32,000 nt of DNA. It comes from Pseudodesulfovibrio piezophilus C1TLV30. Lineage in GTDB: Bacteria; Desulfobacterota; Desulfovibrionia; Desulfovibrionales; Desulfovibrionaceae. Both the position numbers and the translations under genes were made by a program. The stretch lies in contig NC_020409.1 of assembly GCF_000341895.1 (NCBI RefSeq), forward strand, positions 2,190,001-2,222,000, read 5' to 3'. Below, one piece after another: positions 1 through 32,000 of the stretch (positions within the stretch are counted from its first letter, which is position 1; each line of letters begins with the position of its first letter). The notes beneath the pieces were generated by a model. It saw only the letters and a program-made list of their open reading frames with translations, was not told the DNA's origin and searched no databases.

Positions 1-20
1 CAAGCCGAGGAGAGACACCC

Positions 21-1100
21 GTGACACCCACTCAAACCAGTGCCCCCCAGACAGAGCTGACGCATCTGATCATCTATGCCAATGCCATATGCAACGCCCA
101 TTGTCTCATGTGTGATGTGGGCCGGGAGTCGGATATAGGCATTGCCCGACCGCTTGTTGGTGCACCCAGATACATGAGCCTTGCCCTGCTGGAAAAGCTC
201 CTTGATGATCCCCTGGTGACAGAGCGCACTCCCCGGTGCAACGTCTATTTCGTGATGACAGAACCGCTCCTGACCCCGCACCTGCCGGAGATGCTCCGGG
301 CGGCAAAAGAGCGGGGACACGCGGTCTTTCTGACAACCAACGGACTGTTACTGGAAAAACGGGCTGCGGAGATAGCCCCGTACATCGACAACATCCAGAT
401 CTCATTGGATGGCCCCGAAGCCGTCCATGACGCCATCAGAGGTCCGGGATTTTTTCGTGCCGCGCTCAAGGGACTTCAGGCGATTCGCGCCCTGCGACCG
501 GATGTGGAACTCGTCATCAACACGACCATTTTCAACCGCACCGCCCCAACCCTGACCGAGTTGGCATCCATTCTCGATGACCTCGGCGTCCGTATTGACA
601 TGTTCAAGGTGCAGGGTCTCGACTATGTCTCCGGTCCGATGCAGGCCCGGCATAACGCCTGTTATCCGAAAATCGAGCAATCCGCGTCCACCGAGGGGGA
701 TGTGCTCGATTTTGACGCCATTGATTTCGACGACCTCGCCCGCCAACTCTCCGAGCTGCGAGACTGGAAACCCAGAAACATAGACAGCATAGGCTTCAAG
801 CCCCCCTTTACCTCGGCCGATGAACTCCGTTCCTACTACACCGAAAATGGAGACAAACACGAGTCATGGCATACCTGCCTGACCCCGTTCGTCGCCATGG
901 CCGTCAACACGGCCGGCGAATGTTTTTTCCACATCAGATGTTTCAACGGCTATCAGCTGGGGAATGCCTCGACTCAACCCCTGGCTGCTATTTTCCATGG
1001 CCACAAGGCCAATGATTTCCGCCGTCAACTCACCGAAAGTGATTTCTGTTTTCCGGCCTGCACCCGCTGTTGCGGCGTCAATCCGGTTGACAGGGTTTAG
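21..1100 (+). CDS. Radical SAM enzyme with C-terminal SPASM/twitch-type Cys-rich domain
   Basis: GTG start preceded by GGAGAG. Radical SAM cluster motif C24-x3-C28-x2-C31 in 'YANAICNAHCLMCDVG' (nt 90-113). C-terminal Cys cluster 'CLTPF..GECFF..CFPACTRCCGV' is typical of auxiliary Fe-S (SPASM/twitch) domains. Confidence 0.85.
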   Translation: MTPTQTSAPQTELTHLIIYANAICNAHCLMCDVGRESDIGIARPLVGAPRYMSLALLEKLLDDPLVTERTPRCNVYFVMTEPLLTPHLPEMLRAAKERGHAVFLTTNGLLLEKRAAEIAPYIDNIQISLDGPEAVHDAIRGPGFFRAALKGLQAIRALRPDVELVINTTIFNRTAPTLTELASILDDLGVRIDMFKVQGLDYVSGPMQARHNACYPKIEQSASTEGDVLDFDAIDFDDLARQLSELRDWKPRNIDSIGFKPPFTSADELRSYYTENGDKHESWHTCLTPFVAMAVNTAGECFFHIRCFNGYQLGNASTQPLAAIFHGHKANDFRRQLTESDFCFPACTRCCGVNPVDRV

Positions 1101-1140
1101 GGTTTCCGGAACCGATCACCCGTAATCAGGAGCATTTCAC

Positions 1141-1578
1141 ATGAACGAAAAAGACATCATCATCGGATATACCACCGGAGTTTTCGATCTGTTTCATGTC
1201 GGGCACCTGAACCTGCTGCGCAAGGCCAAGGCCCTGTGCGACCGGCTCATCGTCGGCGTGACCACCGATGAATTGGTCGCTTACAAAAACAAACGAGCGG
1301 TGATCCCATTTCACGAACGCATGGAAATAGTGCATAGCATCGACTACGTGGACACAGTTGTCCCACAGGAAGATATGGATAAAATGAAAGCCTGGGACAA
1401 ACTTAAATTCGACATCATGTTCGTGGGCGATGATTGGCACGCAACAGAAAAATGGGAAGGATACGAAACGGAGTTCAAGCAAAAAGGCGTGAAGATCGTC
1501 TATCTGCCCTATACCAAAACGACTTCCTCCACCCTGATCAATGAAGTGCTGCTCAAACTGCGCGACAACACGCTCTAG
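1141..1578 (+). CDS. tagD: Glycerol-3-phosphate cytidylyltransferase (TagD/TarD-like; makes CDP-glycerol)
   Basis: 145 aa. N-terminal HxGH nucleotidyltransferase signature 'GVFDLFHVGHLNLLRKA'. C-terminal 'YTKTTSSTLI' resembles the RTEGISTT motif of the family. AGGAG RBS lies upstream. Confidence 0.85.
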   Translation: MNEKDIIIGYTTGVFDLFHVGHLNLLRKAKALCDRLIVGVTTDELVAYKNKRAVIPFHERMEIVHSIDYVDTVVPQEDMDKMKAWDKLKFDIMFVGDDWHATEKWEGYETEFKQKGVKIVYLPYTKTTSSTLINEVLLKLRDNTL

Positions 1579-1587
1579 GCCTGCTTC

Positions 1588-3522
1588 ATGTGCGGATTTC
1601 TCGGCATAGTAGCCAGCCAGGCTCTCTCAATTGATCGCGAACGGTTTCGCCGCGCCCTGAACCTGCAAAGGCACAGGGGGCCAGATGGTTCCGGCGTGCA
1701 TTGGGGCCCTCGCCACGCCCTCGGGCACAGACGGCTTTCCATCATTGACCTAAATGACCGTTCCGCACAGCCTATGTGTACCGAAGACGGGCGGTTCTGC
1801 CTCGTTTTCAATGGCGAGATATACAATTTCAAGGAAATCCGATCGCGACTGCACGGGCTGGGCCACCGCTTCTGCCGCGAAAGTGATACCGAGGTTCTGC
1901 TGCACGCCTATGAAGAATGGGGAACGGATTGTCTGGAGATGATGCAGGGCATGTTCGCCTTTGCCGTACTCGATACCGCTTCGGGAAAAGTCGTCCTGGC
2001 TCGAGACAGGCTGGGCATCAAACCACTCTATTATTCGCGCCATGGAGAGACGCTCTATTTTGCCTCGGAAATCAAATCCATCCTTGCCATGCTGGATGGC
2101 ATGCCCGCATTCAATGAACGGGCTGCGGCCTCGTACCTTTCCTTTCGCCAACCCCTAGAACAGGACACCTTTTATCAGGGTATCCATTCCCTGCGTCCCG
2201 GCCACATCCTGACCTTTGACAAGGAAAGACTCCACACAATCCAGTGGTGGGATTGCGCACAATGCATCGAAGAACAGCGTGATGACAAGGGAGAGGCCTT
2301 TTATGCGGACAGACTTCGTGAACTGCTGACCTCTTCCATACGCTATCGAATGATCTCGGACGTGCCCGTGGGCGCATATCTTTCCGGGGGAGTCGATTCC
2401 AGCGCCATCGCCACGATCATGGCCGGACTGTCCTCTGATCCCGTCTCCACTTTCACCATCGGATTTACCGAAGACGGGTACAACGAATTTCCCTATGCCC
2501 GCATGGTTGCGGAACAGGCCGGGACGACGCACCACGAAATACTTCTGGGAAGCACTGCCTACATGGAAGACATGGAAAGACTGATCCGACTCAAGGACGC
2601 ACCCCTTTCCGTGCCCAACGAAATCCCGTTGAACAGGATGTCCGCAGAGCTCAAACGCCACATCACCGTTGTGCTTTCCGGGGAAGGCGCGGATGAACTC
2701 TTCTGGGGATACGGCCGGATTTTCCGCTCGGCTTTCGACTACCAACGGATGGTCGCTCTGGAGAACGGCGAATATCCACCGCAGGAAGCCAGCCAACTCA
2801 CTGCCGCACTGACCGCCGCCTACGGCCAGGCGATATTCCCGTCCAAGCTCGACCATTTTCTTGCCAAATACCGCTATGTTCCCTTGTGCGAACAACAGCG
2901 CCTGCTCGATAAGGATGTGGTCCGATCCGCTGAGGTCATGCACCGAAAGACCTTTTCCCGTCTCTTTCGGACAGCCGGGGACGACTACGCCAACAACATC
3001 GCTTATGCCTTCACCAAAATACACCTTGAGGGGCTGTTGCGCCGCGTGGATTCCTCCACCATGGCGACTTCGGTTGAAGCCCGTGTTCCCTTCCTGGACC
3101 ATCGGTTGGTGGAATTCGCCTTCAGCGTGCCTTCGCACCACAAGTTACGCTGGAAATCTCCCGAGGCAGAGCAGGCCGGGAAACTGCTGGCAGCCGATGA
3201 TATCTCCGAACACCTCGATATACCCAAGTACATCCTGAAAAAATCGGCATCGAAACTTCTTCCCCATGACATTCTGTATCGAAAAAAGCAGGGATTCCCG
3301 GTCCCGCTTGATCAATGGGCCGGAGGCGACCTCAAAGACAAGGCTTCAGAAATCCTGCTCTCGCAAGAAGCACGACAGCGAGGTCTCTATGAGATGAAAA
3401 ACATGAAGAAACTCGTCGCCAACCTCGGTCCTCGGACTCCCCACAAGGATGCCCTAAAAGTCTGGATGCTCCTGAATCTCGAAGTATTTCTCTCCACCTG
3501 TTTCACAAGGCCGGTCCTGTAA
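1588..3522 (+). CDS. asnB: Asparagine synthase (glutamine-hydrolysing)-family amidotransferase
   Basis: Met-Cys2 Ntn nucleophile 'MCGFLGI'. Glutaminase motifs 'HRGPDG', 'RLSIIDL', 'NGEIYN'. PP-loop 'YLSGGVDSS' in the synthetase domain. 644 aa. Confidence 0.85.
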   Translation: MCGFLGIVASQALSIDRERFRRALNLQRHRGPDGSGVHWGPRHALGHRRLSIIDLNDRSAQPMCTEDGRFCLVFNGEIYNFKEIRSRLHGLGHRFCRESDTEVLLHAYEEWGTDCLEMMQGMFAFAVLDTASGKVVLARDRLGIKPLYYSRHGETLYFASEIKSILAMLDGMPAFNERAAASYLSFRQPLEQDTFYQGIHSLRPGHILTFDKERLHTIQWWDCAQCIEEQRDDKGEAFYADRLRELLTSSIRYRMISDVPVGAYLSGGVDSSAIATIMAGLSSDPVSTFTIGFTEDGYNEFPYARMVAEQAGTTHHEILLGSTAYMEDMERLIRLKDAPLSVPNEIPLNRMSAELKRHITVVLSGEGADELFWGYGRIFRSAFDYQRMVALENGEYPPQEASQLTAALTAAYGQAIFPSKLDHFLAKYRYVPLCEQQRLLDKDVVRSAEVMHRKTFSRLFRTAGDDYANNIAYAFTKIHLEGLLRRVDSSTMATSVEARVPFLDHRLVEFAFSVPSHHKLRWKSPEAEQAGKLLAADDISEHLDIPKYILKKSASKLLPHDILYRKKQGFPVPLDQWAGGDLKDKASEILLSQEARQRGLYEMKNMKKLVANLGPRTPHKDALKVWMLLNLEVFLSTCFTRPVL

Positions 3523-4724
3523 TGCCTCTTGTCCACTTCCTCATAAAATGGACCAGAATATACTGGTTCAGATTGCTGAAAAGAATCTGCCTGAGCCACA
3601 CTCGCTCTCAGAAGCTGTGGGTCTTCGGCGCGAGGGAAAGATTCCGCTATGACGAAAACTCGAAGCACCTTTTCGAATATGTCAATCGGCATAGGCCAGA
3701 TATCCACGCGGTCTGGCTGACGCGCGACCCGGCCATACGGCACCACCTGCGGGCACAAGGACTGGATGCGCGCATGTCCCACAGCATCGGCGGCTACACG
3801 GCGCAGTTCATGGCGGGCATATCGTTTGTGAACGTCTCATATCGGGATGTGAACTGGTTTCTGCTCTATGGATGCCCCGTGGTCCAACTCTGGCACGGCA
3901 CCCCCATGATGGAGAACGACCTCAAATATCTTGGGGAAGAATACGCTTTCGTGACCCTTGCTTCCGAAGAATTCCTGACAAAGCAACACCTTGGTGACCC
4001 GAAGGTCTTTGATTTTCGACTCACGGGCTACCCTCGGGCTGACAGCCTTGCCCGAACGGACATCGCCCCGGCAGTCAAACATCTCAAGCAACGATACGGA
4101 TTTGATAAACTGGTCCTCTACGTGCCCACACATCGCAGACCACCGCAATGGGACGGCAAAGGAAAACCTGTCGTCGAATATGGACTCTTCGGTCCCTATG
4201 GCTTTGATTTCCATGCCATGGAAGCCCTTATGGAAAAGCACAATGCCCTGTTCGTTCTCAAGCTCCACCCCCTGCAACCTTTTGCGGACGCGGCATCGGC
4301 AGAACACTTCGAAAACAGCTCCTTCATGCATCTGGCAGCCCATGACGACCCGTTGGCGGACGTCTTCGACTTCATGCGATCCACGGATGTCCTGATAACG
4401 GATTTTTCATCCATCTATTTCGATTTCCTACTCCTTGACCGCCCGGTGATTTTCACGCCTTTTGATATCAAGGAGATGGAGTCTACACGGAAATTCAGGT
4501 TCGACTACAACGAGATTACCCCCGGTCCCCAGGCTCACGACTGGCCGGAGACACTCAGACATCTCGACCAGATACTCAATGGCGCGGACGAATTCAGCGA
4601 GTCACGACAGCGCGTCTGTCGCCGTTTCAATCACCACGGAGACAACAACAGGTGTTCCCGCGTTGTCAATGAAGCCATGCAGTATCTCCTGACCATGGAA
4701 AGCAAAAGCAAGGAACAATCATGA
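3522..4724 (+). CDS. CDP-glycerol glycerophosphotransferase family protein (TagB/TagF-like)
   Basis: Family-typical motifs 'LWVFGARE..DENSKHLFEYV', 'VLYVPTHR', 'LKLHP', 'DVLITDFSSIYFDFLLLDRPVIF'. The start overlaps the asnB stop (TAATG). Confidence 0.8.
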   Translation: MPLVHFLIKWTRIYWFRLLKRICLSHTRSQKLWVFGARERFRYDENSKHLFEYVNRHRPDIHAVWLTRDPAIRHHLRAQGLDARMSHSIGGYTAQFMAGISFVNVSYRDVNWFLLYGCPVVQLWHGTPMMENDLKYLGEEYAFVTLASEEFLTKQHLGDPKVFDFRLTGYPRADSLARTDIAPAVKHLKQRYGFDKLVLYVPTHRRPPQWDGKGKPVVEYGLFGPYGFDFHAMEALMEKHNALFVLKLHPLQPFADAASAEHFENSSFMHLAAHDDPLADVFDFMRSTDVLITDFSSIYFDFLLLDRPVIFTPFDIKEMESTRKFRFDYNEITPGPQAHDWPETLRHLDQILNGADEFSESRQRVCRRFNHHGDNNRCSRVVNEAMQYLLTMESKSKEQS

Positions 4725-5836
4725 CATTCGTCATACTGACATTCAATTACATCCCCTTCATCGAGTCTCTTTACCGAGCCAATCCCGACTTGCGGGACAT
4801 GCCTTATGCAGAGCAACTCGAAACGATCCATGTCGCCTCCTTCGGTACAGCGGATTTCTACAGCCACGGGCTGCGCGCACAAGGGCATGAAGCCACTGAT
4901 ATCATCTGGAACAATGAAATTCTTCAATTGACGTGGTGCCGGGAATACGCACCAGACCTGGTCGAAAGATTTTCCACACGACAGGATACCACCGCATGGC
5001 TCATGGAAGTGATGCTTCGGCAGATCGAAGCTGTACACCCTGATGCCCTGTTTCAAATTCCGGTCTATGACTTCCCGCCCGAGATCATGGAGCAACTCAA
5101 GTCTCTGACCCGTCTTTACATCGGACAATGCGCCTATCCTTTGCGTGAAGACAGATCGCTGCACCCATTTGACCTCATGCTCTCCTCTCTCCCCAACTAT
5201 GTGGAACGATTTCGATCCATGGGCCTGAAGGCCGATCTGCTCCCGCTGGGATTCGACCCCCGCATCGAAGAAAGACTGCCCCGGATGGACCGTGACCATG
5301 ACGTTGTTTTCATCGGTGGCTTCTGCGAACAACACATGCCGCGCACCCTTTTTCTGGAGCAGGTTATCCAGGGACTGGGATCGGATGTCAGCTTTGAATG
5401 CATCGGGTATACCGACAGGGATGGATTGGCCCCGGATTCGCCCATTCGCGAACGGCTCAAAGAACCTCTCTGGGGTCTGGATATGTTTGCCACACTCAAG
5501 CGAGCCAAGATTGTCCTGAACGCCCATGCGCCATGGGCCGAGGGATATGCCAACAACATGCGCCAGTACGAAGCCACCGGGATGGAAGCATGCTTGCTCA
5601 CCCACCACGCTCCGAATATCGACGACTTCTTCATTCCCGGCAGGGAAATCGCCACCTATGATTCCGTCCACTCATGTGTCAATGCTCTGCACGGACTCCT
5701 TTCGGACACTGCCGGGCGGCAGGAACTGGCGCACAATGGGCATCAAAGGACCATCACCGACCACACCTATGCCGACCGCGCCGCGCAGTTGGCAGGGATG
5801 GTTGAGAAACGACTCACCATGAGGGACCGCACATGA
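4721..5836 (+). CDS. CgeB-like (DUF3880 / Glyco_trans_1_2-type) putative glycosyltransferase
   Basis: 'DVVFIGG', 'AKIVLNAH' and 'EATGMEACLLT' resemble the C-terminal GT-B half of the CgeB/spore-maturation glycosyltransferase family. ATGA overlap with the upstream gene. Confidence 0.55.
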   Translation: MTFVILTFNYIPFIESLYRANPDLRDMPYAEQLETIHVASFGTADFYSHGLRAQGHEATDIIWNNEILQLTWCREYAPDLVERFSTRQDTTAWLMEVMLRQIEAVHPDALFQIPVYDFPPEIMEQLKSLTRLYIGQCAYPLREDRSLHPFDLMLSSLPNYVERFRSMGLKADLLPLGFDPRIEERLPRMDRDHDVVFIGGFCEQHMPRTLFLEQVIQGLGSDVSFECIGYTDRDGLAPDSPIRERLKEPLWGLDMFATLKRAKIVLNAHAPWAEGYANNMRQYEATGMEACLLTHHAPNIDDFFIPGREIATYDSVHSCVNALHGLLSDTAGRQELAHNGHQRTITDHTYADRAAQLAGMVEKRLTMRDRT

Positions 5837-6759
5837 GCCATCTTGATGACCATATAGACAAGGCCCGCACCCTTCTCCGCGACGGGCATCCCCGGACCGC
5901 CCTTGACGAACTGATCGAAGCCAAAAGATTGCGGGAACCGCGCCAGGGGCTGGATGTGCTCCGCGCAGATTGTTTCCTGGCCATGGGAGAATATGCCCAG
6001 GCCCATGAATCTCTGCTGGAAGAGCTGCGGTTTTTCCCTGACAATGCCGTGGCCTGCGAGGCATTGAAGAACCTCCCCGGAGACATGAGCCGAGAGATTA
6101 CCCACGAAGACTCGGAATTCGAGCCTCTTCTGGCCAAAATTCGCCCGTATACCATGCTCCCGGTCAATCGACTCTACAATCTCTACCTCCGGGCAAAAGA
6201 GGTATGTGCGCATGATATTCCCGGTGACTTTGCCGAATTCGGCGTGGCGGGCGGAGGCTCCACAGCCATGCTCGCCGCCGTGATCAGAAACCACTCCAGC
6301 CGCCCGCGAACGGTTCACGCCTTTGACACATTCTCGGGGATGCCCGATCCATGCTCTCTCGATTGTCTACACACCGGGACCCCCGCCGACGCCACGGGCT
6401 GGGGAGCGGGAACCTGCGCCGCTCCCACCGAATCCCTGCGCACCATCTGCAATCATCTTGGTGTGTTGGATATGGTCAGAATCAATGAAGGTCTCTTTCA
6501 GGAGACGCTGCCTTTGGTCAAACAAGACATGACAACGCTGGCTTTGCTGCACGGTGACGCCGATTGGTATGAATCCATGCGGTATATCCTCATGACCTGT
6601 TTTGACACCGTGGGCACAGGCGGGGCTGTGATCCTCGACGATTATGGATACTGGGACGGCTGTACCAAAGCCGTCGATGAATTTTTCGCCATCAGCAGAC
6701 AGACCCCGGAACTGCGTCCCATCAAGGGAGGCGGCGGTGTCTGGCTGCGCAAGGAGTAA
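5833..6759 (+). CDS. TPR-like N-terminal segment fused to a TylF/MycF-family (macrocin O-methyltransferase-like) SAM methyltransferase
   Basis: 'PGDFAEFGVAGGGSTAML', 'AFDTFSGMP', 'LHGDADWYES', 'VILDDYGYWDGCTKAVDEF' match TylF-family signatures. The first ~80 aa are helical and TPR-like ('CFLAMGEYAQAHESLLEELRFFPDN'). ATGA overlap upstream. Confidence 0.8.
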   Translation: MSHLDDHIDKARTLLRDGHPRTALDELIEAKRLREPRQGLDVLRADCFLAMGEYAQAHESLLEELRFFPDNAVACEALKNLPGDMSREITHEDSEFEPLLAKIRPYTMLPVNRLYNLYLRAKEVCAHDIPGDFAEFGVAGGGSTAMLAAVIRNHSSRPRTVHAFDTFSGMPDPCSLDCLHTGTPADATGWGAGTCAAPTESLRTICNHLGVLDMVRINEGLFQETLPLVKQDMTTLALLHGDADWYESMRYILMTCFDTVGTGGAVILDDYGYWDGCTKAVDEFFAISRQTPELRPIKGGGGVWLRKE

Positions 6760-6761
6760 CC

Positions 6762-8174
6762 GTGCCCGATATTCTGCATGTCATACGCGGGTATTCCCGA
6801 GGCGGAGCCGCAACAGCCATGCTTGGCCTGGCCCGACGTGCCGTGGAAGCTGGTCAGCGCCATGCCATTGCCTCGCTGGTGCCGTCCGACCCCGCCCATG
6901 CCGAAACAGCGCGGGCACTCGGCGTTCCGGTCCACGATGTCACCTCTCCAAGCCACTTTGCCACGCTTGCAGACGCATTCGATATCGTCCTCGTCCACTG
7001 GTGGAACAGTCCGGAGATGGACACATTCCTCCGTGCGCCCCTGCCCCCCATACGACTCGCTCTCTGGATTCACGTCGGCGGGACCAGTGCGCCCCAGGTC
7101 GTTACCAGATCATTGCTTGCCCTCCCTGATATCGCAATCGGCTGCAGCCCGGTGACCCTGGAAGCCATGCAGGACACCTGGAGCGGCACCGACCTGCACA
7201 TGGTGCTGGCCGGAGCCGAATTCGATCCTCTCAAGGCCGTACAACCACAACCGCATTCGGGGTTCACTGTCGGCTACGTTGGAACAGCCGCCAGCCACAA
7301 GATGCATCCGAACTATATATCCATGAGCAGCAAGGCCCGCCTTGAAGATGCCCGGTTCATCGTTTGCGGCGACGGGGAACTGGAGCAACTCCGAGCGCAG
7401 GCGGCGGAGACAGCATGCCCGGAGGCTTTCGAGATTCGGGGGTTTGTGGATTCCGTGGCCGATGTTTTTGCCAGCCTTGATGTCTACGGCTACCCCCTGT
7501 GTCACGATACCTATGCCGCAGCCGAACTAAATTTGCAGGAAGCCATGTATTGCGGTGTTCCTCCCGTAGTCTTCCCTCATGGCGGCGTCCGTCTGCTGGT
7601 GGATCATGGGATCAACGGGCTGGTCGTGGAGAATGAGGCAGACTATGCTCTGGCCCTGGAACAACTCCATGACGACCCGGCCGAACGCCTCCGATTGGGA
7701 ACCAATGCCCGACGCAAGGCACAGACTGAATTTGGGGCGGAAAATACATTCAAAAACATGGAGAGAGTCTGCCAATCATTGATGGCCCGGCCGAAACAGA
7801 GCCGGAGCGGCCTCGGAAACGGAATCGATCCGGCAACGGGATTTGAGCGATTCATGGACTCCCTCGGAGAAAATGATACGATTTTCCGTATCAGCGCGGG
7901 ATTGACTCCCGGCGACATGGAGCAAGCGGATACCGCCATTGCCAATGCCAGTCCGCTCATGGCGTCACGATGGTCCGGCGGCATCCTGCACTGGGCCAGC
8001 GCGTGGCGGGAAGACCCCTGGCTCGCATACTGGTCCGGGCTGGTTCAGGAGAAGAGCGCACCGGACAGGGCGCATGAAGCATTTTGCAAGGCGGAACAGA
8101 AGGGACTAAACACCCCCCGCCTCTCCCGCCGCATCAGGCGGACAACAGACGCAACGCACACGAAGGAGTTATGA
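6762..8174 (+). CDS. GT4-family (GT-B, retaining-type) glycosyltransferase with ~130-aa C-terminal helical extension
   Basis: 'RFIVCGDGE' and 'EAMYCGVPPVVFPHGGVRLLVDHGINGLVVEN' (E-x7-E region of Glycos_transf_1). GTG start 2 nt after the upstream stop. Confidence 0.75.
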   Translation: MPDILHVIRGYSRGGAATAMLGLARRAVEAGQRHAIASLVPSDPAHAETARALGVPVHDVTSPSHFATLADAFDIVLVHWWNSPEMDTFLRAPLPPIRLALWIHVGGTSAPQVVTRSLLALPDIAIGCSPVTLEAMQDTWSGTDLHMVLAGAEFDPLKAVQPQPHSGFTVGYVGTAASHKMHPNYISMSSKARLEDARFIVCGDGELEQLRAQAAETACPEAFEIRGFVDSVADVFASLDVYGYPLCHDTYAAAELNLQEAMYCGVPPVVFPHGGVRLLVDHGINGLVVENEADYALALEQLHDDPAERLRLGTNARRKAQTEFGAENTFKNMERVCQSLMARPKQSRSGLGNGIDPATGFERFMDSLGENDTIFRISAGLTPGDMEQADTAIANASPLMASRWSGGILHWASAWREDPWLAYWSGLVQEKSAPDRAHEAFCKAEQKGLNTPRLSRRIRRTTDATHTKEL

Positions 8175-8177
8175 AGA

Positions 8178-8861
8178 ATGCCCACCATAGACTGGCTCAA
8201 ACAGGAATTCGACTACGGATACGACTCCGGTGATGTCCTGGCTGAAACTCCCGGAAAAGTCCGGGCCACCGAAGAATCCCGCATCGGCGGCTGCTACAGA
8301 ACAGTCTTTACCAAGGCGGTTCTGCCACATATGCGCGAGGATTCCACTGTTCTGGAGATCGGTCCCGGTGGCGGTTCCTGGTCCCGTGCCCTGCTGACAC
8401 ATCTTCCCAAAGGCACGCTCCACACTGCCGATTTTCAAGATGTCACTCCATGGCTCAAACCCGAAGAGTACAACGGCAGACTCATCTGCACACAGGTCAC
8501 AGACAACTCTCTGCGGGAGTTTGAGAACGGCATGTTCGATTTCATCTGGTCATTCGGTGTCCTGTGCCATTGTAATACGGACCTGATAGCCCAGGTACTC
8601 AAAGCCTCCTTTGCCAGAGCCGCTTCCGGTGCGACAGCCGTCCATCAATATGCGGACTGGGAAAAGCTCGATGCACTGGGCTGGCCGCAATCCCGCCACA
8701 TACCGGCTGTTTTTCGCGATATGGAAGATGATGAAATCTGGTGGCCGAGGAATTCCCGGTCAACCATGACCCGTCTGGCCGAAGAGGCCGGGTGGACCGT
8801 GAAAAAACCGGATATGGGCCTCCTGGAACGCGATTCCATGATTCTGCTCACACACCCCTAA
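8178..8861 (+). CDS. Class I SAM-dependent methyltransferase (small, 227 aa)
   Basis: SAM-binding motif I 'VLEIGPGGGSWS' followed by an acidic motif II region. Tightly packed in the operon. Confidence 0.6.
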   Translation: MPTIDWLKQEFDYGYDSGDVLAETPGKVRATEESRIGGCYRTVFTKAVLPHMREDSTVLEIGPGGGSWSRALLTHLPKGTLHTADFQDVTPWLKPEEYNGRLICTQVTDNSLREFENGMFDFIWSFGVLCHCNTDLIAQVLKASFARAASGATAVHQYADWEKLDALGWPQSRHIPAVFRDMEDDEIWWPRNSRSTMTRLAEEAGWTVKKPDMGLLERDSMILLTHP

Positions 8862-8874
8862 CCCAAGGAAGCCG

Positions 8875-10419
8875 ATGCATTCCACGACACACAAGAACGG
8901 CCCGGTCCTGCTCATCAGCCATGAGCTGTCATATACCTTTCCGTTTTCCTATGCGTACCTTGCAGGAGCGCTCAAGGAAGCGGGATTTGTCGTGGAAGTG
9001 CTTTTCCGCCCTGGATTGCAGGCGGATTTTCCGAAATTCGTCAAGGAGATACTAGCGCGAAAACCACTCATGGTCGGCCTTGGCAATCTCTATCCCGAAC
9101 TCTTGCCTATCAAACGGCTCATAGAATTGATGGACACGGGCGGACGAGATTTCCCCATCGTCATAGGTGGGCAGATGGTCTCGCCCACCCCGGAATTCGC
9201 ACTCCAGATAACCGGAGCGGACATGGGTGTCATCGGTGAGGGAGAACTGACCATGACCAATCTGGCCCGCGCCCTGCGCGATGGCAAAGACCCGGCCTCA
9301 GTCAGCGGTATGGTTGTCAGAAATGAGCTGAATTTCATCAATACGGGTCCGGGGGAATACATCAAGGATCTGACCGAACTGCCCGAGATTCCCTTTGAAC
9401 TTTTCCCGGAAGAACAATGGCTCCAGGTCGGTAAGGTTTTCGTCAATAACCCGCAACCGCAGTGGCGATACGACGATCGGGTCATCTCCATCCACGGAGG
9501 GCGGGGATGTCCTTTCCGATGCAATTTCTGCTACCATCACAGCCGTATCCGATACCGCCGTATCGAAGACATGATGCAGGAAGCACAAGAATGGTTGAAG
9601 CGGTTTGACGGCAATATGCTCATGTTCAGCGATGATCTGGTGCTGGCCACGCCGAAGCGGGCCGAAAAGCTCGTGGAATTGGTCAGCGGCCTGGACCGCA
9701 AGGTTGATTACCGCATCACCTGCCGCTTCGATGTTCTCAGCAAAATAGACGATCACCTGCTGAGAGAAATGAAACGGACCGGATTGCGCATCATGGCTCT
9801 CGGCATCGAATCCGGCAGTCAACGAATCCTCGACATCATGGACAAACGCATCACCGTGGATCAGATCAGGGATGGAGTCCGACGGTTGGCGGAAAACGGC
9901 ATTTTCGCTTCAGGCAATTTCATGTTCGGCCAGATTTCAGAAACCCGCGAGGATGGAGACGCTTCCATAGCCCTGATGCAGGACCTGTGCAAACTGCACA
10001 AACATATTCAACTCTCCTCGACGATTGCCACGCCTTTCCCTGGCTCGGGGCTCTGTGACTATGCACTGGAAAAAGGACTGATAAAGGACCAGCAGGACCT
10101 GTTCGACCGCTTCAATTCCTTTGTGGATATCTCGGTCAACCTGTCAGACATGAGTGATGAAGAGCTCCTGGATCTAAAACGACAATTTGACACAGGATAC
10201 AGGGAAGCCCGAACCAATTCCTCAGGAGCCATGACAGCCATGGTCGAAAATTCCATACGCAGACTGGGCGGGCTGGATATGAAGCTGCGCCGACGCCTGT
10301 TCAGCGACCACCCAGAAACACCCCCATCCTGGTACAGCAACACCTATGACCTGGCACAACGAACACTGGGGAAATTGCAATTATCCCTACGTGGCATCTC
10401 TCGTTTTGAGACCATATAG
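8875..10419 (+). CDS. B12-binding-domain radical SAM enzyme (class B radical SAM methyltransferase-like)
   Basis: N-terminal Rossmann-like cobalamin-binding region ('PLMVGLG', 'PIVIGGQ'). Radical SAM motif 'GGRGCPFRCNFCYH' (CxxxCxxC, nt 9508-9531). 514 aa. Confidence 0.85.
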   Translation: MHSTTHKNGPVLLISHELSYTFPFSYAYLAGALKEAGFVVEVLFRPGLQADFPKFVKEILARKPLMVGLGNLYPELLPIKRLIELMDTGGRDFPIVIGGQMVSPTPEFALQITGADMGVIGEGELTMTNLARALRDGKDPASVSGMVVRNELNFINTGPGEYIKDLTELPEIPFELFPEEQWLQVGKVFVNNPQPQWRYDDRVISIHGGRGCPFRCNFCYHHSRIRYRRIEDMMQEAQEWLKRFDGNMLMFSDDLVLATPKRAEKLVELVSGLDRKVDYRITCRFDVLSKIDDHLLREMKRTGLRIMALGIESGSQRILDIMDKRITVDQIRDGVRRLAENGIFASGNFMFGQISETREDGDASIALMQDLCKLHKHIQLSSTIATPFPGSGLCDYALEKGLIKDQQDLFDRFNSFVDISVNLSDMSDEELLDLKRQFDTGYREARTNSSGAMTAMVENSIRRLGGLDMKLRRRLFSDHPETPPSWYSNTYDLAQRTLGKLQLSLRGISRFETI

Positions 10420-10420
10420 A

Positions 10421-10440
10421 TTCAAGAGAGTTCAAGAGTA
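10421..10440. repeat. Tandem direct 10-mer (ttcaagagag / ttcaagagta) immediately after the operon A stop codon
   Basis: Read directly: TAG stop at 10417-10419, then two adjacent copies differing at one position. Confidence 0.5.
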
Positions 10441-10688
10441 AACACAGAACCACGGCAGAACATCACAAGCCTGCTTCTGCCACAATGAGTATCAGGCCAG
10501 CAACCAATCGGGCGAGGGCATATTTCATCGTCCCAAAAGCCACGAGACCAGGGCAAACGCGCTGCACACCCGAGGTTCCTGTCCGTGCACGTACGGCTCC
10601 ATGTGAAAGAAAAGTCCCTTTCCAACGCCACAATCTCACGGAGAACCTTTATGGACGGACAGAAGATTCTCCGTGCTCTAAAGTCATT

Positions 10689-10736
10689 GGACAGACATAC
10701 CGATTAATCAACAAGTAAATGGTTTGTCCTTTTTTT
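10689..10736 (+). terminator. Weak terminator-like element: 8-bp stem (GGACAGAC / GTTTGTCC, one G-U) with a large 25-nt loop, followed by T7
   Basis: Stem arms at 10689-10696 and 10722-10729, T-run at 10730-10736. The loop is atypically large, so confidence is low. Confidence 0.3.
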
Positions 10737-10890
10737 CTCAGAAGCTTCCTTGTTGAAAAAAAGAGATTCAACCCGTTCTCATTGGATTTCCAAGCCAGGA
10801 CTCGATATGTTCTTTTTTTAAAATTGTTCAAGTAGTAAATAAGTGATATATCGTGATTCACCACAACGAAGTACAACAAGGAGCGCAGGA

Positions 10891-10906
10891 TGGCCTATAA
10901 TTTGCA
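10891..10906 (+). promoter_or_regulatory. Promoter candidate for operon B: sigma54-type -24/-12 element TGGCCT-ATAAT-TTGCA, which also embeds a perfect sigma70 -10 hexamer TATAAT (10896-10901)
   Basis: GG (10892-93) and GC (10904-05) have the exact -24/-12 spacing of the TGGCAC-N5-TTGCA consensus. It sits ~75 nt upstream of the 10980 start in an AT-rich spacer. The sigma70 reading has only a poor -35 (ACAACA). Confidence 0.45.
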
Positions 10907-10979
10907 CCAAATCACACCTGTGCCAAGCTCTTGAGCTTCACCCCGGAACATTTTAAGACCAAATGATTTATTGTAAAAG

Positions 10980-12236
10980 ATGACAATAAGATACACTACT
11001 CGATATCAGCCAGGCGACAACACAGGCCATGAATTGTCCCAAGCGGTCATTCTTGCCGGGGGACTTGGTACCCGTTTGCGTCCGTTTACCGAGAACAACC
11101 CCAAGCCAATGATTCCCGTGTGTGGCCGACCTTTTCTTGACCGGCTCTTGGAACAGGTCAGGGACCAAGGGATTTCCCGCGTCCTTCTGCTGCTCGGGTA
11201 TCTTCCAGACATCATCATGGACCACGTGGGCGACGGCAGTCGATTCGGACTGGAGGTGACCTATTCGATCTCGGATGTGAACAATGACACCGGCCGGCGC
11301 CTCAAGCTTGCCCGCCCCATGCTTGATGACCATTTCCTGCTCATGTACTGCGACAATTTTCTCCCCGTGGACGTGAGCGCCATGTGGCACCAGTACAAGC
11401 AGAGCAACACACGCTGCCAGATCACGGTCTATGCCAATGACGACGGCTACACGAAGGACAATCTTCGGCTCGATGCAGATCACATGGTCGAAACATACGA
11501 CAAGACCCGGCAGGCAGAGGATCTCGAAGGCGTGGACATAGGCTACGCCATCGTCGCCAGAAATGTCGTGGATGCCCTGCCTGAAGAGAATGTCAATTTC
11601 GAGGCCTGCGCCTATCCCGCATTAATCGAAGAACGCAGGTTGGGAGGGTTTCTGACCGGCCATCGGTACTACAGTATCGGCAGCCATGAGCGCCTGCCGC
11701 AGACGGAACGCTTTTTCGCACACCCCCGCGCCATCATTCTGGATAGGGACGGAGTGCTCAACGTCAAACAACCTCGCGCCTGCTATGTGACCACACCGGA
11801 GCAGTTCCAGTGGATTCCCGGCTCACGTGAGGCCGTCAAACTGTTCACCGATGCCGGGTACCTGATCTTTCTGATTACCAACCAGGCCGGAATCGCCCGA
11901 GGTGTCATGACCGAAGACGATTTGGAACGGGTCCATGCCACCATGCTGGCAGACCTGCGCGACATCGGGGCAAACATCGACGCCATCTATTACTGCCCCC
12001 ACGGATGGGATGAGGGATGTTCCTGTCGTAAGCCCGCGCCGGGTATGCTTTTCACCGCCCAACGGGAATTTGACCTGAATTTGCAAAAAGCCGTGTTCAT
12101 CGGCGACGACGAAAGGGATATGGAAGCCGGGCTCCGAGCCGGATGCCCTTCCATCCTAGTCACGGACGATATACCTCTGATCGAGGTGGCTCGCCACCTT
12201 CTGGAAAGCAACCGCAACCCACATGAGAAACGATGA
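10980..12236 (+). CDS. Bifunctional sugar-1-phosphate nucleotidyltransferase (HddC-like, D-glycero-D-manno-heptose-1-P guanylyltransferase) / D,D-heptose 1,7-bisphosphate phosphatase (GmhB, HAD family)
   Basis: N-terminal 'AVILAGGLGTRLRPFTENNPKPMIPV' NTP-transferase G-loop. C-terminal GmhB signatures 'ILDRDGVLN', 'ITNQAGIARG', the Zn-site 'YYCPHGWDEGCSCRKPAPGM', and 'FIGDDERDMEAG'. Confidence 0.85.
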   Translation: MTIRYTTRYQPGDNTGHELSQAVILAGGLGTRLRPFTENNPKPMIPVCGRPFLDRLLEQVRDQGISRVLLLLGYLPDIIMDHVGDGSRFGLEVTYSISDVNNDTGRRLKLARPMLDDHFLLMYCDNFLPVDVSAMWHQYKQSNTRCQITVYANDDGYTKDNLRLDADHMVETYDKTRQAEDLEGVDIGYAIVARNVVDALPEENVNFEACAYPALIEERRLGGFLTGHRYYSIGSHERLPQTERFFAHPRAIILDRDGVLNVKQPRACYVTTPEQFQWIPGSREAVKLFTDAGYLIFLITNQAGIARGVMTEDDLERVHATMLADLRDIGANIDAIYYCPHGWDEGCSCRKPAPGMLFTAQREFDLNLQKAVFIGDDERDMEAGLRAGCPSILVTDDIPLIEVARHLLESNRNPHEKR

Positions 12237-13291
12237 CCACCACCAATGACATCAAGACCGTTCTTGTCACCGGCAACCTCGGCTACATCGGCACGGTACT
12301 GACCCCGATCCTGTCCGACCTGGGCTATACCGTCCACGGACTCGATACCGAATTCTACGATGAAACCTGCCAACTTTATCCTTTCGCCTCCGGGGTCGAC
12401 AAACAGGTGCGCAAGGATGTGCGAGATGTGGAACCTGCCGATTTCGAGGGCGTGGACGCCGTGATCCACCTCGCGTCTCTCTCCAACGATCCGCTGGGCG
12501 AATTCGATCCATCTATCACCGAAGCAATCAACTACACCGCGACCATGCGCGTGGCCGACTGCGCCCGCACAGCCGGAGCCAGTCGATTCGTCTATGCGTC
12601 ATCCCAGAGCATGTACGGTGTTTCCGACACCAGTGTGGAATTGGACGAAGACGACTCCGAAAAAAATCCGGTAACCGCATATGCCAAGACCAAATGGCGC
12701 GCCGAATGCGAACTGCGCGATATGGTGGATGACCGGTTCCTGACGACTTTTTTTCGCCCCTCCACGGTCTTCGGAGCCAGCCCCAGACTGCGGTGCGATA
12801 TCGTTTTCAACAACCTCGTGGCCTGCGCGCACACCACCAACCGGGTGGAAATCATGAGCGACGGCACCCCATGGCGACCGGTCATCCACATCCGCGACGT
12901 TTGTTCGGCCTTTATTTCCGGTCTGACTGCCCCGCGTGAAACAGTGGCAGGACGCGCTTTCAACGTGGGCATCGAAAACGGTAACTTCACCGTGCGCGAT
13001 CTGGCCGAAGCCGCTCAACGGGCCGTGCCGGGCAGTGACCTCGTCTTCACGGGAGAACATGTCGATTCTCGCACCTATCGAGTGGGGTTCAATCGCATTC
13101 TGACCGAACTCAAGGGACACTTCATGCCCGAATGGGGGCTGGACCGGGGAGGGCAGGAACTCGTCGAACTATTCAAGCGTGTCTCCCTGACCGAAGAGGA
13201 TTTTCGCGGCGAAAAATGCATTCGCCTGATGCGTCTGAAAAATCTTATTTCACAAGGCCAATTGGACAGCAACCTGCGCTGGAAGGAGTAA
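12233..13291 (+). CDS. NAD(P)-dependent extended-SDR sugar epimerase/dehydratase
   Basis: 'VLVTGNLGYIGTVL' GxxGxxG and catalytic 'YAKTK' (YxxxK). ATGA overlap with the upstream gene. Confidence 0.8.
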   Translation: MTTTNDIKTVLVTGNLGYIGTVLTPILSDLGYTVHGLDTEFYDETCQLYPFASGVDKQVRKDVRDVEPADFEGVDAVIHLASLSNDPLGEFDPSITEAINYTATMRVADCARTAGASRFVYASSQSMYGVSDTSVELDEDDSEKNPVTAYAKTKWRAECELRDMVDDRFLTTFFRPSTVFGASPRLRCDIVFNNLVACAHTTNRVEIMSDGTPWRPVIHIRDVCSAFISGLTAPRETVAGRAFNVGIENGNFTVRDLAEAAQRAVPGSDLVFTGEHVDSRTYRVGFNRILTELKGHFMPEWGLDRGGQELVELFKRVSLTEEDFRGEKCIRLMRLKNLISQGQLDSNLRWKE

Positions 13292-13295
13292 CCCT

Positions 13296-14564
13296 GTGGA
13301 TGCCATTACCCACTGCCGTGGATGTGAGTGTTCGGATATCACCCCGTTTTTCGACCTCGGAGACCTGCCCTTGGCCAACGGATTGGTCTCTCCGGGCACT
13401 GCTGAACCGGACGCCCGATACCCACTCTCCCTGTCATTCTGCCCTGAATGCGGCCTGGTCCAACTGAATCACACCGCTGATCCCGAGGAGCTTTTCTCCC
13501 AGTATGTCTGGGTAACCGGGACATCGGCCACAGCCCAGAGCTATGCACGGCTTTTTCGAGACCGTGCTTTTGAACGAATCCATCGCACCGAAACGCCTCT
13601 GGCTCCAAAGGGCAGTTTCATTGTGGAAGTGGCCAGCAATGACGGCACCTTTCTCAGACCTTTTCAAGAAGCGGGAAGCAGGGTTCTCGGCATTGATCCG
13701 GCCAACAATATTGTCAAGGCCGCCAATGAACAGGGTATTCCCACCCGGTGCGATTTCTTCGGCGAGACCGTGGCCCGCGAGGTCGTGACCGAACACGGCC
13801 ACCCGGACATCGTCTTTGCCCGCAACGTCATTCCCCATGTGGCGAATCTGCACGACTTTGCCGAAGGCCTGCGGGTCTGTCTGGAGGGCGGCGGAATCCT
13901 GGCGGCGGAGGTGCACTACGCAAAAGAAATCCTGGAAAACCTACACTACGACTCCATTTATCACGAACACTTGTGTTATTTCACACTAAAAAGCTTCGAA
14001 GCCCTCCTGGCCCGACACGGTATGTTCGCCTTTGATCTCGAAAGCAGCCCCATCAGCGGCGGGTCCATCGTGGTCTACGCCTCCCTTGAAAAACGCCCTC
14101 GCTCGCATCAGCTCGACGCCTTTGCCAAAGCCGAAGCAGACTGCGCCACCAATGAATTGACGAGCTGGAACCAGTTTGCCGCCACAGCCATCGACCACCG
14201 GGACCACCTCGTGGACATGATCCATGATGCGCTGGACAGAGGTCATGTCCTCATCGGATACGGTGCTTCGGCTCGCAGCTCCACCCTACTCAACTTTTGC
14301 GGCATCGGCCCGGACATGCTCCCGGTCATAGCCGACCAAAGCCCCTTGAAGCACGGTTTGTTGACCGCCGGGAATCGCATCCCCATCGTTGCCCCGGACA
14401 CGGCCATGGAATCCATACCTGATACCGTGGTCATACTGGCCTGGAACTTTCTGGAAGAGATCGCGGGAATCCTGCGAGACACATACGGATTTACGGGAAA
14501 GATACTGGCGCCCCTGCCTTTTCCCCCCACCATGACCACAGCAGACGAGGTGTGCCGTGACTGA
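13296..14564 (+). CDS. NDP-sugar C-methyltransferase-like (Zn-ribbon + class I SAM MTase + C-methyltransferase C-terminal domain; TylCIII/Methyltransf_13/14 architecture)
   Basis: N-terminal Zn ribbon 'CRGCECSD..CPECGLVQL'. SAM domain 'IVEVASNDGTFL'. C-terminal 'LIGYGASARSSTLLNF'. GTG start 7 nt after GGAAGGAG. Confidence 0.8.
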   Translation: MDAITHCRGCECSDITPFFDLGDLPLANGLVSPGTAEPDARYPLSLSFCPECGLVQLNHTADPEELFSQYVWVTGTSATAQSYARLFRDRAFERIHRTETPLAPKGSFIVEVASNDGTFLRPFQEAGSRVLGIDPANNIVKAANEQGIPTRCDFFGETVAREVVTEHGHPDIVFARNVIPHVANLHDFAEGLRVCLEGGGILAAEVHYAKEILENLHYDSIYHEHLCYFTLKSFEALLARHGMFAFDLESSPISGGSIVVYASLEKRPRSHQLDAFAKAEADCATNELTSWNQFAATAIDHRDHLVDMIHDALDRGHVLIGYGASARSSTLLNFCGIGPDMLPVIADQSPLKHGLLTAGNRIPIVAPDTAMESIPDTVVILAWNFLEEIAGILRDTYGFTGKILAPLPFPPTMTTADEVCRD

Positions 14565-15024
14565 CCAGACCTGCGCCATCGATGGCGTGATCATCCGCCC
14601 CCTGCGCCGCATTCCGGACGAGCGAGGCACCATCATGCACGGCGTGCGTGACGACAATGCCCTGAGCCACATGGGAGAAGTCTACTTCAAACGGTTGTAC
14701 GCCGGGGTCGTCAACGGCTGGCACGCCCATGAAACATTGGAGCTGAACTACATCTGTCTGACCGGCATGATCAAACTGGTGCTCTATGACCTGCGCAAGG
14801 AATCCCCGACCAAAGGGGCATTGCAGGAGATATATTTTGGCGACGACAACTACTGCATGGTTCACGTGCCGCCCGGCATCGCCAATGGCTCCAAGGGCAT
14901 GGCCAAGCCATGGTCACTGATGTGCAACGTGGCATCCCATGCCCACGACCCCTCTCTCAAATATCGCAGGATTGATCCCCATTCGGGTGAAATTCCATAT
15001 GATTGGGCACGAAAGGACTTTTAA
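14557..15024 (+). CDS. RmlC-like cupin: NDP-4-keto-sugar 3,5-epimerase family
   Basis: 'PDERGTIMHG', 'NGWHAHE', 'KLVLYDLRKESPTKG', 'VHVPPGIANG' align with dTDP-4-dehydrorhamnose 3,5-epimerase motifs. The GTG start overlaps the upstream stop by 8 nt. Confidence 0.7.
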   Translation: MTDQTCAIDGVIIRPLRRIPDERGTIMHGVRDDNALSHMGEVYFKRLYAGVVNGWHAHETLELNYICLTGMIKLVLYDLRKESPTKGALQEIYFGDDNYCMVHVPPGIANGSKGMAKPWSLMCNVASHAHDPSLKYRRIDPHSGEIPYDWARKDF

Positions 15025-15026
15025 CC

Positions 15027-15908
15027 ATGCGGATTCTGGTGACCGGAGCAACCGGATTCATAGGGAGCCACCTCATCCCCCTGCTTCTCGGGCACGGGCA
15101 TGAGGTCATCGGTGTTTTCCGGCACACCGTGGGCACTGCCGCCAGTCCCATGATACGAGCGGACCTGAACTCCGGGGAAGCTGTCACACGGCTCATGGAA
15201 TCCAGCCGTCCCGATGCCCTGGTTCATCTGGCATGGGAAGGATTGCCCGATTATTCCTATGCCATGTCCCGTCGAAATCTCGATGCTTCCCTGCGACTGT
15301 TCGAGGCCGCCAACCGGGCAGAGGTCGACCATATAGTGAGTTCCGGCAGTTGTTGGGAATACGCCGCCCCGACCGGGAAAACAGCGGAGGACGCTCCCCT
15401 GGCCCATGACGCACCGTTTCAGGCGGCCAAGAATGCCGCGTTTTTCATGGGGAACGGACTCGCCACCGCGTCGGACAGTCGATTTCACTGGCTGCGCCTT
15501 TTTTTCGTTTACGGACCAGGCCAACGACACAGGTCCCTTCTGCCCCATGTGGTTGATACCCTGTCACGCGGGGAACAACCGGATATCCGATCGCCGCAGG
15601 CCATGCAGGATTTCATCCATGTCTCGGATGTCGCCCGCGCTTTTGCCATGGTGCTGGACACGCCTCCGCCAAACGGCGCATATAACGTCGGATCAGGCGA
15701 GGCCACCGCAGTGTGGCGTATGGCAGAGACTGCACGCAAAGCCCTCGGCATATCCGCTCCGCTCTATGATCCGATTCCTGTCGAGACCGACCACGATCCC
15801 TTCCGGGCAGACTGTACCCGGCTCGGCGAGGCCACGGGCTGGCATCCCGAGCTGAATCTGGAAAACGGCATAGCCCACTATGTCAAACAAAGGCGGCATA
15901 CGTCATGA
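15027..15908 (+). CDS. NAD(P)-dependent extended-SDR (NDP-sugar reductase/epimerase-like)
   Basis: 'MRILVTGATGFIGSHL' begins at ATG 15027, 2 nt after the upstream TAA. This start is preferred over the ORF-track start at 15003. The expected YxxxK position reads 'FQAAK' (see findings). Confidence 0.8.
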   Translation: MRILVTGATGFIGSHLIPLLLGHGHEVIGVFRHTVGTAASPMIRADLNSGEAVTRLMESSRPDALVHLAWEGLPDYSYAMSRRNLDASLRLFEAANRAEVDHIVSSGSCWEYAAPTGKTAEDAPLAHDAPFQAAKNAAFFMGNGLATASDSRFHWLRLFFVYGPGQRHRSLLPHVVDTLSRGEQPDIRSPQAMQDFIHVSDVARAFAMVLDTPPPNGAYNVGSGEATAVWRMAETARKALGISAPLYDPIPVETDHDPFRADCTRLGEATGWHPELNLENGIAHYVKQRRHTS

Positions 15909-16885
15909 TCATTTCACGGACCCCCATGCGGGTCAGCTTTGCTGGCGGCGGCTCAGACCTCTCGGTCTACTATCAACAGACTCCCGGCATCGTCCTGAGC
16001 ACTGCCATCGACCGCTATATATACATCACCGTCAATAAAATGTTCGACGACAAGATACGGGTCAGCTACTCCACCACCGAAATAGTGGATTGCGTGGACG
16101 ACCTGAAGCACAACATCATTCGCGAAGCGCTCAAGATTGTCGGCATCAGCCATGGTGTGGAAGTTGTCTACATGGGTGACATTCCCATCGGAAATGCAGG
16201 CATCGGACTTGGCTCGTCCAGCAGCCTGGCCGTGGGGGTGCTCAATGCGCTCTACGCCTTCAAGGGCATGCATGTCTCGGCCGAACGACTAGCCCGTGAA
16301 GCATGCCAGATCGAAATCGAAATTCTTGGCCACCCCATCGGCAAGCAGGATCAATATATCGCGGCCTACGGCGGCATCAACACCATCCAATTCAATCAGG
16401 ATGAAAGCGTGTTTGTGGACCCGGTCATCTTTACCAGACAGACCAAAGCCGCATTGCAAGGCAAGCTGATGATGTTCTTCACCGGATTGGTACGGATTTC
16501 CTCTGACATACTTGCTGAGCAAAAAGGGAACATCAGGGACAATAAGACTTTTCTCGACAAAATGGTCGGACTGGCGCGGGTAATGCGGGAAAGCCTCGTG
16601 GCCAATGAATTCGATCGGGTCGGCGAGATTCTTCATGCGGGCTGGATGTGCAAGCGCAACCTGGCCTCCACCATTTCATGCACATCCATCGATGAGGATT
16701 ACCAACGAGCCATGGACGCCGGAGCCATCGGAGGTAAGATTCTGGGTGCTGGCGGTGGCGGATTTCTGCTCTTCTACTGCGACGAGGAAAAACAGGCATC
16801 CGTGCGACAGGCTCTCTCCCATCTCAAGGAAACACCCTTCAATTTCGAACCGCAGGGCAGCAAGATCATCCACCTGAGCGACTAG
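15905..16885 (+). CDS. hddA: GHMP-family sugar kinase, D-glycero-D-manno-heptose 7-phosphate kinase (HddA)-like
   Basis: 'MIISRTPMRVSFAGGGSDL' N-terminus and the GHMP ATP motif 'GNAGIGLGSSSSLAVG'. ATGA overlap upstream. Confidence 0.8.
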   Translation: MIISRTPMRVSFAGGGSDLSVYYQQTPGIVLSTAIDRYIYITVNKMFDDKIRVSYSTTEIVDCVDDLKHNIIREALKIVGISHGVEVVYMGDIPIGNAGIGLGSSSSLAVGVLNALYAFKGMHVSAERLAREACQIEIEILGHPIGKQDQYIAAYGGINTIQFNQDESVFVDPVIFTRQTKAALQGKLMMFFTGLVRISSDILAEQKGNIRDNKTFLDKMVGLARVMRESLVANEFDRVGEILHAGWMCKRNLASTISCTSIDEDYQRAMDAGAIGGKILGAGGGGFLLFYCDEEKQASVRQALSHLKETPFNFEPQGSKIIHLSD

Positions 16886-16899
16886 CCCGGAGACGACGT

Positions 16900-18069
16900 A
16901 TGACGACGCCCACATGCCATACCACCCATATGGGATGCCCCTGTTGCCACGGAAGCGATATTATCCGAGACCTCTGGGTCCGGGAACGGACTCCCGCGCT
17001 GAATAATCGTCTCCATGCCACACGAGAACAGGCACTGGCCGCCCCTCTGGGGCGTGTTGCACTGGCGTTGTGCCGAAGCTGCGGCTTTGTCTTCAATCAC
17101 GATTTTGATGACGCTCTCGTCAGATATGACAAAGACTACAACAGCAGTCGCAATGATTCCCCCGCCTATCAGGCTCACCTGGCTGAAACCGCGGATTTCA
17201 TCGCGGCAAGTCTGCCCCGAAAAGCCGGACACCCCGGCAGAGTCCTGGAGATAGGCTGTGGCGATGGCCAATTCCTACGGTACCTGCATGAGAAGGGGAT
17301 GGATGTTTGCGGCTACGACCCAGCCCTGCCCACACACCCTCCATGCCCGAACGGCATGGAACTGCATGGAACATGCTTCGCACCGGAGAGCCGTGAGGAA
17401 CGATACGACGCCCTGGTTCTGCGTCACGTCCTGGAGCACATCCCCACTCCCGGGCTTTTCCTCCGGGAACTGCTGTCCGCACCGAGTCTGGAGTCAAGCA
17501 TGGTCGCCATTGAAGTCCCTGACCTGCAATGGATTCTTGACCACCATGCCCCCTATGACCTGACCTATGAGCACTGCAATTATTTCAGACACGAATCACT
17601 CGTCAATTTAATGAACGAGCTTGGTTTTTCCGAGTATTCTTTTCAGCGAGGATATGGGGGACAGTATCTGATATCAATATTTAAAAGGAACAATTCAAGC
17701 ATAATACGACAAATTACACCTTCTGAAGAAACGATTTTTTCCGCAATGGACACAGCACAAGAACGTTTATTGCATGAATTATTTTCCCATGGCCCTGTCT
17801 CAATCTGGGGCGCATCAGGCAAAGGGGTGCTTTTGACCGCCTCCCTGCCTGATTCCACACTGGGACAAGTCAAAAGGGTCATTGACGTGGACCGGAAGAA
17901 GCAGGGGTTGTTCCTGCCCGGCACCGGACTTGAAGTCTGCCCGCCCGATGTCCTGACCTCGGTCATTGAACCGGGTAGAGTCGTGGTGATGAACCCGGTG
18001 TATACCGATGAGATATCACGGATGCTTGAAGCCATGGGTGTCAAAACGGATGTGACTTGCATAGCTTGA
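16900..18069 (+). CDS. Second Zn-ribbon class I SAM methyltransferase with C-methyltransferase-type C-terminal domain (paralog of 13296-14564)
   Basis: 'CPCCHGSD..CRSCGFVFN' Zn ribbon, 'VLEIGCGDGQFL' SAM motif I, and C-terminal 'SIWGASGKGVLL'. Confidence 0.7.
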   Translation: MTTPTCHTTHMGCPCCHGSDIIRDLWVRERTPALNNRLHATREQALAAPLGRVALALCRSCGFVFNHDFDDALVRYDKDYNSSRNDSPAYQAHLAETADFIAASLPRKAGHPGRVLEIGCGDGQFLRYLHEKGMDVCGYDPALPTHPPCPNGMELHGTCFAPESREERYDALVLRHVLEHIPTPGLFLRELLSAPSLESSMVAIEVPDLQWILDHHAPYDLTYEHCNYFRHESLVNLMNELGFSEYSFQRGYGGQYLISIFKRNNSSIIRQITPSEETIFSAMDTAQERLLHELFSHGPVSIWGASGKGVLLTASLPDSTLGQVKRVIDVDRKKQGLFLPGTGLEVCPPDVLTSVIEPGRVVVMNPVYTDEISRMLEAMGVKTDVTCIA

Positions 18070-18076
18070 GGATCAG

Positions 18077-19255
18077 ATGAAAAAATACTTTATTGATGAC
18101 AACACCTGCACCGCCTACAAGCTGATCCTGAGTCGAGTGGCCAGCTATTACGATGCCAACGGTTGGCAACTTGTTCGAAGCGCCGCCGATGCCGATCTCG
18201 CCATTGCCGGATGTTGCGCAGCCTTCCACAGTCTGGAGGAAGAAGCACTGAACATCGCCAGGAGCGTGGTGAATGAAGGGGCCGGAGAAACAGTCCTCTT
18301 CGGCTGCCTGACCACGGTTTCCCCGGAACAGGCCAAGGCACTGGGAGTGGATCATGTCATTGCTTCGCCGCAATGGAAACGACTGACTGATTTCGTTACC
18401 AACCCGGTGGTGGAACTGGATGCGATTCCGCCATCCACCGAGTTCCGGCTTCAGGAAGAATACCGCATATACGATCCGGGCAAACAGTTTGTCCTGCTAC
18501 AGACTGGGTGTTCCTCGGATTGCCCCCACTGCCCGCACAAACTCGGCATCGGCCCCTTGAAAAGTGTTCCCATGCAAACTCTCCTTGATCAATGTGAAAC
18601 GCTCGTTAAAAACGGCGCGCACACCATCGTGCTGACCGGAAACGACACCGGATCATGGGGAACGGATACGGGCGAGGGGACTTACGTGGAGCTTCTCCGC
18701 GCCATCCTTGATTTTCCGGTCAAGCTGCATCTGGCCCAGATCAACCCCGACTGGGTCGCCCTCTATAGTGAAGCGCTTCTCGATCTGCTGACCGATGACC
18801 GGATCAAGGATTTCCAGACACTGATTCAGACCACCAGCCCGCGTCTGCTTGAAATAATGAATCGCGCTCCCGTCGTCCTTGAACTGGAAGACTTCTTCCT
18901 GCGTCTGCGGGAACTCCGTCCCGATATTTTCCTGCGTACGGACCTGATCATCGGCTATCCGACTTCAACAGAAGAAGAAGACCGGGCCACCGTGGCCTTC
19001 ACGGCCCGCTTTTTCGATGAAGTAGCCGTCCATGCCTACGAACGGTTCCCACATACGCGCATCGAAACCATGGGGCTGCCCTTCCACTCCCGCGAGGTCA
19101 TCGTCGGGCGGGTGGATGAAGCTGTGAACACACTGGAAAAGAGCGGTACCATTCTCGTCCACCGTGGCGGACAGGTCTATGAAACCATGGTCGCCATCGA
19201 ACAACCGAAAAAAACGATACAAACCGATCGGGAACGATCCCCGGGTCAACAATGA
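18077..19255 (+). CDS. MiaB/RimO-like radical SAM enzyme (methylthiotransferase architecture)
   Basis: N-terminal domain with three spaced Cys (C11, C46/C47, C77) like the UPF0004 auxiliary-cluster domain. Radical SAM 'CSSDCPHC' at nt 18509-18532. 392 aa. Confidence 0.75.
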   Translation: MKKYFIDDNTCTAYKLILSRVASYYDANGWQLVRSAADADLAIAGCCAAFHSLEEEALNIARSVVNEGAGETVLFGCLTTVSPEQAKALGVDHVIASPQWKRLTDFVTNPVVELDAIPPSTEFRLQEEYRIYDPGKQFVLLQTGCSSDCPHCPHKLGIGPLKSVPMQTLLDQCETLVKNGAHTIVLTGNDTGSWGTDTGEGTYVELLRAILDFPVKLHLAQINPDWVALYSEALLDLLTDDRIKDFQTLIQTTSPRLLEIMNRAPVVLELEDFFLRLRELRPDIFLRTDLIIGYPTSTEEEDRATVAFTARFFDEVAVHAYERFPHTRIETMGLPFHSREVIVGRVDEAVNTLEKSGTILVHRGGQVYETMVAIEQPKKTIQTDRERSPGQQ

Positions 19256-20190
19256 ACGGCACTCTCCCCAAAATAGAATGGAATGATGAGGTCCTGATCC
19301 CAAGTCACGTCAATATCGAGACACTCTTCGGCTGCAATGCGCACTGCACCATGTGCATCATTGACCAACCCAGCAAGCGACGAAAGGGAGTGATGAAGGA
19401 ACCTCTGTTTCGACATATCATCGACTCCCTCAAACCCCATCGCACCCAGATTCAGAAACTGGACCTCTTCGCCCTGGGCGAACCACTACTCGACCCGGAT
19501 ATCATGGCGCGTATCCGCTATGCCAAGCAGCAGGGCTTCACCGGTATGGCCATCTCGACCAACGCGGACCTGCTGACTGAGCACATGGCGAAGGAACTGC
19601 TCGACACCGGCATAGAAACAGTCATATTCAGCATCGACGGTATTGATGCACCAACCCATGAAGGTATCCGCCGAGGGGTTTGCTTCGAACGTGTCGTCGC
19701 CAATGCCGAGCGAATCATCGCCATGCGCGATCAAGGGAATTTTCCGACTCGTTTTGTTGTTCGTTTCATTCGCCAAGAGTGCAACCGGGATCAATGGCAA
19801 CCATTCGAGCAATACTGGAATGCCCGTCTCTCTGCGGACCGGAACGATCTGCTCCTGAGTTACAACATCCACACCTGGGGTGGGGCCGTCGACTCCAAAG
19901 AAAACGTTCTGGGAGTCTCCCAACGCGATGAAACCATAGAAAAAAGTCCCTGCCATCACATCTTCAACCAGATGATTATTCTGGCGGATGGTACGGTGCC
20001 CCTCTGTTGTGAAGATTTCCTCAATGCAGACATCGCAGTAGGCAATGTATCCGAAACCGATCCCATTGCCGTCTTCAACTCGCCCAGGATGCAGCACCTG
20101 AGAAAAATGCATGTAAACGGAGTCAAGAGCACGATCCCCATGTGCGGCCAATGCACCGTGCTGTATAGTGAAGCGGAGCGACAAGGATAA
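19252..20190 (+). CDS. Radical SAM enzyme with SPASM/twitch-type C-terminal domain (distant paralog of 21-1100)
   Basis: 'FGCNAHCTMC' (nt 19333-19356), 'LGEPLLDP', C-terminal 'SPCHH..DGTVPLCCEDF..IPMCGQCTV'. ATGA overlap upstream. Confidence 0.85.
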   Translation: MNGTLPKIEWNDEVLIPSHVNIETLFGCNAHCTMCIIDQPSKRRKGVMKEPLFRHIIDSLKPHRTQIQKLDLFALGEPLLDPDIMARIRYAKQQGFTGMAISTNADLLTEHMAKELLDTGIETVIFSIDGIDAPTHEGIRRGVCFERVVANAERIIAMRDQGNFPTRFVVRFIRQECNRDQWQPFEQYWNARLSADRNDLLLSYNIHTWGGAVDSKENVLGVSQRDETIEKSPCHHIFNQMIILADGTVPLCCEDFLNADIAVGNVSETDPIAVFNSPRMQHLRKMHVNGVKSTIPMCGQCTVLYSEAERQG

Positions 20191-20196
20191 CCACTC

Positions 20197-21321
20197 ATGC
20201 ATGACCAACTGACACTCATACTCCCTATCCGCGACCGAATTCACTTCATGCGCCGATGGTTTCAGCAGGCGAGAACATTTTCGTTTCCATGGAGAATCCT
20301 GGTCGCCGATGGAAGCCAGGGCGCCCAGAACTCGGATTTTTTCGCCTGCCCGGAACATTTTCAAGGGCTGCATGTGGAACATCAGAAGTACGAGACACCG
20401 GATGATTACGGCGGATTCATGGAGCGTATCTCCCTTTCACTGGATAAAGTGGAAACCCCCTATGTGCTCATTGTTGCTGATGATGACTTTTTCCTGCCAT
20501 CCGGTATTCTGCGCAGCCTGCGATTTCTGGAAAAAAATCCTGACTACATGGCGGCGAGAGGGGAGATCCTTGATTTCACCATTCCCGGAAAAAATGGTCA
20601 GAATGCCTATGGCGACATGGAATTCTATTTTTCGGAACATTACAATGTACCGTCGAGAAACGCTGACAACGTCTATACCCGTTTGGCCCAGCAGTGTGAC
20701 AAATATTGTTGTGCCCTGACAACTGTCCAACGCACGGCCCAGGCCCGCAAACGGTTCAGCTACCTGCGGCACATCAATGCCAGGGAAACGTGGCTTCCTC
20801 TGATGTTCGATGATTTCGGCCTGCTGGCTCAAGGGAAAACCCACCATGGGAAGCATCTCTATGGACTGAAACAGACCAACGCCATCGGCAGTGAAGCCCA
20901 TGCCATCTATGAAAAGGACCCGAGCATCCTCGACTGGATGACCCGTCCGGGGTGGTCCGAGGAAATGAGTAAACTGGTCCCCTATGTCACACGGGAAATA
21001 GCCGAGGCTCAGAATATTCCCTACGCAACGGCCCATGCCGAATTCAAACGGTTATTCATCGCCCGCTATCTGTCACGGCTGATCAGGGTCAAAGGAAAAG
21101 GCGAAGGCACGGCCCTTCCAGGCACCATTGCCCGCAAATTCGAAAAATGGCGGCATGCTCTTAAGAGAAAAATAATATTCAAAAGTAGATACTTGCGTGC
21201 TCAAGCAGCACTCAAACGCTTTCAAAAATCCGAGGAAGTATCCGAATTACAGACGATCCTCGATATCTGCCGCACCCCGTATGACCCGGCAGGAAAAGCA
21301 CCTCACGGAGAAGCACAATGA
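20197..21321 (+). CDS. Hypothetical protein with GT-A (GT2-like) N-terminal half and a long basic C-terminal tail
   Basis: 'LTLILPIRDR', 'ILVADGS', 'VLIVADDDFF' (DxD-like) recall GT2 motifs. The C-terminal 'RKFEKWRHALKRKIIFKSRYLRAQAALKRF' is Lys/Arg-rich. I cannot name a family confidently. Confidence 0.45.
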   Translation: MHDQLTLILPIRDRIHFMRRWFQQARTFSFPWRILVADGSQGAQNSDFFACPEHFQGLHVEHQKYETPDDYGGFMERISLSLDKVETPYVLIVADDDFFLPSGILRSLRFLEKNPDYMAARGEILDFTIPGKNGQNAYGDMEFYFSEHYNVPSRNADNVYTRLAQQCDKYCCALTTVQRTAQARKRFSYLRHINARETWLPLMFDDFGLLAQGKTHHGKHLYGLKQTNAIGSEAHAIYEKDPSILDWMTRPGWSEEMSKLVPYVTREIAEAQNIPYATAHAEFKRLFIARYLSRLIRVKGKGEGTALPGTIARKFEKWRHALKRKIIFKSRYLRAQAALKRFQKSEEVSELQTILDICRTPYDPAGKAPHGEAQ

Positions 21322-22508
21322 AAATTGGAGCACTGATCCCCGCCCGAAACGGATCCAAACGAATCAAGAAAAAGAATATCAAGATGCTGGGAGACCGTCC
21401 GCTGATCTGCTGGACCATTGATACTCTGCTCCAATCAGCTGTCTTCGACACCATCACAGTCTCCACCGAAAGTGGCGAAGTCGCCAGAGTCGTCAACGAA
21501 TACTATCCGGGCGACACTGTTCGGGTTCTGGATCGTCCCGATTCATTGGCACACGACGATGCCCCTCTTTCCGGGGTTATCGAGCACTACCTCTCAGGCA
21601 ACGACTATGAATACTTTGGCCTGTTCATGCCGACTTATCCATTCAGAAAAGTGGAACAACTGAGAGAAGCTGCCTACGCCATACAGACACGCTATCCCTG
21701 GCGCGTGCTCTCCAAAAGCAGCCGTCAGTATGCTTCAATGGATTACTATTACCCCCATGAAGCAGGCGTCAAGCGGGTCTTCCGGCTCCACCCCATGTTC
21801 TGCCCCTCCTCCAACTCTACCTATGTCTTCTCACACCGGAACTGCTATGATAACAGATGGATGCAATACGGCATCAGCGCGGCTGAACGCCTCTACACCA
21901 TGCAGGTGGACCATATTGAAAGCGTTGACATCGACACCCCTGAGGATTTTGCCAAAGCACAGATGATCGCCGAGGGGAGACCTCCGGTGGTTCGGGCACC
22001 GGTCAGCACCCGGTTCGGCGACTGGGTCACCGTGACTCCGAAGGGAGTTGATGCGGAAAAATTCATGCATTTCGTGGGGCAGGAACGGCTCGCCGACACC
22101 AAAAAGCCGCTTCTGATTCTGGGCACCGCCACGCCCCCTCTCAACTTTTACACGATTATGAACAATGCGGTGCGCATGTATTACATGGATCGAGAGGCCG
22201 CCACCTGCTTTCAGTCCGACAAGGTCAACCTGACAGGCAATTCCGCATACATCCCGAAGCATTTCCTGCATGACCAGCATTACCGGATCATGCGCGTCCC
22301 TGAACTGGGGAAAGACGCGGATCACAAGGTCTGGTCACACGCTGAACAGCGCGAAATGGGCTGGCCTCACGGCGGTTTTCACAATGACAGCCAAGGACTT
22401 TACTTTGGTTCCGAATATGGTGATGACGTCCTGCCAAATGACCGGGTCATCTGGCAGGAGGAGCTTGCCAAGCAGGATTTCTATCTCGATCCCATCGAGT
22501 ACCTCTGA
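21318..22508 (+). CDS. Acylneuraminate/ulosonic-acid cytidylyltransferase-like domain (CTP_transf_3, NeuA/PseF/LegF-type) fused to a ~170-aa C-terminal domain of unknown function
   Basis: 'MKIGALIPARNGSKRIKKKNIKMLGDRPLICWTI' is the hallmark N-terminus of CMP-sugar synthetases. Residues ~225-396 show no motif I recognise. ATGA overlap upstream. Confidence 0.75.
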   Translation: MKIGALIPARNGSKRIKKKNIKMLGDRPLICWTIDTLLQSAVFDTITVSTESGEVARVVNEYYPGDTVRVLDRPDSLAHDDAPLSGVIEHYLSGNDYEYFGLFMPTYPFRKVEQLREAAYAIQTRYPWRVLSKSSRQYASMDYYYPHEAGVKRVFRLHPMFCPSSNSTYVFSHRNCYDNRWMQYGISAAERLYTMQVDHIESVDIDTPEDFAKAQMIAEGRPPVVRAPVSTRFGDWVTVTPKGVDAEKFMHFVGQERLADTKKPLLILGTATPPLNFYTIMNNAVRMYYMDREAATCFQSDKVNLTGNSAYIPKHFLHDQHYRIMRVPELGKDADHKVWSHAEQREMGWPHGGFHNDSQGLYFGSEYGDDVLPNDRVIWQEELAKQDFYLDPIEYL

Positions 22509-22535
22509 TTCTTTTTGTGATTTGACAACAAAAAC

Positions 22536-22569
22536 ATGCCCCCGAAAGGATATTTGCTTTCAGGGGCAT
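22536..22569. terminator. Bidirectional hairpin terminator between convergent operons
   Basis: ATGCCCCCGAAAG (22536-22548) pairs with CTTTCAGGGGCAT (22557-22569): 13-bp stem with one mismatch and an 8-nt loop. It is flanked by A-rich sequence upstream and T-containing sequence downstream, between stops at 22508 (+) and 22602 (-). Confidence 0.6.
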
Positions 22570-22601
22570 AATTCGCTGTTCAGGGAAGCCCCTCCCAAGG
22601 C

Positions 22602-23567
22602 TCAGCCAAGTGCGTGGGCAAAGTCCTCGGGCGCCGCAGCAAGCAGATCCGGTGAGCCGAATTCGGCAAGAACCCGAATAAAATCGGGTCGATCATCCAC
22701 TGTTTTCATGAAATATTTGTAGAACTTCTGCGGTTCGGGTGCATGAGCCAACGCCTGTACCAGATATTCCCGCGCCGCGTCATGGGCTCCCATCCAGAAG
22801 CAGCTCTCTGATCCCCAGAGCATCAATCCTGCCAGGGCACGGTCATGGAGATGGCCGTAACGAGCCATATTACCGGCTTCCGAAAAAAACCGGTCGAGGA
22901 CGTATTGCTTGGCGCTCACATGGTTGACAACTTCGTCCGGGCGACGACTTTTGTTGTCGTGCCAACGATACATGGTGACGAACTCCGGTATGTGGACAAA
23001 GGGGAATCGACAAGCCAGACGAACCCACATCTCATAATCCCCGCAGTCGGTCATGGATTCGTCCACATGAAAACCGACCTCGCGAAATTTCTCGCAACTG
23101 ATAAAGGCAGCTTGAGCCGGCGGCACGATTTCCACACAAAGCAATTGTTCCAGATCGTAGTCAGGGGCGATGAAGTCCGAGATATGGAGGCTCTCACCAT
23201 CGACAATATGCTCGTCACCATAGATGACAGCGGCTTCCGGGTGCGCGGCAAAATGTTTTACCGCCCACGAGCAGGCATGAGGCAGCAGGGCGTCATCCCC
23301 GTTCAAAACTATGAGAATATCACCGGTCACACGCTGCAAAGCCCGGTTCAACCCCTCATATTCTCCACTATCCGGCTCAGAGCGCCAGAAAAGATTCCCA
23401 TGATTAAGGGAGGCAAGATATTCGCCAGTGCCGTCATCAGACCCGGCATCCTGGAGTATATGCTCCACATGAGGCCAATCCTGCGCCTGCACACTTTCAA
23501 TGCATTCCCTAAGATAGGGCATTCCCCGAAAGCAGGTGGTCACGACCGAAACAACTGGTTCACGCAT
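22602..23567 (-). CDS. GT2-family glycosyltransferase with C-terminal TPR-like helical tail
   Basis: 'VSVVTTCFRGMPYLRECIESVQAQDWPHVEHILQDAGSDDGT' and 'VLNGDD' (DxD) are classic GT2 motifs. The tail is 'GAHDAAREYLVQALAHAPEP'. GGGGAA RBS precedes the ATG. Confidence 0.8.
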   Translation of the reverse strand: MREPVVSVVTTCFRGMPYLRECIESVQAQDWPHVEHILQDAGSDDGTGEYLASLNHGNLFWRSEPDSGEYEGLNRALQRVTGDILIVLNGDDALLPHACSWAVKHFAAHPEAAVIYGDEHIVDGESLHISDFIAPDYDLEQLLCVEIVPPAQAAFISCEKFREVGFHVDESMTDCGDYEMWVRLACRFPFVHIPEFVTMYRWHDNKSRRPDEVVNHVSAKQYVLDRFFSEAGNMARYGHLHDRALAGLMLWGSESCFWMGAHDAAREYLVQALAHAPEPQKFYKYFMKTVDDRPDFIRVLAEFGSPDLLAAAPEDFAHALG

Positions 23568-23628
23568 TCGTTTTCCCCACGTCTATTCAAGATCGGGCCA
23601 GCGGCCCGGACACTGTTGCTGCCGGGCT

Positions 23629-25431
23629 TCAGGGAGTGACGCCGCGAGACAGCCGCCGACACCCTTTCTCCGCCCTGGTGAGCAACATCAGAAATTCATC
23701 ACTCATCCGCCTGACATGATCGAAATAATACCGAAGGCCCTCGACCCGAGCCACATTGTCTTCGAGAAAAACCTTGCCGTAAAAATACCTGTTGTCAAAA
23801 GATTGGTAGCGTTCGACGAGATAGGAAATATTATTCTTGTCAAACTCAAGCAAAGCAGCAAAACCTCGGGTCAGAACCACTTCATCCGCTTCCTGCAAAA
23901 CCCCGGCACTCAGATTCCTGACGGTGGACCAGTTGACCTTCTCATTATTGATGAAGGGAAGCACCATGTCGGGTCGTACTTCGGGAGGAGCGGTACGAAA
24001 AAGGTCAGCCACTTCCCTCGTGACTCTGGCATCTGGCAACTCCGGCTCACTTTCGTAGCGAATCCCCTGCCCATACAGGATGCTGCTTTTCGACGTATTG
24101 ATGCACTCGATTCCTGACAGACGAATGACTTCAGCCAGCCAAAGGGCGGCGTCCCGAAAGTTCAATGTTGTATAACTGGTGACACCCTGCTCCGTATGGA
24201 CCGGATAGAGATGAGGGAATCGGGAGGTCTCTCCGGAAAGAGAGCCGTTATCGCGAAAATTCATGGTCCCCTTCGCATAATCCAATCCCCATGGGTTGGG
24301 AGACGAGAGCTGGGCTCCCACGAAAATGCATTTGTCACATCCAAGCAAACAGGCCAGGGAAAAAGCCGTGGAAATCACCGAGCCATGCAACTCCAGATCA
24401 CCCTTGTCGCCAAATAGCACAGGTAAATAATCGCCAAACAGGTACTTCTGACGGAAGCGGTCTCCGCCGAGATCGGAAAAAAGGTGCCCGACAAGGATCG
24501 TCTCGTGAATCCTGGGGATGTTTTTGAAGACCTCGCCCGATGCCGTGGACGCATCATTGATAACGACAAAGTGTGGTTTGATCTTTGCCTCGACCATGGG
24601 CTTGACCGCGTTATTCACACAAATGATCACGGCGCGGTTACGATTCGCCCGGATATATTCCAGTTTCTCGTTCAGGTCCGGTCCGGCTGCCACCAGAATG
24701 GCCGGAAATCCCTTGAGTGCGTTCTCCAGATGCATCACACCTTGGCAGGTCTGGTATGCGATGAGGTTTTCATACACATGTAACTGCTGATCGAACATCA
24801 AATCCCGCTTGATGGGACGAAAAGGAATGGAGCGCAAAAAAAACTGGCTCCCCACCGGATAGATGACGTGCCTATAATGGAGTATTTCTATATACTCTAT
24901 GACCTTCGCGGCCCATTTCCCATAGAGTTCACGAATCCGCTCCGTCTGAAAAAAGACCGGCGTTCCCTGCTCGAAAAGCTCCTTGGGCAGCATCTCCTGC
25001 AAAGCGGGATTAAAAGAATACGGTGCCCCGGTGAAAAAGAAGACTCCACCTCTGTTCAGACGAGAAAGCTGGGCACGGTCGAGATACTCCACAAGCACTC
25101 GGTCATCGGGTTCAAAGACGAGTACGATGGTGTCGGGCTTGTCCAGACAGCGGTCAAGCTCCTCGGAATCGGCACTCCCCAGGAAAACCGTGAACCGGGT
25201 CTTGTCTAGGGCTTCACCGACCGTGATTTCCCCGTCAAAATGCAGATAAGCCGGTTTTTCGGGATTCTGAAAGGGAAATCGATATTTTGGATTCTCATAC
25301 AACGACACCTGGTTGTGCCGGGAAAAGGCATGAGGACCATGATCGGCCGCCCCGTTACCATGGGTCGAGACATCTTCACCCCGGCACAGAATACCGAGTT
25401 CCACCAATGCCGCAATTTTACTGTTTTCCAT
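23629..25431 (-). CDS. maf: Motility-accessory-factor (Maf)/DUF115 (MptE-like) family putative protein glycosyltransferase
   Basis: 600 aa. Central motifs 'ILVAAGPDLNE', 'VIICVNNAVKPMVEAKIKPHFVVINDAS', 'HGSVISTAFSLACLLGCDKCIFVGAQLS' correspond to the G-x-GPSL / PD..v..D / G-SV..A..lA..lG signature of DUF115/Maf proteins. Confidence 0.7.
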   Translation of the reverse strand: MENSKIAALVELGILCRGEDVSTHGNGAADHGPHAFSRHNQVSLYENPKYRFPFQNPEKPAYLHFDGEITVGEALDKTRFTVFLGSADSEELDRCLDKPDTIVLVFEPDDRVLVEYLDRAQLSRLNRGGVFFFTGAPYSFNPALQEMLPKELFEQGTPVFFQTERIRELYGKWAAKVIEYIEILHYRHVIYPVGSQFFLRSIPFRPIKRDLMFDQQLHVYENLIAYQTCQGVMHLENALKGFPAILVAAGPDLNEKLEYIRANRNRAVIICVNNAVKPMVEAKIKPHFVVINDASTASGEVFKNIPRIHETILVGHLFSDLGGDRFRQKYLFGDYLPVLFGDKGDLELHGSVISTAFSLACLLGCDKCIFVGAQLSSPNPWGLDYAKGTMNFRDNGSLSGETSRFPHLYPVHTEQGVTSYTTLNFRDAALWLAEVIRLSGIECINTSKSSILYGQGIRYESEPELPDARVTREVADLFRTAPPEVRPDMVLPFINNEKVNWSTVRNLSAGVLQEADEVVLTRGFAALLEFDKNNISYLVERYQSFDNRYFYGKVFLEDNVARVEGLRYYFDHVRRMSDEFLMLLTRAEKGCRRLSRGVTP

Positions 25432-25480
25432 TAAAACCCTGTCATATCATGCGATAGGAGCTTTCACTCGTTCATGGGAT

Positions 25481-25496
25481 GTTCACATATGGGAAC
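25481..25496. promoter_or_regulatory. Imperfect 16-bp palindrome GTTCACATATGGGAAC (14/16 symmetric) in the maf / nadE divergent region; candidate operator
   Basis: Read directly. Centred on CATATG. It lies between the candidate minus-strand promoter and the maf start codon. Confidence 0.25.
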
Positions 25497-25518
25497 AGGA
25501 CCGTTTCCTACCCCTCGG

Positions 25519-25547
25519 AAAATGACCTCCTGACCATTTCATGTCAA
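25519..25547 (-). promoter_or_regulatory. Sigma70-type promoter candidate for the maf-GT2 operon
   Basis: On the minus strand: perfect -35 TTGACA (plus coordinates 25542-25547), a 17-nt spacer, then -10 CATTTT (25519-24, 3/6 matches including A2 and T6). Confidence 0.3.
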
Positions 25548-25622
25548 GGGGGTGGTCGGTTCTGCAAAGAAAAGCAAGCTTCTACGGTTGCCCGTCTTCC
25601 TGCTTTGGCGTATCAAAACCAG

Positions 25623-27275
25623 ATGAAAGTCGCCATCCTGCAACTCAATCCTGTGGTAGGGGATATAGAAGGCAATGCGTCACGCATCCTGGAAGCAGCC
25701 CAGCGGGCTGCAAACCTGGGGGCGGACCTTTGCGTGACATCCGAACTGGCCCTGACCGGCTATCCCCCGAGAGACCTGCTTCTCTATGACGGTTTTGTGG
25801 CCAAAACGCGTCAGGCCGCAGAGACCCTGGCTCACGACCTGCCCGATATGCCGCTGCTGCTCGGGTGTGTGGAACGCAATACGTCGGGGCAGGGCAAGCC
25901 TGTCTACAACTGTGCCATGTGGTGCCGGGACGGAAACATCAAAAAGGTCATTCGCAAGACTTTGCTTCCCACCTACGATGTCTTTGACGAAGCCCGCTAT
26001 TTCGAACCGGCCCCGGTGGGAGATTCCGAAGCGAACATTATCCGCTTCAACGGGACGGTCATTGGGGTGACGATCTGCGAGGATTCATGGAACGATAAAG
26101 ACTTCTGGGACAATCGAACCTATGCGCGAGACCCTCAGGAGGCCATGGCCACACACAATCCGCAGATGATCATCAATCTTTCGGCTTCGCCCATTTCACT
26201 CGGCAAGCAGGCCCTGCGCGAAAAAATGCTCGGCGCAGTCGCCCGAAAGTACGCCACACAGGTCATCTATGCCAATCAGACCGGCGGCAATGACGATCTC
26301 GTCTTTGATGGCAGGTCCTGTGCGTTCAGACCGGATGGCTCGCTCATGGCCCGCGCAGCAGGCTTTGCAGAACAGGTTTTCCTTGTGGAAACAGACGACA
26401 CGGACAACACAATCACGGACGATGATTTTTCCCGCGAATCCGAGACATGGCACTCTCTGGTGATGGGGACCCGTGACTACGTGCGCAAGAGCGGTTTTTC
26501 CAAAAGTGTTGTCGGCCTATCCGGTGGCATTGATTCCGCTGTCACGGCTGTGGTCGCTGCCGAGGCGCTGGGCGCTGAGAATGTTACCTGCGTCCTCATG
26601 CCATCCCCCTATTCCAGTCGAGGCAGCATTGACGATTCTCTGGAACTGGCGAAAAATCTCGGCATGGAGACAGTGACCCTGCCCATCGAGCCGATCATGG
26701 AGCGATTTACCGAGACCCTGGCCGAACCATTCGCTGGGTACGGGCCGGATACCACGGAAGAGAATATCCAATCACGCATCCGGGGCAATCTGCTCATGGC
26801 CCTGTCCAACAAATACAGGGCACTGTTGCTGACCACGGGCAACAAGAGTGAGCTGGCCGTGGGGTACTGTACCATCTACGGCGACATGTCCGGCGGTTTC
26901 GCGGTCATATCGGATGTGGACAAAACAGGAGTCTTTGCCCTCGCGAGATGGTACAACGACCATATCGGCCCCTTCATCCCTGAGGCGATCATCACCAAAC
27001 CGCCCTCCGCAGAGCTTCGCCCCGACCAAATGGACCAGGACTCCCTGCCGCCCTATGACGTCCTCGACGCTATCCTCGCCCTGCATATTGAAAAGCACTG
27101 TTCACGAGATGCGATCGTGGACGCGGGATTTTCACCGGAAGTAGTCGACAAGATACTGGGATTGGTCCGGTTCGCGGAGTTCAAACGGCGTCAGGCAGCC
27201 CCAGGTATCAAGTTGACTCCCCGCTCCTTCGGCACGGGCTGGCGCATGCCGCTGGCATGTCGCCGGGAATTGTAA
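25623..27275 (+). CDS. nadE: Glutamine-dependent NAD+ synthetase (nitrilase-like glutaminase domain + NAD synthetase PP-loop domain)
   Basis: 'MKVAILQLNPVVGD' is a typical N-terminus. CN-hydrolase motifs 'VTSELALTGYPPRD' and 'GVTICEDSW' (catalytic Cys). PP-loop 'GLSGGIDSAV'. C-terminal 'KPPSAELRPDQ.DQDSLPPY'. Start moved from ORF-track 25479 to ATG 25623. Confidence 0.9.
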   Translation: MKVAILQLNPVVGDIEGNASRILEAAQRAANLGADLCVTSELALTGYPPRDLLLYDGFVAKTRQAAETLAHDLPDMPLLLGCVERNTSGQGKPVYNCAMWCRDGNIKKVIRKTLLPTYDVFDEARYFEPAPVGDSEANIIRFNGTVIGVTICEDSWNDKDFWDNRTYARDPQEAMATHNPQMIINLSASPISLGKQALREKMLGAVARKYATQVIYANQTGGNDDLVFDGRSCAFRPDGSLMARAAGFAEQVFLVETDDTDNTITDDDFSRESETWHSLVMGTRDYVRKSGFSKSVVGLSGGIDSAVTAVVAAEALGAENVTCVLMPSPYSSRGSIDDSLELAKNLGMETVTLPIEPIMERFTETLAEPFAGYGPDTTEENIQSRIRGNLLMALSNKYRALLLTTGNKSELAVGYCTIYGDMSGGFAVISDVDKTGVFALARWYNDHIGPFIPEAIITKPPSAELRPDQMDQDSLPPYDVLDAILALHIEKHCSRDAIVDAGFSPEVVDKILGLVRFAEFKRRQAAPGIKLTPRSFGTGWRMPLACRREL

Positions 27276-27351
27276 TCACGCAGACCAGCTCCTATACGAC
27301 CAAGGCGCTCATTCGCACCCGAAGGTGCCCCCATAGAAACAACGAGGCATC

Positions 27352-27831
27352 ATGGCTGCAAGAAAAAACAAGAACAACGAGAAAATACGAAATATCCTTC
27401 TCATCCTATTTGCCCTTGCTGTCATGCTGGTGTTCTTCAATCTCGACATCATGCGCAGCGGCGAATCCGTTTTCAGCCGAACAGCTTCGAAAAAACTGAC
27501 ATTTACCGGAGACCTCGGCCGAAGAGACTACTCCGAAGAAGAGGTGGATGCCCTTCTGCGCCTCATCAAGCGCCATACCAGGATCATCGACACCACCCAT
27601 ATAGAGTGCTCGGTTCAGGACAGGTACAAAAAACTTACCGACACCAGCCAGATCCTATTTGAAATCCACATGGTCATGCAGGACGGAGCGCGCATATCCA
27701 CTCCGGTACGGCGCACCACACGCAAGCACCTCGTGCAGGATATCATCGCCAAATTCAACAAGGATATCAGCGCTTACAAAAAATTGATCAAGGACGGGAA
27801 AAAAGTCAACTCTCTGGTCAATACCATGTAA
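27352..27831 (+). CDS. Hypothetical small protein with N-terminal membrane anchor
   Basis: Basic N-terminus 'MAARKNKNNEKIRN' followed by the hydrophobic helix 'ILLILFALAVMLVFF'. No recognisable catalytic motif. Plausible codon usage. Confidence 0.5.
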   Translation: MAARKNKNNEKIRNILLILFALAVMLVFFNLDIMRSGESVFSRTASKKLTFTGDLGRRDYSEEEVDALLRLIKRHTRIIDTTHIECSVQDRYKKLTDTSQILFEIHMVMQDGARISTPVRRTTRKHLVQDIIAKFNKDISAYKKLIKDGKKVNSLVNTM

Positions 27832-27985
27832 TCACCCGAAGCTTTTCCATGAGACAGACTCTCTCTGCTCCCTGATTTCACTAATCTTTTAAATCTGATT
27901 TTTCCATTTTCCCAGTCCTGTGCGCGTTCCCCTTGCGGATACTGCGCTTCTCAGTGTACAGGAATAGACCAACCAATGGGATTGT

Positions 27986-29194
27986 ATGGGAAAACAATTT
28001 GATGTCATCATTTGCGGGTGCGGCCCGTCCGGAGCAACGGCAGGGACAATCCTTGCCCGGAGCGGACGCAGTGTGCTCATGCTCGACCGGGCCAGATTCC
28101 CGCGAAAAAAACTCTGCGGCGGCCTACTGACCTGGAAATCCATTAAATTGTTGGAAGCGGTTCATGGAGAAACCATCGACTCCCTGACCAGGCAAGGGAT
28201 CATTAATTTCGTCTCTGACCACTATGCCATCCGAACGTTTTCGAACACCATCTCCGAAGGGAAAAGCCCATTCCCATTTCATTTCACCGACCGCACAGTC
28301 TTTGATGCCCACCTGCTGAAGCTGACAGAAAAAGCCGGGGCAGAAATCAGGGAGGAGGCTCGCGTCTTGTCGTGTGACCCCGAACAGGGGACAGTGACCC
28401 TTGAGGGCGGAACAGTCCTGCAAGGACACTTTGTCATTGGTGCGGACGGCGCAAACTCGATGGTTCGTGCCGCCTTCCCCGATCACGACCGAAAACGGTT
28501 TCGGCGGCACATGGCACCGACCATAGAAATTTCCCTGGACCTCGCTGACTTCCCCAGAACAGTGGCCTTCCCGGAACTGTATATCGGATTCCTCAATGCA
28601 GGATATGGATGGGTTTTCCCCAACCAGGATCGGGTCATTGTTGGGATGTGTGGGCTCAGGAACAAAAAAGAGTCATTTTTACAAATATTTAAAGAATATC
28701 TAGATTTTCTCAAGATTAAATCAAATACCATTCCAACGCTTCATGGGCACCCTCTCCCCTATGGAAACTATCTGCACACCCCAGTTTTCGGCAACGCACT
28801 CCTGGCAGGAGATGCCGGAGGATTCGTGGAGCCCCTGCTGGGTGAAGGAATCTTCTTTGCCTTGTGTTCCGGTCTCTATGCCGGGGAGGCCATTGCTGAA
28901 GCATGGCCCAGGCAAGCACATCCCGGCCCTCTTTACCTGCGCAAAATGCATCGGCAGATCATCCCGGAACTCAAGGCGTCGGACAAGCTGCGCTGGCTTC
29001 TCTTTACTGCCATGCGCTGCACCGGGACTGCCTCACTCAGCCTGTTTGTCAATTCTTCCTCGACCCGGCTGGCTGAAATGGTCCACGGCATCCGCTCGTA
29101 TTCCTGGCTCCGCAAAAAACAATGGGACTTTCTCACCCCTTCTTCCGTCCCTCTGCCACCTTCCTCAAAAAAGTACCCCTCGTCTATTCGATAA
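27986..29194 (+). CDS. FAD-dependent oxidoreductase of the geranylgeranyl reductase family
   Basis: 'FDVIICGCGPSGATAGTILARSG' dinucleotide-binding GxGxxG, 'RKKLCGG', 'VIGADGANS', 'LAGDAGGFVEPLLGEGI' are typical of the GGR/ChlP-like family. Confidence 0.8.
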   Translation: MGKQFDVIICGCGPSGATAGTILARSGRSVLMLDRARFPRKKLCGGLLTWKSIKLLEAVHGETIDSLTRQGIINFVSDHYAIRTFSNTISEGKSPFPFHFTDRTVFDAHLLKLTEKAGAEIREEARVLSCDPEQGTVTLEGGTVLQGHFVIGADGANSMVRAAFPDHDRKRFRRHMAPTIEISLDLADFPRTVAFPELYIGFLNAGYGWVFPNQDRVIVGMCGLRNKKESFLQIFKEYLDFLKIKSNTIPTLHGHPLPYGNYLHTPVFGNALLAGDAGGFVEPLLGEGIFFALCSGLYAGEAIAEAWPRQAHPGPLYLRKMHRQIIPELKASDKLRWLLFTAMRCTGTASLSLFVNSSSTRLAEMVHGIRSYSWLRKKQWDFLTPSSVPLPPSSKKYPSSIR

Positions 29195-29286
29195 TGGGTT
29201 GACGAAAAACTATGCATAAAGTAATTCGGACGGTAATCCGTCTTTCAACATGCGGTGTGCCTGTCGAGAGTAACGGTGCGTATCGG

Positions 29287-29362
29287 CGCGGGGTGGAGCA
29301 GTTGGTAGCTCGTCGGGCTCATAACCCGAAGGCCAGAGGTTCAAGTCCTCTCCCCGCTACCA
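29287..29362 (+). tRNA. Initiator tRNA-fMet (anticodon CAT)
   Basis: Folds by hand into a 76-nt cloverleaf: acceptor CGCGGGG/CCCCGCT, D stem GAGC/GCTC, anticodon stem TCGGG/CCCGA with loop CTCATAA, T stem AGAGG/CCTCT, and encoded CCA. Initiator hallmarks are present: 1:72 mismatch (C1xU72), A11:U24, and three G-C pairs closing the anticodon stem. Near-identical in layout to E. coli tRNA-fMet. Confidence 0.93.
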
Positions 29363-29392
29363 GAATCCCTTTTGAGTTGGAGCCTTTTTGAG

Positions 29393-29653
29393 ATGAAGAG
29401 CATTTACGTTGGCAACATTCCTTTTAGTGCCTCAGAAGACGATGTCCGTGACCTGTTCGCCGCTCATGGCGATGTCAATTCCGTCAAACTCGTTGACGAC
29501 CGCGAAACCGGACGCTTTCGTGGCTTCGGATTTGTCGAGATGGATGACAGACAAGCCCTTTCAGCCATTGAAGCCCTTGACGGATTCGACATGGGTGGAC
29601 GGACACTCAAGGTCAACGAAGCAAAACCGCGCGCACCAAGACCTCGGTATTAG
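29393..29653 (+). CDS. RRM-type (RNP-1/RNP-2) glycine-poor small RNA-binding protein
   Basis: RNP-2 'IYVGNI' and RNP-1 'RGFGFVEM'. 86 aa. ATG 29393 with GGAG 10 nt upstream is preferred over the ORF-track TTG at 29372. Confidence 0.9.
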   Translation: MKSIYVGNIPFSASEDDVRDLFAAHGDVNSVKLVDDRETGRFRGFGFVEMDDRQALSAIEALDGFDMGGRTLKVNEAKPRAPRPRY

Positions 29654-30196
29654 AGCGCACGGCCCGTTTCCGGCATCCCCGGATACGGTCACACAAAGCA
29701 GGTTCTCCCTTGGGAACCGGGAAAAGCCCGACCCTCGTCTGGTCTGATGCTGTCTTCCTGTGCGCGCAGCGGAAATGCTCCTTGTAAGGCCGAGTGCCAG
29801 GAATTTTGGCACTGTTATCGTATAAGGGATATTTTCTTGAAGGATGAATGATTTTCATCTTCCTGCCGTCAGGTCTCACAACAGGCTCTTCGGGGGCACT
29901 TTTCCCTGCGCGGAGAGGCCGTCTTTTCTTCTGATATGTGCAGAGAGAAAGTCTTTGTGATCGCTTCCCGCAGATCAGGATGTATTTTTGTGCTCAAAGC
30001 AGAGTCATTGCATTTGCGTCCTGCCATCTTTGAGACACCGGATTCCTGAGCGAAAAATTCTTCACATGAAACGAACGCGCTGATGAGCGTTCAGGCTTTG
30101 CCATGCGAAAAGAAGTGGGACACTGAGGCTCATTTCCAGGAGTTTACCCTCTGCCCGGATCGAAAAAGACGTTTCCTTGGCAGAAGGCAGATGCAT

Positions 30197-31852
30197 CTAA
30201 TCGTCAAATCCATATTTGACAATGACCAGCGTGATATCGTCTTCAGCCTTGGTACCACCCGAAAAATCGCTGACCGCCTTGAACACCGCGTCCATAATTT
30301 CCTGAGCACTATATCCGGCATGATCACGCACAACTTTCTTGAATCGATCCTTGCCAAACATCTCACCTTTTCGATTTCTGGCTTCCCATATGCCATCTGT
30401 GCCAATGGCGATGATCTGACCGGGGTGCAATTCATTGGCCTGTTCATCATAGTGCGATTCACGGGTGACTCCCAGGGGCAGCCCGGTTCCTTCACCACCA
30501 AGCTCGGTAAAGACATCAAGCACCGGACAATAAATCATGGCAGGGTCATGTCCGGCCCGGACCCAGCGGGCTGATTGCTTTTCAGGGTCCAGATTCAAAT
30601 AGAACAATGTCATGAATCGACCTGAACCATCCAGATCCGAGGCAAGTTGACGATTCATTTCGGTCACGATCTGGGCAGGACTCCCCGGCTGTGAAGCCCG
30701 CATGCGCAGGAATCCCCGCGCCGAAGTCATCAGCAGCGCCGCATCCACACCATGGCCGGAAATATCTCCCACAGCCACGGAAAGAGACGGATGCTCCGGA
30801 TCCAGCCCTTCCAGATAATCAAAATAATCTCCACCCGCTATTTCACTGGCAATGGAAGAACCGGCAATATCGAGTCCGGGAATATGCGGCGCAGAATCCG
30901 GCAGTAGACTTTTTTGCACCTCCCCCGCCAACTCTATGGCCTTTTTCTGTTCCGTAATATCAGCGACAAAGGCGACATTGCCCAGAAAAGTGCCGTGCTG
31001 GTCACGGAGCGTATTGGCATTGACCAATATGGGAATGGCATGACCATCCTTATGAAAGACGCTTCCCTCAAAACGCCTGTATTCAAGCTTGAGCAACTGT
31101 TCCCTGTTGCGTTCCAGAAAGAGCCTGTACTGCGGCGTGGCGTAATCGTGCGGCCGTCTGCCCACCAGCTCTTCCCGTTCACGGCCAAGCATCCGGCAGT
31201 AGGCGTCATTGACTTCCTTGATCACCAGTTCCTCATCAAGCAGCATGTAGCCTTCTCCGGCACCTTCGATGATACGGCGAAATTTATACTCACTATATGA
31301 AAGTGCTTCTTCTGCTTCCTTGCGTCGGGTTATGTCGATGAGCACACCTTGATTATAGAGCAATCGCCCCTGTTCATTCCGAATGACCGAGGTCTCATCC
31401 GAAACCCACCGCACCTCCCCATCGGCCGTTCGAATACGATATTCCTGCGTGTACTCTTCCAGATCGAGGTCACGATATTTCTGCAATTCGTCCCGCATAC
31501 GGGCCTGGTCAGCATCAACAATCATATCCTTGAAGGTGACAATGCCACCCATTAAATCCGAGGCGGCATATCCCCACTGGCTGATATTTTCCGAGACATA
31601 CACGATCCCGGCTTCATCATCGGCATTACGGCGAAATAATACTGCCGGGGATTTTTCCACTATCAGGTTGGCCAGTCCCATGGTTTCCCGAGCCTGACGG
31701 AGCTGTTCGATCTCGTCGATGCAGATGGCGCTCTCCCTGGCCCGCATTTGCATATGTTCCGCCAATGCGGCTTCACTTCGAGCAAGGCGACCTCGCAGCT
31801 CGGAGAGCTCAAGGGACAAATCTTCCTGCGTCATGGTAGTCTCTCTGGTCAT
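30197..31852 (-). CDS. Coiled-coil + tandem PAS sensor domains + SpoIIE/PP2C-family serine phosphatase (RsbU-like)
   Basis: PAS-like blocks ('IVYVSENISQWGY', 'EYRIRTADGEVRWV', 'NDAYCRMLGRE', 'FHKDGHAIPILVNA'). PP2C motifs 'GGDYFDY', 'VAVGDISGHGVDAALLM', 'IGTDGIWEA'. AGGAA RBS before ATG 31852. Confidence 0.85.
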   Translation of the reverse strand: MTRETTMTQEDLSLELSELRGRLARSEAALAEHMQMRARESAICIDEIEQLRQARETMGLANLIVEKSPAVLFRRNADDEAGIVYVSENISQWGYAASDLMGGIVTFKDMIVDADQARMRDELQKYRDLDLEEYTQEYRIRTADGEVRWVSDETSVIRNEQGRLLYNQGVLIDITRRKEAEEALSYSEYKFRRIIEGAGEGYMLLDEELVIKEVNDAYCRMLGREREELVGRRPHDYATPQYRLFLERNREQLLKLEYRRFEGSVFHKDGHAIPILVNANTLRDQHGTFLGNVAFVADITEQKKAIELAGEVQKSLLPDSAPHIPGLDIAGSSIASEIAGGDYFDYLEGLDPEHPSLSVAVGDISGHGVDAALLMTSARGFLRMRASQPGSPAQIVTEMNRQLASDLDGSGRFMTLFYLNLDPEKQSARWVRAGHDPAMIYCPVLDVFTELGGEGTGLPLGVTRESHYDEQANELHPGQIIAIGTDGIWEARNRKGEMFGKDRFKKVVRDHAGYSAQEIMDAVFKAVSDFSGGTKAEDDITLVIVKYGFDD

Positions 31853-32000
31853 GTTTTCCTGGCTCCCGAAATGTGAAGGAAACGTGTCAAAAGGAGGGCA
31901 TTCCGCTACATAAGTCCAAACAGCCCAAGGTCAAGCTCGGAGAACACTCCTATACACTGCCTATAACCCAGGATGAGGAAGAATAGCCAGCAGGGACCAT

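Follow-up and report, generated by a model that had tools for sequence, protein, structure and literature searches.

The window, a 32,000-nucleotide stretch of the Pseudodesulfovibrio piezophilus C1TLV30 genome, carries a long run of genes for sugar activation, transfer and modification that ends in a Maf-type glycosyltransferase. What does such a set of genes make, and to which molecule is the product attached? The reading favored here, with a probability of roughly one half, is a cytoplasmic O-glycosylation system that depends on Maf and builds a composite glycan, probably on flagellin.

Extent and gene content of the island

Twenty open reading frames on the + strand (21-22508) are followed by two on the - strand (Table 1). 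All 22 genes counted in the earlier note were confirmed, but the figure is set by the window edge. Nine further sugar genes, including a GmhA-like gene, a nucleotide-sugar (UDP-sugar) dehydrogenase, a CmcI-type enzyme and a GT2 glycosyltransferase, lie upstream of that edge; the island comprises about 31 genes, its left end lies about 8.9 kb beyond the upstream edge, and the window covers its right-hand two-thirds. Conserved core genes form both borders, an ELP3-like radical SAM gene and acetyl-CoA synthetase on the left and NadE on the right. A tRNA gene is found near the island. The description of contiguous genes with mostly overlapping start and stop codons has to be relaxed: true overlaps occur at 9 of 21 junctions (spacing is 14 nt or less at 16), one 560-bp gap lies at 10420-10979, and the GT2 and Maf genes, a unit of their own, run toward the other 20 from the opposite strand.

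Table 1. Features of the island and its right border in the window
Feature	Coordinates	Strand	Evidence
g1, radical SAM/SPASM (twitch-type) enzyme	21..1100	+	PF04055 9.6e-15, PF13186 4e-05
g2, TagD-like glycerol-3-phosphate cytidylyltransferase (CDP-glycerol supply)	1141..1578	+	PF01467 7.6e-22
g3, AsnB-type glutamine amidotransferase	1588..3522	+	PF00733 2.5e-84, GATase_7
g4, TagF-like CDP-glycerol glycerophosphotransferase	3522..4724	+	PF04464 6e-46, full profile
g5, GT-B glycosyltransferase (Glyco_trans_1_2, CgeB-like)	4721..5836	+	PF13524 1.1e-25
g6, TylF-type sugar O-methyltransferase	5833..6759	+	PF05711 1.5e-34
g7, GT4 glycosyltransferase	6762..8174	+	PF00534 1.5e-18, PF13692
g8, class I SAM methyltransferase	8178..8861	+	PF13489 3.8e-09
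g9, cobalamin-binding radical SAM enzyme	8875..10419	+	PF02310 8.5e-16, PF04055 1.4e-17, CPFRCNFC motif
Sigma-28-like promoter element heading g10-g20 operon	10677..10729	+	TCTAAAG-N15-ACCGATTA plus conserved downstream block
g10, fused HddC-like sugar-1-P nucleotidyltransferase and GmhB-type heptose-1,7-bisphosphate phosphatase	10980..12236	+	PF00483 7e-17, residues 22-154
g11, SDR, probable NDP-heptose C4-dehydrogenase	12233..13291	+	PF01370 2.9e-37
g12, NDP-4-keto-sugar 3-C-methyltransferase (TylC3/TcaB9 type)	13296..14564	+	PF08421, PF13489, PF08484
g13, RmlC-like cupin (C3/C5 epimerase)	14557..15024	+	PF00908 1.3e-10; 85% identity in L024
g14, SDR, probable C4-ketoreductase	15003..15908	+	PF01370 3e-40, PF16363 2e-26
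g15, HddA-like GHMP kinase (heptose-7-P 1-kinase)	15905..16885	+	NF049969 HddA
g16, second methyltransferase, distant g12 paralog	16900..18069	+	PF13489 6e-22, partial PF08484
g17, TRAM-less MiaB/RimO/MtaB-like two-cluster radical SAM enzyme	18077..19255	+	TIGR01578, TIGR00089, both below cutoff
g18, radical SAM/SPASM enzyme	19252..20190	+	PF04055 4.7e-15, PF13186 4e-11
g19, TIGR04440-family GT-A-like glycosyltransferase with 150-aa C-terminal extension	20197..21321	+	TIGR04440 2.2e-63
g20, CMP-ulosonic-acid-synthetase-like cytidylyltransferase with 170-aa C-terminal domain	21318..22508	+	PF02348 1.8e-19
Hairpin terminator after Maf-GT2 unit	22535..22570	-	14-bp stem, 7 GC pairs, then T-run
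g21, GT2 glycosyltransferase, co-directional with Maf	22602..23567	-	PF00535 3.7e-17
g22, Maf-type (MAF_flag10/DUF115) glycosyltransferase with own C-terminal helical domain	23629..25431	-	PF01973 1.2e-24
NadE, conserved core gene, island right border	25479..27275	+	NF010588 686 bits; syntenic with Maf in P. portus and P. mercurii

Every domain class that the earlier note had listed for the 22-gene array was reproduced by HMM searches of Pfam and NCBIfam. These are three nucleotide-activation enzymes (TagD-like g2, HddC-like g10 and g20, CTP_transf_3), six transferases (g4, g5, g7, g19, g21 and the MptE-like/DUF115 g22), four SAM methyltransferases (g6, g8, g12 and g16), the AsnB-like amidotransferase g3, and four radical SAM enzymes, each with CxxxCxxC: g1 and g18 with SPASM domains, g9 with a B12-binding domain and the MiaB/RimO-like g17. 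The categories of the earlier note had left out the SDRs g11 and g14, the cupin g13, the kinase g15 and the phosphatase domain fused to g10.

Several assignments carry further detail. The best NCBIfam match of g2 (CCH49301) is TIGR01518 (2e-28, below cutoff), and its HxGH motif is present; PDB matches of g4 are TagF (3L7I, 5e-12) and TarL. g3 scores 468.8 bits against TIGR01536 (cutoff 267), and its N-terminal MCGF provides the Cys2 nucleophile. g7 appears as DESPIv2_12071 in the table of the genome paper. g19 exceeds the TIGR04440 cutoff (213.9 versus 70 bits) and has no Pfam or PDB sequence match. g20, 66% identical in L024, reaches 85 bits against the 205-bit cutoff of PseF TIGR03584 and matches NeuA in the PDB (4e-12); no family matched its 170-aa C-terminal part. 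g1 has CNAHCLMC at residues 24-31 and a C-terminal cysteine cluster; its start must lie at or near GTG 21, because the 308-aa gene call on the metagenome contigs would leave the protein without its radical SAM cysteine motif. The PDB relatives of g9 are MgmA, AprD4 and TsrM. TylF-type genes such as g6 also occur in cassette loci L025 and L026.

The heptose and radical SAM cassette

The most radical-SAM-rich part of the island, g10-g18, joins GDP-heptose genes to those for a SPASM radical SAM enzyme, a TylC3-like 3-C-methyltransferase and a rare MiaB-like enzyme that lacks TRAM. It is colinear in Omnitrophota and Xenobiia with no Maf nearby, and the Omnitrophota copy comes directly after an ABC exporter gene. 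Its product is therefore not confined to Maf systems, a point against the favored reading. This rare cassette is thus common to distant phyla, and its product is probably an undescribed branched seven-carbon sugar made via radical chemistry.

The heptose component proposed earlier was strengthened by the upstream GmhA-like gene, the GmhB domain, the HddA-like kinase and the resemblance of g11 to a GDP-heptose C4-dehydrogenase. Residues 250-396 of g10 (64% identity in L024, 41% in L025) score 167 bits against NF006506 GmhB, below the 178-bit cutoff. The best PDB match of g11 is 6VO6/6VO8 (6.6e-37; next match 5e-21), and we take 6VO6 to be Campylobacter jejuni Cj1427; g11 is 60-78% identical in L025 and L024. 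g12 matches D-mycarose 3-C-methyltransferase 4RV9 (3.5e-75) over its full length, and TcaB9 (5e-60). GDP-6-deoxy-4-hexulose reductases are among the PDB relatives of g14. The top NCBIfam match of g15, among the best-conserved cassette genes (61-81% identity), is NF049969 HddA, full length at 1.9e-49 and below cutoff. g16 shares 23% identity with g12, and its ortholog always stands immediately upstream of that of g17 in the cassette loci compared. Across 27 homologs of g17, residues C11, C47, C77, C145, C149 and C152 do not vary, and the AF2 model (pLDDT 94.3) superimposes on MtaB, MiaB and RimO with a TM of about 0.75 but has a helical C-terminus where these enzymes have TRAM. Among 1.84 billion representatives, the g17 family proper accounts for about 16-20 clusters. 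g18 matches BtrN and BlsE weakly in the PDB and is 43-51% identical in L024, L025 and L026.

The nearest characterised relatives of g6, g9, g12, g18 and the upstream CmcI-type enzyme belong to macrolide, aminoglycoside and nucleoside antibiotic pathways. The TylF, TylC3, CmcI, B12-radical SAM, BtrN/BlsE-like and AprD4-like enzymes could accordingly represent antibiotic-style sugar tailoring for a small glycosylated natural product or glycolipid. Such a cluster is highly improbable here: the bounded island holds no aglycone-forming enzyme (PKS, NRPS, terpene or cyclitol synthase), transporter, regulator or resistance gene, and where a protein glycosyltransferase anchors a locus of species-variable content, diversification of surface glycans is the better fit.

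The Maf protein, its locus and the lack of export genes

The g22 product is a full-length, genuine Maf-type protein, as the earlier note had proposed. This 600-aa protein scores 87.5 bits against PF01973 (MptE-like/DUF115; gathering cutoff 34.6) and is named 'motility associated factor glycosyltransferase family protein' by PGAP. Its AlphaFold model (pLDDT 90.6) has the Magnetospirillum Maf 5MU5 as top Foldseek match (E=3.3e-15, 591 columns), whereas archaeal MptE kinases match the central domain only. The protein is very divergent, which counts against the favored reading: its identity to 5MU5 is 14%, and the PseD model gives it only 27 bits. Orthologs across Desulfovibrionaceae share 38-57% identity, and D293 is invariant in 29 of them.

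Comparison of the loci showed that Maf is a conserved anchor or edge gene whose neighbouring island differs completely between species; contrary to the earlier note, the island is not built around it, and g10-g18 form a cassette that is portable. The Maf orthologs of P. portus and P. mercurii occupy the same locus beside sugar islands of wholly different content, that of P. mercurii resembling a diacetamido-uronic-acid O-antigen pathway. This pattern is shared with the flagellin glycosylation islands of Aeromonas, which have been described as hypervariable. The unusual radical SAM density noted before is real and recurs beside Maf orthologs in other Desulfovibrionaceae: in the more distant Humidesulfovibrio-type genomes Maf is embedded in operons of glycosyltransferase, methyltransferase and radical SAM genes, and the best related-locus match of g9 is a B12-radical SAM gene adjoining Maf in Humidesulfovibrio. 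GT2 genes accompany Maf in loci L023 and L027 as well.

A 19-residue Kyte-Doolittle scan bore out the statement that none of the 22 window proteins is multi-pass, and no membrane protein is encoded among the roughly 31 island genes. Wzx/Wzy or Wzm/Wzt genes are normally located within O-antigen and capsule-type clusters. The upstream search for wzx, wzy, kps and initiating-transferase genes, set beforehand as a test of the earlier reading, found none in 20 kb; 6.5 kb downstream were likewise free of these and, as upstream, of ABC polysaccharide exporter genes.

These observations bear on whether the product is instead a cell-envelope glycan (LPS O-antigen, capsule or a teichoic-acid-like glycerol-phosphate polymer), with the genes for lipid-carrier priming, for flipping or export and for ligation located elsewhere in the genome and Maf as a conserved neighbour with a separate job at an insertion hot-spot. 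TagD/TagF-like, GT2 and GT4 enzymes, a UDP-sugar dehydrogenase with AsnB, and GDP-heptose genes are classic capsule or O-antigen content, and the P. mercurii pathway resembles one of that kind. The Omnitrophota cassette follows an exporter gene, and the closest g1 relative found (38% identity) belongs to a sugar locus of Omnitrophota in which a Wzx flippase is encoded. With NadE intervening between the two in P. portus and P. mercurii, the adjacency of Maf and the variable island could reflect no more than an insertion hot-spot; a tRNA gene also lies nearby. However, those same Omnitrophota clusters indicate that a lipid-linked route, when used, is visible in the cluster, and here not a single membrane protein occurs in an unbroken run of about 31 genes between core genes. 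Furthermore, the P. piezophilus island directly adjoins Maf and GT2, and the embedded Humidesulfovibrio-type Maf argues for a functional rather than positional link. An envelope glycan thus appears unlikely.

Proposed assembly and the acceptor

The gene content, domain identities, Maf fold, synteny, cassette conservation and lack of membrane and export genes were observed directly. For Maf-dependent glycosylation of a cytoplasmic protein, we infer as follows which molecules serve as acceptor and donor, in what order the steps occur and what all the radical SAM enzymes do. Maf would recognise its acceptor, most probably flagellin, via its own C-terminal helical domain and, while that protein is still in the cytoplasm and not yet exported, would transfer an ulosonic acid from its CMP-activated form onto Ser/Thr. 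g20 would make the CMP-sugar from a precursor not encoded in the island; no NeuB/PseI/LegI-type synthase was found there, which leaves the canonical Maf donor without a local source. The soluble glycosyltransferases g21, g19, g7, g5 and the upstream GT2 would extend the glycan. Its most unusual building block may come from g10-g18 and the GmhA-like gene: sedoheptulose-7-P would be isomerised (GmhA-like), 1-phosphorylated (g15), and 7-dephosphorylated and nucleotidylated (g10), followed by C4 oxidation (g11), 3-C-methylation (g12), epimerisation (g13) and C4 reduction (g14). O-/C-methylation by g6, g16 and the CmcI-type enzyme and radical SAM tailoring by g17, g18, g9 and g1 could come afterwards. 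Glycerol phosphate may be added from CDP-glycerol by g2 and g4, and the upstream dehydrogenase with g3 may yield an amidated uronic acid.

The proposal of a cytoplasmic flagellin O-glycosylation island is upheld as to the genuine Maf and the absence of export genes; flagellin as the acceptor stays inferential. The neighbourhood check suggested earlier for flagellin, pse/leg/neu and gmhA genes, covering 20 kb upstream and 6.5 kb downstream, located the GmhA-like gene and no flagellin or nonulosonic-acid synthase gene. Flagellin and other flagellar genes were absent from -20 kb to +6.5 kb here and within 10 kb on either side of five orthologous Maf loci. Strain C1TLV30 is presumably flagellated, as in the species description.

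The acceptor could also be a non-flagellin secreted or surface protein, such as a pilin, adhesin or S-layer-type protein. Characterised maf genes usually lie within or beside flagellar clusters, and this one never does in the six loci examined; its clade is deeply divergent from the characterised flagellin Mafs, and a GlfM-like adaptor is lacking: the conserved 159-aa protein encoded nearby is membrane-anchored and does not resemble GlfM. All the same, such an acceptor seems quite improbable, as flagellin is the target of every Maf characterised to date, the C-terminal helical domain of g22 resembles the arrangement by which the autonomous Maf-1 type binds flagellin, and a sigma-28-like promoter element precedes both long operons.

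That shared element is suggestive only. The copy ahead of g10 has 13 of 15 matches to the published sigma-28 consensus, which may not be that of this family. A paralogous copy lies upstream of the first + strand operon of the island, at L016 3067-3114, and no such site was found ahead of the Maf gene itself. The match is significant by position and not by count. Between the two paralogous copies the -35 and -10 are conserved and the spacer is not.

Gene content and borders of the island

The locus is best read, with a probability of roughly one half, as a cytoplasmic Maf-dependent protein O-glycosylation island, whose composite glycan would combine glycerol phosphate with a modified heptose and, probably, a uronic acid in amidated form, and for which flagellin would be the likeliest acceptor. 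The proteins of the window are identical to CCH49301–CCH49328 on the 3.65 Mb chromosome of Pseudodesulfovibrio (formerly Desulfovibrio) piezophilus C1TLV30, and contigs 99.8–100% identical to the locus were found in three JGI samples. ORF listing and HMM scans of the window reproduced all of the domain classes named in an earlier note on this DNA: four radical SAM proteins (CxxxCxxC intact in each), three nucleotidyltransferases, six transferases (one with PF01973, DUF115/MptE-like, above threshold), four SAM methyltransferases, and an amidotransferase of the AsnB type that retains the Cys2 nucleophile. The categories of that note did not cover the two SDRs, the cupin epimerase, the HddA-like kinase, or the GmhB domain that is fused to g10 (genes are numbered g1 to g22 from left to right). 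It had further described 22 contiguous genes, most with overlapping start and stop codons; the array is real, but overlaps occur in only 9 of 21 junctions, 16 of the 21 measuring 14 nt or less, and a gap of 560 bp lies within it. The GT2 gene (g21) and the Maf gene (g22) lie together on the opposite strand as a two-gene unit, closed by a strong hairpin terminator.

By exact-protein look-ups, the locus was located on a metagenome contig of 415 kb, along which a 20-kb upstream walk was made. Nine further soluble sugar genes lie upstream of g1 and are followed by core genes, so the island comprises about 31 genes and has core genes at both borders. The upstream SDR beside the GmhA-like gene could be read from its Pfam match as a GDP-sugar 4,6-dehydratase, but NCBIfam identifies it as GalE (418 bits versus a 262-bit cutoff). 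The 4-keto step therefore falls to g11, and a 6-deoxy product cannot be taken for granted. A compositional signature of horizontal transfer was sought, but the island genes could not be told apart from the flanking core genes by GC or GC3 content; thus, no claim of horizontal transfer is made. Scans of genome and metagenome collections anchored on g1 found relatives of at most 38% identity.

The earlier note saw neither multi-pass proteins nor export machinery, and both observations held. None of the 22 window proteins has a multi-pass hydrophobic profile, and hydrophobic 19-mers number at most one per protein across the 22 window genes and the nine upstream genes. No wzx, wzy, kps, or initiating transferase gene and no Pfam family of flippases, polymerases, or ABC exporters was found in the 20 kb upstream, and the island of about 31 genes contains no polyprenyl-phosphate initiating transferase, flippase, polymerase, ABC exporter, or ligase. 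The earlier note had named such genes upstream as grounds for refuting its reading; the check that it proposed did not refute it. The main rival reading, in which the locus serves an envelope polysaccharide, with export genes located elsewhere and Maf merely a neighbor, is rather unlikely, as a fully bounded 31-gene island without any membrane protein argues against it.

Several observations concern gene calls and minor features of the window. The NadE ORF as listed has 598 aa versus 550 aa in other gene calls, and its alignment to the NadE model begins at residue 47. The listed ORF is probably 48 codons too long; with the later start, the divergent intergenic region between Maf and NadE would be about 190 bp, not 47 bp. 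The metagenome gene call for g1 (308 aa, start at about window position 174) would drop the radical SAM motif CNAHCLMC at residues 24–31; to be functional, g1 would have to begin at GTG 21 or close to it. The 560-bp gap marks the boundary between module A and the cassette (g10–g18). It holds DESPIv2_12074, an annotated ORFan of the published genome that explains why an additional CCH accession falls between g9 and g17; a search of the gap yielded no convincing ORF. The genome paper gives island genes in Table S4 only (DESPIv2_12071, 12072, 12074, and 12082), lists some of them as "not related to other sulfate reducers," and offers no interpretation; the reading proposed here provides a testable explanation for genes that were only listed. 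The pressure-induced cluster of that paper, DESPIv2_11206–11237, was considered as the island and ruled out, since it is an iron-uptake region. An Rfam scan found only one tRNA. It lies directly upstream of a gene for a small RRM-type RNA-binding protein, some 4 kb outside the island border, and is a possible hot-spot for integration.

Features of the locus and of the comparison loci (positions are those of the window unless a locus handle is given)
Feature	Location	Strand	Description
Upstream sugar genes	before g1		CmcI-type O-methyltransferase; 296-aa protein without assignment; methyltransferase; nucleotide-sugar dehydrogenase; GT2; SDR
Upstream sugar genes	beyond divergent 465-bp region		GmhA-like isomerase; GalE
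Left flank, genus-conserved or housekeeping			ELP3-like radical SAM gene; acetyl-CoA synthetase; LytTR regulator; FtsEX; GGDEF protein
Right flank			NadE; 159-aa protein; geranylgeranyl reductase; tRNA
Module A	upstream genes and g1–g9		uronic acid/amidation; CDP-glycerol and TagF; transferases; tailoring enzymes
Module B	g10–g18		cassette
Module C	g19–g22		TIGR04440 transferase; CMP-synthetase-like enzyme; GT2; Maf
Start region of g1	21–173		lost in the 308-aa call
Gap within array	10420–10979		44% GC versus 51–60% in neighboring genes
Sigma-28-like element	10677–10706 (whole 10677–10729)	+	TCTAAAG-N15-ACCGATTA
Sigma-28-like element, first operon	L016 (upstream of the window) 3067–3114		upstream of operon; GCTAAAG-N14-ACCGATTA
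C-terminal ~150 aa of g19	20875–21321		no Pfam, NCBIfam, or PDB sequence match
C-terminal ~170 aa of g20	21993–22508		no Pfam, NCBIfam, or PDB sequence match
Maf (g22)	23629–25431	−	PF01973
Maf and NadE, P. piezophilus	23629–27275		Maf on island side of NadE
Probable excess of NadE ORF	25479–25622		48 codons
159-aa protein	27352–27831		N-terminal membrane anchor; no family match
tRNA	29287–29359		RF00005, 65 bits
RRM-type protein gene	29372–29653		small RNA-binding protein
Maf and NadE, P. portus	L020 10001–13440		convergent, 3′ ends overlapping
Maf and NadE, P. mercurii	L022 10001–13425		convergent, 3′ ends overlapping
Omnitrophota cluster with Wzx flippase	L003 1159–12464		two SPASM radical SAM, three B12-radical SAM, ATP-grasp, and U32 peptidase genes adjoining a Wzx flippase
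Insert in Omnitrophota cassette locus	L025 16774–18903		Schlafen/AlbA_2-HATPase and Fic genes between the last SDR of the cassette and a CTP_transf_3 gene

Maf as the conserved anchor

The assignment of the g22 product to DUF115/Maf in the earlier note was borne out by the PF01973 match, which scored 87.5 bits versus a 34.6-bit cutoff (E 1.2e-24, residues 220–376). By sequence, only one PDB entry was matched, the Magnetospirillum Maf 5MU5, around a GxGPS-like motif. A model built from a 29-sequence alignment (pLDDT 90.6, pTM 0.90) has an all-helical C-terminal domain at residues ~470–595 and returned 5MU5 as its top Foldseek match (E 3.3e-15, 591 columns); archaeal MptE/HPPK structures matched the central domain only (173–196 columns, E ~1e-3), and eukaryotic sialyltransferases matched weakly. 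All 29 orthologs keep residue D293, which a phmmer alignment places opposite an acidic residue of 5MU5. Against the NCBIfam PseD model, g22 falls far short of the cutoff. Collectively, the PF01973 score and the fold support membership of g22 in the Maf family at both the domain and the fold level.

Compared to the Maf of Magnetospirillum magneticum AMB-1 (5MU5) and Maf-1 of Shewanella oneidensis, g22 shares the three-part plan of an N-terminal part, a central MAF_flag10/DUF115 domain with the GxGPS-like motif, and a C-terminal helical part, although its structure-based identity to 5MU5 is only ~14%. Shewanella Maf-1 binds flagellin through its C-terminal helical/TPR domain and is thereby autonomous, whereas the short Maf-2 depends on the adaptor GlfM (bioRxiv 10.1101/2023.12.03.569772). 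The 159-aa protein, which is kept beside the Maf/NadE/reductase backbone in P. piezophilus, P. portus, and P. mercurii, was considered as such an adaptor and rejected, because it has a membrane anchor and 159 residues in place of a soluble 89-residue four-helix bundle.

The contextual hallmarks of characterized Maf systems, a flagellar neighborhood and a nonulosonic-acid pathway, are missing from the surroundings of g22. The earlier note had proposed that the flanks be inspected for flagellin, nonulosonic-acid, and gmhA genes; in the 20 kb upstream and the window, a GmhA-like gene was found but a flagellin gene and a NeuB/PseI/LegI-type synthase (PF03102) were not. The CMP-synthetase-like g20 is the only nonulosonic-acid pathway gene among the ~31 genes, and no flagellin or flagellar genes were found within −20 kb/+6.5 kb of the locus or within ±10 kb of five orthologous Maf loci. 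Strain C1TLV30 is presumably flagellated, and an acceptor other than flagellin is regarded as improbable.

A scan for sigma-28 sites was limited to pre-chosen promoter regions and used the published consensus TCTAAAG-N14-GCCGATAA, which may not be that of the Desulfovibrionaceae; a literature search found no Desulfovibrio sigma-28 consensus. No sigma-28 or sigma-54 site lies directly upstream of Maf in five loci. The heads of both long plus-strand operons each carry a close match to the consensus, placed ~265–270 nt before the start codon, a distance that equals the leader length. The copies agree in the −35 (CTAAAG), the −10 (ACCGATTAA), and a block further downstream (AAGTnAATGGTTTGnCC) but not in the spacer. 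A 27-nt core of the element has exactly two copies in the locus, and 24 other loci contain none. Consensus matches are no more frequent in the locus than in shuffled sequence, and the two sites are paralogous copies and hence not independent. The element is a possible regulatory link to flagella and may serve as a lead.

Maf orthologs at 38–57% identity occur across Pseudodesulfovibrio, Salidesulfovibrio, and Humidesulfovibrio-like genomes. P. portus and P. mercurii have the same backbone of reductase, 159-aa protein, Maf, and NadE, with an entirely different adjoining sugar island: a PseB/PseC-like pair is found in P. portus, and GFO-hexapeptide, DegT, and UDP-GlcNAc 2-epimerase genes are found in P. 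mercurii, with no membrane protein in view in either. The Maf and NadE genes stand in swapped order in these species, where NadE lies between Maf and the island; the Maf gene of P. piezophilus has gained a GT2 gene that runs in the same direction. Two more distant genomes have Maf in last or second-to-last position in a co-directional array whose other genes encode glycosyltransferases, methyltransferases, and two to three radical SAM enzymes; one of the two arrays also has a B12-radical SAM gene. As the same Maf locus stands beside differing islands, Maf is a conserved anchor beside a hypervariable glycan island, and the radical SAM genes that accompany Maf in relatives show that their linkage is a trait of the lineage and not an accident of the strain. 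The embedding of Maf in radical SAM operons of relatives also argues against an envelope polysaccharide locus to which Maf is incidental.

By analogy, an anchor with a hypervariable island is the pattern described for the flagellin glycosylation islands of Aeromonas. In the Group II polar flagellin island of Aeromonas piscicola AH-3, Maf-1/Maf-2 likewise adjoin a hypervariable set of genes for soluble glycosyltransferases and modifying enzymes, and the content varies among strains at a conserved position, as here (PMC7874193). Maf adds a Pse-type linking sugar, which the transferases of the island extend to a heptasaccharide with variable phosphorylation and methylation; a lipid carrier for composite Aeromonas flagellin glycans finds no support in that source (PMC7874193). 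Two differences are clear: in Aeromonas, the islands lie beside the polar flagellar region and carry a complete pse pathway with pseI, whereas neither flagellar genes nor a nonulosonic-acid synthase is in view at the P. piezophilus locus, and the latter has a heptose pathway, a TagD/TagF pair, and radical SAM enzymes, all of which Aeromonas lacks (PMC7874193).

The Desulfovibrionaceae clade of g22 is repeatedly linked to radical SAM genes, unlike characterized Mafs, for which we know of no such linkage. A literature search found no paper joining a flagellin glycosylation island with radical SAM enzymes. Studies of Maf-type flagellin glycosylation have dealt almost exclusively with pathogens, in which the addition is one nonulosonic acid or a short extension. 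The locus suggests that environmental sulfate reducers may share the Maf entry enzyme but combine it with a far more elaborate sugar toolbox suited to anaerobiosis, in which radical SAM enzymes fill roles taken elsewhere by oxygen-dependent or conventional enzymes.

The heptose and radical SAM cassette

The rare heptose/radical SAM cassette, shared across phyla, is the most original component of the locus. Four heptose activities are represented by best matches to the right families, all of them below the NCBIfam equivalog cutoffs: GmhA-like at 74.7 versus 209 bits, HddA at 168.9 versus 600, GmhB at 167 versus 178, and HddC at 80.9 versus 300. The best solved relative of g11, by a wide margin, is 6VO6/6VO8; we take 6VO6 to be Cj1427, a GDP-heptose C4-dehydrogenase. 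The g12 protein is of the TylC3/TcaB9 type (PF08421 at 3.9e-20, PF13489, PF08484 at 2.8e-43, and 4RV9 at 3.5e-75 over residues 3–412), and g13 and g14 encode a cupin epimerase and a 4-ketoreductase-type SDR, respectively. Methyltransferases of the TylC3/TcaB9 type act at C-3 of NDP-4-keto sugars. The cassette is therefore predicted to yield a nucleotide-activated 3-C-methyl heptose that is methylated further.

Two known systems are comparable. First, the GDP-heptose pathways of the Campylobacter jejuni capsule employ GmhA, HddA, GmhB, HddC, Cj1427, cupin epimerases, and C4-reductases, and also O-methylate heptose (PMC10680097). That toolkit has no C-methyltransferase or radical SAM enzyme and feeds a Kps-exported capsule (PMC10680097), whereas in P. 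piezophilus a TylC3-type methyltransferase, a second methyltransferase, and MiaB-like and SPASM radical SAM enzymes are inserted into the heptose pathway and the exporter is absent. Second, TylC3 and TcaB9 share with g12 a plan of zinc-binding, SAM-binding, and C-terminal domains. Their known substrates are dTDP-2,6-dideoxy- or amino-hexoses of antibiotic pathways, whereas the context of g12 predicts an NDP-heptose for a surface glycan; a small-molecule product of the locus is considered very improbable. Outside the cassette, g2 would make CDP-glycerol for the glycerophosphotransferase g4, a pairing shared with TagD/TagF of wall teichoic acid and with the TagF-like capsule polymerases Bcs3 and Cps3D. 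The g4 match to PF04464 (157.5 bits, profile positions 6–364 of 367) corresponds to the 400-aa catalytic region only and lies far below the TarF/TarL/TarB equivalog cutoffs, and linkage-unit, TagGH, and Kps genes are absent; g4 most likely adds single glycerol-phosphate decorations.

The g17 protein (392 aa) resembles MiaB, RimO, and MtaB, with which it shares a UPF0004-type N-domain, whose three invariant cysteines would bind an auxiliary [4Fe-4S] cluster, and a CxxxCxxC radical SAM core. Residues C11, C47, C77, C145, C149, and C152 are invariant in 27 homologs, so that both cluster-binding triads are kept, and Foldseek matched its model to MtaB, MiaB, and RimO at E 1e-20 to 1e-24 (TM ~0.75). 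Its scores are below the family cutoffs (TIGR00089, 128 versus 251 bits; TIGR01578, 132 versus 314 bits), and residues 339–387 are helical in the model, with no TRAM domain. A profile search of 1.84 billion representatives showed a sharp score break after ~16 full-length sequences, indicating that the family proper is rare (~16–20 clusters). Unlike the TRAM-bearing MiaB, RimO, and MtaB, g17 thus belongs to a separate rare family within sugar cassettes. The nearest characterized relatives of g16, g17, g18, g9, and g1 oxidize, decarboxylate, dehydrate, or methylate sugars, or methylthiolate RNA or protein, and a literature search for a methylthiotransferase with nucleotide sugar and polysaccharide returned nothing. 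In its fullest form, the proposal would be that the cassette makes an undescribed nucleotide-activated 3-C-methyl heptose, that g17 and g18 add radical sulfur insertion, methylthiolation, or other C–H functionalization, and that in P. piezophilus the product is placed on flagellin by Maf-centered cytoplasmic transfer under sigma-28 control; as a whole, this is a speculative proposal and doubtful. If true, g17 would be the first methylthiotransferase-family enzyme with a carbohydrate substrate.

All three g17 homologs whose context was examined lie in the same cassette; with the window, four of four loci are sugar cassettes and not translation-related. One contig is colinear over g10–g20 at 39–85% identity with a GmhA-like gene alongside, and an Omnitrophota MAG and a Xenobiia MAG contain orthologs of g11/g12 through g18 at 33–63% identity in near-identical order, together with TylF- and CmcI-type methyltransferase genes and a B12-radical SAM gene. 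No Maf gene was found within 10 kb of these three loci. Since the cassette occurs elsewhere without Maf, the island is modular (modules A to C in the table). The Omnitrophota cassette is preceded by a gene for a multi-pass ABC protein, and a g1 homolog occurs in another radical SAM sugar cluster with a Wzx flippase; this association of cassette and exporter in another phylum keeps the envelope polysaccharide reading alive. Whatever the acceptor, the g10–g18 cassette is portable and tractable as a block, could reveal new nucleotide-sugar chemistry, and may provide the first carbohydrate substrate for the MiaB/RimO enzyme family.

Some further observations concern the cassette loci and their neighbors. 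The C-terminal extension of g20 is kept in its ortholog on the colinear contig, which is 66% identical over the full length. The Omnitrophota cluster of L003, with its Wzx flippase, is another polysaccharide cluster very dense in radical SAM genes. The Schlafen/AlbA_2-HATPase and Fic genes within the Omnitrophota cassette locus look like a defense or mobile insertion in a sugar cluster.

Follow-up and report, generated by a model that had tools for sequence, protein, structure and literature searches.

A TRAM-less radical SAM enzyme of methylthiotransferase lineage encoded in a nucleotide-sugar operon of Pseudodesulfovibrio piezophilus

The canonical radical SAM methylthiotransferases (MTTases; the MiaB/RimO/MtaB family, TIGR00089, SFLD subgroup 12) combine an N-terminal domain with three cysteines, a radical SAM core with a CX3CX2C motif and a C-terminal TRAM-type domain. 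The only substrates of characterised members are tRNA A37 and the ribosomal protein S12 (PMC10702137). MiaB (TIGR01574; structure 7mjv) forms ms2i6A in tRNA, the MtaB/e-MtaB enzymes (CDKAL1-type; TIGR01579, TIGR01578; 9a6d) form ms2t6A, and RimO (TIGR01125; 4jc0) is the beta-methylthiotransferase of Asp88 of S12, and thereby shows that the family can methylthiolate an sp3 C-H and accept a substrate other than RNA. Methylthiolation consumes two SAM and yields SAH, 5'-dA and the -SCH3 product. Other described radical SAM enzymes, BtrN, BlsE, AprD4, DesII and GenK, are encoded in sugar-tailoring clusters and act on sugars or aminocyclitols; they come from other subfamilies (SPASM/twitch or B12-binding), have no MTTase N-domain and form no C-S bond. 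Auxiliary clusters accompany non-sulfur radical chemistry in BtrN, DesII, AprD4 and MoaA, and sulfur transfer cannot be deduced from such a cluster alone.

The locus compared here with these systems lies in a window of 32,000 nucleotides of the P. piezophilus C1TLV30 genome, this being the whole stretch of DNA that was analysed. Its features are collected in Table 1, where the gene under study is called the target. The target ORF starts with ATG, with a GAGGA Shine-Dalgarno sequence 4 nt 5' of the start, and its product was 100% identical to an NCBI protein of P. piezophilus named 'radical SAM protein'.

Table 1. Features of the window, with positions counted from its first nucleotide.
Feature	Position	Strand	Basis
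B12-binding radical SAM enzyme, same island, ~8 kb upstream of target	8875..10419	+	Pfam, NCBIfam
Sugar-1-P nucleotidyltransferase fused to GmhB-type heptose-bisphosphate phosphatase (HddC-GmhB fusion), first operon gene	10980..12236	+	NCBIfam, Pfam
SDR, probably NDP-heptose C4-dehydrogenase or dehydratase giving a 4-keto intermediate	12233..13291	+	best PDB match 6vo6, E=6.6e-37
NDP-sugar 3-C-methyltransferase (Methyltransf_13/23/14)	13296..14564	+	Pfam; 4rv9 D-mycarose 3-C-methyltransferase, E=3.5e-75; TcaB9, 5e-60
RmlC-like cupin epimerase/isomerase	14557..15024	+	Pfam dTDP_sugar_isom; PDB 3ejk, 4e-18
SDR, probably C4-ketoreductase	15003..15908	+	Pfam; PDB matches MoeE5, GDP-6-deoxy-4-hexulose reductases
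GHMP sugar kinase (HddA-like)	15905..16885	+	NCBIfam HddA, E=1.9e-49, below cutoff
C-methyltransferase-like protein, Cys-rich N-terminus, upstream partner of target	16900..18069	+	Pfam Methyltransf_23 + Methyltransf_14
Target gene, TRAM-less MTTase-family radical SAM enzyme, 392 aa	18077..19255	+	ORF, NCBIfam, AlphaFold, Foldseek
N-terminal MTTase (UPF0004-like) domain, aa 1-97, flavodoxin-like, predicted auxiliary [4Fe-4S] site	18077..18367	+	Pfam, NCBIfam, model
Codon C11, first auxiliary-cluster ligand (predicted)	18107..18109	+	invariance; aligned to first Cys of MiaB 7mjv
Codon C47, second auxiliary-cluster ligand (predicted)	18215..18217	+	invariance; aligned to RimO 4jc0 Cys46
Codon C77, third auxiliary-cluster ligand (predicted)	18305..18307	+	invariance; aligned to 'GCL' cysteine of RimO/MiaB
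Radical SAM partial TIM-barrel core, about aa 136-335	18482..19081	+	Pfam Radical_SAM, residues 141-305, E=1.1e-10; model
Radical SAM CX3CX2C, 'CSSDCPHC', C145/C149/C152	18509..18532	+	invariant in clade; clade-specific P153-H154 next
Short C-terminal tail, aa 356-392	19142..19252	+	HxGGQ motif; K378; no TRAM match
Radical SAM/SPASM enzyme, downstream partner, translationally coupled to target	19252..20190	+	Pfam Radical_SAM + SPASM; ATGA overlap
Glycosyltransferase (TIGR04440 domain)	20197..21321	+	NCBIfam, 213.9 bits vs cutoff 70
CMP-sugar-type cytidylyltransferase (PseF-like), last operon gene	21318..22508	+	Pfam CTP_transf_3, residues 5-221 of 396; NCBIfam PseF, 4e-24
Hairpin, 14-bp stem, between convergent genes, likely operon terminator	22535..22570	.	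terminator scan
Maf/PseD-like MptE-domain protein (motility-associated-factor type glycan transferase)	23629..25431	-	Pfam MptE-like, 1.2e-24; NCBIfam PseD, 1.5e-6

NCBIfam MTTase models matched the target over residues 3-334 (E=1e-38 to 1e-20), the best being TIGR01578 (E=1.6e-38). The best PDB match by sequence was RimO 4jc0 (E=8.9e-22); MiaB 7mjv was matched at E=1e-12, and the ligand cysteines were aligned in these comparisons. The AlphaFold (AF2) model (pLDDT 90.9) was searched with Foldseek, and the top structures were MtaB 9a6d (TM 0.76), MiaB 7mjv (TM 0.75) and RimO 4jc0, within TM 0.75-0.76 and E=1e-24 to 1e-20; AprD4 was among the lower matches. With E=1e-38 for the family models and E=1e-24 for the fold, the resemblance to the MTTase family far exceeds chance. 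The preliminary description of this DNA had assigned a UPF0004 domain to the N-terminal part. NCBIfam bears this out with a match that begins at residue 3, whereas Pfam UPF0004 (PF00919) gave a weak hit on the target alone (residues 18-89, E=0.0015, 18.9 bits against a GA of 27); the PF00919 threshold was passed by most homologues. Strands and helices alternate in this domain of the model. Membership among the B12-binding radical SAM enzymes was considered and rejected: there was no PF02310 match and only a 25-bit match to TIGR04013, B12-binding enzymes ranked below the MTTases in the Foldseek search (TM about 0.61 vs 0.75), and the N-domain carries the cysteine triad.

Both cysteine sites were compared across 26 relatives of the target clade, and C11, C47, C77, C145, C149 and C152 were invariant in all of them. 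The C11 column (26/26 in the clade) held cysteine in every sister, shelf (metagenomic TRAM-less homologues, see below) and canonical sequence with a residue at that position, five sequences being gapped. The preliminary description had listed C11, C46/C47 and C77 as auxiliary-cluster ligands and proposed alignment of the triad as a test. C11, C47 and C77 align with the ligands of RimO and MiaB; C46 does not belong to the set, since it varies in the clade (C/T/V/S/A/L) and it is C47 that aligns with RimO Cys46. The radical SAM motif was found where it had been placed. No SPASM or twitch motif was detected in the target (no PF13186 match), and no cysteine beyond C152 was conserved (C174 varies); because no further cysteine is conserved, the clade has exactly two three-cysteine sites. 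The SAM-core motifs of canonical MTTases, Q251-x-x-S254...M261-x-R263 and T288-D-x-x-x-G293-x-P295, were retained. Immediately after the CX3CX2C motif, positions 153/154 are P-H in the target clade and I/V then V in canonical MTTases. A set of mostly basic residues (R130, H154, R287, H362 and K378) was invariant in the clade and missing from canonical MTTases; such residues would fit an anionic nucleotide-diphosphate substrate.

The preliminary description had pointed to a C-terminal segment at the position that TRAM occupies in MiaB/RimO, but this segment is no TRAM domain. Neither PF01938 nor PF18693 (Pfam) nor any NCBIfam TRAM signal was found in the target, and the alignments to the family models end at about profile position 330-340 of 420-430. 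The tail after the core measures 37 aa (canonical MTTases, median 74) and was modelled as one short strand and two helices (pLDDT about 67); the alignment to MiaB reaches the first TRAM strand, with the target ending about 20 residues into the TRAM-start region. A degenerate TRAM after residue 355 was ruled out by length, secondary structure and the lack of an HMM signal. In its place the tail carries a clade-specific H362-x-G-G-Q366 motif (nt 19160-19174), which virtually every clade member has and canonical MTTases lack. Of the three MTTase domains the target thus has two, TRAM being the missing one. TRAM serves to dock RNA or protein substrates, and it was probably lost in the target lineage.

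The placement of the target was examined in a neighbour-joining tree with 200 bootstraps and by comparing its NCBIfam scores with the curated cutoffs (TIGR00089, 251 bits; equivalogs, 315-357 bits). All scores were below cutoff (128.4, 132.6, 116.7, 100.6 and 71.5 bits): 117-133 vs 315-357 for the MtaB/e-MtaB models, 100.6 vs 357 for RimO and 71.5 vs 355 for MiaB. In the tree, the target fell outside the MiaB, MtaB, e-MtaB and RimO clades; together with its sister clade it formed a separate lineage in 200/200 bootstraps, and this lineage with the other TRAM-less homologues was split from all canonical clades in 193/200 replicates. Placement within the genuine RimO/MiaB clade, as the only copy in the genome, had been named beforehand as a refuting outcome; the target lies outside the RimO, MiaB and MtaB clades on both counts. 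With no TRAM, scores below the cutoffs and a clade of its own, the target is no canonical MTTase. A housekeeping tRNA (MiaB/MtaB) or S12 (RimO) methylthiotransferase that stands in a sugar operon by chance would account for the homology to these enzymes and for the 'MiaB' labels on some clade members; it is contradicted by scores of 72-133 bits vs cutoffs of 251-357, by the loss of TRAM and the position outside all canonical clades, by the translational coupling of the target within its operon and by a sugar context that is conserved across phyla and absent at canonical loci. On this evidence a housekeeping role is effectively excluded.

The target clade is rare: at 90% identity it amounts to about 58 clusters. 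The sister-clade members, which include archaea, are 34-39% identical to the target. TRAM-less MTTase homologues as a whole comprise >2,000 clusters at 50% identity. Among these, the metagenomic 'shelf' proteins (P0101-P0230; 360-430 aa) have both cysteine triads and no TRAM and group with the target clade (193/200); they differ from it in scoring 190-250 bits to the clade profile, in lacking HxGGQ and P153/H154/R287, and in having tails with a median of 15 aa.

The operon itself agrees with the preliminary description, which had the target coupled through an ATGA overlap to a SPASM radical SAM gene and preceded by a C-methyltransferase-like gene; the Pfam domains of both partners are as described, Methyltransf_14 in the upstream protein being the C-terminal domain of C-methyltransferases, and this protein is distantly homologous to the D-mycarose 3-C-methyltransferase 4rv9 (E=1.6e-9). 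The nearest solved relatives of the SPASM partner are BtrN and BlsE, both carbohydrate-acting radical SAM enzymes. Structure 6vo6, matched by the first SDR, is presumably Cj1427. A scan of a genome collection with the clade alignment returned relatives, and one cassette was found in 10 independent core loci (the window, L001/L003, L004, L009, L011, L013 and L056-L059) from Desulfobacterota, Omnitrophota, 'Xenobiia', Chloroflexota and metagenomes. The cassette consists of heptose activation, the Cj1427-like SDR, the 3-C-methyltransferase, epimerase, reductase, kinase, C-methyltransferase-like protein, target and SPASM radical SAM enzyme. In the core loci the HddC-GmhB fusion gene is conserved, and orthologues of the first SDR (46-60% identical) and of the GHMP kinase (43-65%) are present. 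The C-methyltransferase-like gene occurs in all of them and lies directly 5' of the target homologue in all but L009 and L056; a Radical_SAM + SPASM gene was called in all except L059, a truncated locus, with 43-50% identical orthologues of the partner in the core-clade loci analysed. In most of the other core loci a B12-binding radical SAM gene directly follows the SPASM gene.

Most sister-clade loci with enough flank also had C-methyltransferase-type and/or SDR neighbours; these came from Cyanobacteriota, Altiarchaeota, Planctomycetota, Thermodesulfobacteriota and another Pseudodesulfovibrio. Three annotated in detail (L014, L016 and L023) encode an NTP-transferase, a 4,6-dehydratase-type SDR and a C-methyltransferase, with an RmlC-like epimerase in two of the three, and sister-clade members, archaeal ones included, stand mostly in deoxy- or branched-sugar operons. 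In one sister-clade context, the counter-example of L006-L008, sugar-tailoring genes are absent, and a Zeta-toxin/AAA_33 kinase-domain protein is accompanied by nothing but small unannotated ORFs. At canonical MTTase loci, sugar-cassette neighbours were found in 0 of the 31 analysed. The earlier suggestion of a sugar substrate, drawn from the context of one operon, is strengthened by these 10 core loci, by the majority of sister loci and by the 31 canonical loci that have no such neighbours. The target has no RNA-binding domain, and it and its homologues stand in nucleotide-sugar operons in distant bacteria and archaea; therefore it probably modifies a sugar. It is very probably a two-cluster enzyme of MTTase lineage dedicated to a nucleotide-sugar or glycan pathway.

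The same neighbourhoods bear on a protein substrate. A RimO-like MTTase might modify a protein or peptide, for instance flagellin or another glycoprotein encoded close to the island, and the sugar genes would then be its neighbours only because they serve that protein too. RimO demonstrates that the family can act on protein, a Maf/PseD-like glycosylation factor is encoded nearby, and motility or chemotaxis genes flank some loci. This explanation is nevertheless very improbable: RimO has a TRAM-type domain, like all canonical MTTases, and the target clade has none; the most constant neighbours are cytoplasmic NDP-sugar enzymes, with no candidate substrate protein among them; and no Maf or flagellar genes were seen at sister-clade loci.

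The best overall explanation, to which a probability of roughly 0.45 is given, is that the target is a radical SAM enzyme of MTTase lineage with two [4Fe-4S] clusters that lost TRAM and was recruited to tailor a nucleotide-activated branched heptose. In the pathway proposed from the gene content, the kinase and the phosphatase-nucleotidyltransferase fusion would turn sedoheptulose-7-P into an NDP-heptose (probably the GDP form), which would then be oxidised at C4 by the Cj1427-like SDR, 3-C-methylated by the TylC3/TcaB9-like enzyme, epimerised and reduced. Further tailoring may fall to the trio of C-methyltransferase-like protein, target and SPASM enzyme, with the B12-binding enzyme encoded elsewhere in the island. 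The oxidation chemistry of Cj1427 has been described (PMC10680097), and the likely precursor is accessible with known enzymes, namely through GDP-heptose, Cj1427-type oxidation and TcaB9-type 3-C-methylation. The target could act on the free NDP-sugar, on a lipid-linked glycan or on a protein-linked glycan.

As to the reaction, methylthiolation of a GDP-heptose derivative appears, by analogy with the characterised enzymes, to be the best-supported chemistry, although the specific assignment is tentative and stands a little short of even odds. By homology with MiaB and RimO, a first SAM would methylate a sulfide on the unique iron of the auxiliary cluster, and a second SAM would be cleaved at the radical SAM cluster to yield a 5'-deoxyadenosyl radical. 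This radical would remove hydrogen from a sugar carbon that is not activated, and the carbon radical so formed would capture the CH3S- group, giving a methylthio-heptose destined for a surface glycan, probably one on the flagellum or on another glycoprotein. More tentatively still, the target may be the first carbohydrate methylthiotransferase, placing -SCH3 on an unactivated carbon of a GDP-activated 3-C-methyl-heptose, and the founding member of a TRAM-less clade with small-molecule substrates.

Non-sulfur chemistry on the NDP-heptose (dehydrogenation, epimerisation, dehydration, deoxygenation or C-C rearrangement), with the auxiliary cluster as electron acceptor or substrate anchor, is rather unlikely, yet it is the reading that several observations would suit. 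Carbohydrate-acting radical SAM enzymes with auxiliary clusters exist, among them BtrN and BlsE, to which the coupled SPASM partner is closest among solved structures. The residues beside CX3CX2C are unlike those of canonical MTTases and TRAM is gone; the loss of TRAM together with the change from I/V-V to P-H could reflect a changed chemistry. No recurrent sulfur-mobilisation gene (cysteine desulfurase, rhodanese or ThiS-like) was found in the core-clade neighbourhoods with gene calls, a point in favour of non-sulfur chemistry, but canonical MTTases likewise need no sulfur-delivery gene. Literature searches for methylthio-heptose, for any connection of an MTTase with heptose, sugar or glycan pathways and for a Desulfovibrio flagellin-glycan radical SAM precedent returned none, and to our knowledge no methylthio-heptose has been reported in any glycan. 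The rimO-ngt operon of Actinobacillus was considered as a precedent and set aside, as it encodes a genuine RimO and is not comparable. Against non-sulfur chemistry, the N-domain triad is absolutely conserved, the SPASM enzyme and the SDRs of the cassette can already perform redox reactions and epimerisation, and all characterised enzymes with this N-domain and its three-cysteine site are methylthiotransferases (PMC10702137).

It is improbable that the target inserts sulfur without methylating it, to leave a thiol, thioether or thiosugar whose S or C is methylated later by a neighbouring SAM methyltransferase, possibly the C-methyltransferase-like protein. The arrangement of the genes would suit such a division of labour, a methyltransferase gene lying almost always directly 5' of the target and sometimes being translationally coupled to it, and LipA and BioB insert cluster-derived sulfur without methylation, LipA structures being among the lower-ranked Foldseek matches. 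However, the adjacent methyltransferase is homologous to sugar 3-C-methyltransferases and not to S-methyltransferases, and canonical MTTases methylate the sulfur themselves through a SAM-binding core that is conserved in the target.

If the target modifies a sugar as proposed, it would bring a new substrate class to the methylthiotransferase family, and methylthiolation, if true, would introduce a methylthio-sugar so far undescribed for surface or flagellar glycans. The clade keeps the MTTase cluster sites, has lost TRAM and is set in nucleotide-sugar operons of bacteria and archaea, which offers a way to test carbohydrate MTTase chemistry. The locus also points to an uncharacterised sugar pathway in which one heptose would be acted on by as many as three radical SAM enzymes (MTTase-like, SPASM and B12-binding).

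Scanning the low-GC gap at 10419-10980, ahead of the first operon gene, for sigma-70 promoters gave none on the + strand. The PseF-like protein that ends the operon has an unannotated C-terminal extension of about 175 aa. One TRAM-less relative (P0099) carries a fused MurB-like UDP-sugar enzyme domain. Some clade members had been labelled 'MiaB' by metagenome pipelines, and on proteins of the target clade these automated labels are wrong.

The product of the methylthiotransferase (MTTase)-like radical SAM gene (the target; see table) is 100% identical to the NCBI entry 'radical SAM protein [Pseudodesulfovibrio piezophilus]'. The ORF begins with ATG, 4 nt downstream of a GAGGA ribosome-binding site, and its stop codon shares an ATGA overlap with the start of the downstream SPASM radical SAM gene, as the preliminary description had it. 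The cysteines reported there (C11, C46, C47 and C77) and the motif CSSDCPHC (C145, C149 and C152) were all read in the ORF. Pfam placed Radical_SAM at residues 141-305 (E = 1.1e-10) and UPF0004 at residues 18-89 (E = 0.0015, sub-threshold). Residues 3 to ~334 were covered by the NCBIfam MTTase models, at 132.6 bits for TIGR01578 (e-MtaB type), 128.4 for TIGR00089, 116.7 for MtaB, 100.6 for RimO and 71.5 for MiaB, all far lower than the curated cutoffs (251-357 bits); every alignment ended at profile position ~330-340 of 420-430, short of the region of TRAM, the C-terminal RNA-binding domain of canonical MTTases. The PDB sequence matches were RimO (4jc0, E = 8.9e-22) and MiaB (7mjv, E = 1e-12), with C47 aligned to RimO Cys46, C77 to the 'GCL' cysteine and C11 to the first MiaB ligand.

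Residue conservation was scored on an alignment of 26 relatives (36-82% identity). The proposed role of the N-terminal cysteines as auxiliary-cluster ligands held for C11, C47 and C77, which match the RimO/MiaB ligands and are invariant together with C145, C149 and C152, but not for C46, which is variable. No other cysteine was conserved, and the protein thus has exactly two three-Cys sites, like MTTases. The canonical SAM-core motifs QxxS...MxR and TDxxxGxP are kept. Invariant positions specific to the clade are R130, P153-H154, directly behind the SAM motif (I/V then V in canonical MTTases), R287 (S/T in canonical MTTases), an H362-x-G-G-Q366 motif and K378; being mostly basic, they would suit a nucleotide-diphosphate substrate.

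The AlphaFold2 model, built on the clade alignment, had a mean pLDDT of 90.9 and a pTM of 0.88. Foldseek searches of the PDB ranked MtaB (9a6d), MiaB (7mjv and related entries) and RimO (4jc0) at the top (TM 0.75-0.76; E = 1e-24 to 1e-20), followed by B12-dependent radical SAM enzymes (TM ~0.61) and, lower, lipoyl synthases. The C-terminal segment had been described as lying where TRAM sits. It extends only 37 residues beyond the core, against a median of 74, forming the TRAM barrel, in canonical MTTases, and in the model folds into a short strand plus two helices (pLDDT ~67); a TRAM domain was therefore ruled out, and the segment is a short clade-specific tail.

Proteins of ~390 aa formed 58 clusters (90% identity) at 208-894 bits in a word-indexed search of 5.8 billion proteins; the next matches, TRAM-bearing MiaB, MtaB and RimO, scored no higher than 85 bits. 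Searched exhaustively with a profile, 1.84 billion representatives yielded ~16 full-length ones above 320 bits and, below the clade, a wide shelf of scores between 190 and 250 bits; 2,640 representatives, target clade included, had E <= 1e-30. All ten shelf proteins sampled were of the MTTase family and lacked TRAM. The other TRAM-less proteins collected (P0101-P0230) form a large, apparently uncharacterised group of 360-430 aa with both Cys triads. Among longer homologues, P0099 (1245 aa), which is one of the ten sampled, joins a MurB-like UDP-N-acetylmuramate-dehydrogenase domain to two TRAM-less MTTase-family modules, and P0105 (1019 aa) carries several radical SAM modules in series.

A tree was built by neighbour-joining only (78 sequences, 200 bootstraps) from the core clade (the closest relatives of the target), sister groups, shelf, named MiaB/MtaB/RimO and archaeal Methanolapillus MTTases. 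The core clade and the core plus sister clade were each recovered in 200/200 bootstraps, and all TRAM-less sequences separated from all canonical MTTases in 193/200, so that the target lies outside the genuine RimO and MiaB clades. It keeps the N-domain, the radical SAM domain and the fold, and lacks TRAM, cutoff scores and clade placement; it is accordingly filed as a variant outside every characterised MTTase family, by sequence a TRAM-less member of the MTTase lineage with sites for two clusters. That it is a housekeeping tRNA/S12 enzyme is hardly credible. Several TRAM-less clade members carry the name 'tRNA A37 methylthiotransferase MiaB' from JGI pipelines, and 'tRNA-2-methylthio-N(6)-dimethylallyladenosine synthase' is the name of one NCBI metagenome entry; both look like over-annotations.

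The target lies in a co-directional operon of 12 genes (eleven are listed in the table), in agreement with its earlier placement among sugar genes.

Features of the window and of related loci (window positions unless a locus is named)
Feature	Position	Strand	Remarks
Radical SAM	21-1100		unclassified
Amidotransferase and CDP-glycerol glycerophosphotransferase	1588-4724		translationally adjacent
B12-binding radical SAM	8875-10419
Intergenic gap	10419-10980		560 bp
Operon	10980-22508
Gene 1			nucleotidyltransferase-GmhB phosphatase fusion
Gene 2			SDR, 352 aa
Gene 3			C-methyltransferase (C-MT), Methyltransf_13/23/14
Gene 4			RmlC-like cupin
Gene 5			SDR, 301 aa
Gene 6			GHMP kinase, HddA-like
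Gene 7	16900-18069		C-MT-like methyltransferase
Gene 8 (target)	18077-19255	+	MTTase-like radical SAM, 392 aa
CSSDCPHC motif	18509-18532		within target
Gene 9	19252-20190		radical SAM/SPASM
Gene 10			glycosyltransferase, TIGR04440
Gene 11	21318-22508		PseF-like CMP-sugar cytidylyltransferase, 396 aa
Hairpin	22535-22570		14-bp stem and T-run; between convergent cytidylyltransferase and GT2 genes
Maf/PseD-like MptE-domain protein	23629-25431	-	600 aa, adjoins GT2
Cytidylyltransferase, L058	13325-14518		397 aa
Transketolase halves, L016	9098-9955; 11179-12093
ThDP enzyme, L005	453-2180		acetolactate-synthase type
Zeta_toxin/AAA_33 kinase-domain protein, L006	782-2767		661 aa

The same cassette, usually in the same order, was found in 10 independent core-clade loci: the window, L001/L003 ('Xenobiia'), L004 (= L012) and L013 (Omnitrophota), L009, L011 (Chloroflexota) and L056-L059. 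It comprises an NTP-transferase (often HAD-fused, sometimes with a SIS isomerase), SDR, C-MT, RmlC-like protein, SDR, GHMP kinase, (CmcI/TylF MT), C-MT-like protein, target, SPASM radical SAM, B12 radical SAM and glycosyltransferase; the B12 gene departs from this order in the window (~8 kb upstream) and was absent from the regions fetched for L058 and L009. In tblastn comparisons covering a subset of the final set of loci, orthologue identities were 43-65% (kinase), 46-60% (352-aa SDR), 43-49% (C-MT), 33-37% (C-MT-like) and 43-50% (SPASM). An alignment-based genome scan returned relatives in 44 loci, the P. piezophilus genome itself being absent from the results although the window sequence fits the motif patterns. 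None of the 31 canonical MTTase loci analysed had cassette neighbours.

Genes of the sister clade, at 34-39% identity, come from Cyanobacteriota, Planctomycetota, Thermodesulfobacteriota, another Pseudodesulfovibrio, Altiarchaeota and Methanomicrobia, mostly in nucleotide-sugar operons with mixes of NTP-transferase, 4,6-dehydratase-type SDR, RmlC, reductase, C-MT and TylF. ThDP or transketolase-type enzymes in some of these suggest two-carbon branched sugars; in an Altiarchaeota MAG (L016) split transketolase halves flank the sister-clade gene, and in L005 a ThDP enzyme lies in its operon, arrangements resembling YerE-type two-carbon branching of 4-keto sugars. The two exceptional contexts examined lack the sugar cassette: at L015 no cassette-type neighbours were detected, and at L006-L008 the sister-clade member P0057 adjoins a Zeta_toxin/AAA_33 protein and small unannotated ORFs. 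Since Zeta toxins phosphorylate UDP-GlcNAc, a nucleotide-sugar link may exist there.

PDB sequence searches with the partner proteins matched the operon C-MT to D-mycarose 3-C-methyltransferase (4rv9, E = 3.5e-75), with TcaB9 also a close homologue, the cupin to a dTDP-sugar isomerase and the 301-aa SDR to 4-keto-sugar reductases; the C-MT-like protein, so called from the start, proved a distant 3-C-methyltransferase homologue. The nearest solved relatives of the SPASM partner were BtrN and BlsE, both carbohydrate-acting radical SAM enzymes. The best match of the 352-aa SDR was 6vo6 (E = 6.6e-37), which we take to be Cj1427. The chemistry of Cj1427 has been described (PMC10680097). From these identities the scaffold is most likely an NDP-heptose, with GDP the probable nucleotide; oxidation at C4, 3-C-methylation, epimerisation and reduction would precede its further tailoring.

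The target is genomically tied to NDP-sugar tailoring, and we consider it an MTTase-lineage enzyme dedicated to a sugar or glycan pathway (probability about 0.8). A 2023 study gives tRNA and ribosomal protein S12 as the sole known substrates of MTTases and defines these enzymes by a set of three domains, TRAM among them (PMC10702137); the target differs in lacking TRAM and in its sugar-operon context. RadicalSAM.org lists the subgroup with its three N-terminal cysteines and mentions no sugar-linked function for it (PMC9477430), and full-text literature searches turned up no MTTase homologue described in a sugar pathway.

Methylthiolation specifically, by analogy with MiaB and RimO, is put forward tentatively, at somewhat under even odds. 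By homology with these enzymes, a first SAM would methylate a sulfide on the auxiliary cluster, a second would give the 5'-dA radical, this would strip an unactivated sugar carbon of a hydrogen, and CH3S- would then be captured by the carbon radical left behind. No sulfur-mobilisation gene recurred in the gene neighbourhoods. The main alternative, that the radical chemistry involves no sulfur and the auxiliary cluster serves as electron sink or anchor, is rather unlikely; thiolation by the target with methylation as a separate step, in a cassette that also holds methyltransferases, is improbable.

Upstream of the operon are an asparagine-synthase-type amidotransferase, CDP-glycerol glycerophosphotransferase, glycosyltransferases, a TylF O-methyltransferase and the B12-binding radical SAM; downstream, the opposite strand carries a GT2 gene and one for a Maf/PseD-like protein. 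The latter points to decoration of flagellin or another glycoprotein by the island, and NeuB, CMP-transferase or Maf genes in several core loci fit a glycan on a flagellar or surface glycoprotein; the window itself contains no flagellin gene. Direct action of the target on a protein, as RimO-type enzymes act on S12, is very improbable beside the nucleotide-sugar genes around it.

The island holds four radical SAM genes; three of these types (MTTase-like, SPASM and B12) lie side by side in most related loci. The strong hairpin at the operon end is probably a terminator. The gap before the operon falls in the window's GC minimum (0.469 at 10001-11000); no sigma-70-like promoter was found there on the + strand, with two weak sites on the - strand only, and the operon may therefore use another sigma factor. 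In the cytidylyltransferase, CTP_transf_3 spans residues 5-221 only and the ~175 C-terminal residues have no family match; the closest related locus, L058, encodes this same form, at 397 aa. The glutamine-hydrolysing amidotransferase, with an XrtA/PEP-CTERM-like score, and the adjacent glycerophosphotransferase hint that the island's glycan may include amidated and glycerol-phosphate-decorated components.
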